IMG/VR virus record: IMGVR_UViG_3300028392_002123
Strand: one strand, 5' to 3'
From: a virus
Taxonomy: Duplodnaviria > Caudoviricetes
DNA: 64,000 nucleotides
Shown: one piece after another, positions 1 to 64,000 of the stretch
Layout of the letters: every line of letters starts with the position of its first letter
Numbering within the stretch: position 1 is the stretch's first letter
Program-made: the position numbers and the translations under genes
The notes under the pieces: model-generated
The model's input: the letters and a program-made list of their open reading frames with translations, nothing else
What the model was told of the DNA's origin: nothing
Databases searched by the model: none

Positions 1-2
1 AC

Positions 3-275
3 CCAGAGTCTCCCACACTACGACTAATTATAACTGATGATTTTTTAGAACTGCAAAGTCTAATAGAAAATCCAGAAAATTTTAAAATTGAAGAAACATT
101 AAACCTGTATCTACATAAACAAGGCGAACCCGACTTCTTACTGCGAAAGTATGTTATAAATAGAAACGACTTGGTCAATCAAAACAGACTAATATTGGAC
201 GGCAACGATCTAATAGGAAAAGTTTCTGCGGTGTGCGATTCAAGACATATTAATGTAGAAACTATATATGAGTAA
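3..275 (+). CDS. 5'-truncated hypothetical protein
   Basis: Frame 3 is open from the window edge (PESPTLRLIITDDF...VETIYE) to TAA at 273-275, overlapping the next ATG at 268. Confidence 0.6.
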   Translation, partial: PESPTLRLIITDDFLELQSLIENPENFKIEETLNLYLHKQGEPDFLLRKYVINRNDLVNQNRLILDGNDLIGKVSAVCDSRHINVETIYE

Positions 276-1251
276 ACCAATCCCTATAAACGAATATGAC
301 ATTGTGTTCATGAGCTATGATGAACCAAATGCAGATTATAATTATTCCAATTTACTGGAAAAAGCTCCATGGGCCAAACGAGTACACGGAGTCTTGGGAT
401 TCGATGCTTGTCACAAAGCCGCTGCCAGGGCCGCTGAAACAGATAGATTTATCACTGTTGATGCTGACAATATTGTACGCGAAGAATTTTTTAATCTAGA
501 ACTAGACATGAGTAAAGTGGGCCAGCATGATGTTATCAGCTGGGCAGGAAAAAACTATATCAACGGATTGACCTATGGCAACGGTGGCATTAAGTTTTGG
601 CCCAAGCATGTAGTTGAATCCATGAAAACACACGAAGTAGCGGAAAATGCAAAAAGCCAGACAGATTTTTGTTGGGACATTTATTATCGTCAAATGAATA
701 ACATATACAGTGATGTATATGCAAATGGCAGCGCATATCAAGCTTATCGCGGAGGTTTTCGCGAAGGTGTCAAGCTGGGCTTAGAAAGCGGCACAGTTGT
801 TGATGCTAGACAATTAAAAAATAAAGTCTATGATAGAAATTATAAACGCTTATTGGTATGGGCCACAGTGGGCGCCGACGTGGAAAACGGTCTGTGGAGC
901 ATGTACGGCACACGATTAGGAATATATCTAACAAACATTAAACGCAGTGAATGGGATTTTACTGCTGTGCGAGATTTTACATGGCATACTAATTATTGGA
1001 ACGAAGAAATTAAATCAAAATTCACAGATGACAACGGAGATGGAATGTGCAATGCCACAGGATGGAAATACAGCACCACCAAGCTGTGGACAGAAATAGT
1101 AAAACTGGGAGACCAGTTAAGAACAGAACTGGGCTTAGAAATCGGAGAGTTGGATCATAATGGCAGTAAGTTTTTTAAAGAAAGCTTTATTAATCCACCT
1201 AGACTAGGCGCATTGGTTCGCGAAGACCAAGTAGATAATACAATAGAATAA
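268..1251 (+). CDS. Glycosyltransferase-like protein (GT-A-like DxD), family A paralogue 1
   Basis: VFMSYDEPNAD, RVHGVLGFD, FITVDAD (DxD), NGLTYGNGGIK, FREGVK; same motifs at 14811, 15523, 16530. Confidence 0.55.
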   Translation: MSKPIPINEYDIVFMSYDEPNADYNYSNLLEKAPWAKRVHGVLGFDACHKAAARAAETDRFITVDADNIVREEFFNLELDMSKVGQHDVISWAGKNYINGLTYGNGGIKFWPKHVVESMKTHEVAENAKSQTDFCWDIYYRQMNNIYSDVYANGSAYQAYRGGFREGVKLGLESGTVVDARQLKNKVYDRNYKRLLVWATVGADVENGLWSMYGTRLGIYLTNIKRSEWDFTAVRDFTWHTNYWNEEIKSKFTDDNGDGMCNATGWKYSTTKLWTEIVKLGDQLRTELGLEIGELDHNGSKFFKESFINPPRLGALVREDQVDNTIE

Positions 1252-1254
1252 TAT

Positions 1255-2649
1255 ATGAGCTTTCATGAATTCAGGGACGAGCTCAATGCCGTCAGCAGTA
1301 GTTTTTGTATTGCCAAATGGAAACAGGTAACTCTGCATCTCCAAACAGGTCATACACACAGTTGTCACCATCCTACCACACACAAAGTCCCGTTAACAGA
1401 AGTCTTGGTCAATCCCAGTGCTTTGCATAATACAAAATATAAAAAACTACAGCGTAAAAAAATGCTCACAGGATCTCGTCCCAGCGAATGTGACTATTGT
1501 TGGCGTGTGGAAGACAGTGGTGCCGATGTACTCAGTGACCGTGTCTATAAAAGTTCAGATGTATGGGCAAAGAAATATTTAAAAGAATGTACAGATAATC
1601 CCTGGGACTTTGATTTTGCACCCAGCTATTTAGAAGTTAGTTTTAGTAGCGTGTGTAATTTTAAATGTAGCTATTGCAGTCCCGAAGTCAGCAGTAAATG
1701 GATGGAAGAAAGCGAACGTTTTGGTCCTTATCCCACTAGCAGAAAATTCGGCGACATAAGCTGGTTAAAGGATGCGGGAAAATTTCCTATTCCCCACAGC
1801 GAATATAATCCCTATGTGGATGCCTTTTGGGCGTGGTGGCCCGACATCTATCACAGTCTAGAACATTTTAGAGTCACAGGTGGTGAACCTTTGTTGGCCA
1901 AGGACACATTTAAAGTCTTGGATTATATCATTGAAAATCCGAATCCAGAATTAGATCTCAGTATAAACAGCAATATGTGTGTACCTGACGCAGTACTGGA
2001 CAAGTTCATTTCTAAAATTAAAATTATCTGCGGTGAAAAGAAAATCAAAAAATTTAAAATCTTTACCAGCTGTGACGGCCATGGCCGGGCCGCTGAATAT
2101 ATCAGAGACGGCTTGGACTATGAACAATGGAAACGTAATATTCAAAAAGTATTGGATCAAGTACCTGAATGTACATTCACCATAATGAGCACATACAATG
2201 CATTGAGTATCAGTACATACTTAGACTTTTTAAAAGACGTAGTTGAAATCAAACGCAAGTACGGCGGTGCAGATGGTAGGAACAGTCCTTTCATTCTAGA
2301 TACACCTTACCTAAGACATCCCGAGCATCAAGCAATTTTTATACTGCCTAATCGTTGGGCTGACAAGATCAAAGAACAAGTGGACTATGTATTTGAAAAT
2401 ATAGAAAATCCCACGGATCCCAATAGAACTAATCAGGGTTTTTATCCCTGGGAAGCTGATAAATTCAAACGCATACATGAATTAATGCTGTCCAAAGAAG
2501 AAATGGAATTTAAAGTAACACAGGCACAAAAAGACTTTGTGGCATTTGTCGACGAACACGATCGTAGACGCGGCACTAACTTTTCCGAAACGTTTCCTGA
2601 GTATATGGATCTATATTACTTTTGGAAAAATAATCCTATAACAACATGA
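1255..2649 (+). CDS. Radical SAM protein with N-terminal twitch/SPASM-like Cys domain
   Basis: CNFKCSYC (CxxxCxxC), TGGEP; N-terminal FCIAKW...SCHH...ECDYCW. Confidence 0.85.
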   Translation: MSFHEFRDELNAVSSSFCIAKWKQVTLHLQTGHTHSCHHPTTHKVPLTEVLVNPSALHNTKYKKLQRKKMLTGSRPSECDYCWRVEDSGADVLSDRVYKSSDVWAKKYLKECTDNPWDFDFAPSYLEVSFSSVCNFKCSYCSPEVSSKWMEESERFGPYPTSRKFGDISWLKDAGKFPIPHSEYNPYVDAFWAWWPDIYHSLEHFRVTGGEPLLAKDTFKVLDYIIENPNPELDLSINSNMCVPDAVLDKFISKIKIICGEKKIKKFKIFTSCDGHGRAAEYIRDGLDYEQWKRNIQKVLDQVPECTFTIMSTYNALSISTYLDFLKDVVEIKRKYGGADGRNSPFILDTPYLRHPEHQAIFILPNRWADKIKEQVDYVFENIENPTDPNRTNQGFYPWEADKFKRIHELMLSKEEMEFKVTQAQKDFVAFVDEHDRRRGTNFSETFPEYMDLYYFWKNNPITT

Positions 2650-3407
2650 ACCTGCAAGACAGAATAGCTATTTGCTTTTCTGGGCAAATAAGAACCGGAG
2701 TTGAAAACAGCATCAACTTATTGCCTTATATAGGAGATTTAAGAAATTCTGTTGATATCTTTATTCATACATGGGATATTGAAACAGAAAGTCCATGGTC
2801 GGAAAAAAATAAGGGAGATGTTGGCGTAGCTAATCTAAGACGATATGTTGACAAACAAGCATTTGAAAAATTAAATGGAATTTACACTCCATTGGAACTA
2901 AAAATAGATAATTTTGACATTTATCAACAATGTCATCTGCGTCGTGTAATTGCCCGTGGAGAAACCATCGTGGCGCAGATTCCCATGTTTCAAAGTATAT
3001 GGGAATCTAATCAACTAAAATTATCTCATGAAAAATTATCTAACAGCAAATATGGTTATGTGTTTCGTATGAGAATGGACGTTAATTTTGGTCCTGGTAG
3101 AACTCTATTAGAAGATCTACAATTTGTTTCAAATAAGAGAGATTTATTTTATGTTGTAGATTTTAGCAATAAATTGCCCGAAGCTATAGAAGATTTATGT
3201 TGGCTTAGTAGCAGTAAAATCATGGACCGGGCCTGCAATTTTATACTAGAAAGAGAAACCACACAGACAATGAATCACATTGATTGGCAACATCATATGA
3301 GCAGATATCTTGCAGAGGAAGGTATAAAAGTTCGCACCTTCAAAAATAATACAATATCAATTGTTAGAAATGATTTTATAGTTAAAAACGCTGACGAAGA
3401 AATTTAA
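2646..3407 (+). CDS. Putative glycosyltransferase-like protein, family B (SGQxR...HTW...RxRxD)
   Basis: IAICFSGQIR, DIFIHTWD, YVFRMRMD; paralogous motifs at 3416, 4272, 7558. Confidence 0.4.
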   Translation: MNLQDRIAICFSGQIRTGVENSINLLPYIGDLRNSVDIFIHTWDIETESPWSEKNKGDVGVANLRRYVDKQAFEKLNGIYTPLELKIDNFDIYQQCHLRRVIARGETIVAQIPMFQSIWESNQLKLSHEKLSNSKYGYVFRMRMDVNFGPGRTLLEDLQFVSNKRDLFYVVDFSNKLPEAIEDLCWLSSSKIMDRACNFILERETTQTMNHIDWQHHMSRYLAEEGIKVRTFKNNTISIVRNDFIVKNADEEI

Positions 3408-3415
3408 ATATTAAT

Positions 3416-4291
3416 ATGAAAATAGCATTTTGTTTTAGTGGACAGCCAAGAACATGGGATAAGTGTTACCCAACTTGGAAACGATTCGAAAAGAAACTTT
3501 GTAATCTAACCGGTGCAGATCAAGTTGATTATTTTTGTCACGCTTGGGATTTCAATACTCCTCCACATGCAGTACTGGCCGCTGATGACGGCCCAAGCAC
3601 AGATGTAGTCGATGATTATCTAACTGTAAAAGGTGTTAAACTATCATATACAGAAACACAGTCGTTTCTCAATACTATCAAGCCCGTTGGATATATATTC
3701 GAAGATGAAGAACACAGTAAAAGTCGTATCAAAGAAATAAGACTGCAAGCAGAAGCCCATGTCAACGAGCATGGAAAGAATACACTAGAATGGATTGCCA
3801 GTCAATTTTACGGTGTTATGTATGCGGCACAGCTTATGAAAAAACACGAAGTAGAAAATAATTTTAGCTATGACATGGTGTTTCGTATGCGCTATGATTT
3901 ATTCTTAGACGATCACCAGCTGGACTGGTTCTTTGATGATCGTAGTAACGATTTTCAAATACCTAAATTTAATCATTTTTATAGCTGTCATACTAGCAAA
4001 GAAAAAAATCAATTTCCATTTCATAGAATGGGAGACATATTTTGGTATGCCGATGGTATAACATTTAGTAGAATCTGTGATTTCTATAGATGGTTACCAG
4101 TACTGGGCAGTAAGTGTTTCAACAATGGCCGCGTGGGAACAGAACATGCTCTATACTTTTATGCTAAGATGTTGCGTATGCAAGTAGTGCCTATTAGTAT
4201 AGATCCAAAAATATATCGACAAAAAGATTATCTAGATAGAAAACGTCAAGCAGGCCTGGAAGAGAGTTTAGGTGGACATGAGCTTATTTGA
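3416..4291 (+). CDS. Putative glycosyltransferase-like protein, family B
   Basis: IAFCFSGQPR, DYFCHAWD, YDMVFRMRYD, GDIFWYAD. Confidence 0.4.
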   Translation: MKIAFCFSGQPRTWDKCYPTWKRFEKKLCNLTGADQVDYFCHAWDFNTPPHAVLAADDGPSTDVVDDYLTVKGVKLSYTETQSFLNTIKPVGYIFEDEEHSKSRIKEIRLQAEAHVNEHGKNTLEWIASQFYGVMYAAQLMKKHEVENNFSYDMVFRMRYDLFLDDHQLDWFFDDRSNDFQIPKFNHFYSCHTSKEKNQFPFHRMGDIFWYADGITFSRICDFYRWLPVLGSKCFNNGRVGTEHALYFYAKMLRMQVVPISIDPKIYRQKDYLDRKRQAGLEESLGGHELI

Positions 4292-5180
4292 TTTACAATT
4301 AGATCCTAGTACAGGTAATTTATTTTATGCTGAACGAGTTATAAAAAAAGAACCTGTGAAAAAAGAAAAGAAATTCAGGATCGCTGTCTGTTACAGCGGC
4401 CAAGCTAGACATTGGCAGACCTGTGTGGATAACAATAAAAGATTTTTTGATAGTTGGACATCGCATCCTGAAACTGGCCTAGACATTGAAGTAGATTATT
4501 TTATACATACATGGGATCGTAACACTTGGCGCTTGCCCAAACAAGGACACGAACATTTTACTATAGAAAAACACAGGGATGCAGATTCAATTGAACAAGC
4601 ATATAGTCCAAAAGGTTTCATATGTGAAGAATTCGATGCTACCCAGTTCCCCCGAGCATGGGATCCTATGTTTTATAGCCATGCAAGAAGTTTGATGTTA
4701 AAGCGAGACTACGAGCTTAAAAACGATGTTAGATATGACATAGTTATTAAAGCAAGACTGGATGTGGTATATCCGCCGAGTATGCCTTTTCCCCTGCAAC
4801 GAGTATGGCCAGGCGTATGCTATACTTGTACACCTATAGGCAAGTTTCCCAGCGAATTTAATTACAATAATTTTGATGATGTATTATTCTATGGAGACAG
4901 TCCTACCATGGACCTAATAGGCGACATATATTTTAAACTTAGACAACAGCATACTTCTGCCTACATTGACAGCGTGGAAGCCACTGCTAACCTAGATGTT
5001 ACATTATGGTACGGGCCCGGCTGTTTAATATATGATCATTGCACAGACCTAGGAATACATCCAGACGGTAATAGAGTTATCGAATATGCAGTTGTAAGAA
5101 GTACTGCAACTGAAAAAAACTTAGATGGTATATACGACTATGACGAAATCAGAAAAAAATGGTTTGAGTGGTATATCTAA
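4272..5180 (+). CDS. Putative glycosyltransferase-like protein, family B
   Basis: IAVCYSGQAR, DYFIHTWD, YDIVIKARLD, DDVLFYGDS. Confidence 0.4.
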   Translation: MDMSLFDLQLDPSTGNLFYAERVIKKEPVKKEKKFRIAVCYSGQARHWQTCVDNNKRFFDSWTSHPETGLDIEVDYFIHTWDRNTWRLPKQGHEHFTIEKHRDADSIEQAYSPKGFICEEFDATQFPRAWDPMFYSHARSLMLKRDYELKNDVRYDIVIKARLDVVYPPSMPFPLQRVWPGVCYTCTPIGKFPSEFNYNNFDDVLFYGDSPTMDLIGDIYFKLRQQHTSAYIDSVEATANLDVTLWYGPGCLIYDHCTDLGIHPDGNRVIEYAVVRSTATEKNLDGIYDYDEIRKKWFEWYI

Positions 5181-6114
5181 ATCTATCTTAGATAGAATTG
5201 CTGGTCCAGGTCCGCAACTAGATAACGACGAATTGGAAATCATTTGCGACGGCGATTCATGGGTATTTGGCTGTGAAATCGTTGACCCTAAATTAAAAAA
5301 GAAACAGGATGATGACACACATCCAGGCAATTATGATTTTGAAGAAGCCAACGATCAATATCGCAGGCCTAGAATTTTTAGCCATCATCTCAGCAAACTA
5401 TTAAAATGTCGTGTAACAAACCTAAGTTGGCCCGCCGATGATAACAATACCATAGTTAGAAGAACAATAGAATATATTAGCAGTGAGTATATTGCAAAAA
5501 ATCGCAGTACAGATAATTTGTTTGTAATGATCGGATGGAGCAGTCCTGAAAGAAATAGCTTTTGGTACAAGGATGACACTATGAGTGCTCCTTTTAGACT
5601 GTGGCCTCAGGTAGCTCATTTTGACGCACCGGCACAAAAGAAATTTTGGGAATTATATGTACCATACCTATGGCACCCAGAAGAATACATGCCCAGGTAT
5701 GTATATAATGTAATACAATTCCAGAATTTCTGTAATGCACACAACATTAAATGGATGTGTTGGAATAGTTTTTATCAAACTCCTGCAAGAAATCCCAATG
5801 AATGGCATGATCTAGATGTACGAGAAGAATTATTAAAGTTGACTAACATGGTTGCTGGTTATCAATATCAATGCACAGATACTCCAGATATCAGACATAA
5901 CAGAATGAACAACTATTTAAATTTATGGAATACTGTTGATCCTCTACGTTTTTATAAAAAGGATCAGCCCAACAATACTTTTAAGAGTTATATAGAACAG
6001 CCTGATTTAGACATCAAAAATGTATTATGCGGATGGCATCCTAGTCCAGATAGTCACAAGGCCTGGGCTCGAGAGTTAGTTAGATATATTAAAGAAAACA
6101 ATTTATTGCCATGA
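5125..6114 (+). CDS. SGNH/GDSL hydrolase-like protein
   Basis: CDGDSW (block I Ser), MIGWS, C-terminal GWHPSPDSH; exact start uncertain. Confidence 0.6.
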   Translation: MVYTTMTKSEKNGLSGISKSILDRIAGPGPQLDNDELEIICDGDSWVFGCEIVDPKLKKKQDDDTHPGNYDFEEANDQYRRPRIFSHHLSKLLKCRVTNLSWPADDNNTIVRRTIEYISSEYIAKNRSTDNLFVMIGWSSPERNSFWYKDDTMSAPFRLWPQVAHFDAPAQKKFWELYVPYLWHPEEYMPRYVYNVIQFQNFCNAHNIKWMCWNSFYQTPARNPNEWHDLDVREELLKLTNMVAGYQYQCTDTPDIRHNRMNNYLNLWNTVDPLRFYKKDQPNNTFKSYIEQPDLDIKNVLCGWHPSPDSHKAWARELVRYIKENNLLP

Positions 6115-6956
6115 TTAAACATCTAGTCACAAATGGCTGTAGCTGGACGTCAGGCAATGAGCTAGAATTTGATCCTGAGTTTGATAGACTGCTACAACGA
6201 TTAAAATTAGTCAAAGTAGATTCTACTAATCCTCTTAACTGGAACTTAAATGACTTAGATGGAAACTGGGCAACAACATTTGATGTACTTTACAATCATT
6301 TAAATTGGTCGGGCTATCTTAAAGATAAAATCGGTGCAGAACAGCTGACAAATTTAAGCACAGGCGGCGGCAGTAATGCTAGAATTCTAAGAACAACCTT
6401 AGACTATGTATTAAAATTACCACAGGAACTACGCAAAGAAACATTAGTAGTAATCGGATGGACAGTCAGTGAACGAGATGAAATGTATATTGCCAACAGT
6501 TGGCAACGCTGGAATGCCACACAGCCATTTAATATAACTGCTGATCGTATTAAGATGCCCGATGATTCTTTGGTAGATAAAATTACTCGTATACAAGAAG
6601 ATTATATTGTATACCTTTACAATGATTATGCGGCCGCGGGCAAATATTTTCAACAATCATACTTACTGGCAAATCTATTAGAAAACCTAGGAATAAAATA
6701 TTTCTTTTTCAATGCGCTGCCAGCTTGGTGGGAATCTGGAGAATTGGAATTTAAAGTTGACGTTGGCAGAGAGTTTAAAGAACAAGTACACTGGCAAGAA
6801 ACACACAGTAATTGTCTTAGCAATAGTAATACAATGTATAAGTTTGTTAATGATCACAAATATCCTGTAGCTCCTTGTTTTCATCCCTTAAGTCAAGGAC
6901 ACTTAGCTTGGGCAAATTACCTCAATGAGGTTATGCTGGAAAGAAACATTATATGA
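6111..6956 (+). CDS. SGNH/GDSL hydrolase-like protein
   Basis: TNGCSW, NLSTGGGSN, VIGWT, CFHPLSQGH. Confidence 0.6.
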   Translation: MIKHLVTNGCSWTSGNELEFDPEFDRLLQRLKLVKVDSTNPLNWNLNDLDGNWATTFDVLYNHLNWSGYLKDKIGAEQLTNLSTGGGSNARILRTTLDYVLKLPQELRKETLVVIGWTVSERDEMYIANSWQRWNATQPFNITADRIKMPDDSLVDKITRIQEDYIVYLYNDYAAAGKYFQQSYLLANLLENLGIKYFFFNALPAWWESGELEFKVDVGREFKEQVHWQETHSNCLSNSNTMYKFVNDHKYPVAPCFHPLSQGHLAWANYLNEVMLERNII

Positions 6957-7573
6957 AGATTTGGGTCTACGGTTGTAGTTTTAGTGAGCCTTTTCAAATT
7001 CAACAAGGCGGAGCCGAGTGGGACGAGCATGGGTATAGAATAATAACCTCCGACTATTGGGGAACACATCTTGCCAAAAAACTTAATAGAACCTGTGTTA
7101 CTAGAAGTCTAAGCGGTGTGGGATGGAACTATATAACTGAAAAAATAGACGAAGATATCATGGATTGGAGTAAAGATGATATTATCATTATTAGTCCTAG
7201 TTTTTTCAGTAGAGTAACATTTGAAGAATTAATAAAACGTGACAGTCAAAGTGAACTAGCAGGACAATTCTTAGAATGGGATCAAGTTGCCAAATATAAT
7301 GAACTACGCTGGGCTAGAAAGGTAGACACGCTACAATATTTCAATTATAATGTCTATACTTGGGTAGTAGATACTCCTAGATTTTCAGCATTGCCAAAGA
7401 ATTTAATTAAAGCAGAACAACACATTTCTTGGAAATCCTGGATGGATGAGAATAAACAATATTGGCAGGATCCTACTACTAATAAATATCCCCTGGGAGA
7501 TTGGCACTTTAACGAACTAGGCCATAGTGCAGTAGCAGAGATAATGTATAATTTTATATGTCAACAGCAATAA
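6953..7573 (+). CDS. SGNH/GDSL hydrolase-like protein
   Basis: VYGCSF, SLSGVG, DWHFNELGH. Confidence 0.55.
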   Translation: MKIWVYGCSFSEPFQIQQGGAEWDEHGYRIITSDYWGTHLAKKLNRTCVTRSLSGVGWNYITEKIDEDIMDWSKDDIIIISPSFFSRVTFEELIKRDSQSELAGQFLEWDQVAKYNELRWARKVDTLQYFNYNVYTWVVDTPRFSALPKNLIKAEQHISWKSWMDENKQYWQDPTTNKYPLGDWHFNELGHSAVAEIMYNFICQQQ

Positions 7574-8331
7574 TTGTTTCAGGAACACTACGTCATTTAG
7601 TCAATGCTAGCAGTAGCTGGACAATTCCCGGCGACTATTTTTTAGTCATTGATCAAAACATTTATACCACACCTGATTTAACAGTGGTAGGGGATAGCCT
7701 AGATATTATCTCTGAAAATATAAGGCACAGTCACGTTAAATTTAAAAGTATATTCATTTGTGTAGACAGTAACCTGCCCAAAGAAGTAAAACATCATTCC
7801 AGCATTAACATGATTAATAAATGGAAGTTGGCCTACTATAACATACTTCCGTATAACACTATTAATAACTATGAAAGAATTATTCTTTTACGTCCAGATT
7901 TATATCTATACAAACGGGCACCAACATTTAAGATGTTGGAAATAGTTCCTGAAAATAATACTATCTATTCAACTATCGGAATAACAACAACTGAAGTACC
8001 CGACATAGGCACAAGGGAAATAATGAATGATGTATTGCTGATGTGCAACCTGCAGACATTTTCTATATTGGCCAATGAATTTGGTCCGTATTACCTAGAA
8101 CGCTATGCCGAAACTCAAAATGGCGGCTATGAAATACACAGTATGCTGGCAAGATTTGTCAAAGAAAAAGGCATTGCCGTGATGCCACATATCGATAATT
8201 ATTTTGAATTCTCAGTATTAAGAAACAACAGCAGTGAATTATTTGTTAATGGAGTATTATTACCCACTGTTGATTATAATACGATCAGAGAAAGATCACG
8301 GGATTGGTGGAAGCAAGTACATGGAAAATAA
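7558..8331 (+). CDS. Putative glycosyltransferase-like protein, divergent family B
   Basis: IIVSGTLR, YERIILLRPD, NDVLL: degenerate versions of the family B motifs. Confidence 0.35.
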   Translation: MSTAIIVSGTLRHLVNASSSWTIPGDYFLVIDQNIYTTPDLTVVGDSLDIISENIRHSHVKFKSIFICVDSNLPKEVKHHSSINMINKWKLAYYNILPYNTINNYERIILLRPDLYLYKRAPTFKMLEIVPENNTIYSTIGITTTEVPDIGTREIMNDVLLMCNLQTFSILANEFGPYYLERYAETQNGGYEIHSMLARFVKEKGIAVMPHIDNYFEFSVLRNNSSELFVNGVLLPTVDYNTIRERSRDWWKQVHGK

Positions 8332-9139
8332 AAAATTAGTTGTCTGCGGCGATAGTTTTGCTGTAGGAATAGGCTGTCATGATCTAGTCAATGAGCCCGT
8401 GGGTAGTTTAGTTGCCCGGGAGCTGAATAAACCTTTGATAAATTTAGCCAAAGGATCTAGTACAAATTTCAGTATATTCTTGCAGATGCAGTATGTTGCG
8501 GATAAACTTGCCAATGATGTGGACTTAGTTCTAGTGGGTAATACCAGCTATGACAGAGTAGAATGGTTTCCCTTGGACACAGATTTTACCGGAGTCAGTG
8601 ATATTACCAATGAGATGGTCAACTATCATGAATATCCGCCTTACATGGAAAACAGCTATCATGTACACGGAAAAAATATATCACTGCCTAATCCCATGGC
8701 CGCTGACCCTGACTATTCTGGAGAAATGTTCACTGAGAATTACATGGGAGTCATCGACTACTGGGAAACTTATGGTAAAAAGAATCAAATAACCGAATAT
8801 TATAAAAGATTTGAAAACGAACCAAAAGCTCGAATGAACACGCTTTACAATTATGCTACTACTATACATGAAGCACGAATCAATCGCATATATAGTATAG
8901 GAGTATTAGCCATGGGTCATCAACGATTAAAACGACAGGGTATTAATCACTTAATTTTTAGTCAAGAACTTGAAGCCTATGCAAAATATATAGATAGAGA
9001 AAATCTAGTGGATATTAGTTGGGGGCAACTAAGTTTGGATTACCCAGATGATTTGCCAACTTGGCATACCAATGCAGAAGGGCATTGTGTGGCACGTGAT
9101 AAAGTTATGGCAAAGTTAAAAGAAAATGGATGGATATAA
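8321..9139 (+). CDS. SGNH/GDSL hydrolase-like protein
   Basis: VVCGDSF, NLAKGSSTN, WHTNAEGH; start placed at ATG 8321 (MENKK) just before the upstream stop. Confidence 0.6.
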   Translation: MENKKLVVCGDSFAVGIGCHDLVNEPVGSLVARELNKPLINLAKGSSTNFSIFLQMQYVADKLANDVDLVLVGNTSYDRVEWFPLDTDFTGVSDITNEMVNYHEYPPYMENSYHVHGKNISLPNPMAADPDYSGEMFTENYMGVIDYWETYGKKNQITEYYKRFENEPKARMNTLYNYATTIHEARINRIYSIGVLAMGHQRLKRQGINHLIFSQELEAYAKYIDRENLVDISWGQLSLDYPDDLPTWHTNAEGHCVARDKVMAKLKENGWI

Positions 9140-9579
9140 TGGAAATTAAAAAAGTCAATAAACACTGGGGCTATGAGTTATGGATTGCCGATGGGGTTAG
9201 AACACCCTACGCATCAAAACGCATATTGTTCAAAGCAGGGAATAGAACCAGTTTACAAGTTCATGAACACAAGTTTGAAACTAATTATGTACTCAGCGGC
9301 ACTGGCGTTCTGCATCGCAGTAAGGATCCCTTAAACATAGAACAATTTTTGGCAAACGGCATGACATCAACTCAGGTAGAAGAATATGAAGCAACATTCG
9401 AAGTCATTGAATTAAAAGAAGGTGTTGTATTTGATGTGCATCCTGGCTATGTACACAGAGTTATAGCTACCACGGATTTAGAATTCATGGAAACAAGTAC
9501 AACAGAACTTGATGATGTTATTAGACTGCAAGATGATCAAGGTCGCACACACGGAAGAATCAGCTACGAACATGGGTAA
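9139..9579 (+). CDS. Cupin-domain protein (mannose-6-phosphate isomerase type II-like)
   Basis: KHWGYELW, TSLQVHEHKFETNYVLSG, HRV, ETST...DDVIRLQD; TAATG coupling to the upstream gene. Confidence 0.7.
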   Translation: MEIKKVNKHWGYELWIADGVRTPYASKRILFKAGNRTSLQVHEHKFETNYVLSGTGVLHRSKDPLNIEQFLANGMTSTQVEEYEATFEVIELKEGVVFDVHPGYVHRVIATTDLEFMETSTTELDDVIRLQDDQGRTHGRISYEHG

Positions 9580-11101
9580 TACTGTTATTATACCCACTGC
9601 TGGTCTGGGCAGTAGAATGGGAAACTATACTAAAAATCTTAATAAAGCATTATTGCCTTACAAGGACAAGCCAGTACTGGCGCATATAATTGACAATTTT
9701 CCCCGAGATAGTAAATTTATTATACCAGTGGGTCATTTAAAAGAACAGATTATAGATTTCTGTGGTGTAGCTTACAGTGACAGGGACATTGAATTTATTC
9801 ACGTCGACGACTGGACCAGTGCTAAGTCCGGCACGGGTTATACGTTATTACAATGTAAAGATAAAATAACTTCACCATTTTGGTATGTGCCCTGCGATAC
9901 ATACTTTGATCAGCCTATAATAGACAAAGTCAGAGACAAGGACTGTTATTTTGTTAAGTCAGTGCCTGAACAAGACACACATTTATACACGATGTTTGAT
10001 CAAAATAATAGTTTCTACGTACACGACATTAAATTTAAAAAAACAACTCCTGAAACATGGCGAGCATTTACTGGCCTAATGTATATCAATGACTATGCTG
10101 ATTTCTTCAATAGCCTGGAGCAAAGCAACAGCAATGAGTTTATAGGAATTATTAAACTAGGCAGCGACACAGCTAGCTTGAATACTTGGTTGGACTTTGG
10201 TAACCCCACAATATATCAAACTGAATTAAGTAAGAGTCAAAAGTTTGATTTTACTAAAAAAGACGAAGTCACTTATATATGTAATAATCGCGTAGTTAAA
10301 TGGTGGCTAGACACCACAGTGGCCAAGAAGAAATATGATAAAGTTCTGGCCAATCCCCATGTATTTCCCAATAACTGTACGCACAGCGGCAATTATATGG
10401 CCTATGATTTCTTTCCGGGTAAAACATTATATGAATTTAATAACCCAGTGGCATTCAATGAATTACTTAATTGGCTGGAAACAAATGTATGGCAGGATGT
10501 AGATGCTGATATACACACAGCCAGTATTGAATTTTATCGAACAAAAAGTCTAGCACGTATTAATAAGTTTTTAGAAAAGTATCCAGGTTTAAAACCTGTG
10601 ACTATTATAGATGGAGTGGAAGTCAAAGACTACAGTTATTACCTAGATAAAATAGACTGGGAATACTTGGCCACAGTTACTCGCCCTGGATTCCTGCACG
10701 GAGATCTACAATTTGATAATATTGTTATCAGCGACAGTGGCGAGTTTAAAATCATTGACTGGCGTCATGAGTTTGCAGGCCTAGTCGAATACGGCGATAT
10801 ATACTATGACCTAGCTAAAATGGCCGGCGGATTAATTATCAATTATGCTAATATTAAAAATCATAATTTTAACATAGAAATTGATAGTGGCATAGTTACA
10901 TTAAGTATACCTAATATTGACCATATTACAGTATATCAAGACAGACTAAAGAAATATATACTAGCCAACAATCTGGACTACAATAAAGTTAGACAGTTAA
11001 TTCCTGTTATTTTTTGGAACATGGCACCTTTGCACACAGCACCATTTGATATATTCCTATGGTACCTAGGCATTAAATTATTTGCGGAGTTAGAACAATG
11101 A
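9572..11101 (+). CDS. Nucleotidyltransferase fused to APH/choline-kinase-like phosphotransferase
   Basis: N-terminal IPTAGLGSRM...NKALLP (NTP transferase); C-terminal LHGDLQFDN...IIDWR...DIYYDLAK (kinase-like). Confidence 0.7.
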   Translation: MGNTVIIPTAGLGSRMGNYTKNLNKALLPYKDKPVLAHIIDNFPRDSKFIIPVGHLKEQIIDFCGVAYSDRDIEFIHVDDWTSAKSGTGYTLLQCKDKITSPFWYVPCDTYFDQPIIDKVRDKDCYFVKSVPEQDTHLYTMFDQNNSFYVHDIKFKKTTPETWRAFTGLMYINDYADFFNSLEQSNSNEFIGIIKLGSDTASLNTWLDFGNPTIYQTELSKSQKFDFTKKDEVTYICNNRVVKWWLDTTVAKKKYDKVLANPHVFPNNCTHSGNYMAYDFFPGKTLYEFNNPVAFNELLNWLETNVWQDVDADIHTASIEFYRTKSLARINKFLEKYPGLKPVTIIDGVEVKDYSYYLDKIDWEYLATVTRPGFLHGDLQFDNIVISDSGEFKIIDWRHEFAGLVEYGDIYYDLAKMAGGLIINYANIKNHNFNIEIDSGIVTLSIPNIDHITVYQDRLKKYILANNLDYNKVRQLIPVIFWNMAPLHTAPFDIFLWYLGIKLFAELEQ

Positions 11102-11427
11102 ATACTGCTCAACTAGCAATACGTTATTTTAAAGCATTTGCCGAAAAAGATCTAGGTTCCTTGGATGTACTCCTAGCAGACGACATAGTATTAACAGATT
11201 GGGATGGCCAGGCCATTGGTAAAGAAGCAGTTTTAAAATTCTGCGAGACTTTATTCAAAAGCGTGGGACGGCTAAATGTTGACATTGAAAAAATTGCCAT
11301 CGGGCAGGATACTGTCATGGCTGAATTGGGAATAGCCATAAACGGTGCCAATAAAATACATGTTGTCGATGTACTGGACTATGATCAAGACAAAAAAATT
11401 AAAAGAATCAGAGCTTATAAAAGATGA
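11098..11427 (+). CDS. SnoaL/NTF2-like protein
   Basis: 109 aa; YFKAF..KDL..L..LLADDIVLTDW, VVDVLDYD...KIKRIRAY pattern. Confidence 0.65.
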   Translation: MNTAQLAIRYFKAFAEKDLGSLDVLLADDIVLTDWDGQAIGKEAVLKFCETLFKSVGRLNVDIEKIAIGQDTVMAELGIAINGANKIHVVDVLDYDQDKKIKRIRAYKR

Positions 11428-12146
11428 AAAAATATATAAGTCTTAGCAAGTATCCCGGCCGGCAGGGCTTATATTATTACACAGAATTCTTTAATAGAAT
11501 GAAAATAGATGCTGTTTACCAACCAATTGGCACAGATAATCTCCGAGAAGAACTGCAACGAGCGCGAGACGAAAATGTTGCAGGCATCAGTGTTAGCATG
11601 CCATTTAAACAAGAAGTAATACAGTATCTGGATCATGCAGATGCCAGCGTGTTAGCATATGAAACTTGTAATACTGTTGTTAATGTAAACAATCAGTGGC
11701 ATGGTTATAACTGTGACTACGCAGGCGCACAACGAGTATTGCAGGGAATACTATTAGAAGATAGTGTAACTATACTTGGTGCTGGCAGTATGGGATCAAT
11801 GATTTTTAAAATGATCAAGCATAATGCTAGATTGGTATCTCCTAGATTATCAAATTGGCAAGATCGGCACCAACCTGCCAGTGTAATAATTAATTGTACT
11901 AATCAAGGCACAGTTAGTACAGCGAGTCCCTTGGATTATATACCAAAAGAATGTCGAATGATCATTGATTTAACTGTCAATGACTGTGAACTAGGTCAGC
12001 AAGCCGCGATTGCAGGTGTTAAATATGTGTCTGGACAAGAATTTTACAAGTATCAATTTATGGATCAGTTTAACAAGTATACAGGTAAAATTATTAATTC
12101 CACAGATTATGACTTAGTCAGATTGGCGAAAAATGAAAAGATTTAA
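11424..12146 (+). CDS. Shikimate dehydrogenase-like oxidoreductase
   Basis: GISVSMPFK, CNTVV, GYNCD, LGAGSMG, IINCT match AroE-family motifs; substrate unknown. Confidence 0.65.
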   Translation: MKKYISLSKYPGRQGLYYYTEFFNRMKIDAVYQPIGTDNLREELQRARDENVAGISVSMPFKQEVIQYLDHADASVLAYETCNTVVNVNNQWHGYNCDYAGAQRVLQGILLEDSVTILGAGSMGSMIFKMIKHNARLVSPRLSNWQDRHQPASVIINCTNQGTVSTASPLDYIPKECRMIIDLTVNDCELGQQAAIAGVKYVSGQEFYKYQFMDQFNKYTGKIINSTDYDLVRLAKNEKI

Positions 12147-13128
12147 ACTGGGCTTTGGCCCAATGAGTTCGGAAATTGTAGACATACTTTGTGGCTACAC
12201 AGAAGAAAAAAATTATCCGTTGATGATTATTGCTAGCCGAAATCAAGTTGACTATGATAGCGGCTATGTAAAAAATACTGTTCAGCTCAGTGAGCAGGTA
12301 CGTAGTTTTGATAGAAAAAATATATTACTCTGCAGAGATCACTGTGGTCCGTATTTTGCAGATCTAGACAGGGAATTAGATGTATCCGTGGCTGTTACAC
12401 GTTGCGAAGAAACTATTTCCTCTGACATACAAGCTGGATTTGATTTAATACACATAGATGTTAGTCGCATCAAAAAAGATCAATTAAAGTGGGCCAAACA
12501 TTTAATTGAATTTGCATTAAAATTAGAACCGACTATTAAATTAGAATTCGGCAGTGAAGATAATACAGGGGTCGATGTTAATAGTAGTATTGCACGTATC
12601 GATGATCAATTAGAGTTTTTAAAGCTATACAAAGATAACATAGTATTCTTTGTCAGCCAAACAGGTAGTCTTACCAAAGACGGACAAATTGGAAAATTTA
12701 ACATAAAACAAAATAAAAAAGTTTCCGAACAATTACATGAACATGGATATTTGTTCAAAGAACATAATGCAGATTATTTTACTCCTGCAGACATTGACAA
12801 AAGAGTCTCGGCAGGCATCGACTCACTTAACATTGCACCTCAACTAGGTAAGATACAAACAGATCTACTAACTGAAATGGCAGGCAACACAGAAGAATAT
12901 TCTAAGTTCGCCGACTTAGTTTATAGTAAACCAACTATATGGTCTAGATGGATGAGCAATGGTAATACAGACAAGGCCACAGCAGTCAGTGTCAGCGGTC
13001 ATTATCATTTTGCCAGCAAAGAATATCAACAAGCCGTGGCCATGATAGATGGACAAAAGTTTAACGAAGAACTTAAACAGCGTATATATGCACTAGTGGA
13101 TATGTACAGAACATTTGATCAGGAGTAA
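12133..13128 (+). CDS. GatZ/KbaZ-like (tagatose-6-phosphate epimerase / aldolase subunit-like) protein
   Basis: ASRNQVD..GY, RDHCGP, GFDLIHID, EFGSE. Confidence 0.55.
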   Translation: MKRFKLGFGPMSSEIVDILCGYTEEKNYPLMIIASRNQVDYDSGYVKNTVQLSEQVRSFDRKNILLCRDHCGPYFADLDRELDVSVAVTRCEETISSDIQAGFDLIHIDVSRIKKDQLKWAKHLIEFALKLEPTIKLEFGSEDNTGVDVNSSIARIDDQLEFLKLYKDNIVFFVSQTGSLTKDGQIGKFNIKQNKKVSEQLHEHGYLFKEHNADYFTPADIDKRVSAGIDSLNIAPQLGKIQTDLLTEMAGNTEEYSKFADLVYSKPTIWSRWMSNGNTDKATAVSVSGHYHFASKEYQQAVAMIDGQKFNEELKQRIYALVDMYRTFDQE

Positions 13129-13130
13129 TT

Positions 13131-13322
13131 ATGTCTATATTAGATATGTTTTCTAAAAAAGAAGAACCTAAAAAAGAACAAGATTGGCTTGATAAGCAGG
13201 CCGACGAATTAACTGAAGCTTTCAATGATCCTCAGCTAACTGAAGAGGAACGTAAACATCAAGAGCTTCTTGCTAAACGGTTAGAAGAACTACGTAAACG
13301 AGATCCTTTTATCTACAAATGA
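13131..13322 (+). CDS. Small charged hypothetical protein
   Basis: 63 aa, AGGAG Shine-Dalgarno upstream, ATGA overlap with the carbamoyltransferase. Confidence 0.7.
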   Translation: MSILDMFSKKEEPKKEQDWLDKQADELTEAFNDPQLTEEERKHQELLAKRLEELRKRDPFIYK

Positions 13323-14791
13323 ATATATGGGGAATTAGTGCCAACAGTCACGACGCGGCCGTCAGCGTTTGGCACGATAAAGAAATACAATTTGCCGCAC
13401 ACAGTGAACGTTATAGTGGAATAAAAAATGACGGGAATTTATGCGTCGGCGTCATCGAAGAAGCATACACACATGGCAAGCCTGATTTAATTGTTTGGTA
13501 TGAAAATCCATTAAAGAAAACAGCTAGACAATTTTATGCAGGTCAAGGTCTACGCTGGAAAGAAAATAATATTAGACAATATCTAGACAGCTATGGTCTA
13601 ACCCAAAGAGTTGTCTATGAACAACATCATAGAAGTCATGCGGCCGCAGGTTATTATACCAGTGGATTTAAAGATGCCACAGTGGTTGTCATTGATGCTA
13701 TTGGAGAGTTTGAAACATTGACAGTATGGCAAGGCCTAGGCAATGACTTAAAACAAGTTTACAGTCAAGGTTATCCCGACAGCCTGGGACTTTGGTTCAG
13801 TGCTATGACACAGCGTATTGGCTTAAAACCCAACGAAGAAGAATATATTTTAATGGGCATGGCCGCATATGGCGACCCCGAGAAATATAAACAGGATATC
13901 TACAATGATTTTTTTAAATCTATAGATGGACCTAATATCAAATTTAAACATAATTTACATAGAGGCTGTTTATGGTGGCGCCATGATTTATTAACGGACC
14001 AAGACTACTTTGACTTAGCGGCCGCGACACAGCGCATATACGAAGAACTATTGCAGGGAATAAGCCATTGGGCGAAAAGAAAATTCTCCAGCAATAATCT
14101 AGTACTCATGGGTGGCTGTGCTCTTAACTGTGTGGCTAATAGTAATATAACCGGAGACTGGGCCAATGTGTGGATCATGCCCAACCCCGGAGATGCAGGT
14201 AGTGCCATTGGCGCAGTGGCTTCTTATATCAGCGAACATGTTACTTGGCCAGGTGCATACCTTGGCACAAACATGGGCGACAAGTATCCAGTTGATGAAA
14301 CCATTGATATACTTACAAAAGATAAAATTGTAGGTGTTGCCACAGGCTGTGCAGAATTTGGTCCTAGAGCACTGGGGCATCGCAGTTTATTAGCAGATCC
14401 ACGCGGACCTGAAATCAAAGATACAGTTAATGCAATTAAACGTAGACAACAGTTTAGACCATTTGCACCGGCAATCCTGGAAGAACACGTACACGAATAC
14501 TTCGACATGCCTACGGGAATAACTGCCAGTCCCTTTATGCAGTTTGTGGCCAAGTGTAAAAAACCCACAGAGTTTCCTGCAATCATACATGCAGACGGAA
14601 CTAGTAGGGTTCAAACTGTGAGTAAAACAGACAGTCCGGGATTCCGTAAATTGCTGGAAGATTGGCATGCTCTAACAGGATGTCCTATGTTGTTAAACAC
14701 CAGCTTGAACATCAAAGGCCAGCCCATGGTTAATAATTTGGCAGATGCGTCTGCATTTACTAGTAAATATAATGTTCCGGTGCTGACCTAA
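13319..14791 (+). CDS. O-carbamoyltransferase (NodU/CmcH/TobZ family)
   Basis: HDAA, ERYS, HHRSHAA, DAIGE, GGCALNC, GDAGSAIG, EFGPRALGHRS, FRPFAP, LLNTSLN. Confidence 0.9.
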   Translation: MNIWGISANSHDAAVSVWHDKEIQFAAHSERYSGIKNDGNLCVGVIEEAYTHGKPDLIVWYENPLKKTARQFYAGQGLRWKENNIRQYLDSYGLTQRVVYEQHHRSHAAAGYYTSGFKDATVVVIDAIGEFETLTVWQGLGNDLKQVYSQGYPDSLGLWFSAMTQRIGLKPNEEEYILMGMAAYGDPEKYKQDIYNDFFKSIDGPNIKFKHNLHRGCLWWRHDLLTDQDYFDLAAATQRIYEELLQGISHWAKRKFSSNNLVLMGGCALNCVANSNITGDWANVWIMPNPGDAGSAIGAVASYISEHVTWPGAYLGTNMGDKYPVDETIDILTKDKIVGVATGCAEFGPRALGHRSLLADPRGPEIKDTVNAIKRRQQFRPFAPAILEEHVHEYFDMPTGITASPFMQFVAKCKKPTEFPAIIHADGTSRVQTVSKTDSPGFRKLLEDWHALTGCPMLLNTSLNIKGQPMVNNLADASAFTSKYNVPVLT

Positions 14792-14810
14792 AACATTAAA
14801 TACTAGTATA

Positions 14811-15548
14811 ATGTTAGATGTATTTTTTCTTAGCTATAACGAACCTTACGCTGATCAAAATTTTCAAAGATTGATTAAGTTTGCACCATTGGCCAAAAGA
14901 GTTAATGGTGTTAAAGGCTTTTATGAAGCACACAAACGCTGTGCCGAATTAAGCATGACCTATAACTTTTATGTTGTGGATTCCGATGCTTGGATTGTAG
15001 ATGATTTCAACTTTGATTTTAAACCCAGCACAGCACCCGGATATTATAAACCCGAAAGCGATTTCCTTTATGTATGGAGCAGTCAAAATCCCATTAATGG
15101 ATTGACATATGGCTATGGCGGTGTTAAACTGTTTCCTAAGATGGCCTTGCTTAATAAAAAAATAACCAGCATTGACTTTACCACTGGAGTTGGCCTAGAA
15201 ACAAAAATCATGGCACAGGTCAGCAATGTAACTAAATTTAATTTCAATGAATTTTATACATGGCGTGCCGCTTTTAGAGAAGTTGTTAAACTTAGTAGCG
15301 GCGTTATATTAGATTCTATTAAAGATAGATTCACCGAAGAAGAAATAGCAAAGATTAAAAAAGAAAGCGAAGACAGAATACAGTCTTGGTTAACACAATT
15401 AGATGGTGCAGACTACGGTACATGGGCAGTTCTAGGAGCAGAACAAGCTATTGCTTTTAGCAAAAAATATGACAATGATACACGAGCACTATCTTACATT
15501 AATGATATAGAATGGTTAAAAAATGAGTTTACTAAACAATATACTTAA
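14811..15548 (+). CDS. Glycosyltransferase-like protein, family A paralogue 2
   Basis: VFFLSYNEP, VVDSD, NPINGLTYGYGGVKLF, WRAAFREVVKL. Confidence 0.55.
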   Translation: MLDVFFLSYNEPYADQNFQRLIKFAPLAKRVNGVKGFYEAHKRCAELSMTYNFYVVDSDAWIVDDFNFDFKPSTAPGYYKPESDFLYVWSSQNPINGLTYGYGGVKLFPKMALLNKKITSIDFTTGVGLETKIMAQVSNVTKFNFNEFYTWRAAFREVVKLSSGVILDSIKDRFTEEEIAKIKKESEDRIQSWLTQLDGADYGTWAVLGAEQAIAFSKKYDNDTRALSYINDIEWLKNEFTKQYT

Positions 15549-16539
15549 TCAAGTACAAACAAAATCTGATGAATTAAATCTAGGAAAAATACCAGTAGTA
15601 TTTTTAAGTTTTGATGAACCCAATGCCGACACGCACTACGAGTTTCTTTATAATAGTCATCCTAGAAAAGACTTGGTTAAACGTGTGCATGGTGTCAAAG
15701 GTTTTGATGCCGCACACAAGGCCTGTGCAGATGCGGCAGGCACTGAAAGATTTTTTACAGTAGACGCAGACTGTTTAGTGGATAAAGCACTATGGAACAA
15801 GGCCTTGGAACTTACTCCCGAGATTAGCAAAGCAACATTTAGCTGGAGTAGCAGAAATGCTGTCAACGGCTTGGTATACGGTAACGGCGGCATTAAATTA
15901 TGGTACGCAGAGTATGTTAAGAATATGCAGACACACGAAGCCGCAGATGCAGCCAATGGAAGGGACAATGTAGATTTTTGCTGGGACTTTGAAAATTATA
16001 AACAAATGAATAACACTTATGGTACTGTATATAATAACAGCACACCATTTCAAGCTTTTAGAGCAGGGTTCCGCGAAGGTATTAAAATGTGTTTAGATCG
16101 CGGAGAAAAGATTGCCACACAAGATTTTAAAACAAAATTCTATCCAGCCAACTATAGTAGATTATTAACATGGATGACAGTGGGCCGTGATGTAGAAAAT
16201 GGTATATGGAGTATGTATGGTGCCAGATTGGCATCAGTTATGTTATACACAGACAGAAAATTTGATCATACATATATTAAAGACTATGATTGGTTTGCTA
16301 AGTTCTGGGAAAGAATTTGGAAAATAACTAGACAGGGTGCTATAGTAGAAGATCAATGCACAGGCCTACAAGGCATGTTGTCTACCGTTTTAGGATTACC
16401 TATCACTGAACTTAACGCAGAACAAAGTATATTAATTAAACAAATCAGCATAAGTCCTTTGAAGAACAACGATTGGGCTACATTATTAAATGCCAGTAGT
16501 TTGCCATTGTTTGGTTTTACCATGCCCAGATGGAGCTAA
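15523..16539 (+). CDS. Glycosyltransferase-like protein, family A paralogue 3
   Basis: VFLSFDEPNAD, RVHGVKGFD, FTVDAD, NGLVYGNGGIK, DFCW, FREGIK; closest to 268-1251. Confidence 0.55.
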   Translation: MSLLNNILNQVQTKSDELNLGKIPVVFLSFDEPNADTHYEFLYNSHPRKDLVKRVHGVKGFDAAHKACADAAGTERFFTVDADCLVDKALWNKALELTPEISKATFSWSSRNAVNGLVYGNGGIKLWYAEYVKNMQTHEAADAANGRDNVDFCWDFENYKQMNNTYGTVYNNSTPFQAFRAGFREGIKMCLDRGEKIATQDFKTKFYPANYSRLLTWMTVGRDVENGIWSMYGARLASVMLYTDRKFDHTYIKDYDWFAKFWERIWKITRQGAIVEDQCTGLQGMLSTVLGLPITELNAEQSILIKQISISPLKNNDWATLLNASSLPLFGFTMPRWS

Positions 16540-17219
16540 CATTGAGACCCATATACTTTTTATACAACGACGAACTCAATGCAGAAGAAAATTGGCAACG
16601 ATTAAAATCATTGACCAAGGGAGATGCCACAGCATTTAAAAGCATAGGCACAATATTTGAAAGCCACAAAGCCATTGCTGATAGTTGTTATGACAGTGAA
16701 TTTTATGTAGTAGATGGTGATTGCTGGATACTGGACAACTTTAATTTCGATCAAAAAATTGATTTAAAGCCCAGGAGTGTAGCAGTATTCAGAGCGAAAA
16801 ATCCCATCAATGGCTTGGTTTATGGACATGGGGGAATTAAATTATTCAGTAAAGATTGTTTTAGCACGGAAAGGCTAGACAGTCCAGACATGACTACTAC
16901 ACTAGCAGATGCTTATATCAAAGTAAATGTATTGGCCAGCGAACATAGATTCAATTATACACCCTTTAGTACGTGGCGCACAGCATTCAGAGAAGCTGTT
17001 AAACTCAGCAGTGGAATTAATAAAAACAACAACGATCAAGAAAGCCAGGATCGGCTAACAATGTGGTGCCAAGCAGGAATAGAAAATAACTACGGATATT
17101 TTAGTTTAATTGGTGCCAGGCAAGGAGTTGCTTATGCAAAGAAATATAAAAATAACTTAGACAAGGTCAATGAGTTTGAATGGCTGGAAGAACAATTCAT
17201 TAAATGGGTCGGCATATAA
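16530..17219 (+). CDS. Glycosyltransferase-like protein, family A paralogue 4
   Basis: YVVDGD, NPINGLVYGHGGIKLF, WRTAFREAVKL; closest to 14811-15548. Confidence 0.55.
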   Translation: MELTLRPIYFLYNDELNAEENWQRLKSLTKGDATAFKSIGTIFESHKAIADSCYDSEFYVVDGDCWILDNFNFDQKIDLKPRSVAVFRAKNPINGLVYGHGGIKLFSKDCFSTERLDSPDMTTTLADAYIKVNVLASEHRFNYTPFSTWRTAFREAVKLSSGINKNNNDQESQDRLTMWCQAGIENNYGYFSLIGARQGVAYAKKYKNNLDKVNEFEWLEEQFIKWVGI

Positions 17220-17220
17220 T

Positions 17221-18186
17221 ATGGAACGCAAAGTAGAAGACGAATTTAGTTGGTTGTTCGGACTTAGAAGTTACTTTATGTTTGTCAATGACACGGATAA
17301 ATTACGCATTGTAAAAAATCTAATAGCATTGAAATACGGCAAAGCCGAAGACATGCATCATATTATCAGACGTGTCTGCTTGGAAGATGTTGAGTTTTAT
17401 ACCAACGATTATCAAATTGAAAATAGAGCAATGAGATATGAAATATACTTTGACTTGCTGAACAAACAAGCTAGTCGCTGGAGCGTTGACGGTATATTAT
17501 CATTGATGAAATTATTGTTCAAAGACAAAATGATTGATAGTCTATCGGAAATAGTAAGAATATACAGTTTAGATACCAGTGTTAAAGATGCATTCAGCAA
17601 AGGACAAGTTACCAGTAAAGTTTGGCTGGCAGAAACATTACAAAAAGTAATTAACCCAAATAATCGACTTGATAACATTGTTCTTATTGGCGGATGGTAC
17701 GGACACATAACCAAGTACTTAGAAGGTCGTGTAGATTATCGTAAGTTATACAATATAGACCCGCACGAATTTAACAGTTTTATAGGTAAAAAATATTTTA
17801 ATAATATGTCGGATAGATATGTTGCCAGTAGTGTATTAATCGAAGATGTAGACTACATACCCAATCAGGGATATAATATTCCCCAGGGGGAGTACGATGA
17901 AAATAATGCTTACAAGTTTAACATTAATAAGAATATAATAGTTAATCCGGATTTAATTATCAATACCAGTGCAGAACACATGTCGGACAATTGGTTTAAT
18001 AGAATATCTGTAGATAAAATGGTGGCCATACAAACAAATAATTTATTTGATATTGCACCGGATCACTATAATTGCATTGACTCACAGAGCCAACTCGAAA
18101 CAAAATATCCAATGTCTAAGGTACTGTTTCAAGGTGAGCTAGACATAGGCATAGGAAAACGTTTTATGCGGATAGGTATCAAATAA
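17221..18186 (+). CDS. Putative class I SAM-dependent methyltransferase-like protein
   Basis: VLIGGWYG (motif I-like), acidic NIDP after the second strand, INTSAEH; start placed at ATG 17221. Confidence 0.45.
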   Translation: MERKVEDEFSWLFGLRSYFMFVNDTDKLRIVKNLIALKYGKAEDMHHIIRRVCLEDVEFYTNDYQIENRAMRYEIYFDLLNKQASRWSVDGILSLMKLLFKDKMIDSLSEIVRIYSLDTSVKDAFSKGQVTSKVWLAETLQKVINPNNRLDNIVLIGGWYGHITKYLEGRVDYRKLYNIDPHEFNSFIGKKYFNNMSDRYVASSVLIEDVDYIPNQGYNIPQGEYDENNAYKFNINKNIIVNPDLIINTSAEHMSDNWFNRISVDKMVAIQTNNLFDIAPDHYNCIDSQSQLETKYPMSKVLFQGELDIGIGKRFMRIGIK

Positions 18187-19358
18187 TGTATAAATCTTCT
18201 GAAATTACCACAGTACACTTAGAGCTGTCGGAACTATGTAATGCTAGCTGTCCTCAATGTGCTAGAAATATCAACGGCGGCGAAGAAAATCCGCAGTTAC
18301 ATGGTGCTGAATTAAGTCTAGAAGATGTGGAGAAAATTTTTAAGCCCGATTTTATTCAACAGTTGAAAAGATTATACATGTGCGGTAACTATGGAGATCC
18401 TATTACTGCCAAGGATACCAAAGAGATATTTTCTTACATACGCAGTCATAATCCCACTATGCAGTTAAGTATGCATACTAATGCCAGTGCTAAAACTCCG
18501 GAGTGGTGGAGTCAATTACCCCAGGCCATGGGCGCTAATCATTATGTTGTGTTTGGTTTAGATGGATTGGCAGATACTAATCATTTGTATCGTCAAGGCA
18601 CAATATGGTCTAAGATCATGGACAATGCTCGGGCATTTATTGCCGCAGGCGGAAGAGCACGATGGGATTATATTGTGTTTGCACACAACGAGCATCAGGT
18701 AGAAGAAGCCAGAGCATTGGCAAAAGAAATGGGCTTTGAACAATTTAATATTAAAAAGTCTAATAGATTTTTTAGCACTACGCAGGGTGCTGTTAAAATG
18801 GCTCATCAAGCAGGCAATCGTCGAGGACAGGAAACTACGTTGATTGCCATGCCTACTAATCCCGAATATCAAAATACAGCGATCAAGCAAATGGTGGAAA
18901 TCAGCAAAGACAAAGGAGAGATTCCTATTAACTTTATGACCACTGTAGCTGACACAGAAGGAAGATTGGGCATACAAAAATTTAATTTTGATCCTGATAA
19001 AAAGAAAGACATGGAAAAGTATTGGGACTCTGTGCCTATAAAATGTAAAGTCTCCGAAGAGAAAAGCATATACATCACAGCAGAAGGTTATTTAATGCCC
19101 TGTTGTTGGACTGCTGGTCAGATGTACATTTGGTATTGGAAACCAAGAGGCGGCCAAATCTGGCAAGCAATACGCCAAGCTGGCTTGGATAATTTAAATG
19201 CTAAGACACGAGATCTGAGATCATTGATAGACGGTGACTTTATACAAAAAATCATTCCCAATAGTTGGAATAAATCTAGTTGTGCAGAAGGTAAACTAGC
19301 AGTCTGCGCCAAAACTTGCGGCAATAAATATGATGCATTTGCGGAACAATTTAAATGA
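18186..19358 (+). CDS. Radical SAM protein with C-terminal SPASM/twitch-like domain
   Basis: CNASCPQC, CGNYGDP; C-terminal CK...LMPCCW...CAKTC. Confidence 0.85.
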   Translation: MYKSSEITTVHLELSELCNASCPQCARNINGGEENPQLHGAELSLEDVEKIFKPDFIQQLKRLYMCGNYGDPITAKDTKEIFSYIRSHNPTMQLSMHTNASAKTPEWWSQLPQAMGANHYVVFGLDGLADTNHLYRQGTIWSKIMDNARAFIAAGGRARWDYIVFAHNEHQVEEARALAKEMGFEQFNIKKSNRFFSTTQGAVKMAHQAGNRRGQETTLIAMPTNPEYQNTAIKQMVEISKDKGEIPINFMTTVADTEGRLGIQKFNFDPDKKKDMEKYWDSVPIKCKVSEEKSIYITAEGYLMPCCWTAGQMYIWYWKPRGGQIWQAIRQAGLDNLNAKTRDLRSLIDGDFIQKIIPNSWNKSSCAEGKLAVCAKTCGNKYDAFAEQFK

Positions 19359-20440
19359 ACATAGATAATATTAAAAAAATAGAATTAGAAATAACCAGCA
19401 ACTGCAATGCCGCTTGTCCTGGTTGTGCAAGAACACAAAATTTAGATTCTCTAGTAGTAGAAGATTTTAGCATTGATGATTTAAAAAGAATATTTCCCGA
19501 TCAAAGACATATAAACAACAAACAATTTAAATTTTGCGGAGTACTGGGCGATCCTATTATCAATGAGGATTGCCTGGAGATGATAAAATATTTGGTGGCC
19601 CATGGAGGTTATTGCCAATTGAGCACCAATGGTAGTCTGCGTAATCGCGCATGGTGGCAAGAATTGGGACAACTTAGTAAAGACACAGGACTAGTCGATG
19701 TTAATTTTTGCGTGGACGGCCATAAAGAAACTAATCATATCTACAGAGTTAATACAAGTTTTGACATAATTGCTAGAAATATGGAAGCCTATGCTTATGG
19801 CGGCGAAGGCCGTCAACTAGCAACATGGATTTATATTGTATTTGATCATAATGAACATGAATTAGAAGCTGCCAAAGAACACGCAGTTAGATTGGGATTT
19901 AAATTTGCCACAAGAACTGGCATGCGTAACAGTATGCATGATTGGGTAGCAAAAATTCGTAAAAAGACCAATGGAGTCTTAGTCAAAGAAACAGCGGTTA
20001 TCACTACCACGGGCAGTAAAGAACACAGTAAAAAAGCTCTAGTCAAAGACTTGGACGCATTTATTAATACGTACAAGCCTAAAATGATGACAGGTCCAGT
20101 GACTATCATTGATAAAAAGACAGAGATTTTAAATACAATGCAATGTAAATTGATTCACGAAGGTGAAATTTTCATAGCAAGTAATCAATCAATGTGGCCC
20201 TGCTGTTTCCTTTGGGACAGCGCATTTATGAATAAAGAAAAAATCCTAGACAAACTTGCTGACTACGGCAACGAATGGAACAGTTTAAAAGTTCACAGTA
20301 TAGAAGAAATTTTAGCACATCCTTGGTTCGACAGTATTTTAGCAATGAGTTGGGAACCCGGCCATTCAAAACACCTAACACGCTGTATTAGAACCTGCGC
20401 TTACAATAAAGCTTATCAAAACGAAATAACGCACCAATAA
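19355..20440 (+). CDS. Radical SAM protein with C-terminal SPASM/twitch-like domain
   Basis: CNAACPGC, CGVLGDP; C-terminal CK...MWPCCF...CIRTC; paralogue of 18186. Confidence 0.85.
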   Translation: MNIDNIKKIELEITSNCNAACPGCARTQNLDSLVVEDFSIDDLKRIFPDQRHINNKQFKFCGVLGDPIINEDCLEMIKYLVAHGGYCQLSTNGSLRNRAWWQELGQLSKDTGLVDVNFCVDGHKETNHIYRVNTSFDIIARNMEAYAYGGEGRQLATWIYIVFDHNEHELEAAKEHAVRLGFKFATRTGMRNSMHDWVAKIRKKTNGVLVKETAVITTTGSKEHSKKALVKDLDAFINTYKPKMMTGPVTIIDKKTEILNTMQCKLIHEGEIFIASNQSMWPCCFLWDSAFMNKEKILDKLADYGNEWNSLKVHSIEEILAHPWFDSILAMSWEPGHSKHLTRCIRTCAYNKAYQNEITHQ

Positions 20441-20443
20441 ATA
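20436..20443 (+). promoter_or_regulatory. Late-promoter-like motif AATAAATA
   Basis: At one of the few non-overlapping gene junctions of the island, 6 nt before ATG 20450. Confidence 0.4.
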
Positions 20444-20449
20444 ATACAT

Positions 20450-21847
20450 ATGAGCGATCCAAGTAAAACATTCTGTATCCTACCCTGGATACATTTAAGT
20501 ACAAGACCCAATGGGCACATGCGAGTTTGTTGTACAGCCAATGCCAGTAGCGTGGGCCCGACAAATGATAAAATACACGGCGGTGAAGTCGGCGTGTTAA
20601 AAAACGAAGATGGTAAACCAGCTAATCTCAATGTAACAGACTTCCTGTCAAGTTGGAATAATACTTACATGAAGAATACACGACTAAAAATGTTGGCAGG
20701 AGAAGAGCCGCCTAGCTGTGTTAAATGTTATAAAGAAGAACGCGAAGGACATAAGAGTAAACGCCAATGGGAAACTGCTTATTGGAAACAGCGTGTCGAC
20801 CTAGATCAACTAATAACCAACACACAGGAAGATGGCAGCGTGCCTCCGCATGTTGCTTATATTGACATGCGTTTTGGAACTAAATGTAACCTAGCCTGTG
20901 TTATGTGCAGTCCACATGATAGTAGCTTATGGGTACCGGAATGGAACGCAATTTATCCTGAAATAAAAAACCCCACTCTCAAAGAAAGTATGGGATGGAA
21001 TAACAAAGGTAAAGAAAATGGTGCCAGCTATAATTGGCACAAGAATAATCCTGAATTTTGGACGCAGTTATGGGATCAGATTCCCAACATGAAGCAACTT
21101 TATTTTGCCGGTGGCGAACCTTTGATTATTGAGGAACACTATGAAATTTTGGAACAATGTATTAAACGCGGTTATGCCAAAGACATGGAAATCCGATACA
21201 ACAGCAACGGAGTCGAATGGAGAGAAGACTTGTTCGACCTATGGAAGCATTTCAAACTCGTACGTTATCACTACAGCGTGGATGCTTTGGGAGAGCGCAA
21301 TGATTATATCCGATACCCCAGTAAGTGGCAACGAAACCTCGAAGCCTTTAGACAACTAGACGAAGAGACTAGCAGTAATGTAGAAGTCACTATTGCCTGT
21401 GCAGTACAGGCACTGAACATTTATTATATTCCTGAATTTTTAAAATGGAAATTGGAACACGGCTTTAAGAAGATTAACATGTGGCCATTCGGCGCAGGCG
21501 GCATCAACTATCACTTTGTTTACCACCCACCGCATTTAAATGTCAAAGTATTACCAGCTTGGTTTAAAGATGAAATAGAAGCCAAGTATGAAGAGTTTAT
21601 CCCATGGTGGAAAGAAAATTGGCAAAAAGGTGTGCCAGCGTGGCATCAAGGTCGAGTCACTGAAGAACAATGGCTAAATGCAGACTATGGAATTAGTAGA
21701 CTACGCGGCATGGTTAACTTTGCCAAGAGCGAAGACTGGAGCAATCGTTTACCAGAAATGAAAGAATATTTGGAAACATTGGACAAGCATAGAGGCACAG
21801 ACTTTTATAAAACATTTCCAGAAATGAAGGATATTTTTAATGGATAA
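20450..21847 (+). CDS. Radical SAM protein with N-terminal twitch-like domain
   Basis: FCILPW...RVCC...SCVKCY; CNLACVMC; AGGEP. Confidence 0.88.
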   Translation: MSDPSKTFCILPWIHLSTRPNGHMRVCCTANASSVGPTNDKIHGGEVGVLKNEDGKPANLNVTDFLSSWNNTYMKNTRLKMLAGEEPPSCVKCYKEEREGHKSKRQWETAYWKQRVDLDQLITNTQEDGSVPPHVAYIDMRFGTKCNLACVMCSPHDSSLWVPEWNAIYPEIKNPTLKESMGWNNKGKENGASYNWHKNNPEFWTQLWDQIPNMKQLYFAGGEPLIIEEHYEILEQCIKRGYAKDMEIRYNSNGVEWREDLFDLWKHFKLVRYHYSVDALGERNDYIRYPSKWQRNLEAFRQLDEETSSNVEVTIACAVQALNIYYIPEFLKWKLEHGFKKINMWPFGAGGINYHFVYHPPHLNVKVLPAWFKDEIEAKYEEFIPWWKENWQKGVPAWHQGRVTEEQWLNADYGISRLRGMVNFAKSEDWSNRLPEMKEYLETLDKHRGTDFYKTFPEMKDIFNG

Positions 21848-23171
21848 AATTGCTTGTTATTATACACTAGGTGGCATTAATTATAAAAATGGATTTGTAA
21901 CTAGTTGCCCACAACAAAGTGATCAGTTACATATCATTGAGAATACACAGGTAATCAAACCCAGTGAAATTATTAATAGTGCTGGATTTAAAAAACATAG
22001 ACAAGAAATGATGTCTGGCACTTGGAGTAAAGGCTGTCATTTATGTCAGGAAGTAGAAGAAGCCAACGCAGGTAAAACCATGCGTGATGATCAGCCAGCT
22101 GATGAAACTTACTACGATGCCGACACAGGCGCAATTAAGTTTGATGGTGTCCATCATGTGGAACTTCGTTTCAGTAATGCTTGTAACATGGCCTGCTTAC
22201 ATTGCAGTGAAGTGTACAGCAGTGGCTGGATGACCAAGTTAAAACACTACGAAGCAGATCAAGAAGATTGGGATAATAAACTTATACAATTAACAAGAGT
22301 CATGCATCGTGCTAATCCAGCTGATGATCTGAGTATAGGCATCAGTATAGAACAAATGACTGAAATTGTCACGGATCTAAATGCAAATTTTCCTTTAATA
22401 GAAAAAGTAGACTTTGCAGGCGGCGAAGTACTGTATCAAAAACAGTTTTTCCCCTGTCTAGAACTTCTGGGACAACATCCAAATGCCAAAAATATGACAT
22501 TGTGTTTCCACAGTAATTTTAATGCCAAGTTTGATCCAGCAAAGCTCTATGAATTACTACTGCCCTTTGGCAAAGTTACAATCATGATGAGCATTGACAG
22601 TGGTAAAAATATCTATCCTTATTTTAGAACCGGTGACTGGAACGTGTTAAAAACAAACATAGCGGCATTCAAAGCCTTGGACAAGTCCAAGAAATTTGAC
22701 ATGAACTTGGTTTGTACTACCAGTGCTTATCAAATCATGGACATTGAAGATGTCATGGAAAGCTTCCTAAGCTTGGACATTGATTGGATAAACAGCAGTA
22801 TTGTATACACTCCTAGATATCTAAGCCCTGCACTAATGATGCACAATTTTGAAGAACATGTTCGTGCAGACTTGGCCAAGGCAAGACAAGTTATAGACAA
22901 AGAAAAAGAAAAAAGATTTGCAGATTTGGAAACGTATTCCACGCTAAGATCATGGCGTAAAGGCAAACAACATTTTGCCGACATTGACAGCGCATACGAA
23001 GCCCTTGACAACATCGAGGATTACGTGTATAATTTTAAAACAGATATAAAACAATACGAAGCCTTTCTTGTGTACATAAGAAAGACTGATATGATATGGA
23101 AGCAAAGCTTCAATGATCATTTTACAAAATATCAATATATTGATAACAAAATAGTAAGGGTGACCCAATGA
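21840..23171 (+). CDS. Radical SAM protein with N-terminal twitch-like domain
   Basis: ACYY...SCP...GCHLC; CNMACLHC; AGGE. Confidence 0.85.
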   Translation: MDKIACYYTLGGINYKNGFVTSCPQQSDQLHIIENTQVIKPSEIINSAGFKKHRQEMMSGTWSKGCHLCQEVEEANAGKTMRDDQPADETYYDADTGAIKFDGVHHVELRFSNACNMACLHCSEVYSSGWMTKLKHYEADQEDWDNKLIQLTRVMHRANPADDLSIGISIEQMTEIVTDLNANFPLIEKVDFAGGEVLYQKQFFPCLELLGQHPNAKNMTLCFHSNFNAKFDPAKLYELLLPFGKVTIMMSIDSGKNIYPYFRTGDWNVLKTNIAAFKALDKSKKFDMNLVCTTSAYQIMDIEDVMESFLSLDIDWINSSIVYTPRYLSPALMMHNFEEHVRADLAKARQVIDKEKEKRFADLETYSTLRSWRKGKQHFADIDSAYEALDNIEDYVYNFKTDIKQYEAFLVYIRKTDMIWKQSFNDHFTKYQYIDNKIVRVTQ

Positions 23172-24016
23172 TAGATTTTTCAGCATCAAATAAATTATAT
23201 GAAACTAGAGACCCCAGTATAGAAGTTAATTTGTACAACTTTGATGGCTTGGATATTCCATTTAATCCAGAATGGACCAATATAGGAATTAACCTAAGTG
23301 GTGGTGCAGATAGTAGTTGTCTGCTAATGTTGTTGTCTAAGATAATTACTAGAACCGGCAGTAAGTGTCGCGTTCATGTTATTCAACATCTACGTTGCTG
23401 GAGTATTCGTCCCTGGCAGGGCCCAGTGGCCATGGCAGTATTCAATAAGTTCCAGGAATTATTTCCTAACATTGAATATATTCGTTATAAAAATTTTATA
23501 CCGGTTGGCTTAGAATGGGGTGTAATTGGACCAATTACCAAAGATGATAAAGGCAGAGATCGTAGCGGTGATCAAATTATTGTTGACGAGTTTAACAATT
23601 ATATGTTGTACACAGAAAAATTAGATGCTATGTATAACGGCACTAGTAGAAATCCAGATGTAGACTTTGCCAGTAAGATGATGAACAGAGAATTATCCCC
23701 CGAAGAAGGAAATCTCAAAGATATCATGTTTAAGAGATTGGGCGGATTGATTATTCTTCCATTTAAGTTTGTACGCAAGGATTGGATCGTTGCAGAATAC
23801 TATAGACAGGGCATGGAAGAACTTTATAACACCACACGTAGCTGTGAAGGCAACGTTGGCCATGCATCCAGTGCAGATATAATTCCTACCTTAGATGACT
23901 ATAAACCAGGACAGTATGTACCTGTTTGCAATGAATGTTTCTGGTGTAACGAACGTAACTGGGCAGATAGCAAGTTAGAGGAAACATTAAAACTTTTAGA
24001 GGATCAATCTAATTGA
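23168..24016 (+). CDS. QueC-like PP-loop (adenine nucleotide alpha-hydrolase) protein
   Basis: LSGGADS PP-loop; C-terminal TRSCE...CNECFWCNER Zn-binding pattern as in QueC. Confidence 0.55.
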   Translation: MIDFSASNKLYETRDPSIEVNLYNFDGLDIPFNPEWTNIGINLSGGADSSCLLMLLSKIITRTGSKCRVHVIQHLRCWSIRPWQGPVAMAVFNKFQELFPNIEYIRYKNFIPVGLEWGVIGPITKDDKGRDRSGDQIIVDEFNNYMLYTEKLDAMYNGTSRNPDVDFASKMMNRELSPEEGNLKDIMFKRLGGLIILPFKFVRKDWIVAEYYRQGMEELYNTTRSCEGNVGHASSADIIPTLDDYKPGQYVPVCNECFWCNERNWADSKLEETLKLLEDQSN

Positions 24017-25323
24017 CTGCCACGTTTTGTCCTATTCCATGGAATTTCCAAGCAATAAGAGCAAATGGTGACATAAGGATTTGCTGTCAAGCCAACACGA
24101 CTAAAAATCAAGGTGTTATACGCAAAGAAGATGGTACAGCATTTAATGCTGGCCGCGACGAGCTGGAACAAGCACGTAATGCCACACTGATGTCGGAAGT
24201 TAGAAAAAACATGCTAGCTGGTCGTTGGAGTGACGAATGTGGACGTTGCCAACGAGAAGAAGAAAATGGTCTAGTCAGCCGTCGTAGCTATGAAAATGAG
24301 CAGTGGAAATTTGACATAGAACGTGCTAGACAATTAACAAAAGATGACGGGAGTATAGACACCAAAGACTTTCCTGTGGTGTACTATGACCTGCGCTTTG
24401 GAAATTTCTGTAATTTAAAATGTCGTATGTGTGGACCCACAGACAGTAACGCTTGGTATGACGACTGGATTGAATTAACCGGTACAAATAAATTTAAAGA
24501 TACCAGCGGCATGATTACTATTACAAAAGTCGACAAAGGTTACCATGTGCCGGAATTTGAATGGTACAACTATGAACCATTCTGGACACAATTAGAACAA
24601 AATATGCAGAACATCGAACATGTATATTTTGCCGGCGGCGAGCCTATGTTAATTGAACGTCATTACGATTTTCTAGAACGTTGTGTAGAAGCAGGTGCTA
24701 GTAAAAACATGATCATTGAATACAACACTAACATGAGTACCTTGCCCAGTCGTGTTGTGAATCTATGGACACAGTTCAAACAAGTACGCATTGGTGCCAG
24801 CGTGGATGGCATGGGCGCAGTCTTAGAATATCAACGTAATCCCGCTAAATGGGAAAAGACTTTGACTAATCTTCAAAGAGTCGACGAACTGCCTCCAAAC
24901 ATTATCAGTTGGCTAGCATTTACAGTCACAGCTTATAATGTATTACACATGGTTGATTTTATGAAATGGAAGTTAACTGAAAGCGGATTTAAGAGAATAA
25001 ACAGTTCCTATAGAAGACCTATAGTAACATATCATGTTGCTCATCATCCTAAACATTTAAACATTAGAGTGTTGCCCAAAGAATTCAAACAAACAGTGGT
25101 CGACAAGTATACAGAATTTTTAGCATGGGTGGAGGAACATAAATTCGAACAGTATGTTGTCAAACATGCCAAAGAAATTGTAAACGGTGTTATAAGTTAT
25201 ATGAACAGTGAAGATTATAATCCTGAGCACTGGGATGAATTCGTTAAGTATACAACAGATTTAGATAAAATACGCAGAGAGAACTTAATAACAGTTGAGC
25301 CAGAATTTAAGAAATATATATGA
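24013..25323 (+). CDS. Radical SAM protein with N-terminal twitch-like domain
   Basis: TTG start; FCPIPW...RICC...ECGRC; CNLKCRMC; AGGEP. Confidence 0.87.
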   Translation: MTATFCPIPWNFQAIRANGDIRICCQANTTKNQGVIRKEDGTAFNAGRDELEQARNATLMSEVRKNMLAGRWSDECGRCQREEENGLVSRRSYENEQWKFDIERARQLTKDDGSIDTKDFPVVYYDLRFGNFCNLKCRMCGPTDSNAWYDDWIELTGTNKFKDTSGMITITKVDKGYHVPEFEWYNYEPFWTQLEQNMQNIEHVYFAGGEPMLIERHYDFLERCVEAGASKNMIIEYNTNMSTLPSRVVNLWTQFKQVRIGASVDGMGAVLEYQRNPAKWEKTLTNLQRVDELPPNIISWLAFTVTAYNVLHMVDFMKWKLTESGFKRINSSYRRPIVTYHVAHHPKHLNIRVLPKEFKQTVVDKYTEFLAWVEEHKFEQYVVKHAKEIVNGVISYMNSEDYNPEHWDEFVKYTTDLDKIRRENLITVEPEFKKYI

Positions 25324-26045
25324 ACAATTTATTACACGAATACGACACATTAGATCTATTAGACGGTAGTGTATTTCAAGTTACATGGGACTTGGGTCGT
25401 CGTTGTAATTACGACTGCTCCTATTGTCCTGTACATAGGCATGATAATCATAGTCCACACGCTACCTTAGAAGAATTAAAAAAGAACGCAGACTTTGTTT
25501 TTAAGTACATTGGCCTGTACATGAAGTATAGGAATTACAAAGAAGCCAGTATTAGTTTTACCGGAGGTGAACCCACTGTTAATCCTAATTTTATTCCCTT
25601 TATTAAATATCTCAATGAGACTTATCAAGCAAATTATAAAGATGATTATCTGTGTACATTTGCCTTGACCAGCAATGGTGCAATGAGCGAAAAGATGGCC
25701 AAGGCTGTATTAGAAAATTTTAGTCATATCACTATCAGTTATCACACAGAAGCAGATCAAACACTAAAACAACAAGCATTAGATCGTATTGTGCAAATAT
25801 TCGAAGGTGGCCCTGCTAACTTATGTACAATTAGTATCAATGTTATGTTTCATGCTCAATACTTCGACGAGTGTATAGAAGTCTGTAACAAATTAGATGC
25901 CGCAGGAGTTACTTATGTGCCGCGTGTTATTGGAGAAGATCCTGATAGTCGTCCTAGTTTTGCCCATAAATATTCTGATGAACAATTAGCTTGGATGAAA
26001 GACTATTGGGATCGTAAAAATAAGAAAGTAAACGAAAATGTCTGA
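25320..26045 (+). CDS. Radical SAM protein, core domain only (apparent N-terminal half of a split gene)
   Basis: VTWDLGRRCNYDCSYC, FTGGEP; aligns by eye with the N-terminal part of 30513-31679. Confidence 0.8.
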   Translation: MNNLLHEYDTLDLLDGSVFQVTWDLGRRCNYDCSYCPVHRHDNHSPHATLEELKKNADFVFKYIGLYMKYRNYKEASISFTGGEPTVNPNFIPFIKYLNETYQANYKDDYLCTFALTSNGAMSEKMAKAVLENFSHITISYHTEADQTLKQQALDRIVQIFEGGPANLCTISINVMFHAQYFDECIEVCNKLDAAGVTYVPRVIGEDPDSRPSFAHKYSDEQLAWMKDYWDRKNKKVNENV

Positions 26046-26475
26046 TGAAAAGAAACTAGGTATGAAAATTGGCCGTCCATGTTGTGGCGGCCGCACAATG
26101 TGTTTTAGCAAGGGCGAGGAAAGTATTCGCGGAACCTTTAGTGGCAAGCGCGAATTCAAAGGTTGGCATTGTAGTGTTAACTGGTTTTTCTTTCATATAG
26201 AACAGCAAACTGACAAAGTGTTTCATCATCAAACATGCCAAGCACAATTTGGAGAGACTCGCGGACCTATAGGTACACTATCGGAAAGCGACAAGATTCT
26301 TGAAGAATTGGAACGTAATCTTAGAGAAGAAACAATGCCAACAATTATCTGTCCAAAAAAGACCTGCGGTTGTGGTATGTGTGCTCCTAAGAGCATGGAC
26401 AAAGAAGAATACAAACGTGTATTGTTCCAGCACATAGACAGTAGTCCCTTTAACAATTCATTGTCCTTAAAATGA
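26038..26475 (+). CDS. Cys-rich auxiliary Fe-S (SPASM-like) domain protein (apparent C-terminal half of a split gene)
   Basis: GRPCCGG, WHCSVN...QTC, ICPKKTCGCGMCAPK; resembles the C-terminus of 30513-31679. Confidence 0.55.
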   Translation: MSDEKKLGMKIGRPCCGGRTMCFSKGEESIRGTFSGKREFKGWHCSVNWFFFHIEQQTDKVFHHQTCQAQFGETRGPIGTLSESDKILEELERNLREETMPTIICPKKTCGCGMCAPKSMDKEEYKRVLFQHIDSSPFNNSLSLK

Positions 26476-28403
26476 AAATAGGCATCTTTGGTGGCGAGTA
26501 TGTACATAAGCATACCGCAGAAAACTTTACACCTAGTTGGGTACAAATACTATCTAAAAAATATGATGTAACACTAATAGGTAGCATAGACATAGACATG
26601 TTGTCTCTGTATACAACATTTGTCGATCGTGCCAGAGATTTTGATCAAGTTATTTTTGTTGCACCTGCTGATAACAAGTTGTCAAACTCAAATTCAGATG
26701 CTGTAAGAGATGCTATAGTGGCATTAGAAAAAGCACATTCAGTGACTATTTCATCAAGCGATTTCATAAAACATTTATTTGAAAAAGAAGCAAATAAGTT
26801 TACAAGAAAATCTTTGTTAGATTTAATCATAGCTGATATAAAAGATTTTCGCCCTGATACTATAATAATTAATTCTCATTTTTATAATGATAATTTAGGC
26901 TTAAATGCCATTAAAAAATTAGAAGAAAAATCATGGGGTTTAGATCCTTGGCCCGCAGATACAAAATTAGGCCACGATTCTAGGCAATGCTACTTAACTA
27001 AAGAAAACAACGAGATACTGGCCGCAGAAGTAGAGTCTTGGTTAACTGGCACAAAAGTTTTTATAGATATTAACAAGTATGTAGTGCCTACTGTGGAATC
27101 TATAGAATATTTTTTAACTCACGAAGCAAGAAAACTAAGAAGACAGCAGTATAAGAATTTTGAATCCAGTGCAACATACTGCTATTATCCTTTCAAAGAA
27201 ATAGCAATCAAAGAGTACAGGGGTACAGAACTCTTGGCCTTTTGGCCGTGTTGCATGATGGGAAATCAAATCAATGATCGTAAAACATTCAATGTATTAG
27301 ATGTAACGAATCCTGGACAATATACGCCACAGGAAATGTACGATCATCCTAGAATGCAACTATTAAGATCGAATAAACTATTAGGCATACGAGATAAAGC
27401 CTGTGAAACATGTTGGGATCAGGAAAATAGAGGATTGGATTCTTTTAGAGTAATGTCAAAAGAACCTGCAGACATTGAAGACGGCCTAACAGAAATCAAT
27501 GATTTGTACATGATAGATATGACTGCCAGTAATATATGCAATCTCAGATGCAGAATGTGTACTCCCAGTGCCAGCAATTTATTAATGATGGACTACAAAT
27601 ATTTTGAAGAAAACAATCTTATCGAAGATGTTAACAAATCTCTTAGAGGAAGATTCTATCACAGCGTACCATATAAAGCAACTGAAAGCAAACAATGGTC
27701 TTGGCTAATGGAAAATACAGATCGTATACGTGTGCTCAAGGCCAGCGGCGGCGAGCCACTCTATGACGGCAAGGTAATTCAATTATTACAACGTTATATA
27801 GAAACCGGTTCGGCACAGCAGACTAGATTATCTTTTCATACTAATGCAACTCAATTCAATGACGCTGTCATTGATATATTGAGTAAGTTTAAAAGCAACG
27901 AACATACTTTTAGTATAGATGGCGCAGATAAAGTATATGAGTACATTAGATATCCTGCTACCTTTGATGAACTAGAAACTAGTGTAAACAACTATATAAC
28001 AAAACTAGATAACATTGCAAATACCATGCATTTTAATTGTGTGGTTAGTTCTTTGAATGTTCTTAATCTAAACAGTTTATTTGACTGGGCGGAAAAGATT
28101 TCTGATAATCCGTTTGTCAATCTCAGCGAATTGTATCCTCCTGACAGAGGTACAGCAGTAAAACATTTACCAAAGCATTTATTAGAGTTGGCTCGACAAC
28201 GCCTTGAACCTTATATAAACACACCAAAGAATATGCCTAACCTAAGTGTTATCAATATGATTACATTATTGAATACTGCTATTGATAACAATCAAGAAAA
28301 CAAAGAACTTATGTTAAAAGAAATAACTTTGTTTGATGAATCTAGAAATCAAAATTTTAAAGATTTTCTAGATCCTGCACTAGTGGAGTGGCTATGCAGG
28401 TAA
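26472..28403 (+). CDS. Degenerate SGNH-like domain fused to twitch-type radical SAM domain
   Basis: N-terminal ~220 aa resemble the neighbour 28394-29137; then CYYPF...WPCC...ACETCW; CNLRCRMC; SGGEP. Confidence 0.8.
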   Translation: MKIGIFGGEYVHKHTAENFTPSWVQILSKKYDVTLIGSIDIDMLSLYTTFVDRARDFDQVIFVAPADNKLSNSNSDAVRDAIVALEKAHSVTISSSDFIKHLFEKEANKFTRKSLLDLIIADIKDFRPDTIIINSHFYNDNLGLNAIKKLEEKSWGLDPWPADTKLGHDSRQCYLTKENNEILAAEVESWLTGTKVFIDINKYVVPTVESIEYFLTHEARKLRRQQYKNFESSATYCYYPFKEIAIKEYRGTELLAFWPCCMMGNQINDRKTFNVLDVTNPGQYTPQEMYDHPRMQLLRSNKLLGIRDKACETCWDQENRGLDSFRVMSKEPADIEDGLTEINDLYMIDMTASNICNLRCRMCTPSASNLLMMDYKYFEENNLIEDVNKSLRGRFYHSVPYKATESKQWSWLMENTDRIRVLKASGGEPLYDGKVIQLLQRYIETGSAQQTRLSFHTNATQFNDAVIDILSKFKSNEHTFSIDGADKVYEYIRYPATFDELETSVNNYITKLDNIANTMHFNCVVSSLNVLNLNSLFDWAEKISDNPFVNLSELYPPDRGTAVKHLPKHLLELARQRLEPYINTPKNMPNLSVINMITLLNTAIDNNQENKELMLKEITLFDESRNQNFKDFLDPALVEWLCR

Positions 28404-29137
28404 TCGGTATTTTTGGAGACAGTTGGGCTAGCCATACCATGCCCAATACACCGGGAATAGGTTGGCAACAAATTGTCAAAGAGCACTACGATGGTCCTGA
28501 CTATTTCGTGGACAACTATGCTCGGCCTGGAAGTAGTTTATATTTTTCTTATGAAAATTTTTTAGTGCATCACCATAAATTTGACAAAATTATTTTTGTT
28601 GTAACTTCATCCGGAAGATTGCTTCTCCCTTACGGATGTGAAGTATGTAATGATGGTCTTACAGATAATGTTACACGACATGTTAATACATATTTTACTG
28701 CTAATAGTTTATTAAAAAAGTTGCCCGATGATCCAAAATATGATCGAGATAGAAAAATTCTAGAAGCCGCTGTAGCTTATTTTACATACATATATGATAT
28801 AAACGAACACAGACATTACAGTAAATTAATGATAGAAGAAATAAGAAGAATACGACCAGATGCTCTTATTGTTCCAATCACAGTTGATGAAAGAATACCA
28901 GGATTTGAACATCCATGCTTGCATGAAATTATCAATGAAGTCGAATTAACCTACTGGGGTATTACCGGCGATGACATAGAATCCATGGTAGAACTTAGAA
29001 GCTGTCATATGAGCAAAGAGAACAACGAAATATTTGCAAAAAAAATAATTACGTGGATTGATACCGGACATTGGACTCCGTTGAGTGTCAATGAGTTTGT
29101 AAATCCTTTGTTACCATGGAAAGAATATTTTAAATGA
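28394..29137 (+). CDS. SGNH/GDSL hydrolase-like protein
   Basis: GIFGDSW, NYARPGSS, RSCHMSKENN. Confidence 0.55.
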   Translation: MQVIGIFGDSWASHTMPNTPGIGWQQIVKEHYDGPDYFVDNYARPGSSLYFSYENFLVHHHKFDKIIFVVTSSGRLLLPYGCEVCNDGLTDNVTRHVNTYFTANSLLKKLPDDPKYDRDRKILEAAVAYFTYIYDINEHRHYSKLMIEEIRRIRPDALIVPITVDERIPGFEHPCLHEIINEVELTYWGITGDDIESMVELRSCHMSKENNEIFAKKIITWIDTGHWTPLSVNEFVNPLLPWKEYFK

Positions 29138-30285
29138 AACACTATTGTCCTTTACCTTTTAATCATCTTGCTATTAGACCCAATGGTAATGTGTATCCTT
29201 GCTGTTTTTTCCGTTGGGAAGAAACCCCTGCAGATATGACATTAGACTATCCCGATTTGTTTAATTCGCATCCTTTTATGAAACAGATTAGAGAAGATCT
29301 GCGAGAGGACAAACCCATTGCTGGATGCAGTAAATGCTATGAAGCCGAAGAGCTAACGGGCAAGAGTATGCGATTAGATTACCTAGCTGACACTAAATTA
29401 GGATTGAGTACAACTCCACCAGAAAAAGAAGAATTAAAGTATGTAGACCTATCATTGAGCAATGTCTGTAATAATAAATGTAGGATGTGTAGTTATGAGC
29501 TGAGTACAAGTTGGTACAGCGACACTAAAAAATTAGGAGTTGAAATTCCACGCGGTTTGATTAAAAACGGTAATCCTTTAGAGGGTTATGATTTATCTAA
29601 ACTAACTTATATTAAGATGATTGGCGGTGAGCCTTTAATGGAACAAGAAAAGTTTATCGACATACTCAAACAATGTAATTTGCCTGAATTAACTATTTTA
29701 ATTACTACTAACACTACAGTAAGGCCAAATGCAGAGCTACAGGCTTTGTTAGATCAATGTAAGCGTATAAAGTGGAATTTTAGTGTAGACGCATATGGCA
29801 CACTAAATGATTTCCTACGTAAAGGCAGTAAATGGCAGGAAGTTGCTGATAACCTAGATTGGTATATCAATCGTTATGGCAAGGATACAAACGTGCATGC
29901 CGTGGTCAGCATCTATAATATTAATACTTTTTACGAACTTAATACATATATTAAAACAAGACATCCAAAGAGCTATATCTCATTTGTAACTGCCGATGGG
30001 CCGAGTTGGATGATGATTGCTAATTTGCCTGAACGTGTCAAAGAGACAATAAAAAATAAATTAGAAATAGAAAATGCCAAACTACCTATTCCTAACTTTA
30101 ATGTTATCATTGAAGATATGATGAAACCCGGGGATTTTTATTCTTTTGTTCACATGGACAAGCGATTAAATCTAATCAGAGAAGAACATTGGATCGAGCA
30201 TAATCCAGAACTATATGAACTGATCAAAGATGAATTTGATCCATTCTACGCATCAGTGGATCCTACGGAACCTATCTATAAATAA
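29134..30285 (+). CDS. Radical SAM protein with N-terminal twitch-like domain
   Basis: YCPLPF...YPCC...GCSKCY; CNNKCRMC; IGGEP. Confidence 0.87.
   Translation: MKHYCPLPFNHLAIRPNGNVYPCCFFRWEETPADMTLDYPDLFNSHPFMKQIREDLREDKPIAGCSKCYEAEELTGKSMRLDYLADTKLGLSTTPPEKEELKYVDLSLSNVCNNKCRMCSYELSTSWYSDTKKLGVEIPRGLIKNGNPLEGYDLSKLTYIKMIGGEPLMEQEKFIDILKQCNLPELTILITTNTTVRPNAELQALLDQCKRIKWNFSVDAYGTLNDFLRKGSKWQEVADNLDWYINRYGKDTNVHAVVSIYNINTFYELNTYIKTRHPKSYISFVTADGPSWMMIANLPERVKETIKNKLEIENAKLPIPNFNVIIEDMMKPGDFYSFVHMDKRLNLIREEHWIEHNPELYELIKDEFDPFYASVDPTEPIYK
30277..30284 (+). promoter_or_regulatory. T4-like late promoter motif TATAAATA
   Basis: Exact motif, 5 nt before ATG 30290. Confidence 0.5.
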
Positions 30286-30289
30286 GTTC

Positions 30290-30520
30290 ATGGACATTAA
30301 AGATTTACCATTAAGAACATTACAGTTAGAAGCAGCCAGAGTTATCAGCTCTATGGAAGCAACCAACGATAACATACATAAATTTAACAAGGCAAGCAGA
30401 CATAATAGTCAAGGTTGGTACATAGCCGCTGTCGAATGGTACGTAAAAGAATACGGCGGCATGCCCAGCGAAACAGGACCGGGAAAAGACATTAAGTTTG
30501 TCTATGAACAAGATGAGTGA
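30290..30520 (+). CDS. Small hypothetical protein
   Basis: 76 aa from ATG 30290 (MDIKDL), directly after a TATAAATA motif; overlaps the next gene start. Confidence 0.65.
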   Translation: MDIKDLPLRTLQLEAARVISSMEATNDNIHKFNKASRHNSQGWYIAAVEWYVKEYGGMPSETGPGKDIKFVYEQDE

Positions 30521-31679
30521 TTTAAAAACCAGTGAATACGACTTTACTAAGATTCCCTACAGTGACTTAGTAAGAGTTGGACAAAGAACAATGCTGTACC
30601 GAGACATGTTCAGTGTGTCTTGGCTATTAGGACGTTATTGTAATTACCGCTGTAGCTATTGCTGGCCCTATGCTCGCAGTGATACAAAAGATCACAGACC
30701 CACTCCTTTAATGTTACACACAGTGGATGAAATTAAACGACAAGCTCGCGAGCGCGGATTTAATAGTTTTCACTTTAGCCTAAGTGGCGGAGAGCCTACA
30801 TTCCATCCGGCTTACATTGATATTTTAAATCATTTAAACAATGATGTACATAATACAAACTATACCAGCGTACATATGACATCAAACATGAGCCGTCCAT
30901 TAAAGTGGTTTGAAACACAGTACGTACCAGCAGTTAAGAACTTTCATCGTGCTAGTATTACTGCCAGTTGTCATCGTGAGCATGTTGACACAGATAAAAA
31001 GGTCGAAGAGTTTGCTGACAAGTTGGTGCTATGTCAAGAATACGACACGCAGATAACTATTAACATGGTCATGGTACCGGAACAGTTCAATGAGATCTAT
31101 GACTTGGCATTATACTTTCATAACAGAGGCATCAACGTAACACTCAAACCGCAGAGCGATCCAACTGCTAGTCGTGTAGTAGATGGTTATACTCCTGAGA
31201 TGTTGGCTAAGTTACATAATGGTATGCCACAACGTGCATTCACAGAAGTTAAAGCCGCAAGAGCAGACTTGGTTAAACGTCCCAAGCCTACGTATATGAT
31301 TGACAGAGCAGATCCTGGATTCAAGCAACAAGCAGGTGTTGATGCACACTACCAAGTGGAGTTCATTGACAAAGAAGGCAAGCCGTGGTTCATGGATCAA
31401 GCTGAGCGTTTTAATGCATTTAACTTTAATAACTTTAATCAGTGGGAATGTAGTAGTGGCTATCGAAGTATCATTATTCGTGAACCAGATGGCACAGTAA
31501 AGCGTAGTTATAGCTGTAGCGAAGTTCCATTGGGACACATTGAAACAGGCTTTAAGTTATACGACAAGCCCATGCCCTGCGGTGGAACTAGCTGTGTAAG
31601 TAGTGCTGACAGTAAAATTCCTAAACGTGCGCCTGGAACAAAGTTACCGTTGTTCCCTGGGGATAAAACCTATGAATGA
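30513..31679 (+). CDS. Radical SAM protein with C-terminal Cys domain
   Basis: VSWLLGRYCNYRCSYC, LSGGEP; C-terminal WECSSG...YSC...PCGGTSC. Confidence 0.87.
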   Translation: MSDLKTSEYDFTKIPYSDLVRVGQRTMLYRDMFSVSWLLGRYCNYRCSYCWPYARSDTKDHRPTPLMLHTVDEIKRQARERGFNSFHFSLSGGEPTFHPAYIDILNHLNNDVHNTNYTSVHMTSNMSRPLKWFETQYVPAVKNFHRASITASCHREHVDTDKKVEEFADKLVLCQEYDTQITINMVMVPEQFNEIYDLALYFHNRGINVTLKPQSDPTASRVVDGYTPEMLAKLHNGMPQRAFTEVKAARADLVKRPKPTYMIDRADPGFKQQAGVDAHYQVEFIDKEGKPWFMDQAERFNAFNFNNFNQWECSSGYRSIIIREPDGTVKRSYSCSEVPLGHIETGFKLYDKPMPCGGTSCVSSADSKIPKRAPGTKLPLFPGDKTYE

Positions 31680-32304
31680 AATAGAATTATATAACTGTCT
31701 AACTAGATTTGGTCAACTATATGAATTGAGTATTAAAGACGACGTCTTTGATTTATTAAACAATATAAAAAAATTCGACTCTGATTGGAAAGTTTATAAT
31801 CCAAGAAAGAAAATTAATAGACAGGGTCTAAGCATTACCAGCATCGATGGTGGACTGTCTGGTATACCAGACTTGGACAGCGTATATGAATATAATAAAA
31901 CAAACAATTTACTGTTAACAGAAAGTTCTTTTAATAAAAAAACACCGGTGTATCAATACTGTGCTAAGTGGCTGGACTTCTTAGGAGATAACATTGGGCG
32001 AACACATCTTATAAGACTAGGGCCCGGTGGCTATTTTCCTATACACCGCGATAACAAAACATTGTCTATAAGTAATTTTCGTTTGTTTGTACCCATTGAA
32101 AATTGTAACTATCCTAAGATGACTTTTGTTTTAAATAGAGAGATGTTAAATTTTAACCATGGGTCTATGTATTTTATGGATACTTGTTTGGAGCACTATT
32201 TGTTCAATCACGATGCATATGATGATTCTACATTTATGGTAGTCAATGTAAACTTAACTGAAAGTGCAGTTACATCAGTTCTGCAACATTTGAAAGCGGG
32301 ATGA
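31672..32304 (+). CDS. Fe(II)/2OG oxygenase (aspartyl/asparaginyl beta-hydroxylase-like)
   Basis: RLGPGGYFPIHRD (HxD), distal DTCLEH. Confidence 0.65.
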   Translation: MNEIELYNCLTRFGQLYELSIKDDVFDLLNNIKKFDSDWKVYNPRKKINRQGLSITSIDGGLSGIPDLDSVYEYNKTNNLLLTESSFNKKTPVYQYCAKWLDFLGDNIGRTHLIRLGPGGYFPIHRDNKTLSISNFRLFVPIENCNYPKMTFVLNREMLNFNHGSMYFMDTCLEHYLFNHDAYDDSTFMVVNVNLTESAVTSVLQHLKAG

Positions 32305-32305
32305 T

Positions 32306-32857
32306 ATGAAAATTTTAATTGCAGGAAATCCTAGCTACGGCGTAGCACAATCGATTAAAGAAGAACTAAGTATGCACGAACTTGTATTTGCAAGTCGTAG
32401 TTCAGGTTTTGATTTAACAAAAGCAGAAGTTCAGCAACAATTTGCAGATTTATGTGCGGATGCAGACACAGTTATATTATGTAGTGCTTTATGGAAATTT
32501 AATCAAACTCTATTGTTAGAAGCAGTTTATAAAAAATTAAAAGCATTGAATAAACGAACATTGATTATAGCAATTGGTAGCACCACAGACAGAGTAATGA
32601 AAGCCACTGATTGGTTGTACAATGCCGAAAAGAAAGCATTGCGAGATTATTGTAATAGTTTAGGTATTGCAGGCGTTTGGTCAGCAGGGCCTAGAGTTAC
32701 TTTAATCAGTTTTGGCACATTGAGTAATATGCAGGCCAAACATCCTGACAGAAAAACAATGCCAATAAAAAAGGCCGCCGAGTATATTAAATGGATACTC
32801 GAACAGCCTTCGGATTTACACATTAACGAAATTAGTGTAGATCCCTTACAAGCCTAA
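32306..32857 (+). CDS. Short-chain dehydrogenase/reductase-like protein
   Basis: N-terminal Rossmann-like strand (ILIAGN..YG), IGS, YNAEK (YxxxK). Confidence 0.6.
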   Translation: MKILIAGNPSYGVAQSIKEELSMHELVFASRSSGFDLTKAEVQQQFADLCADADTVILCSALWKFNQTLLLEAVYKKLKALNKRTLIIAIGSTTDRVMKATDWLYNAEKKALRDYCNSLGIAGVWSAGPRVTLISFGTLSNMQAKHPDRKTMPIKKAAEYIKWILEQPSDLHINEISVDPLQA

Positions 32858-33730
32858 TTTGTCTTTAAATTCTCGTAACTCTCTAGCGCCCAAGCCTGCA
32901 TCTAAGCCCAGGGCTTTTTCGTCATTGCCGTATTTTTCAACCAGTGCCTGCCATTTAGACTGACTAATCAAACTCTTAACTAGTTGGTATTCCCCTGCAC
33001 TTAGTTTAACTGAATTAACAGCATAGTCTTCAAATGCTTGACATGCCTCTGGGAACAATGGTTTAACTAGGTTATACATGGCACCAGCAAATTCCCGGAT
33101 CTCCCACTGTGCATGTGGATCCATACGCAAGCGAGCCATGTGTAAAAAATTCTTCAAGTTAGCTTTCCAATACAATTCTGTATATCCGCCTACTGGAAGC
33201 ACACTTCTAGCCAACTCACGAGCAAGACCACTATCGTCTTTGCCTAGTAAACTTGTATACTCTTTATAAGCATTAAAGAAACTACGTTGGAAGGCATGTT
33301 GTACTCCACGTTTTTCTTCAAAGCCCCATTCGCTGTCTTCACGGCCTTGTTTATTAGTTGTACTTTGCTTTTGGATTTGTTCTAATTCAGGAATGTAAAA
33401 CTCATCTGTGAGCACACTATATCGAGCACTATATTCGTTCATGCTGGCTGTACGATGACGTACAAGTTGTCGCATAACGAAGATAGGAAGTTTAATATGG
33501 AACTTTACTTCGCACATTTCAAATGGTGTAGTATGTTCGTGACGCATTAGATAACGAATTAAGTTTCTATCGTCTTGAACTTGTTTTGTACCGGCACCAT
33601 AGCTGACACGAGCGGCCTGCACTATTGCGCTGTCACTGCCCATGTGATCAACTAGACCAACGAATCCGTGATCTAGTACTGGAAGATATTTTTTATCTTC
33701 CTCAAAATTAATTTCTGATTTAACTGTCAT
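32846..33730 (-). CDS. thyX: FAD-dependent thymidylate synthase
   Basis: AARVSY, HTTPFE, RQLVRHRTASMNEYSARY (RHRx7S), ELARSVLP, HAQWEIR. Confidence 0.95.
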   Translation of the reverse strand: MTVKSEINFEEDKKYLPVLDHGFVGLVDHMGSDSAIVQAARVSYGAGTKQVQDDRNLIRYLMRHEHTTPFEMCEVKFHIKLPIFVMRQLVRHRTASMNEYSARYSVLTDEFYIPELEQIQKQSTTNKQGREDSEWGFEEKRGVQHAFQRSFFNAYKEYTSLLGKDDSGLARELARSVLPVGGYTELYWKANLKNFLHMARLRMDPHAQWEIREFAGAMYNLVKPLFPEACQAFEDYAVNSVKLSAGEYQLVKSLISQSKWQALVEKYGNDEKALGLDAGLGARELREFKDKLGL

Positions 33731-34032
33731 TCTTCTTTGTCGAAATGTTGTTGAAACAATCTACGAGTGTATTTTGTCACATTTGTTTTTAATTTAACGC
33801 TGTCGAGAAAAACCTCAACGTCTAAGACTTCTTCTCTCATATGTTCTAGTCCCTGGCTTTTTAAAACGTCTTTGGCGTCTTTCATTCCTTTAAGATCTTC
33901 TTGAGTAAACTCAAGTACATTCCCATCCTTCATTTTTAAGTGAAGGTGGGTTATGTATTCTGTGGGGACTTCTTCCATGATAATATCTTTGAGAATATCA
34001 TCGAAAGAACGGTCTTTTTTTCTAATGGCCAT
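33727..34032 (-). CDS. Hypothetical protein
   Basis: 101 aa ORF with GAGGA Shine-Dalgarno, coupled to thyX. Confidence 0.7.
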   Translation of the reverse strand: MAIRKKDRSFDDILKDIIMEEVPTEYITHLHLKMKDGNVLEFTQEDLKGMKDAKDVLKSQGLEHMREEVLDVEVFLDSVKLKTNVTKYTRRLFQQHFDKEE

Positions 34033-34060
34033 TCCTCATCCTTTGATGTATTATTGTTAT

Positions 34061-34645
34061 TTACTTTTTTTTAGGACGGCCTCTACCACGCTTACCGGAA
34101 TCAGCTGTAATAGTTGTAACACTATCTGCTGGTACGGTTGTTGTAGTTTGTGGGTCCAAAGCTTTTGCTTCCTCGATCAAACGCTTAGATTCTTTTAAAT
34201 AGAACGCGGCCTGTGATCTAAGATTGTTAGCAATATCTTTGTCACTTAAAACTCCGGCAGTTTTTTCTTGTTGTTTTTGATCTGCTTGCTCTTTAATATC
34301 ATTAAGTTGTTTATTAAGTTCTCTAAGATTAATAGCAATTCCAGGAGCAGGCATCATTTCGATTTGATCTACTTGTTTCTTTTTCAACCAACCAAATTGA
34401 TGCATGGCTTGTAACATATTGTTACCATCGTGGAACACTTCTCTTTGAGCGAAAGAGTAGAAGTCCATTTCGCTTTGGGCTGTTGGACTTTCTACTGATT
34501 CGATCAACTTATCATGATAATTAGCAGGCAATGCCTCAGTTTCAACAATCAGACAGCTACCTTCGTCACCGGGCAAAGTACGAAACACAACAATACATTT
34601 TTTGTTTGTGTCAATGGTTTGTCCAACGTGTTTAATAAACGGCAT
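34061..34645 (-). CDS. Hypothetical protein with C-terminal AT-hook
   Basis: 194 aa, ends GKRGRGRPKKK; Shine-Dalgarno AAGGAAAGGGG. Confidence 0.7.
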   Translation of the reverse strand: MPFIKHVGQTIDTNKKCIVVFRTLPGDEGSCLIVETEALPANYHDKLIESVESPTAQSEMDFYSFAQREVFHDGNNMLQAMHQFGWLKKKQVDQIEMMPAPGIAINLRELNKQLNDIKEQADQKQQEKTAGVLSDKDIANNLRSQAAFYLKESKRLIEEAKALDPQTTTTVPADSVTTITADSGKRGRGRPKKK

Positions 34646-34659
34646 AATTGCCCCTTTCC

Positions 34660-34956
34660 TTATTCAGCTACTAGTGCAGTACCGTCAGCTGGTGGAACAT
34701 CTGTTGGTGCTTCAGCTATTACTTCTACTGGTGCAGTACCGTCAGCTGGTTGTTCAGCTTGGGCTTGTGCTTCAGCGGCCGCGGCTGCTTCGTCTTGTTG
34801 TTTCTTAGCATCAGCTAAAAAGGCATTCAACTTTGATGCCGCGTCGCCAACGACACCGACTTCTAAAATGCTAAAAGTACCGCGTTTAACTGCTAATTCG
34901 ATTGCGGCTAATAGAATTGAAAGATCTTGTAAGTTCATATTTTCTCCTTCGTACAT
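34660..34956 (-). CDS. Hypothetical protein with acidic Ala/Pro-rich tail
   Basis: 98 aa; PADGTA repeated twice; late promoter motif upstream. Confidence 0.65.
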   Translation of the reverse strand: MYEGENMNLQDLSILLAAIELAVKRGTFSILEVGVVGDAASKLNAFLADAKKQQDEAAAAAEAQAQAEQPADGTAPVEVIAEAPTDVPPADGTALVAE

Positions 34957-34974
34957 GTCTTTATGTACGTATTC

Positions 34975-34982
34975 TATTTATA
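34975..34982 (-). promoter_or_regulatory. T4-like late promoter motif TATAAATA
   Basis: Exact TATAAATA on the - strand in the intergenic region, downstream of the terminator. Confidence 0.55.
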
Positions 34983-35007
34983 GAGTGGTGTCTTATATTT
35001 GACCTAC

Positions 35008-35033
35008 AAAAAAAGGGCAGTTACCTGCCCTTT
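35008..35033 (-). terminator. Intrinsic terminator
   Basis: AAAGGGCAG-GTAA-CTGCCCTTT hairpin running into a U-tract on the - strand, after the vWA gene. Confidence 0.8.
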
Positions 35034-35050
35034 ATAAAACTTTTTTTAGA

Positions 35051-36247
35051 TTAAACAGTTTCCGGAGTAAATGTGTAATGTGCAGTGACACCAAATGGAG
35101 CTTCAATGGTTTCGTTACCATGTACAACAAATAATGTATCACAATAATTTTCATCACCCCAGCTACCAAAAGGATATCCGTCTGTAAACATGATAAACTG
35201 TTTAGGATTAATATCGTTGTCTTTCATGTATTGGAAACAAGCATCAAAATCTGTACCACCGCCACCCATTGGATCGTAGTCATAGATTTCATCAAAGCCG
35301 TCTTCGGTATATGTAACTGGATTATAGATTTCTGTGTCGAAACTAAACACATGAATGGTATAACTAGTATACATATCCATCATACCTTTAACTTCACTCA
35401 AGAAGTCACGCACCATGTCTTCGGAAATAGATCCTGAAGCATCAATAGCAATAACAACATCTAAGTGTTCTGCTGGCAACATACCTGGCAGTACTGCACC
35501 GGTATGCCATGCTTTACGACTGGGACGCATAAAGCTATAATTATTCTTCAAATTACTTTCTAATTGAATACGCAACAGATCTTGCCAGCGCATTTTTGGA
35601 GCAGTAAATTGTTGAATTAAACGACGAATGCCTGTGGGTACATTTCCTGCACCTGCGGCCTGAGCACTTTGTAATACCGCTTCTTTAAGCTCGTCTTTAA
35701 TTTTCTTTTGCGTCTCGGCATCAATCTTAATACCGCTGGATTTGGATTTGCCGTCACTGCCTTTGCCATCGTCCTTGCCTTCTTCTCCTGATCCGTCCAT
35801 GTGCATGTCCAAAGTCATTTGAATTTTGACAGCATTCTTCATCAGCTCGTCATAAATTTCTTCTGTGGTTTTTTCGCGATATTTTGGATCCCACAGGATT
35901 GGCACTTTGGTAATTTTCTTACCTACGTTATTTTGAATCAACATGTCGTTGATAACATAGTCACCGGCCATGTTCCAAACTTGGGGTTCGCGATCATTGC
36001 GGCGACCCATATGATTATAAATGCAATGACCAACTTCGTGACCAAACAAGAAAACCAATTCGTCGTCGTCAAGACTTTCAATGAACTTGTCGCAATAATA
36101 AAAATGGCGACCATCTGTTGCGGCAGTACTGCACCAATCGCTGGCTTCGACTAGTTTCAAGCGAGTTGCAAGGTTGCCCCAAAATGGATGCTTGAGCAAC
36201 ATTTTAACACGAGCTTTAGTTAAGCGATCTTTTGTTGTAAATTTCAT
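35051..36247 (-). CDS. Metallopeptidase-like (HExxH) + vWA domain protein (DUF2201-type architecture)
   Basis: TAATDGRHFYY, HEVGH, WNMAGDYVIN; C-terminal IDASGS (MIDAS), GGGGTDF, FTDG. Confidence 0.8.
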   Translation of the reverse strand: MKFTTKDRLTKARVKMLLKHPFWGNLATRLKLVEASDWCSTAATDGRHFYYCDKFIESLDDDELVFLFGHEVGHCIYNHMGRRNDREPQVWNMAGDYVINDMLIQNNVGKKITKVPILWDPKYREKTTEEIYDELMKNAVKIQMTLDMHMDGSGEEGKDDGKGSDGKSKSSGIKIDAETQKKIKDELKEAVLQSAQAAGAGNVPTGIRRLIQQFTAPKMRWQDLLRIQLESNLKNNYSFMRPSRKAWHTGAVLPGMLPAEHLDVVIAIDASGSISEDMVRDFLSEVKGMMDMYTSYTIHVFSFDTEIYNPVTYTEDGFDEIYDYDPMGGGGTDFDACFQYMKDNDINPKQFIMFTDGYPFGSWGDENYCDTLFVVHGNETIEAPFGVTAHYTFTPETV

Positions 36248-36270
36248 CTTCTACTCCAGTTAATATAGTA

Positions 36271-36299
36271 ATTATACTATAAGTGGGAATTATTGTCAA
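36271..36299 (-). promoter_or_regulatory. sigma70-type early promoter
   Basis: TTGACA-17 nt-TATAAT, perfect consensus, upstream of 36247. Confidence 0.85.
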
Positions 36300-36662
36300 T
36301 TAAAGGCCGAATTTCAAACGGCATAAGAACGCACTTTCTGCGTCCTTAAACCAAATAGTTTTTGTGCCCAAAGGGGCATAATAATGCAATGGCTTGATTG
36401 ACATTTGCTTACACCATTTAACTATTTCAGTTCTAACCTTTCCCTGAGTGTAATCGATTTCACTCCAAGTCATTTTGGCATTATCAAAATAGTCAATGAT
36501 AGTATCTCTAGTGATAAGATCATTTCCCAACACACTTCTTACATATTCCATATCACCGTAGACTAACTCCAACATTGTAGACCGGAAAGGGACACCTTTT
36601 CCCGTTTCCAGTCTATCGGATTGTAAGTGGGACATGAGTCCCACATCAATATTACTCACCAA
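36300..36662 (-). CDS. Hypothetical protein
   Basis: 120 aa ORF between the AAA and vWA genes. Confidence 0.6.
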   Translation of the reverse strand: MVSNIDVGLMSHLQSDRLETGKGVPFRSTMLELVYGDMEYVRSVLGNDLITRDTIIDYFDNAKMTWSEIDYTQGKVRTEIVKWCKQMSIKPLHYYAPLGTKTIWFKDAESAFLCRLKFGL

Positions 36663-37767
36663 TGTCCACTACCAAGTGAGCATAGCGTTTGAAGAACTCT
36701 GGGAAGTTCTTAAGCTTCTTGTGGTCAAAGGGCAAGTTATAGTTCTTAAGTGCAGTATGAGCACCCATAATAACCATCTCTGCTTCAAAATTATCCATCA
36801 TAAACTGGATAAAGTTTTCGCACATACTATGCCATGTATCCAACTTGCCGGATTTCTTAGCAGTCTCGTAGCCGTCTTTGAGCTCGTAGCACATACCAGT
36901 TGTCAACGAATACATCGCGGACACTTCTTTGGTCTTCAACTCTTTAACTTTGCCTGCCAACACGTCTGTGGGACTTGGCAAGTCTGCGGCAATCTTACGA
37001 TGTGCCATAAACTTAATTGCAAGACCTTCGCCAACGCAACCTGCTACCATGTCTGTCTGCTCGTTGTCTGTCATCTCATTGTCAATGAGATCTGACACAA
37101 AGCTCCAGCTACGTGGAGTAGCAAAACTGCGGTCATGTACAGTAGGATCAAAGTTGTACAGGTCTGCCTTTTGGTAGTTCAAATAACCAACCACGTCTTG
37201 GTGGATACGATTCTGCAGAGCCCACTGATTCCAGTCGGTAAAGTCTACACGAAGTTCAAAGTGAACAAATCGGTTAGCCAATGGAGTAGGCATACGATAA
37301 GTAACACCTTTGTCTGTCATACGGTTACCAGCCGCCATAATAACAACATTATCTGGCAACTCATAAGTACCTACACGACGATTCAAAATAAGCTGATAGG
37401 CCGCGGCCTGTACAGCAGGTGCCGCACCAGCAAGTTCGTCCAAGAACAGGACAACTACAGGATGCTTGTCGGCAAATTCTTTGTTAGGCAATTCGCTGGG
37501 TGGTGCCCACGACATTGTATTTTCTTGAGAATTGTAATAAGGAATACCTTTAATGTCTGTGGGTTCCCACAGATTCAAACGCACATCAATAAGTGCTCCG
37601 CCCATTTCTTCTGCCAACTGAGCGGCAAGGTCGGACTTACCTACGCCTGGAGGTCCCCAAAGGAACACCGGACGCTTGGCTTTCATAGCGCGGCGTACAA
37701 GACGCTTTGCTTCACTAATTTTTACGGTGCGACCTTCGCCAATGCCACTTTTGTCTGCTTTTGCCAT
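36652..37767 (-). CDS. MoxR-like AAA+ ATPase
   Basis: GPPGVGKS (Walker A), LFLDE (Walker B), AAGNR, PLANRF; AAGGAG Shine-Dalgarno. Confidence 0.85.
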   Translation of the reverse strand: MAKADKSGIGEGRTVKISEAKRLVRRAMKAKRPVFLWGPPGVGKSDLAAQLAEEMGGALIDVRLNLWEPTDIKGIPYYNSQENTMSWAPPSELPNKEFADKHPVVVLFLDELAGAAPAVQAAAYQLILNRRVGTYELPDNVVIMAAGNRMTDKGVTYRMPTPLANRFVHFELRVDFTDWNQWALQNRIHQDVVGYLNYQKADLYNFDPTVHDRSFATPRSWSFVSDLIDNEMTDNEQTDMVAGCVGEGLAIKFMAHRKIAADLPSPTDVLAGKVKELKTKEVSAMYSLTTGMCYELKDGYETAKKSGKLDTWHSMCENFIQFMMDNFEAEMVIMGAHTALKNYNLPFDHKKLKNFPEFFKRYAHLVVDIGE

Positions 37768-37803
37768 ATTGCTTTACTCCTTAAAATGTTTTGCAATGAA
37801 TGT

Positions 37804-37832
37804 ATTATACAATAGACTGGAATTTCTGTCTA
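37804..37832 (-). promoter_or_regulatory. sigma70-type early promoter
   Basis: TAGACA-17 nt-TATAAT upstream of the AAA gene. Confidence 0.75.
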
Positions 37833-37843
37833 TTAACGATTAA

Positions 37844-38002
37844 TTAAATTTGTGCATCCAAGTACACACGATATGCCTGCATGGTCTTTTCTCCGTAGAC
37901 CATTTTGCCATATTTTTGAATGTCTTGCAAGAGATCGGTAAATTTCAGTCCCAAGAATTGGCATTCTTTTTGTAGAAGTTTAACAGCGGTTGCGAGTTGC
38001 AT
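37844..38002 (-). CDS. Small early hypothetical protein
   Basis: 52 aa from ATG 38002 (MQLATAVK); the longer TTG start in the track overlaps the promoter. Confidence 0.6.
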   Translation of the reverse strand: MQLATAVKLLQKECQFLGLKFTDLLQDIQKYGKMVYGEKTMQAYRVYLDAQI

Positions 38003-38029
38003 TGTTGCTTTCTTTGTTGCTAAAATTGT

Positions 38030-38058
38030 ATTATACAACCAAAATGAATTTCGGTCAA
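38030..38058 (-). promoter_or_regulatory. sigma70-type early promoter (repeat copy 1)
   Basis: TTGACC-17 nt-TATAAT. Confidence 0.85.
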
Positions 38059-38068
38059 TTATTGATAA

Positions 38069-38317
38069 TTAATCAATTACCACAACACGATAAACGTCTG
38101 TACGCAACTCGCCGGTTTCTTCGTCGAATTGGTCTTCGTAGTCATCAACCAGTTTATCCATTTGATGATAATCACTACGCTCTATAACACCTTCGGAGAC
38201 GTTACTGACTTTTGGAGCCACTATGGTGCGCCAGTGATCGCCGTAGTTGTAAGCAAAGTGAACATCTGCTTCCTGATCCATGTACTTTAACTGCTCAATG
38301 AGATCTTTAACTTTCAT
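38069..38317 (-). CDS. Small early hypothetical protein
   Basis: 82 aa from ATG 38317 (MKVKDLIEQL), AGGA Shine-Dalgarno. Confidence 0.7.
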   Translation of the reverse strand: MKVKDLIEQLKYMDQEADVHFAYNYGDHWRTIVAPKVSNVSEGVIERSDYHQMDKLVDDYEDQFDEETGELRTDVYRVVVID

Positions 38318-38344
38318 TGCTGGTCCTTTTGTTGCAATACAAGT

Positions 38345-38373
38345 ATTATACAACCAAACCGAATTTCGGTCAA
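38345..38373 (-). promoter_or_regulatory. sigma70-type early promoter (repeat copy 2)
   Basis: TTGACC-17 nt-TATAAT; palindrome ACCGAA-T-TTCGGT at 38358-38370 overlaps the -35 box. Confidence 0.85.
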
Positions 38374-38661
38374 TTATTGGGTAATTTTACTACGAGTTTT
38401 TTGCACTTTTTTAGCAGGGCTTCGTTTGGGTTTTTCTACTACTTTAGTAGTAGTTTTAGTAAACTCTTTGGCCACATAGTGGGCAATAAGTTCGCGCTGA
38501 ATCATTGTAATCAAATCGCCATGATCATCATTTACAACAAATCTAACCGGGCATCTACCCCATGCACCCGTTTCGTTAAAATCTGCAAACCAACGTCTAT
38601 GATCCTTATTTTTTGCATCGAAGACCACATAAGGTCTTCCATGTAATTGAAGTCTACTCAC
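38374..38661 (-). CDS. Hypothetical protein with basic C-terminal tail
   Basis: 95 aa, GTG start with AGGAG Shine-Dalgarno. Confidence 0.7.
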   Translation of the reverse strand: MSRLQLHGRPYVVFDAKNKDHRRWFADFNETGAWGRCPVRFVVNDDHGDLITMIQRELIAHYVAKEFTKTTTKVVEKPKRSPAKKVQKTRSKITQ

Positions 38662-38697
38662 TGTACATCTCCTAATAGATTGCTAACTAGTCCAAGT

Positions 38698-38726
38698 AGT
38701 ATACTGCAAAATTTATTTAATGTCAA
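38698..38726 (-). promoter_or_regulatory. sigma70-type early promoter
   Basis: TTGACA-17 nt-TATACT upstream of 38661. Confidence 0.8.
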
Positions 38727-38743
38727 TTAAATTGAATTAAATG

Positions 38744-38765
38744 AAAAAGCCGCTTTATGCGGCTT
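38744..38765 (-). terminator. Intrinsic terminator
   Basis: AAGCCGC-ATAAA-GCGGCTT hairpin with U-tract on the - strand, overlapping the stop of the upstream ORF. Confidence 0.75.
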
Positions 38766-39045
38766 CTTCGTTCTTTTTCCGATATTTGGCCATGGCCAAT
38801 TCTCTAGCTAAGAACAATCTAAATTTAACATAGTCGCTGAGTTCTTCATCGGGATCAGCTTGTACTTTATGTACTTGCCTGCGAGTTTCGACCAAAATGT
38901 CTTCATCATCAAAGTCGATATCACTGGGCTGAGTTCCTTGTTTTATCAGCGATAATCTTAATGGATTACTTCTTAGGAGCTTCGGCTTTTTTATCGCCAG
39001 CTTGGGCCGGTGCGCTTGCAGGCGCGGCACTTTTGCTGGCATCAA
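38755..39045 (-). CDS. Hypothetical protein (start uncertain)
   Basis: Acidic DIDFDDEDI...ELSDYVKFRL..ARELAM segment looks coding; the ATG start overlaps the upstream gene by 80 nt. Confidence 0.5.
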   Translation of the reverse strand: MMPAKVPRLQAHRPKLAIKKPKLLRSNPLRLSLIKQGTQPSDIDFDDEDILVETRRQVHKVQADPDEELSDYVKFRLFLARELAMAKYRKKNEEAA

Positions 39046-39220
39046 CTTCTTTCTTCTTCTCTGCCTTAGTCTTTGGCTTTTCTACCTTAGGCATTTCCTT
39101 AGGTGTTGCAGGTGCGGAAGCAACTGCGGCAGGTTTTGCAACAGCTTCAGTTTTAGCTGGCTCAGCGGCAAAAGCGGTTACTGCGAAAAGACTTACGATT
39201 AGTGTGGATAGTAGTTTCAT
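38966..39220 (-). CDS. Secreted/periplasmic Ala-Pro-Lys-rich low-complexity protein
   Basis: Signal peptide MKLLSTLIVSLFAVTAFA followed by a disordered A/P/K tract; AAGGAG Shine-Dalgarno. Confidence 0.7.
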   Translation of the reverse strand: MKLLSTLIVSLFAVTAFAAEPAKTEAVAKPAAVASAPATPKEMPKVEKPKTKAEKKKEVDASKSAAPASAPAQAGDKKAEAPKK

Positions 39221-39291
39221 ATGATCTCCTTGTGATTTGAAACGTAAGCAAATAAATTACTTGCTTATATATATAACGCCTTAGTTCAGCG

Positions 39292-39996
39292 TTAAGTTGA
39301 CTGTTCTAGCCAAATATTGTCTACCAATTTTAATTTTTTTACCATTTCTTTGGTAGTTATATGAGTTAACAACGCCCTTCTTTTCAAAGTGGTATTATTC
39401 GGCATTGTGCTGTGCAAGACTCGTGGGTTGTAGATTAGTACATCACCGATGTTCATTTTTGGTTGTATAACATTGGCTAAAAATTCTTCTGTATAAACTC
39501 CCTTGTAGCTGTCTTTAACAATCCAATTTTTTAAATGGCTTCCTGGATACAAACCAGTACCACCATTGTCTTTGTTAAATTCACATAAGGGTACAATACA
39601 TTGTACACCTAATAGGTCAACTTCTTCATGCCATTCATCAAAGCGATAGGGACTATCTATATGTGGTTTTACAAATTGATTACCAGGCTCGTTGGTAATT
39701 ACATCCGATACATACACACAATTATTATCGAACCATGATTGCGTGATGTATAAGAGTTGTTGATTAATGCGATGAACACAGGGCCAATCAACAACTTGTT
39801 GACTCCACCAAATGGCCAATTCTTCTAGACCAGTTAGATCTTTTTTAGGAAAATATTTTGCAGTAAAATCGTGTCCTCGTTGAGGTTCCAATTTATTTTG
39901 AAAAAAGTTTAAGTGAGCTATAGCAAGAGGATCTATTATGTTTTTTACTACACAATATCCTTGTTGCTTGATTGTTTCTAAAATTTGTTGGCCCAT
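39292..39996 (-). CDS. Phytanoyl-CoA dioxygenase (PhyH)-like Fe(II)/2OG oxygenase
   Basis: PHID (HxD), NGGTGLYPGSH, GDVLIY..RVLHST.PN, RRALL. Confidence 0.8.
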   Translation of the reverse strand: MGQQILETIKQQGYCVVKNIIDPLAIAHLNFFQNKLEPQRGHDFTAKYFPKKDLTGLEELAIWWSQQVVDWPCVHRINQQLLYITQSWFDNNCVYVSDVITNEPGNQFVKPHIDSPYRFDEWHEEVDLLGVQCIVPLCEFNKDNGGTGLYPGSHLKNWIVKDSYKGVYTEEFLANVIQPKMNIGDVLIYNPRVLHSTMPNNTTLKRRALLTHITTKEMVKKLKLVDNIWLEQST

Positions 39997-40313
39997 AAGT
40001 TTATGTCACCTTGATATAGTGTAAACTCGAATGCATCCATTTCGTTGAAAAGAATTAATTGTTTCTTGCTCAAGTAATAAGGCCATATCATTCTGTCATC
40101 TAACATCAATAAAGTTTTGTTAAGAACTTTATACTTTTCAGGAAGTTTTAATGTATAAGTTTTCCAAAGACCTTTTGCAAGATCCAACCCATTACCAGTA
40201 AATCTTGTTCCCTTGGCGTTCTTAAAAATTACAAAAAATTCAAAATCACTGTCATAGTGTGATTTTAAATTACTAAGAATAGTTTCACTTATCGGCTTTT
40301 TTGATAAGCTCAT
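39978..40313 (-). CDS. Hypothetical protein
   Basis: 111 aa ORF tiling the operon. Confidence 0.6.
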   Translation of the reverse strand: MSLSKKPISETILSNLKSHYDSDFEFFVIFKNAKGTRFTGNGLDLAKGLWKTYTLKLPEKYKVLNKTLLMLDDRMIWPYYLSKKQLILFNEMDAFEFTLYQGDINLWANKF

Positions 40314-40602
40314 CCTCGTTCACCTGTTTACCATGAGATAATTCTATTACAGTAAAATCCTGGCATTTGAATAAATTGTTTAACTTTTCCATTAAATTAA
40401 ACGCATGACCTGGATTCGAGAATGAAACTTTTTTATATTTTGGTCCGGGATAATCTTGTAGACTATTCAGAAAAGTTCGTAGGTTAAAAGGCTTGTTCTT
40501 ATAGAACACGGCATAAATTGCCTCGGCATCAAGTACCTCTTCGCTTTTGTATGTTTTTGGATCTACGTATGTTAATAATATCGTTGGTTTAGGTCTTGCC
40601 AT
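40285..40602 (-). CDS. Hypothetical protein
   Basis: 105 aa, strong Shine-Dalgarno (AGAGGAAGG); GATAAATA motif at 40624-40631 upstream. Confidence 0.7.
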   Translation of the reverse strand: MARPKPTILLTYVDPKTYKSEEVLDAEAIYAVFYKNKPFNLRTFLNSLQDYPGPKYKKVSFSNPGHAFNLMEKLNNLFKCQDFTVIELSHGKQVNEDELIKKADK

Positions 40603-40653
40603 CAGTTGCCTTCCTCTCTACTTTATTTATCAAGAAAGGCATTAACAGGCTAT

Positions 40654-40866
40654 TTAATTTTTAAAACCACCACCATCTAATTTAGAACTTGCTGTTTTTG
40701 ATTGATCTATAGACAATTTTTCTGTTGCGGTGATCAATAACGAATTTATTTCGTGCATTAATGCCACACTTTGATTGTAGTCTAGTGTAATAGACTTTTT
40801 ACCTAATTTAGCGGCCTGACTGACTAGACCGCTAAACTCTTTAATCTTCGATAATTCTTGCATCAC
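40654..40866 (-). CDS. Hypothetical protein
   Basis: 70 aa ORF tiling the operon. Confidence 0.55.
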   Translation of the reverse strand: MMQELSKIKEFSGLVSQAAKLGKKSITLDYNQSVALMHEINSLLITATEKLSIDQSKTASSKLDGGGFKN

Positions 40867-41314
40867 GTTTTTGTTGCAGTACTAGTTTTAGATCAGTTTG
40901 ATTTTTATATGGACCAACTGATTCATAGGACTCAACTGTGGTCAATCTAGGACAAAAACTTTGCACCCAACCATTTTTAAACTTGACGCCATACCAACCA
41001 GCGGCATGTACACTTTTTGTATTTGCCTTTTTAGTAAAGCAGGGATAGTCATTGATCTTTTGTATGTTATAAACATCTTCTTGATCAGTAGGGTAACCCA
41101 TGACAGTCATTTGGCCGCCATGTGATAGATCTCTACCTGCAAATTCAATTTGATGTTTACGAAGCTCTTCGGTATTTGTTAGTACTAAGTCTTGTTTCCT
41201 TAGTTTAATAACATATTGACCATCGTATAAGTTCATCATGCCTACACGCGATCCGCTTTCTTCGAGGATCCAAAATTTTTCTTTAATAACCGGTTTTGCA
41301 ATAATCATATTCAT
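40841..41314 (-). CDS. Hypothetical protein
   Basis: 157 aa, coupled to RNase H by ATGA overlap. Confidence 0.65.
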   Translation of the reverse strand: MNMIIAKPVIKEKFWILEESGSRVGMMNLYDGQYVIKLRKQDLVLTNTEELRKHQIEFAGRDLSHGGQMTVMGYPTDQEDVYNIQKINDYPCFTKKANTKSVHAAGWYGVKFKNGWVQSFCPRLTTVESYESVGPYKNQTDLKLVLQQKRDARIIED

Positions 41315-42300
41315 TTATAAGTTGCTCCTAGATAATCACTGTGCTCTGTCATTTTTTCTGCTACGGTTACTAAATCCCATTTACCGCAAAACTTTACAAA
41401 ATGTAATCCTACTTGTGATACTTTCGGCTTGTTAGTCACTTGACTAATAGTTTCGTCTAGAATAATTTTAATATCTTCAGGCTGTTGTGTCAAGTCTATT
41501 AGAGTTTTATTATGCAGATATCTGTCACGAACTCTGTGTTCGACACCATTATGGTCAACCCAACGTTGGAGCATGAGATTGTTCCAATTATATCCTTGTG
41601 CTAATCGATCTGCAAAGGCTTCACGGAGACCAACCTTATTTTTTGTGCCTTTTTCTCGTACTCCCGGATAAGCAGAGAAGACGTTGTCAGAGGTATCGCC
41701 TCGCATACACTTCTCAAATAGTAGCCACTCGGGGTCGGGAACTTCTTTTGCTTGCTTAGTTTTTTTGTCAATGACAGGACGATTTTTCTCATCAAAGACT
41801 CCTTCGAGTGTAGTTAGTTGTTTGGTAATTCCGTTGAACTGCCTTACATTGTGAGCCAGTAATTGATAAAAATCGCTGTCACTGCTGACAATGACATGTT
41901 CGTCATCGGGATGAGTCTGAATAAAACGTGCAATGAAATCATCAGCTTCGCATCTACCATTCTGTAGTATAGTGCAATTAGATTTCTTTTCAAAGAATTC
42001 TTTGAGCTCGTCAAAGGCCTGCCAAAAGATTCGATCTTCTTCTGCTTCCTTGGGTGTAAGTGCCGCACGGGCGGCCGCACGGTTTGCCTTATAATTGACG
42101 TCGTAGTCTTTGCGCCAGCTACGACCTTCGAGACAGATTACAACATGACTACCTTTAAAATCACGCCATACTTTATTGATACTGTTAAACATGATATGAT
42201 ATGCCATACCAACTTTAGTTTCTGGATCCTCGCCTCTAACTACGTGCCTAGCACGAAAAAACATATTAGCGGCGTCTACTAGCAAAAATGTTCTAGACAT
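41311..42300 (-). CDS. rnh: T4-type RNase H / 5'-3' exonuclease (PIN/FEN-like fold)
   Basis: LLVDAAN, LEGRSWRK, CEADDFIA, VSSDSDFYQL, GDTSDN, NKTLIDL. Confidence 0.85.
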   Translation of the reverse strand: MSRTFLLVDAANMFFRARHVVRGEDPETKVGMAYHIMFNSINKVWRDFKGSHVVICLEGRSWRKDYDVNYKANRAAARAALTPKEAEEDRIFWQAFDELKEFFEKKSNCTILQNGRCEADDFIARFIQTHPDDEHVIVSSDSDFYQLLAHNVRQFNGITKQLTTLEGVFDEKNRPVIDKKTKQAKEVPDPEWLLFEKCMRGDTSDNVFSAYPGVREKGTKNKVGLREAFADRLAQGYNWNNLMLQRWVDHNGVEHRVRDRYLHNKTLIDLTQQPEDIKIILDETISQVTNKPKVSQVGLHFVKFCGKWDLVTVAEKMTEHSDYLGATYK

Positions 42301-42499
42301 TCAAATAGCTTTCAATTATATTGTTATCGATTTTTTCTTTAAATGCTAAAGAAAATTGTTGTTGTAATTCCATAAAATGTACATATTCTACAACTGTTAG
42401 CAGTATTTCATGGATAGTTTCGCCATTTATAAATTCTAAAAGAATATGGCTGTCGTCGATCCATTTAGTACTAAAAGTCCAATTTACACTTAATGTCAT
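42293..42499 (-). CDS. Hypothetical protein, probably leaderless
   Basis: 68 aa; ATG lies 5 nt after a TATAAT -10 box. Confidence 0.55.
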   Translation of the reverse strand: MTLSVNWTFSTKWIDDSHILLEFINGETIHEILLTVVEYVHFMELQQQFSLAFKEKIDNNIIESYLNV

Positions 42500-42504
42500 C
42501 GCTT

Positions 42505-42533
42505 ATTATACAATAATTGTTATTTCTTGTCAA
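42505..42533 (-). promoter_or_regulatory. sigma70-type promoter
   Basis: TTGACA-17 nt-TATAAT, perfect consensus. Confidence 0.8.
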
Positions 42534-42852
42534 CGGTTTTTTTGCTTCGTTTTTTTGGTAAAACTTCAGCATCGGCAACAAATTTTGATTCTTCTACTTG
42601 TTGTTGTGCAATACTTCCGCACAATTCGGTAAACCAAGAATCTACAATTTCTTCTGTGGTTGCACCTGCATATCCATGCGACATCAAAAATTTGACAAAC
42701 GCAGGATTCCATTCTAATTCCATAAAGCCCTGTTTTGGATCGCTACTATCCACATTGGTCTTAACAACATTTACCCATGGCACGTTTTCATCTTCGGGCA
42801 TGGGATTTGGTAATTCTTTTTTACCAAACAAGTTTTTTATAAAGTTTTTCAT
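42520..42852 (-). CDS. Hypothetical protein
   Basis: 110 aa (PWVNVV...GFMELEWN..FV..L...GY). Confidence 0.65.
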   Translation of the reverse strand: MKNFIKNLFGKKELPNPMPEDENVPWVNVVKTNVDSSDPKQGFMELEWNPAFVKFLMSHGYAGATTEEIVDSWFTELCGSIAQQQVEESKFVADAEVLPKKRSKKTVDKK

Positions 42853-43070
42853 ACGATTTTACCTAATCCCAAATAAATCAATTGATCCAATTCAGCTTGG
42901 TAGTCTTTACCTAGCCTGCGTTTTTCGTAGATTGCCTGTAGCACTCCTTGACCGTCGCCATAGTCAGTAGCACCGGCACCGCGACTTTCTAATTCTTCAA
43001 CGAGATCATCTGTATCAAATTCTGACAAGTCAACATCTACTTCAACTTCTGTGTAAATTGTTTTATACAT
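42849..43070 (-). CDS. Small acidic hypothetical protein
   Basis: 73 aa, ATGA coupling. Confidence 0.6.
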   Translation of the reverse strand: MYKTIYTEVEVDVDLSEFDTDDLVEELESRGAGATDYGDGQGVLQAIYEKRRLGKDYQAELDQLIYLGLGKIV

Positions 43071-43237
43071 TAAACTATTTCCTCAACAATGCCTAAAATT
43101 TCTGCCATTATCAAACAGAAGCCAGCCATAAGTAAGTTGCCCTGGATCAAACAGCCCCCGGCACCGATACGAATAATACTCTTTACAAGACTCACATAAA
43201 AATGTCCACGGCTTGTATCTTTAGGTTGTATATCCAT
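43070..43237 (-). CDS. Small membrane protein (absent from the ORF track)
   Basis: 55 aa MDIQPKDTSRGHFYVSLVKSIIRIGAGGCLIQGNLLMAGFCLIMAEILGIVEEIV; fills the gap exactly with TAATG couplings at both ends. Confidence 0.7.
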   Translation of the reverse strand: MDIQPKDTSRGHFYVSLVKSIIRIGAGGCLIQGNLLMAGFCLIMAEILGIVEEIV

Positions 43238-43581
43238 TAAAGTTTCTCCAAATCATTGACTGTAGACTTAATAGTTTCAGCAAGATTTAATGCTGATTGT
43301 TTTTTTAAAATTAAACTATGTTGATCTTCTCTGTAGCCGTGTATCAATATATCCCAGGCCGATTTGATTCTACTAAATCCTTCTTTCCAAAAGGGTGTGG
43401 TTGTATTAACATAAAATGTTAAAGTGATATCTTTAGTTTCATTGTCACCTTCTGCTTCAATCCACATGTGTATCGAATGGTCAGGATCAGTACAATCGCA
43501 GGCTATGGTATATGTTTTGGCATCGACATAGTCTGCATTTAACATTATGCCTTGTGCTGGTTTTTCTGAGGTCATACACAC
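43237..43581 (-). CDS. Hypothetical protein
   Basis: 114 aa with CDCTDPDH motif. Confidence 0.6.
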   Translation of the reverse strand: MCMTSEKPAQGIMLNADYVDAKTYTIACDCTDPDHSIHMWIEAEGDNETKDITLTFYVNTTTPFWKEGFSRIKSAWDILIHGYREDQHSLILKKQSALNLAETIKSTVNDLEKL

Positions 43582-43781
43582 GTACTTAAAAAGTTATGCA
43601 GTCTTTCCACTGCTTCATCAAAGTTAACAGCGAATACTTTTGCAGTAATCGTTCCATCGGAAACACTCATGTCAAAAGGAACTAGACCGTTAAATCTAAA
43701 TTCATTGGGTAGTTCGGTTACTACAGTAAATTCTTGTAACATCTTTGCTCTGTTGATAATATCATCTACTATATCATTCAT
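43572..43781 (-). CDS. Hypothetical protein
   Basis: 69 aa ORF tiling the operon. Confidence 0.55.
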   Translation of the reverse strand: MNDIVDDIINRAKMLQEFTVVTELPNEFRFNGLVPFDMSVSDGTITAKVFAVNFDEAVERLHNFLSTCV

Positions 43782-43782
43782 T

Positions 43783-44643
43783 TTATTTTCCCCATCCGTT
43801 AGACCATATGTCTACATGTAATCGTGGACTATATCTATAACCACGTGCCAGTGCTTCGTCTGCAATATGTTTAGTATTACTAAAATATGCTTGGTCGGTT
43901 CCGCCCACAGGCATAACATATACTTGACCTACAAAACCTGCACGTCTATATTCAGATACTGCTTGATTGACTTCTTCAAAGTCTTCTTGCTTGTCTATGA
44001 CAAATTTTAAATACGCATAACCACGTTGTTGATACTCCATGACAACATCTGGTTTAATAGCATCTTGCCAAGATTCGCCACTGGCACTGAGTTTGGGACT
44101 AACACTGAATGTAAGTTGATCTCTGCTTAGATGGTAGTCATTGAGTAAGAAACGTCTAAAGTCGTCGTGTAAATGTTGAGTACCATTTGTTTCAAATGTA
44201 AGATTACGTAGATCCATCATTCTGGGATGACTTAATAAGCTGGGATAAAGTTGTTGCCAACCTAGCAATGGTTCGCCGCCTGTGACAACAAGATGTACAT
44301 CATTGCCGTTAGTTTGTACCCACTTGTGATTAGGTGTTAGCTTTAACATTTCTTCCACTGCTTCATCGATACTGTAGTATGGACTTAGATGTTTAAAAGA
44401 TGGATGCCAACTAGCATAACTATCACAACCAGTTTGTGATAGTGGCAGATCCATAAAAGTTTTATATAAATGAACACGAGCTCCGATATCATCGGGTTCT
44501 GTGGTCTTTTCACCTGCAGGTAATCCAAAGCCCGCACATTTAAAGTTACAGCCGAATGTACGAAAGAACACACTGGGTACACCAATAAAGCGACCTTCTC
44601 CTTGTGCGCTGTAAAAAATTTCACTTACTTTAATTTTATCCAT
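43783..44643 (-). CDS. queE: 7-carboxy-7-deazaguanine synthase (radical SAM)
   Basis: VSEIFYSAQGEG...GVPSVFFRTFGCNFKC, CDS, VTGGEPLL, ETNGT, SVSPKL, YSPRLH. Confidence 0.85.
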   Translation of the reverse strand: MDKIKVSEIFYSAQGEGRFIGVPSVFFRTFGCNFKCAGFGLPAGEKTTEPDDIGARVHLYKTFMDLPLSQTGCDSYASWHPSFKHLSPYYSIDEAVEEMLKLTPNHKWVQTNGNDVHLVVTGGEPLLGWQQLYPSLLSHPRMMDLRNLTFETNGTQHLHDDFRRFLLNDYHLSRDQLTFSVSPKLSASGESWQDAIKPDVVMEYQQRGYAYLKFVIDKQEDFEEVNQAVSEYRRAGFVGQVYVMPVGGTDQAYFSNTKHIADEALARGYRYSPRLHVDIWSNGWGK

Positions 44644-44872
44644 AATTTAATCCCGATGTATGTCCTTTAAGTTTATTTCCGTATTTTAACACAAGTAAAC
44701 ATTCTAAGTCAACAGTGATATCACCTTCTATTTTGTACCAATCAGATTCTTCTGGGTCGGAAAATTTATCGTACATACTTTGAATTGTACAGTTAGAAAA
44801 ATTATCTTTTAACCAATATTCTAACTGTTTGTATTCCCAAAAGTTTAGATATATCAACTGCTGACTCTTCAT
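44636..44872 (-). CDS. Hypothetical protein
   Basis: 78 aa ORF tiling the operon. Confidence 0.55.
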   Translation of the reverse strand: MKSQQLIYLNFWEYKQLEYWLKDNFSNCTIQSMYDKFSDPEESDWYKIEGDITVDLECLLVLKYGNKLKGHTSGLNYG

Positions 44873-45174
44873 TTGCTTTCTGTGTCAAATATGTTAGACC
44901 ATTTTTTAAGTTTTTCTTTCTTTTCGATCTTAGCTTTATTTAGGTCTAGAATATTTAAAACGTTCTGTTCAATTAAGATGTCGATCATAGCAAGAACATC
45001 TCCTACTTCGCGTTCTAACATTTTATTATGTGGTATACCTTCTTTATAATGTAGTGTATCGATGCCAAATCTACGTATCTTACTAACTTCTACAATTACT
45101 TCAGCACATTCTTCTTGTAGAATGCCCAGAGCTTCTTCAATTTTATTCATTTCTTTAGTTCTTCCATGAGCCAA
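44869..45174 (-). CDS. MazG-like NTP pyrophosphohydrolase
   Basis: LQEECAEVIVE...LEREVGDVLA (ExxE...ExxD). Confidence 0.7.
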   Translation of the reverse strand: MAHGRTKEMNKIEEALGILQEECAEVIVEVSKIRRFGIDTLHYKEGIPHNKMLEREVGDVLAMIDILIEQNVLNILDLNKAKIEKKEKLKKWSNIFDTESK

Positions 45175-45494
45175 TCCTGTGCCGCATCTCTGACAAAGGG
45201 ATATTTTTTTGCTACTTCATCATCTTTGGACATTTCCATTATTAGTTTTTTCATTACTTTAACAGTCATCATCCAATCTTCTACTGATATTGTATTGCCG
45301 CTAGCACTTTTAATAGTACCATCAACGTTGAAAATAAGAACTGGGTCGGGATTACCGATTTGTATAGCATTTGTGGGACTGGTTGACCATACCGGCTTAG
45401 ATCCATTTGAACTCATGTATAAACCAGATGAACCCACAGCACCTGCAGAATTTACAGGAATAGCACCGTATCCTGGATGTATGTTTGTAGACAT
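45147..45494 (-). CDS. Hypothetical protein
   Basis: 115 aa, Gly/Ser-rich N-terminus. Confidence 0.6.
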   Translation of the reverse strand: MSTNIHPGYGAIPVNSAGAVGSSGLYMSSNGSKPVWSTSPTNAIQIGNPDPVLIFNVDGTIKSASGNTISVEDWMMTVKVMKKLIMEMSKDDEVAKKYPFVRDAAQDWLMEELKK

Positions 45495-46258
45495 TATCTA
45501 GGAGCAAATTCTTGTTGCATTTTGATATTGTCAAAGAATTCTTTCTTAGCACCGGGATCAGTTTTAAAGGATCCTTGTAATACTGTGGTCTGTGTTAGAC
45601 TAGAGTGTGCCATAATGCCACGATTCTCACAGCACCCGTGTGTGGCTTGAATGTATACACCTAAGTTTTCTGCTCCAGTGGCTTTTTGGATTTCCCTAGC
45701 AATGTCATTACAAAGTTCCTCTTGGAGTGTACCTCGTCTAGCACACCACTGAGCAATGCGAGTATACTTAGACAAACCAATGAGCTTCTCGGCAGCAATG
45801 ATTCCAATGTATGCAACTCCGCTAACTGGTTGATGATGATGGCTACACATACTGCGAAGCTCACTACGGACCACAAGCATACCTTCATAACGATCCGCGC
45901 TGTCATTTGGAAACGCTGTTGCGTCTGGTGCTGGTTCATATCTTCCTGCCATTATTTCATTGAAGTACATCTTGGCAAGTCGTCTTGCTGTGCCTTTACT
46001 ATTGGGATCGTTCTCCCTATCAATAAGCAAACGATCTAGCACTAATTCAAATGCTTCTGTTGCTTCGTCGATAAGACGTTCCTTTTGTTCCTCGTCAACG
46101 TATTCGCTGATATTGTCTCCTGCCCAGAAACGTTTACCTTCACGTTTCATTTTGAAACGTAGATGATCTCCAAGGTATGCTTCTTCGTAGCCTTTGTCAT
46201 CGTCGCCCTGCATGTCTGCACCTGCAAGTATATTTTTAAGTGTTAGTGGTTCAGTCAT
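45494..46258 (-). CDS. folE: GTP cyclohydrolase I
   Basis: TARRLAKMY, LRSMCSHHHQP, GLSKYTRI, RRGTLQEEL, ATHGCCENRG. Confidence 0.93.
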   Translation of the reverse strand: MTEPLTLKNILAGADMQGDDDKGYEEAYLGDHLRFKMKREGKRFWAGDNISEYVDEEQKERLIDEATEAFELVLDRLLIDRENDPNSKGTARRLAKMYFNEIMAGRYEPAPDATAFPNDSADRYEGMLVVRSELRSMCSHHHQPVSGVAYIGIIAAEKLIGLSKYTRIAQWCARRGTLQEELCNDIAREIQKATGAENLGVYIQATHGCCENRGIMAHSSLTQTTVLQGSFKTDPGAKKEFFDNIKMQQEFAPR

Positions 46259-46275
46259 TTGTATTCCTTTGTTAT

Positions 46276-46304
46276 ATTGTATAGTGTTATTTAGGTTCTG
46301 TCAA
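46276..46304 (-). promoter_or_regulatory. sigma70-type promoter
   Basis: TTGACA-17 nt-TACAAT upstream of folE. Confidence 0.75.
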
Positions 46305-47096
46305 GCGTAAAATAAGGTTGGTTTTAACTGCTGTGTCCAATACTGATAGATCTTTTTCCATCGTTTCTGCATACTTTAATAATGCACTAGTATCTTTTGG
46401 AAAACACATACCGCCAAAACCAAAACTACCATCAGGTCCTGGAACTCGCATATGACTATCTCCAATACGTGCATCTTGTTTAATTAAATTTGAAACAACA
46501 TCATAGTTCAATCCAGCTTTATTAGCTAATTGATACAGCTCATTCATAAAAATTACTTTGGTAGCTAGGAAACTATTAATAGCATATTTGGCCAATGCGG
46601 CATCACCGATGCTACAAAATTTAACGGTTTCTAAATTTTTCTGTGACATTCTTATAATACGCTCGGCTTCATGGCGATATGCAGAAACTGCGCCGCCAAT
46701 GATGGCAAACTTACCATTGATATAATCTTCAAAGGCATTGGCCGCTGTTAAGAATTCAGGAGCATGAACTAAGTTAATATATTGTTCTTGCAGTCTTTGA
46801 TAAACATTGGGCGGAGCAGTGACTTTACTGATAATAACTCCGTTAAAGTTGACCTGTGTTAATTTAGCTAATACATTTTCTAAAATACTAGTATCTGCTG
46901 TTCCATCTGGTCCTTGCGGACTAGGCACACATACAAATACTGCATCATAATTTTGAATATCATTATATGATGCCATCCATCCTTTTGCTGTGTCGATTGC
47001 TACTAAATCAATATTCTGACCAATGTTTAGTTTGATTGATTCGTATATAGTGCCACCAACAAACCCCATACCTATAACTGCTATTTTTGTTGTCAT
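46287..47096 (-). CDS. UDP-glucose/GDP-mannose dehydrogenase family protein (lacks C-terminal domain)
   Basis: IGMGFVG, VCVPSP, SKVT, APEFL, KYAINSFLATK, GFGGMCFPKD (catalytic Cys); only 269 aa. Confidence 0.8.
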   Translation of the reverse strand: MTTKIAVIGMGFVGGTIYESIKLNIGQNIDLVAIDTAKGWMASYNDIQNYDAVFVCVPSPQGPDGTADTSILENVLAKLTQVNFNGVIISKVTAPPNVYQRLQEQYINLVHAPEFLTAANAFEDYINGKFAIIGGAVSAYRHEAERIIRMSQKNLETVKFCSIGDAALAKYAINSFLATKVIFMNELYQLANKAGLNYDVVSNLIKQDARIGDSHMRVPGPDGSFGFGGMCFPKDTSALLKYAETMEKDLSVLDTAVKTNLILRLTEPK

Positions 47097-47563
47097 TTTA
47101 ATTCTTTAATCATTTCTGCTTGTGCTACACGTTTGCGTAAGTTGCTACTGGAAAACGAATGATCTCTGCCATTGAATACTAATTCAATTCCGCGCATTCC
47201 ACACTCTTCCATGCCTGAAAAGTTTTTCTGTTGGTATTCTACACCCAGTACACGAACGTCAACCGGAAGTATCAATAATAAGTCAATGAGATCTTGTTCT
47301 GTTTGATATACAACAACTTCATCCACATAACGGCAAGCGGCCAACTGTATTTGTCTCTCTACAATACTTTGAACAGGAGGATTTTTACTATCGGGTCTAT
47401 CAATAGTTGGATCTGTTTGCAGGCCTGCAATTAAATAATCACAGTGATTCTTTGCTTCTGCTAACATGGCAATATGACCTGCATGTAGCAAATCAAATGT
47501 ACTAAAGGTAATACCTATTTTTTTACCTGCTTCTTTTAACTGTCTTACTTTATTAAATATCAT
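47093..47563 (-). CDS. Cytidylyltransferase (TagD/RfaE-like HxGH family)
   Basis: TFSTFDLLHAGH, GLQTD, CRYVDEV, SSSNLR. Confidence 0.8.
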   Translation of the reverse strand: MIFNKVRQLKEAGKKIGITFSTFDLLHAGHIAMLAEAKNHCDYLIAGLQTDPTIDRPDSKNPPVQSIVERQIQLAACRYVDEVVVYQTEQDLIDLLLILPVDVRVLGVEYQQKNFSGMEECGMRGIELVFNGRDHSFSSSNLRKRVAQAEMIKELK

Positions 47564-47946
47564 GGTGAATTAGATTGTAAATTTTGATATTCTTCGGTGC
47601 TATTATCCTGCCCGGGCCCTGCTTTTACAAGTTCTTTAATAAATGTGTAATGCTTATGCGCCTCGTCTAATGCAGGATATTTACTGCAAAGAATCTTTAG
47701 TTCTTCTTCTTCCTGCATTTTTTTCATTACCCAATGTCCGATAACATTTATATCATAAGCACCGGCATTATGCTGTATTTGTATAGTATTATCTATTCGC
47801 TGCCACCCACCGTTGCCGCCTGTACTAACTTCAAAACACTTATTAGCACCATTCCATTGAACAGCGCCGGTGATACTAGGTAAATTATAGCTAGTGTCCG
47901 TTTGATACCAATTAGGAGAGGTTCCGTAGCTTTGTATTTTAATCAT
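47560..47946 (-). CDS. Hypothetical protein
   Basis: 128 aa ORF, ATGA-coupled on both sides. Confidence 0.65.
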   Translation of the reverse strand: MIKIQSYGTSPNWYQTDTSYNLPSITGAVQWNGANKCFEVSTGGNGGWQRIDNTIQIQHNAGAYDINVIGHWVMKKMQEEEELKILCSKYPALDEAHKHYTFIKELVKAGPGQDNSTEEYQNLQSNSP

Positions 47947-49040
47947 TTAATTCTTTCTAACAAGACTTTGGCAGAAAAGAAGTTTTCGGTTAAGTCTTGT
48001 GTTTGTTTTTTGATATATGATAAGCGAGTGTTATAATAATCCATGTGAGTCATAATAGCGCGACATAGATCTAGACGATATACTGTATACGCATCATAAC
48101 TTTCAGTCCACTTACTGGGATATTTAAACATGTCTGTGTACATTTCACTATAGCTTAATCTATCTGGGACAAATGGTATAGCATCAACTACCGCACCTTC
48201 ATAGCAACTAATGCCTAAAGTTTCTTGTAGATTCGCACTGAACACTAACTTGGCTTGACCTAATAAAGAATGATATTCGTCTTTGGTTAATTGCTTGTCT
48301 TGGCAAACAACAAATTCATACTGCGGTAAGTGTGTAGCTAAGTCTCGAAAAATCTCAACTTGCTTCTCTGGTGCGATGCGATGCGGGAAAAGAATTAGGT
48401 CACGTTTAACTATGCCTTTATAAGGAGCCAACGTGTCCTGCATATACTCCATAGGCCAACCTGTGCGTACAAATCTAGGATCTTCACCTTTTAAGATTTC
48501 ATCTAGATGTTCGCTGAACCAAGGATTTTCTGTAGGATAATCATTTAACAGATTAGTATAAAACATTGTAACGTGAAAGTCAGTGGCAAAGTAATTATGA
48601 TCAAACGCCGAAAAGAAACTTTTCTCAGCGTGTCTGACCCAAGGCTTATCTCCGACTAAGCGTCCAAGAAAGTCTTGAGGATCATAACTGCCAGCATGCC
48701 ATAAGCCATGTGTAGTTACTGGAATGCCCAGCAACTCGCTCATATACTTTAAGTTTATGATACCTGGATGCCAAGCATCGGTAAAGATAAAATGATCGCC
48801 AGCCTTGACGGATCCTGCACAAAAAAGTCTTCCAAGCTGTTCAACTTGGCTTGCCTTATAGATATTAGTACCCCCAAAATTAAGAAATGCACCAGGAGTA
48901 GTGGCTGTAGGAATATCGCTAGGGCCCGAGATAATTTGAACATTATGTCCTTCTTTCTTTAGTAATTCAGGTACGTGAGTTTTCCACTGCCCTGTATAAC
49001 GTGTGTCAACTGCTTCTAAATCAACTAGAAATATTGTCAT
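47943..49040 (-). CDS. GT-B fold glycosyltransferase-like protein
   Basis: FPHRIAPEKQVE, FSANLQETLGISCYEG..VDAIPFV (E-x7-E donor-binding motif); start placed at ATG 49040 (MTIFLVDLE). Confidence 0.7.
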   Translation of the reverse strand: MTIFLVDLEAVDTRYTGQWKTHVPELLKKEGHNVQIISGPSDIPTATTPGAFLNFGGTNIYKASQVEQLGRLFCAGSVKAGDHFIFTDAWHPGIINLKYMSELLGIPVTTHGLWHAGSYDPQDFLGRLVGDKPWVRHAEKSFFSAFDHNYFATDFHVTMFYTNLLNDYPTENPWFSEHLDEILKGEDPRFVRTGWPMEYMQDTLAPYKGIVKRDLILFPHRIAPEKQVEIFRDLATHLPQYEFVVCQDKQLTKDEYHSLLGQAKLVFSANLQETLGISCYEGAVVDAIPFVPDRLSYSEMYTDMFKYPSKWTESYDAYTVYRLDLCRAIMTHMDYYNTRLSYIKKQTQDLTENFFSAKVLLERIK

Positions 49041-49557
49041 CGATTTCAGTGTCCTGTGTGTATTGATCCCAATAGGTAAAAGTTTTTGCGGACATAAGAT
49101 CATGTAACTGATGAGTCCATACGCCTGCATTAGTTGCACCCCATGTACGATCATCCAACTTAATTGTAGCATTGTAATTAAATTGATTAATGTAAGGTAA
49201 TTTTACACTGATCATAGGAACAAACCTATTGCGTTCGTTTAAGCCACTTTCAAGTAGTCCTTCTGCCTGTGCAACATCTAGATCTAATGTACACCAATAA
49301 TCTGCATCGAGACATCCGTAGATCATCAATTCCCATTTGGCCCAATCACCGCCATTATTGACAGTGATGTCGGGGAAACTTTGACTAGTACCAAAATATA
49401 TATGTTGAACTTTGTGTTCTTCGGCTAATTTAAGAATCTCTTGTACTGGCTGAACTCCTACCACGAACAATGTTAGCATACCATAGCAACGAGTATGTTC
49501 GACTTCATAGCCTGTAAAATATTTAACACCCTGTCGTTCTTCTGTGTTTAATCCCAT
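49021..49557 (-). CDS. Hypothetical protein within the deazaguanine/sugar operon
   Basis: 178 aa; coupled between the MDR and GT genes; no family recognised. Confidence 0.7.
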   Translation of the reverse strand: MGLNTEERQGVKYFTGYEVEHTRCYGMLTLFVVGVQPVQEILKLAEEHKVQHIYFGTSQSFPDITVNNGGDWAKWELMIYGCLDADYWCTLDLDVAQAEGLLESGLNERNRFVPMISVKLPYINQFNYNATIKLDDRTWGATNAGVWTHQLHDLMSAKTFTYWDQYTQDTEIDDNISS

Positions 49558-50471
49558 TTGATATATCCTCTGCTGTAATTATTTGGACGATTTGCACCAT
49601 CTGCAAATGCCTGTTGCCATTCTGAATCTCTATTATAGCCTTTTGTCCAAAAACTGTCAACATCGATATCACCGTTTGTAATCCATTGCTCGGCATCTTT
49701 CATACATTGATAAAAGCGATCTGTGCGTGGACTTGGAAAGATCATTGTACAAGCTTTCCAAAGTAAATTACTAAAGTCTGTTGTAACTGTTTTCTGTGCG
49801 CCAAATACTACTAATGCTTCGTTGTTTAAAATGTCTGCATCAAAAATATCTGCACGACTACTTAGATCAATGACAACATCAAAGCGACCATTATAAGCCG
49901 GTGTCGATCTATCTTGCCATAAATCTTTGTTACTGTTACCGACTACTGTGACTTCAAAATCTAGATGATTAAGTTTAATAGTATTATAAGCAACCCATGC
50001 TAGAAAGCCACTGCCGATAATTAGTAGTCGACGACCAGGTCCACTGCGTTCTGCAATTTCACGAATAGGTTGCATTACTACATTCACACCACAGGCCACA
50101 GGTTCTAGGATATAACGAGGATGTGCTTCTGGTACTTTTACATATTCTTTGTTTTTAGCCACATACTGATCTGCGTATGCAGGTTCACCGCGTGTGGCCA
50201 CATAGTCTCCTGCAACCACATCAATGACTTTAGGACCGGTTCTAATTACTCGGCCTAGACCTTCGTGTCCTTGCATGTGCAATGGTAATGGTCCAAAATT
50301 GCCCATCATCATATCAATGTCACTGCGACATACACCTGTCATCACAGATTGTACAAATATTTCATCTTCTTTTAAAAATGCCGGAACATCATATACGCTC
50401 TCGACAAACAATCCATTTCCTGTTGTGGCTAATACTCTGTTCATAGGTCTTCTATTAATTGATGGATCCAT
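49548..50471 (-). CDS. Zn-dependent medium-chain dehydrogenase (MDR/GroES-like)
   Basis: TGVCRSD, GHEGLG, LEPVACG, IIGSG; no structural 4-Cys lobe. Confidence 0.75.
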   Translation of the reverse strand: MDPSINRRPMNRVLATTGNGLFVESVYDVPAFLKEDEIFVQSVMTGVCRSDIDMMMGNFGPLPLHMQGHEGLGRVIRTGPKVIDVVAGDYVATRGEPAYADQYVAKNKEYVKVPEAHPRYILEPVACGVNVVMQPIREIAERSGPGRRLLIIGSGFLAWVAYNTIKLNHLDFEVTVVGNSNKDLWQDRSTPAYNGRFDVVIDLSSRADIFDADILNNEALVVFGAQKTVTTDFSNLLWKACTMIFPSPRTDRFYQCMKDAEQWITNGDIDVDSFWTKGYNRDSEWQQAFADGANRPNNYSRGYIKWD

Positions 50472-51292
50472 TGATCTTGTAAAAATTGTTCTTTCCAGAA
50501 CTTATTGTTATTTAGGTTTTCTATCGCATTTTTAATCATGCTAATATAAGGACCAGCTGGGCAACCGCCAAATGCTGTCATATAATCCCCTAGTTCAAAC
50601 TTGATAGTTTTTCCGCTGTTTAGATGAAATTCAATATAAAATTCATCTTGTGTATTATTTTTCCAACTCGCTTGAAACAACCATGTAGTATTGTTAGTAA
50701 TACCAATCTCACAAAAATCATCGATGCCAGTGTTGTTACTATCTTTAACTCTTTTGTATAAAGTTATACCTTTTTTGTATTCTGTTAATGCTGTATACAT
50801 ACTGAGTAAGTGTGGCATTAAGTCCCTGCTGACTCCACCAAAGGCCTTGGACTTGTCAGTGAACCAAGGACTAGACGGAACACCATCTTTCCTGCTCCAA
50901 CAAACAACCACCTTCTTGCTGAGTTTTACCAAGTCTCGATAACCAGACATTTCTGTGCGGAACTGATTGTTCCTAACCATCATTATTTTAGTGTTAGGAT
51001 AGTCGTCGATTAACTTTGTCCATGTAGTAGAATTTTCTACCCCAGGCTTTTCAATAATTAACAAACTAGTATGTTCGGCAACTTCTCTTGCAACAGATTC
51101 ATGCGTCCAGTTCGGTGTACCGATATAGACAATTTTAAAATTTTTATGATTGTCTATGGCTTCTTGTACTTGTCGATAGTCGGCCGCTTTATCTGTTGCA
51201 GGATCTACAGTAACTACTTGGTAATTGAGTTGTTTAAGCCATAAGGCATATTGTTGCCCCATGCCTAAACCTATCACTAAGGCTTTATCCAT
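50441..51292 (-). CDS. Gfo/Idh/MocA-family oxidoreductase
   Basis: IGLGMG, IGTPNWTH, IIEKP, GGVSRDLMPH. Confidence 0.75.
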   Translation of the reverse strand: MDKALVIGLGMGQQYALWLKQLNYQVVTVDPATDKAADYRQVQEAIDNHKNFKIVYIGTPNWTHESVAREVAEHTSLLIIEKPGVENSTTWTKLIDDYPNTKIMMVRNNQFRTEMSGYRDLVKLSKKVVVCWSRKDGVPSSPWFTDKSKAFGGVSRDLMPHLLSMYTALTEYKKGITLYKRVKDSNNTGIDDFCEIGITNNTTWLFQASWKNNTQDEFYIEFHLNSGKTIKFELGDYMTAFGGCPAGPYISMIKNAIENLNNNKFWKEQFLQDQWIHQLIEDL

Positions 51293-52829
51293 TTTGTGCT
51301 TGTTTTAAAAGATTATCTGCTTCATCTTGATCCCAATCTTCCGCACCTTCTGCATCGTTGTCACTGCCTTTATCTTCATTGGAAAATAACATACTATGCG
51401 CGGCCGCGCTGGTCTTAAGAGTTCTCTTGCCGTTAAAATCTGCTAACAATTTGGCAGCACGATCTAATTCAGTAAATGGTGTTTCACTGGTAAACACACG
51501 ATTAACTAGTTCAGTAACATAGATAACATTACGTGGAACCCAGTTACTAAGTTCACCATTCTTACCCTTAGCTGGTGCCCATAGACCTGGATCTGGTTTA
51601 TGTAACAAACATGCAGTATCTGTAAGAGCATTAGCACGTTGAACTGATTCAATGTGTTGATAAACATTATGTGCCATCATTAAGAAGTAGCTAAAACTAT
51701 CCCATGATGTTCTGCTTTCTTTGCCTAGTTTGTTCAAGTCGCCGGGTTTGTAATAACAAACATCACCCATGGTCATACGCTCACCAATAGGACTACTCCA
51801 AGGCCAAGCAATACTACTGCCAGCAATACGTCTATCGTCAATAGCCTTGTCCATGATGTAACTAAAACGATTGTTGCGATGTACGTGTTGAGTATAAACT
51901 TGACCATAGGCAGTTGCTAAGAAAGGGCTGGCACAGTCAAAAGTGACTTTCATGTTAGGATTAACATGCTCGCGTAGGTTACGTTGAACAGCAGTTAGTA
52001 AACAAGCCAGTTCTAATTTACTTGTACCCAAGAAATGAATAACATCGCGTCCAGGTTCTAGTAATTTTTCATCGCGCATTGTAACCAACCTGCGTAACAT
52101 CAAGTCTGCGTCCTTCATGTTATTACCGCCCATGGCCCAACCTTCAAATGGATAATGCTTGACAGCTTCATACCATGTATCAGCATCTTCGTTATTACCA
52201 CCTTGCAGTACATTCAAGAATTTAGTTTTACCTTGACGATGTTTTAAGAAGAAATCATTGTTAAACAATGTTCCACGCAGGCAGTCGCCAAAATCTTTAA
52301 GACCTGTACGTTCGCGATTAATTGGAGCCGCACTCCAAGTAGGCAAGTCCAGTACCATACTATAGTCAGCGGTAAACTCTAGCCAATTAAGAATAGCCAT
52401 ACGAGTTTTATCCGCGGCGCCTACATAACCAGTATCGCCTTGTTTTTCCCAGAAACGTTGCCAGTCAAAGTTAATAACACCTTTACCGATCTGGAATCCA
52501 CCACTGTCGCCTAGGATAAAACTATCTGGATTAGTTCGGTCACGTTGTTGAATCATTGATTCTTCTACATAACTTTTCTTAATGTCTAACTGTGCATGTC
52601 CAGCAGAATAAAGTGCATCGGGATAATAGAAGTAGGCCTGTTCTTTATTTAAGAAATTAAAGCCTTCCATTCCATTTTCAAACTCTTGGGGAATTCTATT
52701 CTTTGGAACAAATTCTTCTTGTTGTTGTTTACTAACAAAAGTTTGATAAAACCCGCTAATACTTGGCAAAAAGACTGCATAGTCTTTGTTGCGAGTTTTT
52801 AAATCAACACGGGTTTTATGATCAAGCAT
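51285..52829 (-). CDS. dpdA: TGT-fold guanine transglycosylase, DpdA-like (deazaguanine insertion)
   Basis: GDSGGFQ, MVLD, VLQGG, GWAMGG, HFLGT, TFDCAS (both TGT catalytic Asp positions); sits with folE/queD/queE near the DNA polymerase. Confidence 0.7.
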   Translation of the reverse strand: MLDHKTRVDLKTRNKDYAVFLPSISGFYQTFVSKQQQEEFVPKNRIPQEFENGMEGFNFLNKEQAYFYYPDALYSAGHAQLDIKKSYVEESMIQQRDRTNPDSFILGDSGGFQIGKGVINFDWQRFWEKQGDTGYVGAADKTRMAILNWLEFTADYSMVLDLPTWSAAPINRERTGLKDFGDCLRGTLFNNDFFLKHRQGKTKFLNVLQGGNNEDADTWYEAVKHYPFEGWAMGGNNMKDADLMLRRLVTMRDEKLLEPGRDVIHFLGTSKLELACLLTAVQRNLREHVNPNMKVTFDCASPFLATAYGQVYTQHVHRNNRFSYIMDKAIDDRRIAGSSIAWPWSSPIGERMTMGDVCYYKPGDLNKLGKESRTSWDSFSYFLMMAHNVYQHIESVQRANALTDTACLLHKPDPGLWAPAKGKNGELSNWVPRNVIYVTELVNRVFTSETPFTELDRAAKLLADFNGKRTLKTSAAAHSMLFSNEDKGSDNDAEGAEDWDQDEADNLLKQAQNG

Positions 52830-53163
52830 TTACATAGCCATTTGATGTATGTTTCATAGTTGGCGCCAGATCCAACCATGGGCTTTTGTATAACCCTACG
52901 TGTACTTTTAATTTCTTAGGAGTACGATCCCTTGTGATTTGAATGTTCACATCATACGTGAAACTTTGTTCTTTCAAAATGATCTCAGTGATTTGATAAT
53001 CATAGATCCAATTTTGATTACGCATATCATTAAGATATGCATCGAACAAATGAGCAGGTAACTCACCTAGGCCGTCTTGTAACAGGCCGTCATGTACTTC
53101 TGCAATCTTAAGCAGATCATATTTAATATCATTGATATTAATGGGGGCTCTTGAAATATTCAT
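52822..53163 (-). CDS. Hypothetical protein
   Basis: 113 aa ORF between QueD-like and DpdA-like genes. Confidence 0.65.
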   Translation of the reverse strand: MNISRAPININDIKYDLLKIAEVHDGLLQDGLGELPAHLFDAYLNDMRNQNWIYDYQITEIILKEQSFTYDVNIQITRDRTPKKLKVHVGLYKSPWLDLAPTMKHTSNGYVNA

Positions 53164-53177
53164 ATTGTTATTCCTTA

Positions 53178-53558
53178 TTAAATTTCATATTCTATGTGGC
53201 AACCGTTTTCGCCATCTTCAGAGACTTCGATCCAAATTTCTCGATTAGGATACTTCAGCGCGATAACTCCGTATAAGTCGTCTGCAATCATTTCACAACT
53301 CTTATAGTTAAGTTCTAAAACGGAACCTTGACCATTATACAACGACTCGAGCCATCGTTTGAACTGGATGAACTCGATGTCCCTGTCATCGTGGAACACA
53401 TCAATTGACACCCTGAAATGAAAAATGTGGCGATGAGGACTAGCAAGAAACGATACATCATATTCATCTCCTGTGGCTAGATTAGGGTCTGTTGCCGCCG
53501 CGGGATAGCAGTGAATACCTTCTTTACGAAAGGTAATCCATATTTTCTTTTTAATCAT
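53178..53558 (-). CDS. queD: QueD-like / 6-pyruvoyltetrahydropterin synthase-like T-fold protein
   Basis: EGIHCY...HRHIFH (Zn His), DRDIEF, SCEMIA, IEVSEDGEN; pathway context. Confidence 0.6.
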   Translation of the reverse strand: MIKKKIWITFRKEGIHCYPAAATDPNLATGDEYDVSFLASPHRHIFHFRVSIDVFHDDRDIEFIQFKRWLESLYNGQGSVLELNYKSCEMIADDLYGVIALKYPNREIWIEVSEDGENGCHIEYEI

Positions 53559-53560
53559 AA

Positions 53561-53758
53561 TTAAGATAAACGTTCGATGCGATCAATACTAGGCAATGAT
53601 GATAACTCGTCGGCTTCGGCCTTAGATGTATCTGCTTTGCCCACATATTTCTGATGGAGTTGCCATAACTTCCAATCAATCGCTTCTAAAATTTCAACCT
53701 GTTTGGACATGAGTTTTAGCATGGCCATTTGTTGTTGTTCTGGTGTTAAGTTGCTCAT
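53561..53758 (-). CDS. Hypothetical protein (DWKLW motif)
   Basis: 65 aa; LEAIDWKLW. Confidence 0.6.
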   Translation of the reverse strand: MSNLTPEQQQMAMLKLMSKQVEILEAIDWKLWQLHQKYVGKADTSKAEADELSSLPSIDRIERLS

Positions 53759-54168
53759 TTGAGATTTTCCTTTTCTTCAATTTCTAAGCTAGGTAGTTCT
53801 ACAAAGACATACCCGTTTTCTTTGGCAATCAATTCTACTACGTTCATAATTTTCCACATTTTCCAATCTGTGCTATGAGCCAAGGCGTGAACTTTTTCCA
53901 TGTTATTGTGCAATTTTGTAAAATTTGCATTAAGTTCAGCTAACTCGGTAATCAGTGGAGTCAAGTCTGCATTTACTGTTAGTTCAGATTGTTCTGTTAA
54001 CTTAGTGCCAGTCTTAGGTGGTTTAACAGATGGCCCGGTGCTGTCGATTGTTTCTACACTAATGCCAGTATCTATGGTAATCGAATCAAGTGCAGATTTA
54101 TCAATAGTGACTTTTTTCTTAGATGCTGGAATAGAAATATCTAATTCTTTTTTTGCTTTAGTTGCCAT
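53755..54168 (-). CDS. Hypothetical protein (DWKMW motif)
   Basis: 137 aa; HSTDWKMW after a coiled-coil-like stretch; GAGG Shine-Dalgarno. Confidence 0.65.
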   Translation of the reverse strand: MATKAKKELDISIPASKKKVTIDKSALDSITIDTGISVETIDSTGPSVKPPKTGTKLTEQSELTVNADLTPLITELAELNANFTKLHNNMEKVHALAHSTDWKMWKIMNVVELIAKENGYVFVELPSLEIEEKENLK

Positions 54169-54177
54169 ATGTACCTC

Positions 54178-54915
54178 TTACCTTGTGTGACCTGGTAAAA
54201 TATAATTGTATGTGCCAACACCACTGTTGATAGTAATCAAACAAGCAATTTGACAAAATTTTACAGTACATTCACCGCTCATGCCAAGCTTTAAGATTGC
54301 CAAAAATTTATCAATGGGCCAAGCATAACCTTCTTTGATAGAACCAGTTACTCCGCTGGCAAATGTCATACGACCAAAGTGACTGCCACCAACGTCGCTG
54401 CCAAAGATAAAAATAAGGTCATTATTTTCTACAGTAACAGTAAATGTTGGCTCTAGGCCACTGTAAATTCCTGCCTTAGCAGACATTTCGCTGACTTTAC
54501 TTTTCTTTGGTTCAAATTCAATTTCCCATTTAGGAACTTTGAAAGAACTTTGTTCAAGTTGTGTGTCAATGATTTCTTTGGTCATTAAACGATACTTGTC
54601 GCTGTTACCATCTGCGTCTTTAAATTGAATGTAGTCGGGTACTGCTACATTATTTTTTGTTGAAGATAAAATTTCAACTTCTGCGCCTTCTTTGTTATAA
54701 AGGCCACTAAGACCATTAAGGAAACTTAAATTTCCCAGGCCTACTTCTCCAATTAAACCCGGATTAGGGTTTGCAAGTTGTGCATCAAGAACTACGTCTC
54801 GGTCTGTGTCACAGGTCCAAATTTCTGTTGCCTCGTCAGTGCCAGTAATTTTTGCCAAGTCAAAGAAGCCTAAACTAGCCGTATGACGCACAATGTCTAA
54901 GATTGCGTCTTTCAT
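54178..54915 (-). CDS. Probable sliding clamp (gp45-like)
   Basis: 245 aa beta-rich acidic protein two genes from the polymerase, own promoter and Shine-Dalgarno; call rests on size, context and weak resemblance. Confidence 0.5.
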   Translation of the reverse strand: MKDAILDIVRHTASLGFFDLAKITGTDEATEIWTCDTDRDVVLDAQLANPNPGLIGEVGLGNLSFLNGLSGLYNKEGAEVEILSSTKNNVAVPDYIQFKDADGNSDKYRLMTKEIIDTQLEQSSFKVPKWEIEFEPKKSKVSEMSAKAGIYSGLEPTFTVTVENNDLIFIFGSDVGGSHFGRMTFASGVTGSIKEGYAWPIDKFLAILKLGMSGECTVKFCQIACLITINSGVGTYNYILPGHTR

Positions 54916-54936
54916 ATATAATCTCTCCTTGTTACT

Positions 54937-54965
54937 ATTGTATAGTATTTAGATTTTTAAGTCAA
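54937..54965 (-). promoter_or_regulatory. sigma70-type promoter
   Basis: TTGACT-17 nt-TACAAT upstream of 54915. Confidence 0.7.
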
Positions 54966-55344
54966 CTGTTTGCCCATTTGCGATCACCAAAATCATTAGT
55001 AATATATAGGTCAGTTGATGTATAAACTGGTCGGCACCAAACCAAATCCAGTAATGTTTGTCCTTGTAACTACGAGGGCCAAACTTCATTTTAATCCAAT
55101 CGATGTGATAGTGGACAAAAAAATCCAACGCGGCCAAGATAATTGCCCACAGTGGAATCAAAAATAATACACAGACTATAAACGTACCCATCATATGATG
55201 AAAGGAATGTCTTAATCCTAGGCCATGAAAATATATGCCTTTATTTTCGGCCATCTCACTGGTCTGTAAAACAAAGTCGCAGATGAAATGTTTGAATGTC
55301 AGCAATATTGCCCATTGTAACATATAGTAGTCGTGTGTTGACAT
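54949..55344 (-). CDS. DUF3307-like membrane protein
   Basis: KHFICDFVLQT, HSFHH, HYHIDWIK, GADQFIH with hydrophobic helices. Confidence 0.7.
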   Translation of the reverse strand: MSTHDYYMLQWAILLTFKHFICDFVLQTSEMAENKGIYFHGLGLRHSFHHMMGTFIVCVLFLIPLWAIILAALDFFVHYHIDWIKMKFGPRSYKDKHYWIWFGADQFIHQLTYILLMILVIANGQTVDLKI

Positions 55345-55356
55345 GAATTTATTTAG

Positions 55357-58014
55357 TTAGCTAAACAACAAATCAAAGGCATTTTTTTGATCACTGGCTC
55401 TAATATCCCACTCAAGTACACCAATCAAGTTATCAATTTTATTATTGATAATTGTTTCTTCCATGGCTTGATGATCAAAGCCCATTTCGTCGGTGAACCA
55501 ACTGGGCAGTCTCATTTCATCAATAGGATATGCAATACTGGTAATGCCCATTGGATTATTCTTTAGTTTACAGACAATAACTTTCATGCCGTCTGTTATT
55601 TCCATACTTCGGTTATCACTATATGCCTTGCGTAAACGATTCCAGTTAATGGCCGCCATGGCATGACCAACACCACACTTGCCAGTCTTATTAAAGACTT
55701 CTGTATGTTTGGTCAAGTTATTAACACGCTTGGGTGTGCCTTTTTCCCAACCTGGTCTATCCTTAAATGCTGTGCGGAATTCATTGATAGCATCAATCAC
55801 ATCCTGCTTGTCCTGGCCCAGCAGGACCATCATAAGAATTTTTTCCAAAAACTTTTGCATGAACTCAGGAGTGTCTGCTCGTTTCATATCAAGACCCATG
55901 GCCTTGATCTCTCCAGGTTCCCCGTCTTTGTCTTTGCGTTTGCCTTCTTTATCATAGATAAGAACTGCATAGCGTTTCTTGGTAATGTATAGACCTTTTG
56001 ACGCAACGACTTCACGACCTGCTTTAATAATTTCCCCTAGGTTAGTGGGAACATTAAACGCAGTATTCATAAACTGTGGGAATGTAGCATTAACTTCTTC
56101 GGCCACAGCATCATATAGTTCAATGACTTTTTCTCTAGACCAATCAACTTCATTACGAGTAATCTGTTCTTGATAAATCGGATAAGCACTAAAGTAACAA
56201 CTGTCAGTGTCACCGTAGATAATTGATTTACCTGTATGATCATATTCTCCGGTGAACATGGCATTAACCTGACTGGCCATATGTTTGGCAACCTGCCTGC
56301 CACTGAGTGTGGTACTCTGTCCTAGTCTGTGATCAAAGAATCTACTACCTGCATTTAACAACGCACCATATGCAGAGTTCAAATTAATTTTCTTAACCAG
56401 TTGTCGCTTGTCCCAATATTCTTCTGCTACTTTGTCGCCTGAATTAATTGCTTCTCTTAATTTCTTTTGTAGTTCTTTACGTTCACTGTACCAACGAGTG
56501 AGCAGGCCTGGAATAATACCCTGCTTTTCGTAGGTAAAGATTGTGCCATTGGCACTGAGCATCCAAGGCTTACCTTGTAGATAAATCAAGTCATGGGCTT
56601 CTGCCGCTGACATTTCTGTGGCAGTACCGTTCTCCCAATCAATGACAAGATCATAGGCCTTGTTCTTGGACATAACTTCATTGTACTCATGAATAGCAAA
56701 TTTACCATCCCAATAGTCAGCAAATGCTTTACCTGAATCTAACCACTGTTTAAGTTCTGATTTAGTTTGTTGTTGACGTACTTGTCCAATGATAGTTTCC
56801 GGACTCATATTAAGACTACGAATTAAACTAGGATACAGACTGTTCAAGTCCATGCTTCCAATCCAATCGTGTACGCCTTTTTTCGGATAAGCAACATAAG
56901 CGCCAGCGGCCTGCGTTTCACTGGACTCGCTGTGCTTACGGTCAGGTACAATTAAATTTCTGCTGTGTGCTTCGTTGATAACTGCTTGGTCTGTAACTGC
57001 CACAGCACCCATGGTAGTTGGTAATGTAACAGTATTTGCATGAGCCAATACATTGACAAGATCGATGAACTGTAATTTTTTATCCAGTTTAACCAGCAAC
57101 ATAGTGTCTTGTCTATTATAAGCAATAAACTTTTCAAAGTCATTGTTATATAATTGGTCCAATGTTCCTTCGTATTGGACTTTGTTTTCGCCTAGCTCAT
57201 ATTCTCCAACAAAGTCCAAGCGATAGCTGGGCAATTCATGATATGTGTATTTGCGATATAGTTCAAGATAGTCTAAGTGTATGCGTCCAATGAAATCATA
57301 GGTTTCCGACAATTTACCATACTTTTCATATTCACGTTTTCTGGGTTTTGAATCCCATAGACAAAATCTACGACTATGATCAGCGCCAAGTAACTTAATA
57401 ACACGGTTAACAGTATAAGGTACGTCGTAGCCTTCACTGTTCCAACCACTGATAGTGTCAGCATCATCTAGTAGACTAAGAAAGATGTCCAACATTTCTT
57501 CTTCGGTGTTACACAGTATGGTATTCTCAAACCTATTAACAATAGCTTCCGCTTGTTCCAAGCTCATCAGTGTTGGTTTGATACACAAGGTAACTAGCCG
57601 TTCTAACCAACTTAAATAAACAGTGATAGCAGTGATTGGATTAAAAGGATCACTGGGATCCGCAAAACCCTTTACCTTGTCAAATGCAACTTCGATGTCA
57701 AAGAATGCTTTGTTAAGGTTAGGCGCTTCCGCATTTAAATAGTTTTTCTCTAAACAACGATTCAGCGGTTTGATATCGCTTTCGTATAGTTGTTTATGTC
57801 CGTATACACGTTTTTCTTTTTCAAATGCTTTACGACTTGCTACAGCAACTTTGCTCAGTCTTTTACCGTCAATACTTGTGTATTTGCCTTTGTTATCCTG
57901 ATAATAAAATTCATAGTGCGCTGGAAATTGTTTATACTTTCTCTCACCGTCTATGCGTTCTACTACATTGATAATATCTTTTTCTTTGATGTAAACTGCG
58001 TCAATATAACTCAT
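55357..58014 (-). CDS. polB: Family B DNA polymerase with 3'-5' exonuclease (gp43-like)
   Basis: FFDIE (ExoI), GWNSEGYD (ExoII), YNRQD (ExoIII), DLNSLYPS, KINLNSAYG, YGDTDS, KKRYA. Confidence 0.95.
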   Translation of the reverse strand: MSYIDAVYIKEKDIINVVERIDGERKYKQFPAHYEFYYQDNKGKYTSIDGKRLSKVAVASRKAFEKEKRVYGHKQLYESDIKPLNRCLEKNYLNAEAPNLNKAFFDIEVAFDKVKGFADPSDPFNPITAITVYLSWLERLVTLCIKPTLMSLEQAEAIVNRFENTILCNTEEEMLDIFLSLLDDADTISGWNSEGYDVPYTVNRVIKLLGADHSRRFCLWDSKPRKREYEKYGKLSETYDFIGRIHLDYLELYRKYTYHELPSYRLDFVGEYELGENKVQYEGTLDQLYNNDFEKFIAYNRQDTMLLVKLDKKLQFIDLVNVLAHANTVTLPTTMGAVAVTDQAVINEAHSRNLIVPDRKHSESSETQAAGAYVAYPKKGVHDWIGSMDLNSLYPSLIRSLNMSPETIIGQVRQQQTKSELKQWLDSGKAFADYWDGKFAIHEYNEVMSKNKAYDLVIDWENGTATEMSAAEAHDLIYLQGKPWMLSANGTIFTYEKQGIIPGLLTRWYSERKELQKKLREAINSGDKVAEEYWDKRQLVKKINLNSAYGALLNAGSRFFDHRLGQSTTLSGRQVAKHMASQVNAMFTGEYDHTGKSIIYGDTDSCYFSAYPIYQEQITRNEVDWSREKVIELYDAVAEEVNATFPQFMNTAFNVPTNLGEIIKAGREVVASKGLYITKKRYAVLIYDKEGKRKDKDGEPGEIKAMGLDMKRADTPEFMQKFLEKILMMVLLGQDKQDVIDAINEFRTAFKDRPGWEKGTPKRVNNLTKHTEVFNKTGKCGVGHAMAAINWNRLRKAYSDNRSMEITDGMKVIVCKLKNNPMGITSIAYPIDEMRLPSWFTDEMGFDHQAMEETIINNKIDNLIGVLEWDIRASDQKNAFDLLFS

Positions 58015-58079
58015 AGGATATTATATATGCCTAACATATGGATTACAGTATTGATAATACTGTTGTTTGGAAAAGTCAA

Positions 58080-58337
58080 TCAACGATGTCCTGCAACTTC
58101 AAGAACTTCTTCAACTTCAGTGAAACTGTTTTGTTCTTTCTCAAATTCATTTTTGTAAGCAATTTTAAGAGCTTTCTTGAGAACAGCAGGCTTCATATCA
58201 AGCTCTTCGGCAATGCCTTTGATTGTATCACTGAGACCTTCATTGAGTGCATTGATCTCGCCGAGTACTTGGATTCCTTCGGCAAATAGTTTTTTGATTT
58301 TGGCTTTTTCTTCGCCTGAAAACATGCGCTGTGGCAT
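58080..58337 (-). CDS. Small helical DNA-binding-like protein (T4 DsbA / GapR-like)
   Basis: 85 aa; LSDTIKGIAEELDMKPAVLKKALKI pattern; AAGGAG Shine-Dalgarno. Confidence 0.45.
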   Translation of the reverse strand: MPQRMFSGEEKAKIKKLFAEGIQVLGEINALNEGLSDTIKGIAEELDMKPAVLKKALKIAYKNEFEKEQNSFTEVEEVLEVAGHR

Positions 58338-58363
58338 AGTTAGCTCCTTTAAAGTAAGTACTG

Positions 58364-58392
58364 ATTGTACAGCAATTATCGATAAAGGTCAA
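58364..58392 (-). promoter_or_regulatory. sigma70-type promoter
   Basis: TTGACC-17 nt-TACAAT upstream of 58337. Confidence 0.75.
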
Positions 58393-58394
58393 TG

Positions 58395-58631
58395 TTATTT
58401 GGTAAACAATTCTGCTTCTCGTTGTCGATTGGACAACATAGTGGGATCTTTTCGTCCATTTCGAACAGCCCATCTAAGAAATTCATCTGCGACATTTAAA
58501 TCGTTTTGATTAATTTTTTTAAGTATAGTACTGTTTTGAAAAAGTACTATACCAATGTCATCGGCCAAGCTGGTCAATGCTTGAAGTTGATCAGTTGTCA
58601 ACTCTACTTTAATTAAATTTTTTATCTGCAT
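58395..58631 (-). CDS. Stand-alone C-terminal lobe of a GH24 phage lysozyme, no catalytic lobe
   Basis: IKVELTTDQLQALTSL..IG...STILKKIN..D..VADEFLRW...G.....L..RQREAELF matches the lysozyme C-lobe pattern; in-frame TAG shortly upstream. Confidence 0.6.
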   Translation of the reverse strand: MQIKNLIKVELTTDQLQALTSLADDIGIVLFQNSTILKKINQNDLNVADEFLRWAVRNGRKDPTMLSNRQREAELFTK

Positions 58632-59077
58632 CAAGCTCTATTTAGCTTCAAGGTAGACGTTAACATCCATAGATGTTTGTCATGAGCATCTTGACGATCT
58701 GCCATTAAGTTAGCAAGGCCATGATTGCCCACTGCTTCAGCAAGTTCGTAACATCTGACCAAGCTGTCTAATACAACACTAGAATCATCTACTAACATCT
58801 GTATCATAGCACTGGCTGTTGGTATTTCAACTTGATCTTCTATTTCTGCTAGTTGACCGAATCTAGTAAAACTAGCTGGAGCATAAGCACCTAATGTGCG
58901 AACACGTTCTGCAATCGTATCTACACTACCATATACTTCTTCATAGATAGTGCTAAACAAAGCATGGTATTGTGGAAAGTTTGGACCTTCTACATTCCAG
59001 TGAAAGTTCTGTGCTTTAAGAGAAAATGCATATTCATTTGCTAAAACTATTTTGAGTGCTTGTACTAATTCATCCAT
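58631..59077 (-). CDS. dps: Dps (ferritin-like DNA protection during starvation protein)
   Basis: KAQNFHWNVEGPNFPQYHALF..IYEE...VDTIAERVRTLG, HDKHLWML; start at ATG 59077 with AAGGA Shine-Dalgarno. Confidence 0.9.
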   Translation of the reverse strand: MDELVQALKIVLANEYAFSLKAQNFHWNVEGPNFPQYHALFSTIYEEVYGSVDTIAERVRTLGAYAPASFTRFGQLAEIEDQVEIPTASAMIQMLVDDSSVVLDSLVRCYELAEAVGNHGLANLMADRQDAHDKHLWMLTSTLKLNRA

Positions 59078-59144
59078 ACTAGATTCCTTTGAAATATTTA
59101 CATTATTTAAAGTATTATCTGTGTCATCGGCTTCAACAAAAGTA

Positions 59145-60608
59145 TTATCCATTGCTTAACTCACGCTCAACTTGTTTAACCCAAGCACTGACATCGCTGG
59201 TACCTATTTCTTCTACATCACCTACAAAGTCGGCAACACCGTCAATGGCCTGCATAATTCTTTCAGGTCCGTATTTTAATAGTAAATCATGATGGCCGCT
59301 TAAGATACGACGAGTAATAGCACTGACCACTGGATTAACAGCGTCGTTGCTTTCTGGTACTATTTCTTCTTTCTTCAATGCCTGTCTGCCATATTTCAAT
59401 GATGGTAGAACCGAAGGATGCAATTTCTGTTGAATTATAGAAGCAACAAAAGAATTTTTCTTTTCTTTGTTTTCTTTATTGCCTTCCGCCACACCTTGTT
59501 CACTGTGTCTAATATCAGGATTATCAATTTGTTCTGCCACGCTGTTTAAGTGATCATTGGCCACAGTAATATAACTATACATCCAACCGTCTAGACTAGT
59601 ACCTTGTTCTAAAACTTGTTTGATCTTCATTATATTTTCAAGAATAGCATTTACTTCACCATGTGCCATGCCATCAATTTCTTGATCTTCTGTTACACCT
59701 TGCTGTTTGCGACGAGCAAGTTCGCGAGCAACTGCTTTTAACTGTTGAGCAAACACAGGACTTTGACCTTGTTCGTCTTTGTGACTATTCCATAATCTTT
59801 GTAATTTTTCTGTGGGAACCTTTGACAAGTCCGCATTTTCATAGACACTTTCGTTGTGACTCTTTTTATTTTTATTGTCCAAATAACCACGCTTGTTTAG
59901 TGTAGCCCAAGCAATGTTTTCTGCATCTTTACTGCTGTGGCCTGCTTGTTTTTCGCTTTTTGCAATGTGTCCGGCCATACGGTCTACTTTAGCACCTTCG
60001 CTGACAGGAGCGCCAGTTAATGACACAGTCCATGTTTTACCAGAACTAGCAGATTTTTTCTCTGCCCATTTTTTCATGTTGTTTAAATAATTACGTTCTT
60101 CCGCACTATCGGCATAACCTTTGCCTATGATAACTTTCCAAGGTCTGCCGTTGATACTAATTTGAATATTATTTTGTTCGTGACCTAGTTCGTGCTGTAG
60201 TTCTTGACGTTTGAAATCTTGTTTTTGTTGTGCGCCTAATTTAGGTGCGTTAGGATCTGCAAAACCATGATTGTAATCTGCTTCATCTAATTCTTCACTG
60301 TTACTGCTGGTAATCTTTTTAGCTTTGGGATCAACACCTTTGATCATATTTTCTTCTTCATCAGTGTAAGCATAAGCAAATGGTTTGTCGCTGATTTCAT
60401 CATCACTGCCATTGGTTTGTTGTTCACCATCGTGGCCAGCAACATCTTTACCAAACTTATAAAAACCATAGAACTGGTCTCCACTGAGTTCGTGCATGCC
60501 TTTGATCGCGGCCTTATGATCCTTGTGCATGCCTTCGCTCATTGCATGACCTAATCCAGTTTCATTTAGCCATGCATTGTGCTTGTTGGATAGATCATTG
60601 ATTTTCAT
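59145..60608 (-). CDS. Modular protein with repeated [ILVM]-x-E-[GASDN] motifs; candidate processed capsid-internal polyprotein
   Basis: Start MKINDL (ATGA overlap); MSEG, LDEA, VSEG, VYEN, VTED, VAEG, VPES separate 40-90 aa segments. Confidence 0.5.
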   Translation of the reverse strand: MKINDLSNKHNAWLNETGLGHAMSEGMHKDHKAAIKGMHELSGDQFYGFYKFGKDVAGHDGEQQTNGSDDEISDKPFAYAYTDEEENMIKGVDPKAKKITSSNSEELDEADYNHGFADPNAPKLGAQQKQDFKRQELQHELGHEQNNIQISINGRPWKVIIGKGYADSAEERNYLNNMKKWAEKKSASSGKTWTVSLTGAPVSEGAKVDRMAGHIAKSEKQAGHSSKDAENIAWATLNKRGYLDNKNKKSHNESVYENADLSKVPTEKLQRLWNSHKDEQGQSPVFAQQLKAVARELARRKQQGVTEDQEIDGMAHGEVNAILENIMKIKQVLEQGTSLDGWMYSYITVANDHLNSVAEQIDNPDIRHSEQGVAEGNKENKEKKNSFVASIIQQKLHPSVLPSLKYGRQALKKEEIVPESNDAVNPVVSAITRRILSGHHDLLLKYGPERIMQAIDGVADFVGDVEEIGTSDVSAWVKQVERELSNG

Positions 60609-61690
60609 TTTTTGGCTCCAGTGTTGATACCACCTTGCCATTTCTTTTCACGATCCCATTTAACTCCCATGGCACGTTCTCTACGATTAGTACCTGCCTT
60701 GTCTAAACGATCGTCATCATGGTCTTTTTCGCTGCCGCCGTAGTTATCTGGATTAGCATGATGCTTTAAACCTGTGGCAGTTGGCTCGATGCGACCTTCT
60801 GCAATACCGCGTAGGCTGTCAATCCATTCACGAACTTTCTTGGGACGACCACGACCACGTTTTGGTGCATTGGCATCTGGTAGTGCATGTTTACGTGGAC
60901 GACCACGGCCGCGTTTGGTTGCATTAGCATCTGGTTCTGGACGAGTGCGTGGACGACCACGGCCGCGTTTTTCTGTAGCGTCGCTGGCAGGCGCTACACG
61001 TTTTTTCTTTCCAGGCTTTTCGTTGCCCCATTCATCATAGTTGTCTTCGTCATCATTGACTTTGTCACTTCGATAACCGTATTTCTTACCAACGTTGCGT
61101 TCGCTTTCTGGATCTTTGGCATTTTTCTTCATTGCGCCTTGCATACCTTTAAGCAAGTTCATGTCAAGACCTTCGTGCAAACTATCAAAAATTCCATTTA
61201 ATGCATTCAGGGAAGTTGCTTCTGCAGGACGATCCATGTCCATGCCTATTTGCATACCACCGCCTAGATGTGCATCTAATTGTTGTGTTACCCATTCGTA
61301 GGGATCACCTGTACGTGCCTTGGAAATGCCATATGGCATTTCACCATGCAACATGTAATAGTCAAACAATGCTTCATACAAGTCATCGGCTAATTCATCA
61401 CCCATTTTAAAGTCTTTGACTTCTTTGGGGAAACGACTTAAAATGTGTTCCAGTGTTTCTGTAGTTTCGTTGAGTTGGCCTAGTCCCTGTACAAATGCAT
61501 CATGTGTGCCTTGGTCTAAACTGGATTCATATAAACCGTAAACTTCTTTAACTTCCTTGGATTCTAATACTAATAGTTCTGTTCCTGCAAGAATAGTAGC
61601 GCCGGTGTTATAACGATGTGCTTCTACGATTTTTTTAATGTTGACACGCCCTTGGTGTGCATCATTGTCGAACATTTCAAATAGTTTCAT
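60605..61690 (-). CDS. Triple AT-hook protein; candidate capsid-internal protein
   Basis: Start MKLFEM; three KRGRGRP motifs at 18-aa spacing; IVEA, LYES, LNET, LHEG, IAEG motifs. Confidence 0.55.
   Translation of the reverse strand: MKLFEMFDNDAHQGRVNIKKIVEAHRYNTGATILAGTELLVLESKEVKEVYGLYESSLDQGTHDAFVQGLGQLNETTETLEHILSRFPKEVKDFKMGDELADDLYEALFDYYMLHGEMPYGISKARTGDPYEWVTQQLDAHLGGGMQIGMDMDRPAEATSLNALNGIFDSLHEGLDMNLLKGMQGAMKKNAKDPESERNVGKKYGYRSDKVNDDEDNYDEWGNEKPGKKKRVAPASDATEKRGRGRPRTRPEPDANATKRGRGRPRKHALPDANAPKRGRGRPKKVREWIDSLRGIAEGRIEPTATGLKHHANPDNYGGSEKDHDDDRLDKAGTNRRERAMGVKWDREKKWQGGINTGAKK
60840..60970. repeat. Imperfect 54-nt coding tandem repeat (AT-hook units)
   Basis: cgtggacgaccacggccgcgttt at 60894 and 60948, degenerate third copy near 60840. 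Confidence 0.8.
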
Positions 61691-61701
61691 AATATTAACC
61701 T

Positions 61702-61887
61702 TTATTTGTTTTCAAGAACATTCTTTACCATACGAGGTTTACTAATGTCTGTGGATTCTTTTTTGGCCCTTTTGCGGGGCATATTGCGTTTCATAGGTAC
61801 AGAAAATATGTTTCCAGCTGGCGCGGCAGCAACAGCACCGCTGGCAGTAATACCCATGTCCTCGGCAATAATTTCTTTTATTTTCAT
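61702..61887 (-). CDS. Small protein with T4 capsid-targeting-sequence-like N-terminus
   Basis: MKIKEIIAED versus the T4 internal-protein leader MKTYQEFIAE; basic tail. Confidence 0.55.
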   Translation of the reverse strand: MKIKEIIAEDMGITASGAVAAAPAGNIFSVPMKRNMPRKRAKKESTDISKPRMVKNVLENK

Positions 61888-61892
61888 AGTAT

Positions 61893-61900
61893 TATTTATC
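61893..61900 (-). promoter_or_regulatory. Late-promoter-like motif GATAAATA
   Basis: Intergenic, 5 nt before ATG 61887, no Shine-Dalgarno. Confidence 0.45.
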
Positions 61901-61922
61901 CAATATTAATCAATATTGAAAA

Positions 61923-63236
61923 TTATTCAATGCTGGCCAACTCAGCTAGAACAGGACCTTTTTCAATGTAATTCCTGCGAACTTTGCCGTTGTTTTCTGT
62001 TTTGTGTCTAACAGTGAGGAAAATCTTACCTGAGTTCTTGTCAATGATATCTACTCTTGGATTCTTAGTAGATTCATTGTAGACGCTGTCTAAGTTTATT
62101 TGTTTAAGTTTCTTGGCCAGTTGACTGAATTTAAGAACTTTATAATGACCGCTTTCAAAGCTTACTAGTTCTATGCTGGGGTCATTTAACGTGGCAAAAT
62201 AATCAATGCCATTGATAAATTTACGAACATACATATATTCTTCGTCGTCATAGTCACCACTGAGTAACTGCTTGAGCAACATATCTGCTTGTCTGTAAAT
62301 AAATTCTATGGCAGCATCTGCGCCCTGATCCTGATATATTTCATTGTATTCAGCTTCATAGGAATCTATCAAGATACCAAACTTTGCCCACAGTTCTTTC
62401 ATTTTACTAAATTCACTGCCACCCACTTGTCCCATTTGATCGCTGCCTGCTTTTAAGCTGATGTTTAGTTTACGTTTGTCAACACGACCGGTTTTAGGAT
62501 CTGTTACATAAACTTCAACGTCTGTTTTACGAGTCTTTTCTCCACTGACTCCATCGCTGACCACATTAATAATGTCGGGTTTACCGTTCATAAAGAAATA
62601 CTCGCTGTACTCCTGTGCTCTAGTACTGTTGGCATAGGCCAGCGCACTGGCCAGCAAATCATTTAATAACGGACGTTTTTTTGGATCCATGATGTCTCTA
62701 TATGGAGCCGCTTTTAATCTTAGAGTGAACTGTATTTTATCATTTACCACAGTACGACCTTTGTCTTTTACTTCTATGCTGTAGTTGTCTTCGCCGGTGT
62801 TTTTTAATTGATCTATTACTGCCCATACTTCAGGACCACCAACGTTGCCAATACCACTGCTGACTCTAGCACTTAATTTGGCAAACATTGCCGCACCTAG
62901 AATACCTTCTGCAATTTCACCTCTGTTGGCCACTTTATCTGCGGTAAGTCCAGTGCCGCCAAATTCTGCTGTTTTAGCAAAGCTTGACAGTGGTTTAAGT
63001 CCCTTGTTAGTCTGCACACTGATGGCACCGCGTAGTGTACCTTCATCGGCTAGCTGTTGTAGTCTCTCTGCTTCTTCGGGTTTGATCTTTACTTTACTGC
63101 CATCAACTAATTCAAACGTGCCGTTGTCTGTGATTTTAGCGATAAGAATGCCTAACTTTTCATAGTTACGTTTGGCCAACTCCGCTGGCGACAAATTAGA
63201 AGCTTCTAACAGTGATTTTATTTCAAGTAATCTCAT
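61923..63236 (-). CDS. Putative PD-(D/E)xK restriction-endonuclease-like protein
   Basis: GEIAEG helix, KTDVEV, NISLK arrangement; N-terminus MRLLEIKSLLEA. Confidence 0.4.
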   Translation of the reverse strand: MRLLEIKSLLEASNLSPAELAKRNYEKLGILIAKITDNGTFELVDGSKVKIKPEEAERLQQLADEGTLRGAISVQTNKGLKPLSSFAKTAEFGGTGLTADKVANRGEIAEGILGAAMFAKLSARVSSGIGNVGGPEVWAVIDQLKNTGEDNYSIEVKDKGRTVVNDKIQFTLRLKAAPYRDIMDPKKRPLLNDLLASALAYANSTRAQEYSEYFFMNGKPDIINVVSDGVSGEKTRKTDVEVYVTDPKTGRVDKRKLNISLKAGSDQMGQVGGSEFSKMKELWAKFGILIDSYEAEYNEIYQDQGADAAIEFIYRQADMLLKQLLSGDYDDEEYMYVRKFINGIDYFATLNDPSIELVSFESGHYKVLKFSQLAKKLKQINLDSVYNESTKNPRVDIIDKNSGKIFLTVRHKTENNGKVRRNYIEKGPVLAELASIE

Positions 63237-63991
63237 AAATCGTAATAATATTCCCTAGGACGATGATCAACCATAACTAAGTTTTTATATTTATCGATAC
63301 TTCTGTCCATTAGGTCAATGTATTTATTAACATTTAAGTTAGTATCAAGTGTCAAAATCCATAGTATTTTTTTATATTTTGGATCGTACTCACTGCCATG
63401 ATAAGTTCTAACGTTATTCCAAGCAAATGAATTTGTATCATTTAAATCAGGAAAATGCATGGTTTTCCAGGGTGCTTCATCTTCTCGTATCCACAATGTT
63501 TCTCTGGGATTTTCGTCATAGAGTTTAATACGCATGGCCATTGGACAATCTACTAAACTGTCATCATCCCTGTGGTTTAAAATTTTATCAGTGCTGGACC
63601 ACATACGCCATAGGCCTGGTGTTGTCAAAGGAAAATATTCCATTAGTTGATCTTTTAATTCAGGGAATGTACCAAACACATCAACAACATGATTAGTCCA
63701 TACTTCGTCAACTTCTTGTGCGTTAATCGTTTTAAAATGACTGTTATAAACTCCATCTGGATTGGCTATGTTTGCTCTCTTTTTTGTCGCTACAGCACTA
63801 TTATTAAAATACCAATCAACAAACTTTTCATGATCGTCGGCCTTGATGCAAGGAATATCAAAGGGAACATAAAAATACTTTCCGTATGATTTTTCTAATC
63901 CTTCTGCGACCAATGAACCAATAGTTTTTCTAATAGGATCAGCCGATCTTCCCGCTATTACTCTTTCGCGCTGACCTTCATACATAGGCAT
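63233..63991 (-). CDS. Putative Fe(II)/2OG oxygenase-like (cupin) protein
   Basis: NHRD (HxD), MRIKL, distal WNNVRTYHGS. Confidence 0.45.
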   Translation of the reverse strand: MPMYEGQRERVIAGRSADPIRKTIGSLVAEGLEKSYGKYFYVPFDIPCIKADDHEKFVDWYFNNSAVATKKRANIANPDGVYNSHFKTINAQEVDEVWTNHVVDVFGTFPELKDQLMEYFPLTTPGLWRMWSSTDKILNHRDDDSLVDCPMAMRIKLYDENPRETLWIREDEAPWKTMHFPDLNDTNSFAWNNVRTYHGSEYDPKYKKILWILTLDTNLNVNKYIDLMDRSIDKYKNLVMVDHRPREYYYDL

Positions 63992-64000
63992 AACTTAATC

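Follow-up and report, generated by a model that had tools for sequence, protein, structure and literature searches.

A 36-kb island with ten radical SAM genes and putative enzymes of sugar transfer and tailoring lies behind the fibre genes in an uncultured freshwater jumbo phage

The uncultured freshwater jumbo phage studied here (G000) encodes enzymes for the transfer and tailoring of sugars in a block of 36 kb. Within the window (the whole 64,000-nucleotide stretch that was analysed), positions 268-32857 form an unbroken plus-strand run of 35 ORFs of at least 80 aa plus one 63-aa ORF, and nearly all gene junctions overlap or abut, in agreement with the co-oriented run of about 36 genes described in the initial annotation. 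The 63-aa ORF (13131..13322, +), recovered by gene calling and by reading the gap sequence, occupies what looked like the island's one gap. GC skew changes sign at about 32.8 kb, and the final gene (Ross183; 32306..32857, +) encodes a short Rossmann/SDR-like protein (SDR_TniO_fam in NCBIfam, a weak match at 5e-7) that also closes the islands of two related phages, G007 and G008, and has homologues in bacterial loci. The island does not begin at 268, as had been proposed. Its true start precedes the window by about 2.8 kb, and four further conserved island genes were found there: u2813, u2466 (glycosyltransferase-like), u1567 and u729. The last of these, a 334-aa island-head gene identical to genome ORF C1:77213-78217, starts upstream and reaches the window with its C-terminal end (3..275, +); orthologues with 23-25% identity keep its position in G007, G008, L105 and L106. 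Immediately upstream, on the same strand, are genes for a baseplate wedge, a giant virion structural protein and fibre-like proteins. The reported lack of a peptidase is correct inside 268-32857, but a 989-aa fibre-like protein 3 kb upstream has an S8 subtilase domain. No transmembrane segment was found in any island protein of this phage, none of the island genes was identified as encoding a GtrA/GtrB/Gtr-type protein, a flippase, a polymerase, a ligase or a GT-C, and promoter motifs showed no enrichment.

GTX-1 (268..1251, +) belongs to a phage-specific, glycosyltransferase-like family in which D65 and D67 of a DxD motif are invariant. Pfam and PDB sequence searches gave no match for this family. 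The AF2 model of GTX-1 (pLDDT 90) has GT-A glycosyltransferases as its top PDB matches (B4GALNT1, Z 10.7; STIV A197, 9.4; SunS, 8.9; PBCV-1 A64R, 8.1), and nucleotidyltransferases, which also have a GT-A fold, score Z 8-9. Three GT-A-like paralogues with 28-42% identity to GTX-1 by blastp, GTX-2 (14811-15548), GTX-3 (15523-16539) and GTX-4 (16530-17219), all on the plus strand, form a conserved core block present in 72 of 80 loci; in an Atlas structure search GTX-3 groups with viral 'glycosyltransferase 2-like' clusters (TM 0.83-0.85). They are followed by a methyltransferase-like core protein (17170..18186, +) that combines a unique N-terminal domain with a class I SAM-methyltransferase fold at residues ~131-338 (TM 0.68-0.70, measured on matched models in the Atlas); Pfam and PDB sequence searches gave no match for it, and the gene occurs in 68 of 80 loci.

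All ten radical SAM genes named in the initial annotation pass PF04055 in Pfam, each with one CxxxCxxC, and their division into three paralogue groups is upheld by blastp and NCBIfam. Six are N-terminal-twitch enzymes (1255, 20450, 21840, 24013, the C-terminal part of 26472, and 29134), all above the 170-bit cutoff of NF033640, the NCBIfam model for such enzymes. Two (18186 and 19355; group B) have C-terminal Cys clusters, and two (25320 and 30498; group C) carry V[ST]WxLGRxC. The supposedly shared C-terminal motif D-x2-R-x2-[DN]F-x3-FPE is exact only in 1255 and 20450 and looser in 24013; the family-wide consensus is LDxxR...PE. In the tree the window paralogues fall into five deep, old and separately conserved subfamilies.

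The g1255 enzyme (1255..2649, +; NF033640 348 bits, PF04055, CNFKCSYC motif) is the partner of GTX in a minimal island, that of the cultured Ralstonia phage RsoM2USA, with orthologues there at 41% and 35% identity. NTw* (20450..21847, +; 433 bits) is the best-conserved island gene, more conserved than the DNA polymerase PolB, with 70-90% identity among the 80 loci listed and more than 5000 metagenomic homologues. Its AF2 model (pLDDT 89) matches known structures only through the radical SAM core (BlsE and anSME, Z 12.1; viperin, 11.6); the fold neighbours of this N-twitch enzyme include the peptide-modifying SkfB, CteB and anSME and, at equal scores, the sugar- or nucleotide-acting BlsE, viperin and DesII. 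Further subfamilies are represented by g21840 (21840..23171, +; 197 bits), which forms a separate, well-supported clade; g24013 (24013..25323, +; 388 bits), with Bdellovibrionota orthologues at 50-54% identity; and g29134 (29134..30285, +; 237 bits), with a Pfam SPASM match at residues 5-69. The protein at 26472..28403 (+) joins an SGNH-like domain at its N terminus (~1-214), paralogous to g28388 by blastp (26%, E 7e-12), to an N-terminal-twitch radical SAM (235 bits over residues 234-633). The group B enzymes (18186-19358, a core gene, and 19355-20440, both + and PF04055) weakly resemble AhbD, tungsten-cofactor maturase and SPASM families in NCBIfam. Group C comprises a 241-aa core (25320-26045, +; PF04055 7e-12, VTWDLGRRC) with a separate 145-aa Cys-rich partner (26038-26475, +), a split kept in L012, L022, L030, L032, L035 and L036 and replaced by a single fused protein of 400-423 aa in L062 and bacterial loci, and the core enzyme rsC* (30498..31679, +; PF04055 3e-13). 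The latter has 66-91% identity in relatives and is weakly MoaA- and viperin-like (MoaA 8e-11, prokaryotic viperin 3e-10 in NCBIfam, both far below cutoffs). Upstream of rsC* is small75 (30290..30520, +), a Cys-free accessory protein of 75 aa conserved over its entire length (mean column identity 71% in alignment A4). The listed ORF opens at 30230, the conserved start is the ATG at 30290, and TATAAATA lies ahead of it at 30277-30284. In 33-34 of 49 loci small75 sits between the methyltransferase and rsB (g18186-type) genes, with rsB following it in 34 of 49.

Families other than the radical SAMs are also expanded: four glycosyltransferase-like, three to four family Y and six SGNH-like members. 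Family Y has three paralogues by blastp (2646-3407, 3416-4291 and 4272-5180, +; motif [CF]SGQxR[TH]W) whose Atlas matches are clusters of viral proteins only and whose cassette order is maintained in L105-L109. Similarity to DUF7796 is weak and below cutoff (6 of 21 members), and a PDB search gave no meaningful match. A distant family-Y-like protein, g7558 (7558..8331, +), can be aligned to the family with S8, G9 and R12 invariant and is conserved in L107-L109; a Pfam search gave no match for it. The SGNH-like esterase/acyltransferase domains include three at 5125..7573 (+), namely 5125-6114 and 6111-6956 (Pfam DUF6071, 5e-8 and 1e-14) and a GCS variant at 6953-7573. Inspection by eye shows in them a GDS/GCS block I and, C-terminally, WHxxxxH, and the merged profile matches SGNH/GDSL structures weakly (E 0.004-0.06). 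Two others are members of profile A8, which matches SGNH structures: the protein at 8234..9139 (+; start probably ~8321; VCGDSFAVG and TWHTNAEGH), with orthologues in L107-L109 at 59-61% identity, and that at 28388..29137 (+; IFGDSWASH).

A putative sugar-supply set follows, all on the plus strand. It consists of a cupin like the C-terminal domain of mannose-6-phosphate isomerase, a sugar isomerase/epimerase type (9130..9579; Pfam MannoseP_isomer 4e-5 and Cupin_2 2e-5; TIGR01479 GMP_PMI 4e-5, far below cutoff); a bifunctional sugar-1-phosphate nucleotidyltransferase and APH-fold kinase predicted to activate sugars (9509..11101; Pfam NTP_transf_3 and APH; NCBIfam Arch_glmU 4e-14, AglF 8e-14 and HddC 6e-6, none of them reaching its equivalog cutoff); a SnoaL-like protein (11098-11427; SnoaL_2 3e-12); a shikimate-dehydrogenase-like NAD(P) dehydrogenase (11424-12146; Shikimate_dh_N 3e-13; NCBIfam shikimate dehydrogenase 6e-26, below cutoff); and a class II aldolase/GatZ-KbaZ-like protein (12133-13128; 3e-13). 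Conventional tailoring enzymes are also encoded. The NodU/CmcH-type O-carbamoyltransferase (13319..14791, +; Pfam Carbam_trans_C 1e-53, Carbam_trans_N 2e-37; NodU 2e-42 across the C-terminal part) shares 78-79% identity with its counterparts in close relatives and 47% with that of RsoM2USA. A PP-loop ATP pyrophosphatase-like protein (23168..24016, +), QueC-like by eye, has an invariant S44-G-G-A-D-S49 and an invariant C-terminal CxxCxxC (C254, C257, C260); it matches the TilS PP-loop at 8e-4, and Pfam and PDB searches gave no match. A 2OG/Fe(II) oxygenase-like protein of the beta-hydroxylase type (31603..32304, +) has invariant H148, D150 and H198, and its profile A10 matches the beta-hydroxylase 7v4o at 2e-4 and also proline hydroxylases. 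Homologues of both the PP-loop and oxygenase-like proteins are present in bacterial islands.

The same architecture is repeated in more than 80 viral contigs, including G004-G008, and the gene block is thus more than a chance assemblage. Islands range from 20 to more than 54 kb, each genome carries 8-19 radical SAM genes, and the place of the islands behind the fibre genes is constant across the clade. The initial annotation had held that a random composition between related phages would count against its glycan proposal; the interior is indeed freely swapped, but a fixed core of GTX, the methyltransferase, small75 and three conserved radical SAMs persists. RsoM2USA has a minimal GTX-NTw-GTX-MT island in the same genomic place, with its GTX-1 orthologue at 45% identity, and homologues of the upstream proteins were detected in its virions by mass spectrometry (PMC8504454). 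On a Bdellovibrionota chromosome, a related island terminates in a UDP-sugar dehydrogenase, a radical SAM, a GT2 and a PMT_2-type GT-C. The phage version, by contrast, lacks membrane proteins, a flippase and a GT-C. The phage core genes GTX, methyltransferase and small75 are missing from the Bdellovibrionota islands.

Taken together, the glycosyltransferase folds, the SGNH profiles, the carbamoyl, methyl and oxygenase genes and the bacterial sugar-gene link make an elaborately tailored glycan, as originally suggested, the best-supported reading. We propose, with a probability of roughly 0.58, that the island forms the enzymatic portion of a hypervariable region behind the baseplate, giant-virion-protein and fibre genes that builds and tailors an unusual glycan, with a virion protein as the favoured acceptor. 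The kinase/nucleotidyltransferase fusion and the cupin, aldolase-like, dehydrogenase-like and SnoaL-like enzymes would supply an activated unusual sugar; the terminal UDP-sugar dehydrogenase, GT2 and GT-C of the Bdellovibrionota island are an independent link to sugars. At the level of fold, the soluble GT-A-type u2466 and the four GTX proteins could build the glycan on an acceptor that is presumably cytoplasmic, given that no island protein has a transmembrane segment. Family assignments suggest that SGNH-like enzymes may add or remove acyl groups, that NodU-type carbamoylation, methylation and 2OG-dependent hydroxylation may also take place, and that carboxyl amidation is the probable role of the PP-loop enzyme. 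The ten radical SAMs of three families would abstract hydrogen at otherwise unreactive sugar carbons, with outcomes such as epimerisation, oxidation, deoxygenation, decarboxylation or C-C bond formation. The five deep, separately conserved clades are consistent with the earlier idea of one enzyme per position or substrate, each old subfamily handling its own. The preferred acceptors are the fibres or the giant structural protein, because the island lacks membrane and export proteins and lies behind the fibre genes, although no Ser/Thr-rich acceptor tract was found in the giant protein.

The modified sugar could instead enter the host lipid-carrier pathway and alter the LPS O-chain or capsule, so that competing phages could no longer superinfect the cell. 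Soluble enzymes that work on lipid-linked acceptors are numerous among O-antigen glycosyltransferases, so the missing membrane proteins are compatible with such a role, and the GT2 and PMT_2/ArnT-type GT-C that end the bacterial island imply that its product in cells reaches a surface acceptor. The same reading has been published for the glycosyltransferases of the pelagimyophage host recognition cluster (PMC7029224). Nevertheless, we consider it unlikely here: the Gtr-type, flippase, polymerase, ligase and GT-C genes are all missing from this phage, the sole polytopic protein observed in the island of a relative has no kinship with the bacterial GT-C, and the phage-specific GTX, methyltransferase and small75 are absent from the bacterial islands. 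Moreover, the island prolongs a structural operon, whereas genes for exclusion typically belong to the early set. The substrates of SPASM and twitch radical SAMs are mostly peptides, and it is conceivable that these enzymes directly modify side chains in the fibre or giant virion proteins, as RiPP maturases do, by cross-linking, epimerisation or hydroxylation, glycosylation being secondary. SuiB and EpeE join SkfB, CteB and anSME among the fold neighbours, the 2OG enzyme is akin to residue beta-hydroxylases, the adjoining fibre genes include the one with the protease domain, and a small conserved partner protein, small75, is present. Such side-chain modification is quite improbable, however, since, as first noted, Pfam finds neither a precursor-peptide array nor an RRE/PqqD domain; small75, Cys-free and conserved at full length, is unlike a precursor peptide, and the phage island contains sugar-activation genes and the bacterial one a UDP-sugar dehydrogenase, a GT2 and a GT-C.

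DNA is the least supported of the three acceptors proposed (virion, DNA and host surface). A tailored sugar or side chain attached to its bases could let phage DNA evade restriction, and a ThyX gene adjoining the island, a QueE-like radical SAM at 43783-44643, the QueC-like PP-loop protein and the faint likeness of group C to the nucleotide-acting MoaA and viperin fit this. Yet the island yielded neither a DNA transglycosylase nor a base kinase nor a DNA-binding transferase, its glycosyltransferases have a GT-A fold whereas the T4 DNA glucosyltransferases are GT-B, the island is syntenic with fibre genes and not with the opposite-strand nucleotide-metabolism genes, and the bacterial homologue is linked to GT2 and GT-C; DNA hypermodification is therefore very improbable. 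We give still less credence to a diffusible aminoglycoside- or nucleoside-like compound directed at the host or competitors. The TobZ/NodU-type carbamoyltransferase, BtrN/BlsE-like radical SAMs, dehydrogenases and aldolase do recall aminoglycoside and nucleoside antibiotic clusters, one relative's island has a transporter-like protein, and phage antibiotic genes were speculated on in a cyanophage paper, but the G000 island holds no scaffold synthase, resistance gene or exporter, its position behind the fibre genes is fixed clade-wide, and four to five glycosyltransferase paralogues stand without an aglycone pathway.

As a genomic phenomenon, the glycan-tailoring island favoured here is not new, and its novelty had been overstated, since comparable islands of other aquatic phages have been published descriptively (PMC7029224, PMC2853527, PMC5332604). 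Phages rich in radical SAM genes were noted in 2010 and 2017 (PMC2853527, PMC5332604), and the island resembles the host recognition cluster of pelagimyophages described in 2020 (PMC7029224).

The window corresponds to C1:77943-141942 (genome coordinates) of a 148-kb piece from an uncultured freshwater jumbo phage. The phage encodes a T4-type PolB (55357-58014, -) with 45-47% identity to those of Sinorhizobium phage Phosso and Agrobacterium phage Atu_ph07. The product of the gene island on the + strand is probably a glycan, with a probability of roughly 0.7-0.8 whatever the acceptor. The ORF listing bears out the coupled single-strand gene run described in the initial annotation: from 268 to 32857 the + strand is unbroken and nearly all junctions overlap or abut. 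GC skew changes sign at ~32.8 kb of the window. The run does not begin at 268, as had been proposed, and continues upstream; the island starts ~2.8 kb before the window and totals ~36 kb.

Upstream, all on the + strand, we identified in order a baseplate wedge subunit (phrog_10646, E 6.5e-260), a virion structural protein of 2541 aa (phrog_10938) and three proteins of 213, 308 (fibre-like) and 989 aa, the last with an S8 subtilase domain. Directly before the window genes lie u2813, u2466 (a DxD protein), u1567 and u729 (u numbers denote genes upstream of the window; all +), a conserved island head in relatives. The 989-aa fibre-region protein (L001:14108-17077, +; C1:72107-75076) combines its S8 subtilase domain with an InlB B-repeat. 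Close relatives have much shorter homologues (323-365 aa), which suggests that this host-recognition protein has gained a domain.

Downstream of the island, the opposite strand encodes ThyX, a DUF2201/MoxR pair, a QueE-like gene and the polymerase. ThyX (32846-33730, -) is convergent with the last island gene and overlaps it by 12 nt; it is followed by a DUF2201 metallopeptidase/VWA protein and a MoxR-type ATPase (35051-37767, -), a pair kept in relatives. The QueE-like gene (43783-44643, -; phrog_2076, E 1.7e-54) encodes an eleventh radical SAM enzyme, outside the island. Another lies ~25 kb upstream of the window among small genes (C1:51739-53028, -), and its 429-aa product has 25% identity to that of g20450 (g numbers give the start of a gene in the window). 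Scans for T4 late promoters and terminators were uninformative, with three TATAAATA sites against 7.5 expected by chance. One of these, at 30277-30284 (+), is 5 nt before the conserved start of the gene for a 75-aa accessory protein (small75), too near for a normal promoter with a leader.

The island had been predicted to encode ten radical SAM enzymes in three paralogous groups, and both the number and the grouping held up. All ten score above the cutoff of Pfam PF04055 (29.7-50.9 versus 29.5 bits) with one CxxxCxxC each, and blastp and NCBIfam recover the same three groups. The N-twitch group, named for its N-terminal twitch, comprises g1255, g20450, g21840, g24013, the C-terminal two-thirds of g26472, and g29134 (all +). 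These exceed the curated cutoff of NF033640 (N_Twi_rSAM), a computationally defined subfamily in which membership requires an HMM score of at least 170 bits (348, 433, 197, 388, 235 and 237 bits, respectively). The other four island enzymes score only 29-49 bits and are non-members. They are g18186 and g19355 (rsB; +), with C-terminal Cys clusters, and g25320 and g30498 (rsC; +), with the signature V[ST]WxLGRxC. Gene g26038 encodes the split-off Cys-rich tail (145 aa) of the radical SAM enzyme g25320 (together 25320-26475, +). The split is kept in several phages and the two parts are fused in other phages and in bacteria; the pair looks like a natural two-piece enzyme, not a frameshift.

NF033640 is a library entry without a function, and we found none in the literature either. 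In 14 reference genomes no protein exceeds the cutoff, compared with six copies in this phage and 17-28 matches per Bdellovibrionota genome. The C-terminal motif D-x2-R-x2-[DN]F-x3-FPE, which the initial annotation regarded as shared, occurs in its exact form in g1255 and g20450; elsewhere it gives way to the family-wide consensus LDxxR...PE. The four cysteines of the auxiliary cluster are N-terminal to the radical SAM motif: across 100 sequences C9, C90 and C93 never vary and C27 hardly does, and all four precede C146/C150/C153; the Pfam SPASM match covers residues 5-69 of g29134. A phylogenetic tree of 100 N-twitch proteins places each of the five window paralogues in a different deep subfamily, conserved separately from the others. 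Bacterial and phage copies are interleaved in this tree, which needs four label changes, at least two of them forced by well-supported branches. An N-twitch AF2 model (pLDDT 89) matched BlsE, anSME, viperin and CteB equally well (Z 11.4-12.1), over the core barrel only, so the fold cannot tell a sugar substrate from a nucleotide or a peptide. These tied matches are generic to radical SAM enzymes and give no pointer to the substrate.

Paralogue expansion, based on blastp, is also found outside the radical SAM enzymes. The GT-A-like paralogues g268, g14811, g15523 and g16530 (GTX; +) have no sequence match in Pfam, NCBIfam, PHROG or the PDB, and thus no membership in a curated GT family. In the AF2 model of g268 (pLDDT 90), residues ~4-155 align with GT-A enzymes (Z 8-10.7, rmsd 2.9-3.6), best with B4GALNT1 (Z 10.7), the viral protein STIV A197 (Z 9.4), SunS (Z 8.9) and PBCV-1 A64R (Z 8.1); the top Foldseek hits are all GT-A glycosyltransferases, a fold common also to nucleotidyltransferases, which score Z 8-9 against this model. 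Residues D65 and D67 of the DxD motif are invariant in 60 GTX sequences.

SGNH-like domains are encoded by g5125, g6111, g6953, g8234, g28388 and the N-terminus of g26472 (all +), two of which match DUF6071. In a set of 27 sequences the block I Gly is invariant and the Ser and C-terminal His are nearly so, with GDS in g5125, g8234 and g28388 and GCS in g6111 and g6953. The top PDB matches of their merged profile are nearly all SGNH/GDSL enzymes, at weak scores (E 0.004-0.06); in Pfam, DUF6071 is matched by 9 of the 27 members and Lipase_GDSL at just E 0.02-0.09.

Two further + strand genes encode a fusion of a sugar-1-phosphate nucleotidyltransferase with an APH-fold kinase (g9509) and a NodU-type carbamoyltransferase (g13319; Carbam_trans_N 130 and Carbam_trans_C 182 bits, cutoffs 24 and 27). 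The same strand also carries genes for a cupin (g9130), SnoaL-like (g11098), shikimate-dehydrogenase-like (g11424) and class II aldolase/GatZ-like (g12133) proteins, and a protein with a class I methyltransferase fold in its C-terminal half (g17170). Other + strand products are a PP-loop protein with an invariant SGGADS and a C-terminal CxxCxxC (g23168), a 2OG/Fe(II) beta-hydroxylase-like protein with an invariant HxD...H (g31603) and a weakly SDR-like protein (g32306, Ross183). Family Y (g2646, g3416, g4272 and, distantly, g7558; +) has only sub-threshold matches to DUF7796. Sequence-profile searches of the PDB returned only noise for family Y, and nothing for the methyltransferase-like protein, the PP-loop protein, GTX or u2466. 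We set aside g23168 as the QueC of a phage deazaguanine pathway, because it has no QueC Pfam match and its homologues lie inside bacterial radical SAM islands.

The GT-A paralogues, the sugar-activation fusion, and SGNH and carbamoyl tailoring all argue for a glycan product, as does, independently, the UDP-sugar dehydrogenase, GT2 and GT-C set at the end of a bacterial counterpart of the island. We infer that the radical SAM enzymes act on the carbons of its sugars.

The enzyme families of the island, its architecture and its pattern of conservation are clear. The product of g20450, the core N-twitch enzyme, has 70-90% identity to homologues in the 80 viral contigs listed, with relatives on 166 stretches and >5000 homologues in metagenomes. 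It is better conserved than PolB: in five large relatives, PolB identities of 80, 78, 59, 58 and 56% compare with 89, 83, 70, 70 and 72% for g20450. These genomes have 8-19 radical SAM matches each, and the median is 8 per locus of at most 21 kb. Extended maps share an order that runs from the giant protein through u7441, at least one u6758-type fibre gene, u2813, u2466, u1567, u729 and GTX to a variable interior. It then resumes with GTX, methyltransferase, small75, rsB, the g20450-type N-twitch gene, the g30498-type rsC gene and Ross183, before a divergent ThyX block. Island length in the clade ranges from ~20 kb to >54 kb. Interior gene content differs across relatives with 56-80% PolB identity, and interiors are largely non-homologous even at 80%. 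One cassette (the N-twitch gene g1255, three family Y genes, three SGNH genes, g7558, SGNH, cupin) occurs in the same order in several relatives. A relative (G006, 73199-74488 of its extended map, ~11.8 kb into locus L101) has a gene for a 429-aa protein that contains GIPGD/GLIPG motifs, shows about nine hydrophobic segments and by eye resembles a TctA-like transporter. Examined as a candidate GT-C, this protein is not one, and it is unrelated to the bacterial GT-C.

Matches in Bdellovibrionia MAGs were considered as possible mis-binned phage contigs. This was rejected, because these genomes contain no T4-like PolB and one island abuts secE-nusG-rplKAJL-rpoB. This bacterial island, on a Bdellovibrionota-type chromosome (L112/L084; JAUHVL010000001.1, 178-199 kb) and directly upstream of those genes, carries 13 or more radical SAM genes, including one for a B12-binding enzyme. 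Common to it and the phage are the g24013-type N-twitch enzyme (50-54% identity), a fused rsC (43-46%), rsB, the PP-loop and 2OG proteins and Ross183; GTX, the methyltransferase and small75 are absent from it. That bacterial and phage genes are as much as 50-54% identical points to exchange between the two, with Bdellovibrionota-type bacteria as possible hosts. The bacterial island ends in a UDP-sugar dehydrogenase, a radical SAM enzyme, a GT2 and a PMT_2-type GT-C (the GT-C match is weak). In the Arn pathway, a UDP-sugar dehydrogenase is followed by a GT2 polyprenyl-phosphate sugar synthase and by GT-C transfer to a surface acceptor. The bacterial island thus ends in the same trio of enzyme types, but adds at least 13 radical SAM enzymes absent from Arn, and the phage island lacks the GT2/GT-C pair.

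This difference bears on the acceptor. The bacterial GT2 and GT-C would lead to the surface, whereas the phage has soluble GTX, methyltransferase and small75 beside fibre genes; this is our main argument for a cytoplasmic acceptor. Such an acceptor would most simply be the virion proteins. In a composition scan, the giant upstream protein showed no acceptor tract rich in Ser/Thr or in Cys. The host envelope is an unlikely target of the phage island. A hydropathy scan detected no transmembrane segments in any island protein of this phage, and none of the membrane components of Gtr-type/Wzx/Wzy systems (GtrA flippase, GtrB, GT-C, Wzx, Wzy); every island component that the phage encodes is cytoplasmic.

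Protein side chains are a distinctly improbable target. As noted initially, the ORF list holds no precursor-peptide array, and we found no precursor with a conserved leader and variable core. Nor do the island proteins have any Pfam or NCBIfam match to RRE/PqqD, again as initially reported, in profile searches that could miss a divergent RRE. The sole small conserved ORF, small75 (30290-30520; 75 aa), lies between the methyltransferase and rsB in 33-34 of 49 loci. Being conserved over its full length and Cys-free, it looks unlike a precursor peptide. DNA is a still less probable target, as searches of the island proteins detected no DNA-acting transferase (DpdA/TGT, base kinase or DNA glycosyltransferase), and a small molecule is the least probable product.

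A glycan product could be approached in a cultured phage. Among 50,697 phage records, the Ralstonia jumbo phage RsoM2USA is the only one with clear homologues, in two loci of MG752970.1 annotated throughout as hypothetical. The minimal island (genes 354-347) follows a giant protein and a fibre-like gene and consists of u2813, u2466, two more genes, GTX (45%), a g1255-type N-twitch enzyme (41%), GTX (40%) and the methyltransferase (28%). The separate module (genes 203-199) encodes SGNH, N-twitch, SGNH, SGNH and the carbamoyltransferase (47%). Products of ORF361, ORF359 and ORF356, just upstream of the minimal island, were found in virions by mass spectrometry (PMC8504454). The four-gene minimal core (GTX, N-twitch radical SAM, GTX, methyltransferase), in the same genomic position, offers a route to experiment.

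More tentatively, and with the odds somewhat against it, we propose that the N-twitch, rsB and rsC enzymes form a large uncharacterised radiation, common to Bdellovibrionota and aquatic jumbo phages. A separate radical step on a sugar would fall to each subfamily, giving a hypermodified glycan on tail fibres or on the giant virion protein. Such a sugar coat could be a second, rapidly swappable host-range or anti-defence layer beside the fibres. If so, this would be a very abundant enzyme system whose chemistry has never been measured; it would add radical chemistry to viral glycobiology and give NCBIfam NF033640 a function. It would also account for the large iron outlay of some T4-like and jumbo phages with 8-19 radical SAM enzymes, which has been puzzling since 2010. 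The interest lies in untested chemistry for which there are experimental handles, namely RsoM2USA and a Bdellovibrionota island tied to a GT2/GT-C pair.

The closest description in the literature is that of the host recognition cluster (HRC) of pelagimyophages and cyanomyophages, a hypervariable island (mean length 44.6 kb) after the giant VrlC gene, with fibres, glycosyltransferases (mainly GT8), LPS-type genes and swappable radical SAM cassettes, which its authors read, without a functional test, as changing the host O-chain (Zaragoza-Solas et al. 2020, PMC7029224). The HRC and our island alike are large, hypervariable parts of the structural region in aquatic T4-like myophages and come just after tail fibres and a giant structural gene. 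Both carry many glycosyltransferases, LPS-type sugar genes and swappable radical SAM cassettes over tens of kb (44.6 kb on average versus 20 to >54 kb here). Fibre-like u6758 paralogues lie directly upstream of our island, which adjoins tail-fibre genes as an HRC does. This phage, however, belongs to another lineage, with a PolB nearest to Phosso and Atu_ph07. Its giant upstream protein matches virion proteins of Rak2, 121Q, PA5oct and SCTP-2 and, by tblastn against 88 records, no cyanophage or pelagiphage. The HRC lies between VrlC and the neck gene gp14. Here a giant virion protein is upstream, and the downstream side holds ThyX and a replication block in place of gp14. The HRC paper describes no N-twitch radiation, GTX family or fixed core (PMC7029224). 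The island is HRC-like in its behaviour, though its phage lineage is another one.

Radical SAM genes are also numerous in the T4-like Campylobacter phages CP220/CPt10 (11-12, five in an interchangeable module; Timms et al. 2010, PMC2853527) and in a T4-like marine environmental viral genome (12; Nishimura et al. 2017, PMC5332604). Both papers propose metabolic support or Fe-S metabolism, with no link to the fibre region and no glycan-tailoring proposal. Enzymes of the CP220 group show only a weak match, 27% identity over a third of g30498, and none to the N-twitch core. The kind of island described here is real, widespread and known descriptively, and it is biochemically unexplored.

Virion glycosylation offers a further possible parallel. 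Mycobacteriophages reportedly carry glycosyltransferase cassettes for this purpose, and the chlorovirus PBCV-1 glycosylates its capsid (A64R). To our knowledge, radical SAM enzymes are absent from these systems and tailoring genes are far fewer. What they have in common with the island is soluble glycosyltransferases encoded beside structural genes, which in the known systems act in the cytoplasm on virion proteins; the GTX fold resembles that of A64R (Z 8.1).

Follow-up and report, generated by a model that had tools for sequence, protein, structure and literature searches.

Why would a phage radical SAM enzyme begin with a hydrolase domain that has apparently lost its catalytic residues, when a seemingly live copy of that domain is encoded by the very next gene? 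The question is raised by a locus toward the 3' end of an island of radical SAM and sugar-tailoring genes, 33 kb long, in an uncultured jumbo (giant lake) phage. The features of the locus are listed below. Positions refer to the window, that is, the whole stretch of DNA that was analyzed (64,000 nucleotides), and 'family G' denotes the SGNH-fold family to which both copies belong.

26038-26475, + strand: gene for a 145-aa protein, upstream in the gene order, with an ATGA overlap with the fusion gene
26472-28403, + strand: P0001, two-domain protein of 643 aa (ORF list)
26472-27116, + strand: degenerate family-G SGNH-fold domain, P0001 residues 1-215 (BLASTP, phmmer, AF2 and VIA)
26490-26498, + strand: G7-G8-E9 in place of the family G-D-S, nucleophile Ser gone (profile alignment of ~270 family matches; MAFFT)
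26697-26909, + strand: helical insert of the dead domain, residues 76-146, hypervariable (comparison with the fused relatives P0042 and P0135; pLDDT)
26976-26993, + strand: D169-S-R171-Q-C173-Y174, remnant of block V with D, R and C retained and His changed to Tyr (alignments)
27117-27170, + strand: linker, residues 216-233 (placed by the start of unfused orthologues)
27171-28403, + strand: N_Twi_rSAM radical SAM enzyme, intact, residues 234-643 (NF033640; Pfam Radical_SAM)
27537-27560, + strand: CX3CX2C, residues 356-363, within the radical SAM part of P0001
28394-29137, + strand: putative live family-G paralogue, P0002 (also P0200) (AF2 pLDDT 92; VIA)
28415-28423, + strand: GDS of P0002, nucleophile motif
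29006-29008, + strand: codon of His207 of P0002, catalytic His
29134-30285, + strand: N_Twi_rSAM paralogue, next gene downstream of P0002 (NF033640 search)

The C-terminal part of P0001 is readily assigned. Residues 234-633 cover positions 2-391 of the 398 in the NF033640 (N_Twi_rSAM) model, a full-model match that scores 235.2 bits against a cut-off of 170, and Pfam Radical_SAM is matched as well. An N-terminal twitch-type Cys module precedes the CX3CX2C core. C356/C360/C363, S425-G-G-E-P, C237, C260, C261, C311 and C314 are invariant in three fused proteins. The same model finds five other N_Twi_rSAM paralogues in the island. To our knowledge, neither the reaction nor the partner is known for any member of this family.

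According to a sequence-only reading of the locus, the first ~220 residues of P0001 mirror the neighboring gene product. Indeed, P0001 (residues 3-214) and P0002 (residues 6-248) share 26% identity in a BLASTP alignment of this single pair (E 1e-13). The similarity is far above chance, since a profile of the free family reaches the fused relative P0042 at E 3e-29 in a search of 5.8 billion proteins; phmmer matched 154 family representatives. Folded alone, the N-terminal domain yielded an AF2 model with a pLDDT of 82, exceeding 90 in the core and falling to 50-55 across residues 71-110. The top 34 VIA matches of this model are all SGNH/GDSL hydrolases, the best being 4rsh_A (Z 10.0, rmsd 3.3, 132 residues), and the SGNH fold proposed earlier for the domain is thus recovered by structure prediction. 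The proposed loss of Ser and His (GDS to GGE, CHM to CYL) agrees with our alignments, in which G7-G8-E9 of P0001 lies opposite G10-D11-S12 of P0002 and C173-Y174 opposite C206-H207. Both catalytic residues are present in 256 of the ~270 family matches tabulated from the profile alignment; the corresponding columns hold E9 and Y174 in P0001, and K and G in P0135. The block II Asn/Gly and the block III Thr/Arg are replaced too in the family alignment. Two regions of the former active site have been kept: in block V all dead copies preserve D169, R171 and C173, and the loop after strand 1 (H14, A16-E17-N18, T20, S22-W23) is invariant in the three fused proteins. Judging from the alignments and the model, the N-terminal domain has an SGNH-like fold and is catalytically degenerate, and ORF 26472-28403 encodes such a dead domain joined to an intact N_Twi_rSAM enzyme.

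It might be argued that the domain is still catalytic by means of other residues, for example with Cys173 as the nucleophile, which would make P0001 a truly bifunctional enzyme. Cys173 and Arg171 are present in each dead copy. However, live members conserve the Cys equally, beside the His, and it is therefore a family feature and no replacement nucleophile. Moreover, Ser, His and the block II and block III residues were lost together, and the evolutionary rate of the domain is raised (see below). We consider continued catalysis very improbable.

The neighboring ORF spans 28388/28394-29137 (249/247 aa). The ATG at 28394, favored earlier, is most likely the translation start, judging by the GGAG located 6-9 nt upstream and the 10-nt overlap with the P0001 stop. 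That P0002 is an intact SGNH paralogue also holds up: it keeps both GDS and His, and in VIA the 43 top matches of 50 for its AF2 model are SGNH-type or related esterases. The best of these is 4rw0_B (Z 11.3, rmsd 3.9, 149 residues), and the top Foldseek matches are GDSL enzymes throughout (E ~1e-4). G10-D11-S12, located at the end of strand 1, is conserved in at least 90% of family G and aligns with the GDS of 4rw0, which is both the sole SGNH chain recovered by sequence for the family and the best structural match. Sequence-profile searches gave no significant PDB match for family G; only the fold search gave matches. Neither P0001 nor P0002 reaches the threshold of the Pfam SGNH models (Lipase_GDSL, Lipase_GDSL_2; best E 0.022 and 0.057), sub-threshold Lipase_GDSL matches occur in 12 of 35 family-G members, and the SGNH models of NCBIfam likewise stay below threshold. 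The label 'SGNH' therefore rests on the fold and on the alignment of the block I/II motifs.

Family G has several features in common with the SGNH/GDSL superfamily (for example the GDSL-family protein 4rw0, E. coli TesA/TAP 1ivn, the CE2/CE3 acetyl-xylan esterases and the O-acetyltransferase domains of PatB/OatA): a fold of three alpha/beta/alpha layers (Z 9-11 across 130-160 residues), GDS where strand 1 ends, a block II rich in Gly and Ser, and, close to the C-terminus, a His that precedes a long helix. In contrast to that superfamily, block III reads T73-x-x-G-R77 after strand 3 without a conserved Asn (the pattern is not G-x-N-D), and there is a helical insert of ~70 residues. Block V reads D-x-R-x-C-H: His207 is conserved, a near-invariant Arg at position -3 occupies the place of the Asp in DxxH, and Asp/Glu is found at -5. 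The family is so far restricted to viral sequences. PHROGs has a family for neither P0002 nor the dead domain, and in tblastn of INPHARED phages P0002 has no match and P0001 only two weak ones, both to radical SAM proteins. Family G is thus a branch of the SGNH fold that has no name, is so far known from viruses only and carries a non-canonical D-x-R-x-C-H block instead of DxxH. We also considered DUF6071 (PF19547). Among the viral ESM Atlas clusters nearest to P0002 there are some with 15-20% of members carrying DUF6071, two DUF6071 genes with an N-G-D-S-W start are present in the island, and three family-G loci have DUF6071 within 2 kb. The identity of the two families was rejected, as hhalign gave a non-significant probability of 0.6% and no family-G member matches the DUF6071 model at E 10.

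Could the fusion itself be an artefact, with two genes joined by misassembly or read-through? An odd junction is seen only at one related locus, L085, which is a 2.5-kb contig with 3.8x coverage. Against an artefact, P0001 is present on three contigs, one of them 340,548 bp long, and its frame is continuous across the domain junction, where there is neither a stop nor an internal start; the linker region has no Met able to start a separate radical SAM protein. The same architecture recurs in P0042 (90% identical to P0001) and in P0135 (45% identical). The cluster of the latter has 15 members, at least 10 of them full-length, in different assemblies (NCBI, JGI, ENA, Logan) whose contigs reach 105 kb. 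The chance of an artefact is therefore practically negligible, and the fusion is no one-off.

In the phylogenetic tree the radical SAM domains of the fused proteins form one clade (support 100/99). Fused forms are known from three lineages and many assemblies, and in our searches the extra SGNH-like N-terminal domain occurs only in this clade of N_Twi_rSAM enzymes. A profile search for longer proteins found no second kind of family-G fusion. The pattern shows a single fusion, end to start, of a free family-G gene with the radical SAM gene; it dates from the ancestor of the clade and has been inherited since. In the family-G tree the closest relative of the dead domain is not P0002, and a recent tandem copy is ruled out, as the two are not sisters; a hetero-pair of the dead and the live copy is therefore not implied by recent duplication. 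Dead-plus-live family-G sets do recur: in a different radical SAM island (L103), three live copies are accompanied by P0108, a second dead copy of independent origin.

Fused and unfused lineages differ in their gene neighborhoods. About nine unfused orthologues of the same radical SAM enzyme are found in syntenic islands (L083, L084, L086-L093). They begin near P0001 residue 231-233, and none of them has a family-G gene beside it. In most of these relatives a homologue of the 145-aa gene lies directly upstream of the radical SAM gene, and an orthologue of 29134-30285 follows it directly; in L091 and L093 the two are separated by a homologue of 32306-32857. As unfused orthologues with no adjacent family-G gene exist, the radical SAM chemistry does not need the dead domain, which by this comparison appears to be an optional, dispensable add-on and not a core part of the enzyme. 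In every fused lineage seen, one or two live family-G genes share the contig with the fusion, and live family-G proteins were found on contigs that match those of the fused proteins in size (5053, 21268 and 17506 bp). Where the DNA was readable, in the window and in L085, a live gene is directly downstream, overlapping or abutting. L085 has two live copies, and a carbamoyltransferase fragment occupies the place of the dead domain.

The sequence-only reading took the fusion as a Rosetta stone, from which SGNH and radical SAM proteins would act on the same substrate. This stands in part. The two parts occur as separate genes elsewhere and the fusion is reproducible, yet it is confined to one clade with unfused orthologues. 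As for family G in general, only 23 of 80 loci have radical SAM genes within 6 kb; the family-G gene there is usually located just upstream of an orthologue of 30498-31679. The other 57 loci have no radical SAM gene nearby, and the neighbors at such loci include phosphomannomutase, NAD-dependent epimerase, dNMP kinase and exoribonuclease genes. No loci were found in viral contigs for the proteins P0006 and P0013. An obligatory tie between family G and radical SAM genes is thus ruled out. A general same-substrate rule does not follow, and the link can be drawn only within these islands.

What, then, has kept the dead domain in place? Its conservation is uneven. Between P0001 and P0042 the amino-acid change amounts to 2% in the core, 28% in the insert and 0.7% in the radical SAM part, with 20 of the 26 differences inside the helical insert (residues 76-146). 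In P0135 most of the insert is deleted (residues 69-118, ~50 residues). Residues 1-33 are 58% identical between P0001 and P0135, much like the radical SAM part (57%), and the similarity of the dead domains is still detectable beyond this stretch, with the radical SAM parts 1.2 substitutions/site apart. Within the P0135 cluster the rate of change is 3-7 times higher in the dead domain than in the radical SAM part, and two members of 491 aa (P0187 and P0190) start inside the dead domain.

Such a pattern is expected if the domain is a decaying relic. In this scenario an upstream family-G gene, already dead, lost its stop and so ran into the radical SAM gene; the resulting domain would be functionless and eroding, and would survive because a clean deletion would have to keep the radical SAM start and the translational coupling. 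The loss of all catalytic blocks, the faster evolution, the divergence of the insert between near-identical proteins, its deletion in P0135, the 491-aa proteins, the unrelated fragment in L085 and the unfused orthologues that do without the domain all speak for it. Four of these observations (fast rate, ~50-residue loss, inside starts and the L085 replacement) are explained equally well by erosion and by a relaxed structural role. Phages shed useless DNA, yet the domain has been retained in frame and free of stops although the radical SAM parts have diverged to 57% identity, and at least 10 independent full-length copies are present in the P0135 cluster. It is also difficult to reconcile decay with a core that is 98% identical outside the insert between P0001 and P0042, with a first stretch conserved like the enzyme part, or with the confident model of the core. 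We regard the relic as a serious rival, if on balance an unlikely one.

Another possibility, the main reading advanced earlier, is a lectin-like substrate-binding module, in which the former active site would hold an acylated sugar-like intermediate and pass it to the radical SAM domain. The invariant loop and the retained block V residues are consistent with this, as is the presence of 2w9x, a CE2-type entry, among the structural matches. In family 2 carbohydrate esterases, active sites of the esterase fold are known to bind ligands without catalysis. However, the oxyanion-hole positions of blocks II and III have been replaced too, and the radical SAM orthologues need no such module. In SGNH enzymes generally the insert walls the pocket; if the same is assumed here, its hypervariability and deletion argue against a conserved binding role and leave a scaffold/adaptor or a relic. 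Substrate binding is accordingly the less likely of the functional roles, and we consider it improbable. Of the earlier proposal that the dead domain was kept as a binding or scaffold module, it is the scaffold half that remains.

We therefore favor, tentatively and as a possibility that falls just short of probable, a non-catalytic accessory role for the dead domain, as an adaptor or scaffold that would dock the live paralogue onto the radical SAM enzyme. It would be a structural module whose alpha/beta core has been conserved, most of all in the first 33 residues, and whose insert may vary or be lost. As an adaptor, it would bring to the radical SAM enzyme the live paralogue encoded by the downstream gene that overlaps the fusion gene, and the pseudoenzyme-enzyme pair might couple de-acylation or acyl transfer to a radical reaction of one and the same sugar-like intermediate. 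Since the orthologous radical SAM enzymes do without the domain, it would be a refinement and not a requirement.

Precedents exist for a dead paralogue that partners a live enzyme, namely the 'prozymes' of trypanosomatid AdoMetDC and deoxyhypusine synthase. Neighboring dead and live paralogues are common to both cases, whereas the dead copy in P0001 is covalently joined to an unrelated enzyme. One may speculate further, although we hold this to be rather doubtful, that a prozyme-like adaptor, through putative pairing with the live family-G enzyme, tethers an esterase/acyltransferase to the N_Twi radical SAM enzyme as a channelling complex of a phage sugar-tailoring pathway, and that dead-plus-live sets, which arose at least twice, are a general way of assembling multi-enzyme machines.

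None of the papers listed in literature searches on SGNH proteins together with radical SAM enzymes or pseudoenzymes describes this fusion. Zaragoza-Solas et al. (2020, PMC7029224) described a host recognition cluster and islands of radical SAM and glycosyltransferase genes in pelagimyophages and cyanomyophages, and Nishimura et al. (2017, PMC5332604) a T4-like environmental genome with 12 radical SAM genes. These large, variable islands share with the window glycosyltransferase/sugar genes and swappable radical SAM cassettes. Both papers report gene content only, and the terms 'SGNH' and 'GDSL' are absent from the text of PMC7029224.

What the analysis adds is the set of about nine unfused radical SAM orthologues without an adjoining SGNH gene, the live paralogue on the contig of every fused lineage seen, and a dead domain with a retained core and a hypervariable or deleted insert. 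It also brings into view family G, with more than 150 sequence clusters annotated only as hypothetical and an unusual D-x-R-x-C-H block. Since only one clade has the fusion and the radical SAM enzyme can do without it, its value is that of a practical handle, and it establishes no new principle. Large islands of giant aquatic phages are full of N_Twi enzymes. Sequence clues to which proteins work together there are few, and among them is this stable fusion to a domain of recognizable ancestry, found with a live esterase-like paralogue in every fused lineage seen. It points to the handling of acyl groups on a sugar-like intermediate, which may take place near the radical step.

A single gene-dense island occupies the + strand of the window from 268 to 32857 and contains the gene for the fusion protein, P0001 (26472-28403). 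The IMG/VR source record is 148 kb long and 42% complete according to CheckV; that P0001 is also encoded on a 340,548-bp contig marks the phage as a jumbo phage. Sinorhizobium phage Phosso and Agrobacterium phage Atu_ph07 have family B DNA polymerases 44-47% identical to the one it encodes. Paralogous families in the island were resolved by all-against-all BLASTP combined with Pfam and NCBIfam scans.

Paralogous families and other genes of the island
1255, 20450, 21840, 24013, 26472 (C-terminal part), 29134 (starts), +: six N_Twi_rSAM enzymes (twitch domain-containing radical SAM proteins), by Pfam/NCBIfam and BLASTP
18186/19355 and 25320/30498 (starts), +: two further radical SAM pairs
5125-6114 and 6111-6956, +: two DUF6071 genes
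One three-member and one four-member family, both without a Pfam or NCBIfam name
P0001 residues 1-215 and P0002 (28394-29137): family G, the seventh paralogue family, with two members
Also present: sugar-activation genes, a carbamoyltransferase and a PP-loop protein

For such surrounding islands, gene content has already been described (PMC7029224, PMC5332604). By far the best-conserved gene of these islands codes for a MoaA/viperin-like radical SAM protein (30498-31679 in the window); its orthologues are 69-93% identical over ~15 islands, compared with 25-30% for the other genes there, and its product may be the pathway's core enzyme.

P0001 has a two-domain architecture, and a live paralogue of its first domain adjoins it. 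In BLASTP, residues 3-214 of P0001 match residues 6-248 of P0002 (26% identity, E 1e-13), which bears out the homology proposed in the sequence-only reading. A profile of free family G members retrieves P0042, a fused relative of P0001, at E 3e-29 among 5.8 billion sequences. In the profile alignment of ~270 family matches, the Ser of G-D-S and the His of R-x-C-H are both kept in 256; P0001 has Glu and Tyr in these columns, so the loss of nucleophile and catalytic His noted in that reading stands. The conserved block II Asn/Gly and the Thr/Arg after strand 3 are missing as well, and D-x-R-x-C and E-N-N are retained. Judging by these residues, the domain is catalytically degenerate, and residual catalysis by it is very unlikely. 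The radical SAM half is intact (full-length N_Twi_rSAM; 235 bits against the NF033640 cut-off of 170). The fusion gene overlaps the upstream gene for a 145-aa protein at ATGA, and P0002 starts at ATG 28394, preceded by GGAG, with a 10-nt overlap with the P0001 stop. No stop, frameshift or internal Met was found at the domain junction of P0001.

Family G is unnamed by Pfam, PHROGs or PDB sequence searches, with sub-threshold Lipase_GDSL matches in 12 of 35 members. The AlphaFold model of P0002, based on an alignment of 35 homologues (pLDDT 92), had only GDSL enzymes as top Foldseek matches, and the top 43 entries of an exhaustive VIA search were SGNH-type or related esterases (best score: Z 11.3, rmsd 3.9, 149 residues). 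The best structural match, 4rw0, is also the sole SGNH chain detected by sequence, its GDS aligning with that of the family. Modelled alone, the dead domain (pLDDT 82; core above 90, residues 71-110 at 50-55) gives the same match list, with Z 10.0 to 4rsh_A. Structure prediction and fold search thus agree with the SGNH-like fold suggested earlier for the N-terminal domain, and the models assign this fold to both copies. Compared with canonical SGNH enzymes, family G lacks the block III Asn, has Arg in place of the DxxH Asp and carries a helical insert of ~70 residues. The relatives found were viral in every case. The nearest named family is possibly DUF6071, although hhalign finds no link between the two. 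Both DUF6071 proteins of the island start with N-G-D-S-W and contain N-x-S and His motifs reminiscent of SGNH blocks; in the ESM Atlas, DUF6071-bearing viral clusters fall near family G.

Searching 1.84 billion representatives with the dead domain returned 154 family members, nearly all of them free proteins of 210-270 aa. Only two include the radical SAM part: P0042 (643 aa; N-domain 90% and radical SAM half 99% identical to those of P0001) and P0135 (581 aa; 45% overall, 57% over the radical SAM half). Fifteen proteins, no fewer than 10 of them full-length, make up the 90% cluster of P0135; they come from contigs as long as 105 kb in NCBI, JGI, ENA and Logan. With the same fusion present in these other phages, a one-off read-through or assembly artefact is extremely unlikely. 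In the maximum-likelihood tree of radical SAM parts the fused proteins form one clade (100/99 support) amid unfused orthologues; the fusion therefore arose once and has been inherited since. P0135 too has Gly-Gly in the G-D-S columns, which dates the loss of the nucleophile to before the P0001/P0135 split.

Adjacent genes fuse readily in the relatives' islands, and the family G-radical SAM fusion is one among several such joins in tightly overlapping operons. The products of 21840-23171 (N_Twi radical SAM) and 23168-24016 (PP-loop, QueC-like) are one protein of 827-832 aa at L032:2344-4842 and L073:2260-4743, giving the island a second Rosetta-stone link, here between the PP-loop enzyme and a radical SAM partner. 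A 241-aa truncated radical SAM core (25320-26045) and the 145-aa protein (26038-26475; no Pfam or PHROGs match) are encoded by overlapping genes in the window. The two are likewise separate in L083, L084 and L086-L090, and continuous in L032, L073 and L093 (392-425 aa) and in the 5'-truncated L091 (at least 370 aa), so that the pair is either a split gene that has been conserved or a fusion that has recurred.

The radical SAM part has nine distinct unfused orthologues, 50-56% identical (L083, L084, L086, L087, L089-L093; L088 is identical in sequence to L083 and was counted once, and a tenth, L094, is partial). They are 406-439 aa long, start opposite P0001 residue ~231-233 and lie in islands syntenic with the window, so that the fusion is absent from orthologous islands. 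Most are flanked directly by the orthologue of the 145-aa gene upstream and that of 29134-30285 downstream, with a homologue of 32306-32857 inserted on the downstream side in L091 and L093. No family G gene was found in their flanks on either side, nor anywhere on two of their viral contigs searched whole (both fragments). In every fused lineage seen, a live family G gene shares the contig with the fusion: P0002 in the window, P0201 on the same 5053-bp contig as P0042, live P0006 and P0199 on contigs equal in size to those of fused P0185 and P0195 (21268 and 17506 bp), and two tandem live copies immediately after the P0135-like gene of L085. The dead domain and the live neighbour are thus coupled in presence, although in phylogenetic terms the coupling probably reflects one event.

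P0001 and P0042 differ at 26 positions, distributed unevenly.

Differences between P0001 and P0042
Residues 76-146 (helical insert): 20 differences, 28%
Rest of the N-domain (147 residues): 3 differences, 2%
Radical SAM part (411 residues): 3 differences, 0.7%

In P0135 the insert is mostly missing (no counterpart of P0001 residues 69-118). Residues 1-33 are 58% identical between P0001 and P0135, as conserved as the radical SAM part, and the remaining core segments 18-30%. Within the P0135 cluster, residues 34-165 evolve 3-7 times faster than the radical SAM part, and dead branches of the family tree are about twice the typical length. Constraint on the alpha/beta core thus appears relaxed yet present, and that on the insert absent. 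The insert is the usual place where SGNH enzymes shape the substrate pocket. The dead domain had been proposed to serve as a substrate-binding or scaffold module; for substrate binding, the invariant loop after strand 1 has to be set against the lost or hypervariable insert and the loss of every oxyanion-hole position, and we regard this half of the proposal as improbable. That the domain is a decaying relic would fit its raised rate of change, the deletion in P0135 and its dispensability, but the domain has stayed in frame over deep divergence and in many independent genomes, which makes decay a possible, rather unlikely, explanation.

Two 491-aa members of the P0135 cluster begin within the dead domain. 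On a 2.5-kb marine contig (coverage 3.8x), L085:1-1476 codes for a P0135-like radical SAM part whose first 62 residues are a carbamoyltransferase C-terminal-type fragment, in frame, replacing the tail of the dead domain; the junction is either an assembly chimera or a true deletion joining the island carbamoyltransferase to the radical SAM gene. These cases may represent further erosion, gene-call effects or chimeras.

Free genes for dead family G proteins have also been retained, an argument for some non-catalytic use. P0108, lacking Ser and His (G-N-H and C-F), is the third of four tandem family G genes in another radical SAM island (L103:6484-9516); the other three are live. It is sister to a live copy of its own array and was therefore inactivated independently. 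P0015 (G-N-G and C-Y; L095:8001-8798) is extended by 35 residues at the N-terminus and occurs on eight viral contigs at 92-94% conservation; its grouping with the fused domains is weak (84-85 SH-aLRT, long branches). Its gene, in a different myovirus, is placed between the tail sheath/tube and the terminase genes, adjoined by a TnsA-like endonuclease gene and far from any radical SAM gene.

Radical SAM genes occur within 6 kb of family G in 23 of 80 viral loci; these islands recruit the family often, not always. In ~17 loci in window-like islands it lies mostly near the island 3' end, usually just upstream of the 30498-31679 orthologue. The remaining 57 loci lack a nearby radical SAM gene, which makes family G a general phage accessory enzyme; sampled neighbours there include phosphomannomutase, NAD-dependent sugar epimerase/dehydratase, dNMP kinase and exoribonuclease. 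With carbohydrate esterases and O-acetyltransferases among its fold matches and sugar-nucleotide enzymes among its neighbours, family G most likely acts on acylated sugars.

For the fused dead domain we tentatively favor the scaffold half of the proposal, namely that it would be an accessory non-catalytic module with an adaptor or scaffold role, a reading that falls a little short of an even chance. It is favored because the dead domain and live neighbour come and go together, translation of their genes is coupled, sets of dead and live copies recur, and what is conserved is the core and the first 33 residues, not the insert. That the domain would dock the live paralogue specifically is doubtful.

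The component kinds (SGNH fold, N_Twi_rSAM, pseudoenzyme domains) are already known, and no paper listed in the literature searches describes an SGNH-radical SAM fusion. New are family G itself, recognized as a non-canonical SGNH-fold family that is unnamed and virus-only, the fusion in the P0001 clade, and the coupled presence of dead and live copies. The fusion is narrowly distributed and the radical SAM enzyme does not require the dead domain; the fusion nonetheless offers experiments a good way into an enzyme family that is unstudied.

Follow-up and report, generated by a model that had tools for sequence, protein, structure and literature searches.

Candidate sugar-decorated 7-deazaguanine DNA: a DpdL-type gene module with an embedded glycosyltransferase in an uncultured lake jumbo phage

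A gene run in the window (the whole 64,000-nucleotide stretch of phage DNA analysed here) is best read as a module for a sugar-decorated 7-deazaguanine in phage DNA, a reading to which, judging from sequence, we give about an even chance. The module would be replication-linked and of the DpdL type known from the 7-deazaguanine (dDG) pathway of phage phiST, with a dedicated glycosyltransferase added. If this is correct, the phage is predicted to carry a sugar-bearing DNA base; a paper describing a sugar-bearing 7-deazaguanine DNA base was not found in our literature search.

The DNA comes from an uncultured lake jumbo phage. All 15 ORFs of the run (43783-53558) lie on the minus strand, and neighbouring ORFs mostly abut or overlap by 1-31 nt (Table 1). 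A sequence-only reading had described a co-oriented run of deazaguanine and sugar genes with these limits, and this description was confirmed, with one family call corrected from QueD-like to DpdL; profile matches agree with its FolE, MazG-like, QueE, Gfo/Idh/MocA, Zn-MDR and HxGH nucleotidyltransferase calls. It had also placed a polymerase and a clamp upstream. The family-B polymerase stands, on the Pfam matches of its relatives; the 245-aa clamp-like protein gave no match in HMM searches, and its features resemble gp45/PCNA clusters (score 0.94). The clamp-like family is found in 43 of 44 related loci, just before the transglycosylase. The deazaguanine module sits in a replication block, adjoining polymerase and clamp.

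Table 1. Genes of the run and its upstream context in the window
Feature	Coordinates	Strand	Basis
QueE-type radical-SAM CDG synthase	43783..44643	-	phrog_2076 E 2e-54
78-aa protein	44636..44872	-	family searches without match
MazG-like nucleoside triphosphate pyrophosphohydrolase	44869..45174	-	phrog_4856 E 4e-19; PF03819 E 0.002
115-aa protein	45147..45494	-	family searches without match
GTP cyclohydrolase I (FolE)	45494..46258	-	PF01227 E 7e-38; NF006824 E 1e-38
Short NDP-sugar-dehydrogenase-like enzyme (accessory)	46287..47096	-	PF03721 and PF00984 match, PF03720 does not
HxGH nucleotidyltransferase, rfaE-domain-II/TagD-like (accessory)	47093..47563	-	PF01467 E 4e-11
128-aa protein	47560..47946	-	family searches without match
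GT4-like (GT-B) glycosyltransferase, 364 aa	47943..49037	-	predicted start M46 of 409-aa ORF
178-aa core protein, orphan alpha/beta fold	49021..49557	-	AF2 pLDDT 86
Zn-MDR alcohol/polyol dehydrogenase-like (accessory)	49548..50471	-	ADH_N E 2.3e-9
Gfo/Idh/MocA-type NAD(P) oxidoreductase (accessory)	50441..51292	-	PF01408 E 5.8e-6
DpdA-like DNA transglycosylase (predicted), TGT superfamily, 514 aa	51285..52829	-	fold and active-site residues
113-aa protein	52822..53163	-	family searches without match
DpdL orthologue, 126 aa	53178..53558	-	QueD paralogue without catalytic Cys; LxxxHRHxF signature
Sliding-clamp-like protein, 245 aa	54178..54915	-	context, directly upstream of run; gp45/PCNA-like features
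Family-B DNA polymerase	55357..58014	-	context; 65-70% identity to relatives with PF03104 and PF00136

The corrected call concerns the 126-aa protein. It is without the QueD cysteine, and its motif L38-x3-H42-R-H44-x-F46 is the LxxxHRHxF signature of DpdL (PMC10516641), so a QueD identity was rejected. The protein shares 57% identity with DpdL of phage ACP17, 54% with that of PA5oct and 36% with phiST gp040; in a Pfam search PF01242 was not matched. DpdL is the proposed decarboxylase of 7-carboxy-7-deazaguanine (CDG) in the phiST pathway; the reaction itself has never been demonstrated, and co-expression of dpdA and dpdL alone in E. coli, from either ACP17 or phiST, did not give dDG (PMC10516641). 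With DpdL in place of QueD as the T-fold protein, the base to expect is no longer CDG, which had been suggested as a possible sugar acceptor, but whatever DpdL makes, by proposal 7-deazaguanine.

Neither QueD nor QueC was found within the 148-kb contig, which is incomplete; QueD activity must come from elsewhere in the phage or from its host. The QueE-like protein matches five QueE NCBIfam models, each below cut-off, and its C32, C36, C73 and TGGEP motif are kept in 34-36 of 36 relatives. A MazG-like gene belongs to the run; in phiST, likewise, a MazG gene adjoins DpdL.

For the 514-aa protein neither Pfam, PHROG nor NCBIfam gave a match, and the earlier TGT/DpdA-like call is borne out by fold and active-site residues. 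Its AF2 model (pLDDT 91.8) retrieved TGT structures for all of the top 50 Foldseek hits (E 2e-8), aligned to TGT with VIA Z 17-18 over about 300 residues, and also matched phage DpdA models, those of nt-1 and phiST among them. D108, D161 and D298 are invariant and Q209 lies within a conserved NVLQG motif; in the alignment, D108, D161 and Q209 correspond to D102, D156 and Q203 of Z. mobilis, and D298 was assigned to D280 by matching the FDxASPF and DMFDC motifs. The catalytic Asp pair is kept. The C-terminal tail bears an xxLF motif. The protein is one member of a very large clade that lacks annotation and is found beside deazaguanine genes: QueE in PA5oct, whose transglycosylase is 37% identical, QueF, QueC and FolE in Vibrio phage 2.275.O, and PTPS, FolE and QueC in an integrase-bearing island. 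DNA is its predicted target.

For the glycosyltransferase the likeliest start is M46 of a 409-aa ORF (49037), which matches the starts of its relatives. It has no significant Pfam match of its own, and the GT4/GT-B assignment follows from three lines of evidence: the matches of the 29 family members (10 to PF00534, best E 3e-7; 5 to PF13692; 6 to PF13524), an EX7E motif (E272-x7-E280, with R220 and K225 invariant), and language-model (Atlas) features matching viral GT1-type clusters. Its relatives in Phosso, PA5oct and ACP17 are 50%, 39% and 35% identical. The QTMAN_N domain (PF12038) was detected neither in the family nor in five phage records.

We next consider linkage, counted over the 44 related loci with enough flank. 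The glycosyltransferase lies between DpdL and FolE in 42 of them and is a core gene of the module. Many of these loci share ancestry, and the count partly reflects synteny by descent. Relatives of the enzyme lie 0-3 kb from DpdL in five further groups of cultured phages (PA5oct, ACP17, Phosso, Xanthomonas X1/BUDD and Burkholderia BCSR5), whose clusters differ in gene order and DpdA clade. The expectation of conserved linkage held for the glycosyltransferase and for the 178-aa family (at least 36 of 44 loci) and failed for the Gfo/Idh/MocA and MDR genes (6-7 of 44). The subtype of the glycosyltransferase tracks the presence of an NDP-sugar epimerase, seen in 12 of 14 against 1 of 42 loci (Fisher p 2e-9, with no correction for phylogeny).

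These data bear on an alternative in which the DNA carries plain dDG (or dCDG), as in phiST, while the glycosyltransferase and the sugar enzymes work on another target, such as virion proteins, the host envelope or products of a 33-kb glycosyltransferase/radical-SAM island. Nothing but a common time of expression, early or middle, would then hold the glycosyltransferase in the cluster. GT4 enzymes are generalists that usually act on lipids, glycans or proteins, and the many other glycosyltransferases of the window and the island are presumably possible users of activated sugars. A relative in Xanthomonas phage PhiXhv-12 (27% identity) stands beside GlmS and a deacetylase, away from deazaguanine genes. 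Moreover, no O- or N-nucleophile is apparent at C7 of 7-deazaguanine, which leaves the acceptor atom of a sugar-bearing base unexplained, and phiST-type phages hold DpdL, DpdA3 in phiST, and unglycosylated dDG without any glycosyltransferase (PMC10516641). We still regard this alternative as unlikely, because relatives of the enzyme keep to a distance of 0-3 kb from DpdL or DpdA despite several rearrangements and in phages of six host genera, and in ACP17 (order h178-DpdA-GT-DpdL-QueE) dpdA and dpdL flank the gene, their stops and starts overlapping with it. The resistance of PA5oct DNA to G-containing restriction enzymes, whose chemistry is unsolved (PMC12191111), counts for a sugar-bearing base, and so does the missing dDG when dpdA and dpdL alone were co-expressed, phiST itself having no glycosyltransferase.

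The sugar-nucleotide genes vary between loci and are accessory: the Gfo/Idh/MocA, MDR, cytidylyltransferase-like and short dehydrogenase genes, present in 6-7 of 44 loci, do not belong to the conserved system. The earlier argument for a sugar on the inserted base is partly supported; the sugar on the base itself is a prediction. The Gfo/Idh/MocA gene was seen in 8 loci, each time as a pair with the MDR gene immediately behind the transglycosylase; the MDR protein weakly matches polyol and alcohol dehydrogenase models. The HxGH nucleotidyltransferase gene, present in 7 loci, scores 82 bits with TIGR02199 and 59 bits with TIGR01518, both below cut-off. The presumed UDP-sugar dehydrogenase retains PF03721, PF00984 and the catalytic-Cys motif GGMCFPKD but lacks the C-terminal UDP-binding domain; it is not a truncation artefact, as 9 of 10 family members are 256-326 aa long.

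Among the closest known systems is the phiST DpdL/DpdA3 dDG pathway (Cui, Hutinet et al., NAR 2023, PMC10516641). Both clusters hold FolE, QueE, DpdL with its signature, a MazG-like protein and a TGT-fold transglycosylase beside replication genes, and both are without QueC. They differ in that QueD is missing from the present cluster, the transglycosylase is a 514-aa member of another clade instead of the 259-aa DpdA3 (a weak profile match, hhalign 53%; Foldseek E 2e-3), and the glycosyltransferase, 178-aa orphan and sugar enzymes are embedded here only. The cultured phages ACP17 (Acidovorax) and PA5oct (Pseudomonas) share the glycosyltransferase family and DpdL, ACP17 also the 178-aa protein and PA5oct the transglycosylase clade; the stretches examined are without the four accessory genes, and ACP17 differs further in encoding a QueD itself and in its DpdA, which is more remote (hhalign 96%, E 3e-9).

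We infer the chemical steps, and with them both the action of the transglycosylase on DNA and the acceptor of the sugar, as follows. FolE and QueE, with QueD supplied from outside the module, would convert GTP to CDG, which DpdL would process further, by decarboxylation to 7-deazaguanine in the published proposal. The 514-aa enzyme, possibly tethered to the clamp encoded just upstream and partnered by the 178-aa protein, would exchange guanine in phage DNA for this base. The GT4-like enzyme would add a sugar, either on DNA after insertion, as with T4 hydroxymethylcytosine, or on the free base beforehand. The four accessory enzymes may make or tailor the donor here, with an epimerase or no extra enzyme in their place in relatives, and the MazG-like protein presumably trims the nucleotide pool. 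In animal tRNA, TGT inserts a 7-deazaguanine derivative and a glycosyltransferase (QTMAN or QTGAL) then adds a hexose; that system differs in its RNA substrate and in its acceptor, the queuine cyclopentenediol, which this phage cannot make.

Glycosylation of a soluble intermediate (a pterin or free deazapurine), with a product other than a DNA base, seems to us quite improbable. Cyanobacterial pteridine glycosides and N-glycosylated pyrrolopyrimidine antibiotics would be precedents, FolE, a T-fold protein and a GT-B enzyme would equally suit pteridine glycoside synthesis, and the undemonstrated DpdL reaction leaves room for it; against it stand the constant presence of QueE and of the TGT-fold base-exchange enzyme and the position of the module in the replication block, and we are aware of no role that such a metabolite could have for a lytic phage. 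Least probable of all is transfer of sugar to another base or to canonical DNA, independently of deazaguanine. To our knowledge, phage DNA glycosyltransferases act on hydroxymethyl-pyrimidines, as in T4, and a recent report describes thymidine hypermodifications of a sugar type in Pbunaviruses; a thymidylate-synthase-type hydroxymethylase, which could supply another acceptor, was however not found in the incomplete 148-kb contig, and across lineages no partner keeps as close to the glycosyltransferase as DpdL. The T4 alpha- and beta-glucosyltransferases, acting on 5-hydroxymethylcytosine, resemble the sugar-bearing deazaguanine proposed here in pairing a phage GT-B enzyme with a non-canonical base, and sugar type seems to diversify between relatives in both; the base differs, and the present enzyme is GT4-like with an EX7E motif and has DNA as a proposed acceptor.

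The remaining proteins lack recognised families. The 178-aa fold gave no match in PDB or AFDB except one unnamed homologue, and in ACP17 its gene lies directly upstream of DpdA (HMM E 6e-27). The 113-aa family was counted in 15 of the 44 loci, and in 17 when all loci are taken, its gene mostly following DpdL, and the 128-aa family in 36 loci, accompanying type-A glycosyltransferases.

The window sits in a 148-kb IMG/VR viral contig that is estimated to be 42% complete and is therefore from a jumbo phage. It holds a single co-oriented minus-strand gene run in which most adjacent genes touch or share 1-31 nt (see table). Profile searches support the Gfo/Idh/MocA, ADH_N, CTP_transf_like, FolE, MazG-like and QueE-like assignments, bearing out the calls made for these genes from sequence alone (Gfo/Idh/MocA, MDR and nucleotidyltransferase among them). 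The 514-aa, 178-aa, 128-aa, 113-aa, 115-aa and 78-aa proteins had zero matches in Pfam, PHROG and NCBIfam, and isoelectric points did not separate DNA-binding candidates, all proteins of the run being acidic. A consensus scan revealed a perfect TTGACA-17-TATAAT 75 nt ahead of the 178-aa ORF, within the MDR gene at its 3′ end, and an 11/12 match immediately ahead of folE; these may be internal promoters dividing the run into three units. Upstream of the polymerase, two related loci (L005 and L006) carry runs of radical-SAM genes.

Genes and sequence features of the minus-strand run, listed in transcription order, followed by other features, with the number of related loci (44 with enough flank) that hold each family
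Feature	Coordinates	Strand	Loci (of 44)
Gene run	58014-43783	-	
Family-B polymerase	from 58014	-	
DUF3307 protein		-	
245-aa clamp-like protein		-	43
Two small ORFs		-	
126-aa T-fold protein (DpdL by signature)	53178-53558	-	41
113-aa ORF		-	
514-aa transglycosylase	51285-52829	-	
Tail motif AHSMLF (residues 477-482)	51384-51401	-	
Gfo/Idh/MocA dehydrogenase		-	7 (paired with MDR)
MDR dehydrogenase		-	7 (paired with Gfo/Idh/MocA)
TTGACA-17-TATAAT, perfect	49632-49660	-	
178-aa ORF	49021-49557	-	at least 36
Glycosyltransferase (GT; 364 aa from M46 of a 409-aa ORF)	47943-49037	-	42
128-aa ORF		-	
HxGH nucleotidyltransferase (cytidylyltransferase-like)		-	6
Short sugar dehydrogenase	46287-47096	-	6
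TTGACA/TATAAT, 11/12 match	46276-46304	-	
FolE		-	34
115-aa ORF		-	
MazG-like protein		-	
78-aa ORF		-	
QueE	43783-44643	-	24 (count limited by flank length)
ORF proposed as candidate QueC	23168-24016	+	
NDP-sugar epimerase (relatives)			11
Phosphoribosyltransferase (relatives)			31
HIT-family protein (relatives)			16
Phosphoribosyltransferase/HIT examples	L019:16121-16639; L084:16386-16772; PA5oct L001:15946-16380		
Amidoligase_2-like gene, Vibrio phage 2.275.O	L003:13726-14838		

The QueE-like protein matched phrog_2076 (E 2e-54) and five QueE NCBIfam models, all of the latter below cut-off. Its family keeps C32, C36 and C73 together with a TGGEP motif (34-36 of 36 relatives). The resulting spacing, C-x3-C-x36-C, is kept in the same 34-36 of 36 relatives; the usual spacing of the QueE cluster cysteines is CxxxCxxC or Cx14CxxC.

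The identification of the 126-aa gene as QueD-like is corrected: judged by signature and homology, it is DpdL. Residues L38-ASP-H42-R-H44-I-F46 form the signature LxxxHRHxF, whose substitution for the CxxxHGH of QueD defines DpdL, a protein proposed to decarboxylate 7-carboxy-7-deazaguanine (CDG) to 7-deazaguanine (Cui, Hutinet et al., PMC10516641). Identity to DpdL is 57% for phage ACP17 (E 3e-37) and 36% for Cellulophaga phage phiST (E 1e-8), and the family HMM matches both. When aligned with the QueD proteins of these two phages, the catalytic cysteine is confined to QueD, and the window protein has leucine. PF01242 (QueD) matched neither this protein nor anything else in the 148-kb contig; PF06508 likewise found no match in the contig, and the ORF proposed as a candidate QueC had no Pfam match at E ≤0.01. 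Since the 126-aa gene is DpdL, the nearest published system is the phiST pathway for 7-deazaguanine in DNA (dDG), in which QueD, QueE, FolE, MazG, DpdL and DpdA3 are encoded beside a polymerase.

The 514-aa protein belongs to the TGT superfamily. Its AF2 model (pLDDT 91.8) contains a TGT-type (beta/alpha)8 barrel, with about 300 residues aligned to TGTs at a VIA Z of 17-18. The top 50 Foldseek matches in PDB were all TGTs (E 2e-8), and BFVD models of phage DpdA/TGT proteins, including those of Vibrio phage nt-1 and phiST, also matched. Similarly, the best PDB matches of the family profile were all tRNA-guanine transglycosylases, with DSGGFQ aligned to DSGGYQ, LDxP to FDEC and NVLQG to GIQQG. 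In this profile alignment, D108, D161 and Q209 fall opposite the catalytic and base-binding residues D102, D156 and Q203 of the Z. mobilis enzyme. Sixty-four diverse members show no variation at D108 (DSGGFQ), D161 (LDxP), H265 and D298 (FDxASPF), and Q209 is part of the conserved NVLQG motif; from our reading of the motifs, D298 would be the counterpart of Z. mobilis D280. The same 64-member alignment has no invariant or near-invariant cysteine column for the CxCxxC...H zinc site of tRNA TGTs. Profile comparison by hhalign gave 96% with ACP17 DpdA and 53% with phiST DpdA3, the latter with a weak Foldseek match (E 2e-3). We read the protein as a predicted DpdA-type DNA transglycosylase; its original description as TGT/DpdA-like is borne out by the fold, the invariant aspartates and the deazaguanine-gene neighbours. 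Single-sequence PDB searches returned nothing for this protein, the 126-aa protein or the GT.

More than 7,600 homologues of the transglycosylase form 922 clusters at 50% identity. Members of its clade have QueE as a neighbour in PA5oct, and QueF, QueC, FolE and QueE in Vibrio phage 2.275.O. In the latter phage, the transglycosylase homologue is followed by a weakly Amidoligase_2-like gene (E 2e-4), with no GT there, and then by QueF, QueC and a glutamine-amidotransferase-like gene; the Amidoligase_2-like gene may represent another tailoring variant. The gene contexts of three distant homologues were inspected, of which one was on a short contig and one was uninformative. The third (33% identical, on a JGI contig) lies in an integrase-bearing, bacterial-looking island with PTPS, FolE, QueC and TRAP-transporter genes, a preQ0-type gene set with no glycosyltransferase.

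At its C-terminus the transglycosylase has a highly acidic, disordered tail. Ahead of this tail lies a conserved motif: AHSMLF in the window protein, NSFNSLF in PA5oct and, in the majority of relatives, F[DN]SLF. The pattern [SNGADTK][LMIF]F occurs within the last 70 residues of 69 of 82 distinct full-length relatives. This xxLF motif resembles clamp-binding peptides in sequence, and a clamp-like gene lies just upstream.

We next consider gene linkage across related loci, which were retrieved with an 11-member transglycosylase alignment. Clustering covered the ORFs of 80 IMG/VR loci plus 7 further loci, each with a transglycosylase relative, and families were counted over the 44 whose flanks were long enough. 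The sequence-only reading had placed the sugar enzymes inside the deazaguanine operon. Linkage is conserved for the GT and the 178-aa family, both of which are core members of the deazaguanine cluster; the Gfo/Idh/MocA and MDR pair turned out to be accessory. In most relatives folE is followed by a purine-type phosphoribosyltransferase gene, and some loci also carry a HIT-family protein; neither was found in the window or the 148-kb contig. The phosphoribosyltransferase could recycle guanine freed by base exchange.

Because the 44 loci share ancestry, cultured phages of other lineages provide stronger evidence of linkage. The GT of the PA5oct group is 39% identical to that of the window (order: TGT-like, GT, DpdL ... 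phosphoribosyltransferase, QueE), and that of ACP17 is 35% identical (E 5e-66; QueD, x, FolE, 178-aa-like, DpdA, GT, DpdL, QueE, where x is any other gene). These GTs are EST35_0317 in PA5oct and ASD50404 in ACP17. In Phosso, identity is 50% (clamp, x, DpdL, GT, x, FolE ... QueE), and the TGT-like gene is 170 kb from the GT cluster. The most divergent GTs are those of Xanthomonas phages X1 and BUDD (~25%; X1 order: FolE, PAPS-reductase-like, x, x, GT, TGT, DpdL, QueE) and Burkholderia phage BCSR5 (25%; DpdL ... GT, 446-aa protein, x, QueE ... FolE). Despite the differing order and DpdA clade, the GT lies 0-3 kb from DpdL in all of these phages. In contrast, Cellulophaga phages have DpdL and no GT, and their DNA carries plain dDG. 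A more distant GT relative (27%) is found in PhiXhv-12 within an unrelated amino-sugar cluster, a context of the kind expected if the GT acted on a non-DNA target; given the recurrent proximity to DpdL, we consider such a target unlikely for the window enzyme.

The GT looks like a real, sugar-specific transferase. It carries an EX7E motif (E272-x7-E280), and E280, R220 and K225 are invariant in 29 family members. Glycos_transf_1 (PF00534) matches 10 of the 29 (best E 3e-7), Glyco_trans_1_2 (PF13524) six and Glyco_trans_1_4 (PF13692) five; the window GT itself has no hit. Individual scores for a Glycos_transf_1-type C-terminal domain were E 0.001 for the PA5oct GT and 4e-6 for that of locus L020. 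Language-model features group the window GT with viral GT1-type clusters, and the family profile found no relative of solved structure. A queuosine mannosyltransferase of the QTMAN (GTDC1) type was considered and rejected, PF12038 (QTMAN_N) being unmatched at E ≤0.1 in the GT family alignment; nor did PF12038 match at E ≤1 in the 148-kb contig or in the ACP17, PA5oct, X1 and Phosso records.

The GTs of related loci fall into two types. For type B (~20-30% identity to the window GT), an NDP-sugar epimerase/dehydratase gene is next in 12 of 14 loci, and for type A in 1 of 42 (Fisher p 2e-9, uncorrected for phylogeny). Both types occur beside equally close transglycosylases: those of L013 (type B) and of L011 and L014 (type A) are all 69% identical to that of the window. 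Thus, the GT and the sugar enzyme appear to be exchanged jointly as a cassette.

The four sugar enzymes of the window are accessory. Gfo/Idh/MocA and MDR genes are invariably paired, directly after the transglycosylase. Among models, rfaE domain II and TagD came closest to the cytidylyltransferase-like protein, with scores under the cut-off in both cases. The gene called a UDP-sugar dehydrogenase matches the N-terminal and central UDPG_MGDP_dh domains and retains the catalytic cysteine motif; this much of the call stands, and the C-terminal UDP-sugar-binding domain is missing. Nine related phages have similarly short forms (256-326 aa), and the enzyme may act on a sugar not bound to nucleotide. 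Reduction of CDG to a hydroxymethyl acceptor by the HxGH enzyme together with the short dehydrogenase was rejected, as most relatives keep the GT but lack these enzymes.

The 178-aa protein has a confidently predicted fold (pLDDT 86), for which the sole match was one unnamed homologue, with no known fold relative. A GT-A-like identity, suggested by a weak Atlas hint, was dropped since the fold search matched no GT-A structure. In ACP17 a gene similar to the 178-aa ORF lies directly ahead of DpdA; our guess is that the protein is a transglycosylase partner.

From these data we propose a pathway in which FolE, QueD acting in trans and QueE would convert GTP to CDG, and DpdL would turn CDG into its product, probably 7-deazaguanine. 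The transglycosylase, perhaps associated with the clamp, would place this product into DNA, and the GT4-like enzyme would glycosylate the deazaguanine before or after insertion, with the accessory enzymes of the window phage supplying or tailoring the donor sugar. We put the chances that the outcome is a sugar-decorated 7-deazaguanine in phage DNA at about even. Chemistry is the weak point of this reading: 7-deazaguanine lacks an ordinary acceptor group, which leaves an unusual linkage to the sugar (perhaps of C-, N2- or ester type) or a DpdL reaction other than decarboxylation. An alternative is a soluble glycoside as the product; with a predicted DNA transglycosylase in the same cluster, we regard this as quite improbable. 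Attachment of the sugar to another DNA base, for which T4 offers a precedent, seems the most improbable: glucosylation of the T4 hmC type needs a dCMP/dUMP hydroxymethylase, and PF00303 was unmatched in the 148-kb contig (~42% complete).

Published observations lend circumstantial support to the glycosylated-deazaguanine pathway. PA5oct DNA, whose chemistry is unsolved, is resistant to G-containing restriction enzymes, and nucleases sensing modified G cut it (PMC12191111). No dDG was obtained when dpdA and dpdL of either ACP17 or phiST were expressed in E. coli, and the paper raises a possible need for further enzymes (PMC10516641).

A broader proposal, to which we assign a probability slightly under one half, is that glycosylated 7-deazapurine DNA defines a class of phages with a dedicated GT4-like enzyme, the type of sugar being diversified by swapped cassettes of GT and sugar enzymes. 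Among its members would be thousands of uncultured jumbo phages from freshwater and marine habitats, as well as PA5oct, ACP17, Phosso, Xanthomonas X1/BUDD and Burkholderia BCSR5. For pyrimidines, DNA bases that carry a sugar are known in T4 and its relatives. Our literature search found no sugar-bearing purine or deazapurine DNA base and, specifically, no glycosylated deazaguanine in DNA; the 2023 NAR paper on dDG does not mention any glycosyltransferase (PMC10516641). If true, the proposal would extend DNA hypermodification by a chemically new class, relevant to how phages withstand restriction enzymes, CRISPR and modification-dependent nucleases. It would also give a function to a transglycosylase clade whose members are unannotated, explain the 'modified G' of the therapy-candidate phage PA5oct, and might bear on the failure of dpdA and dpdL alone to give dDG in E. 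coli. Both PA5oct and ACP17 are in culture.
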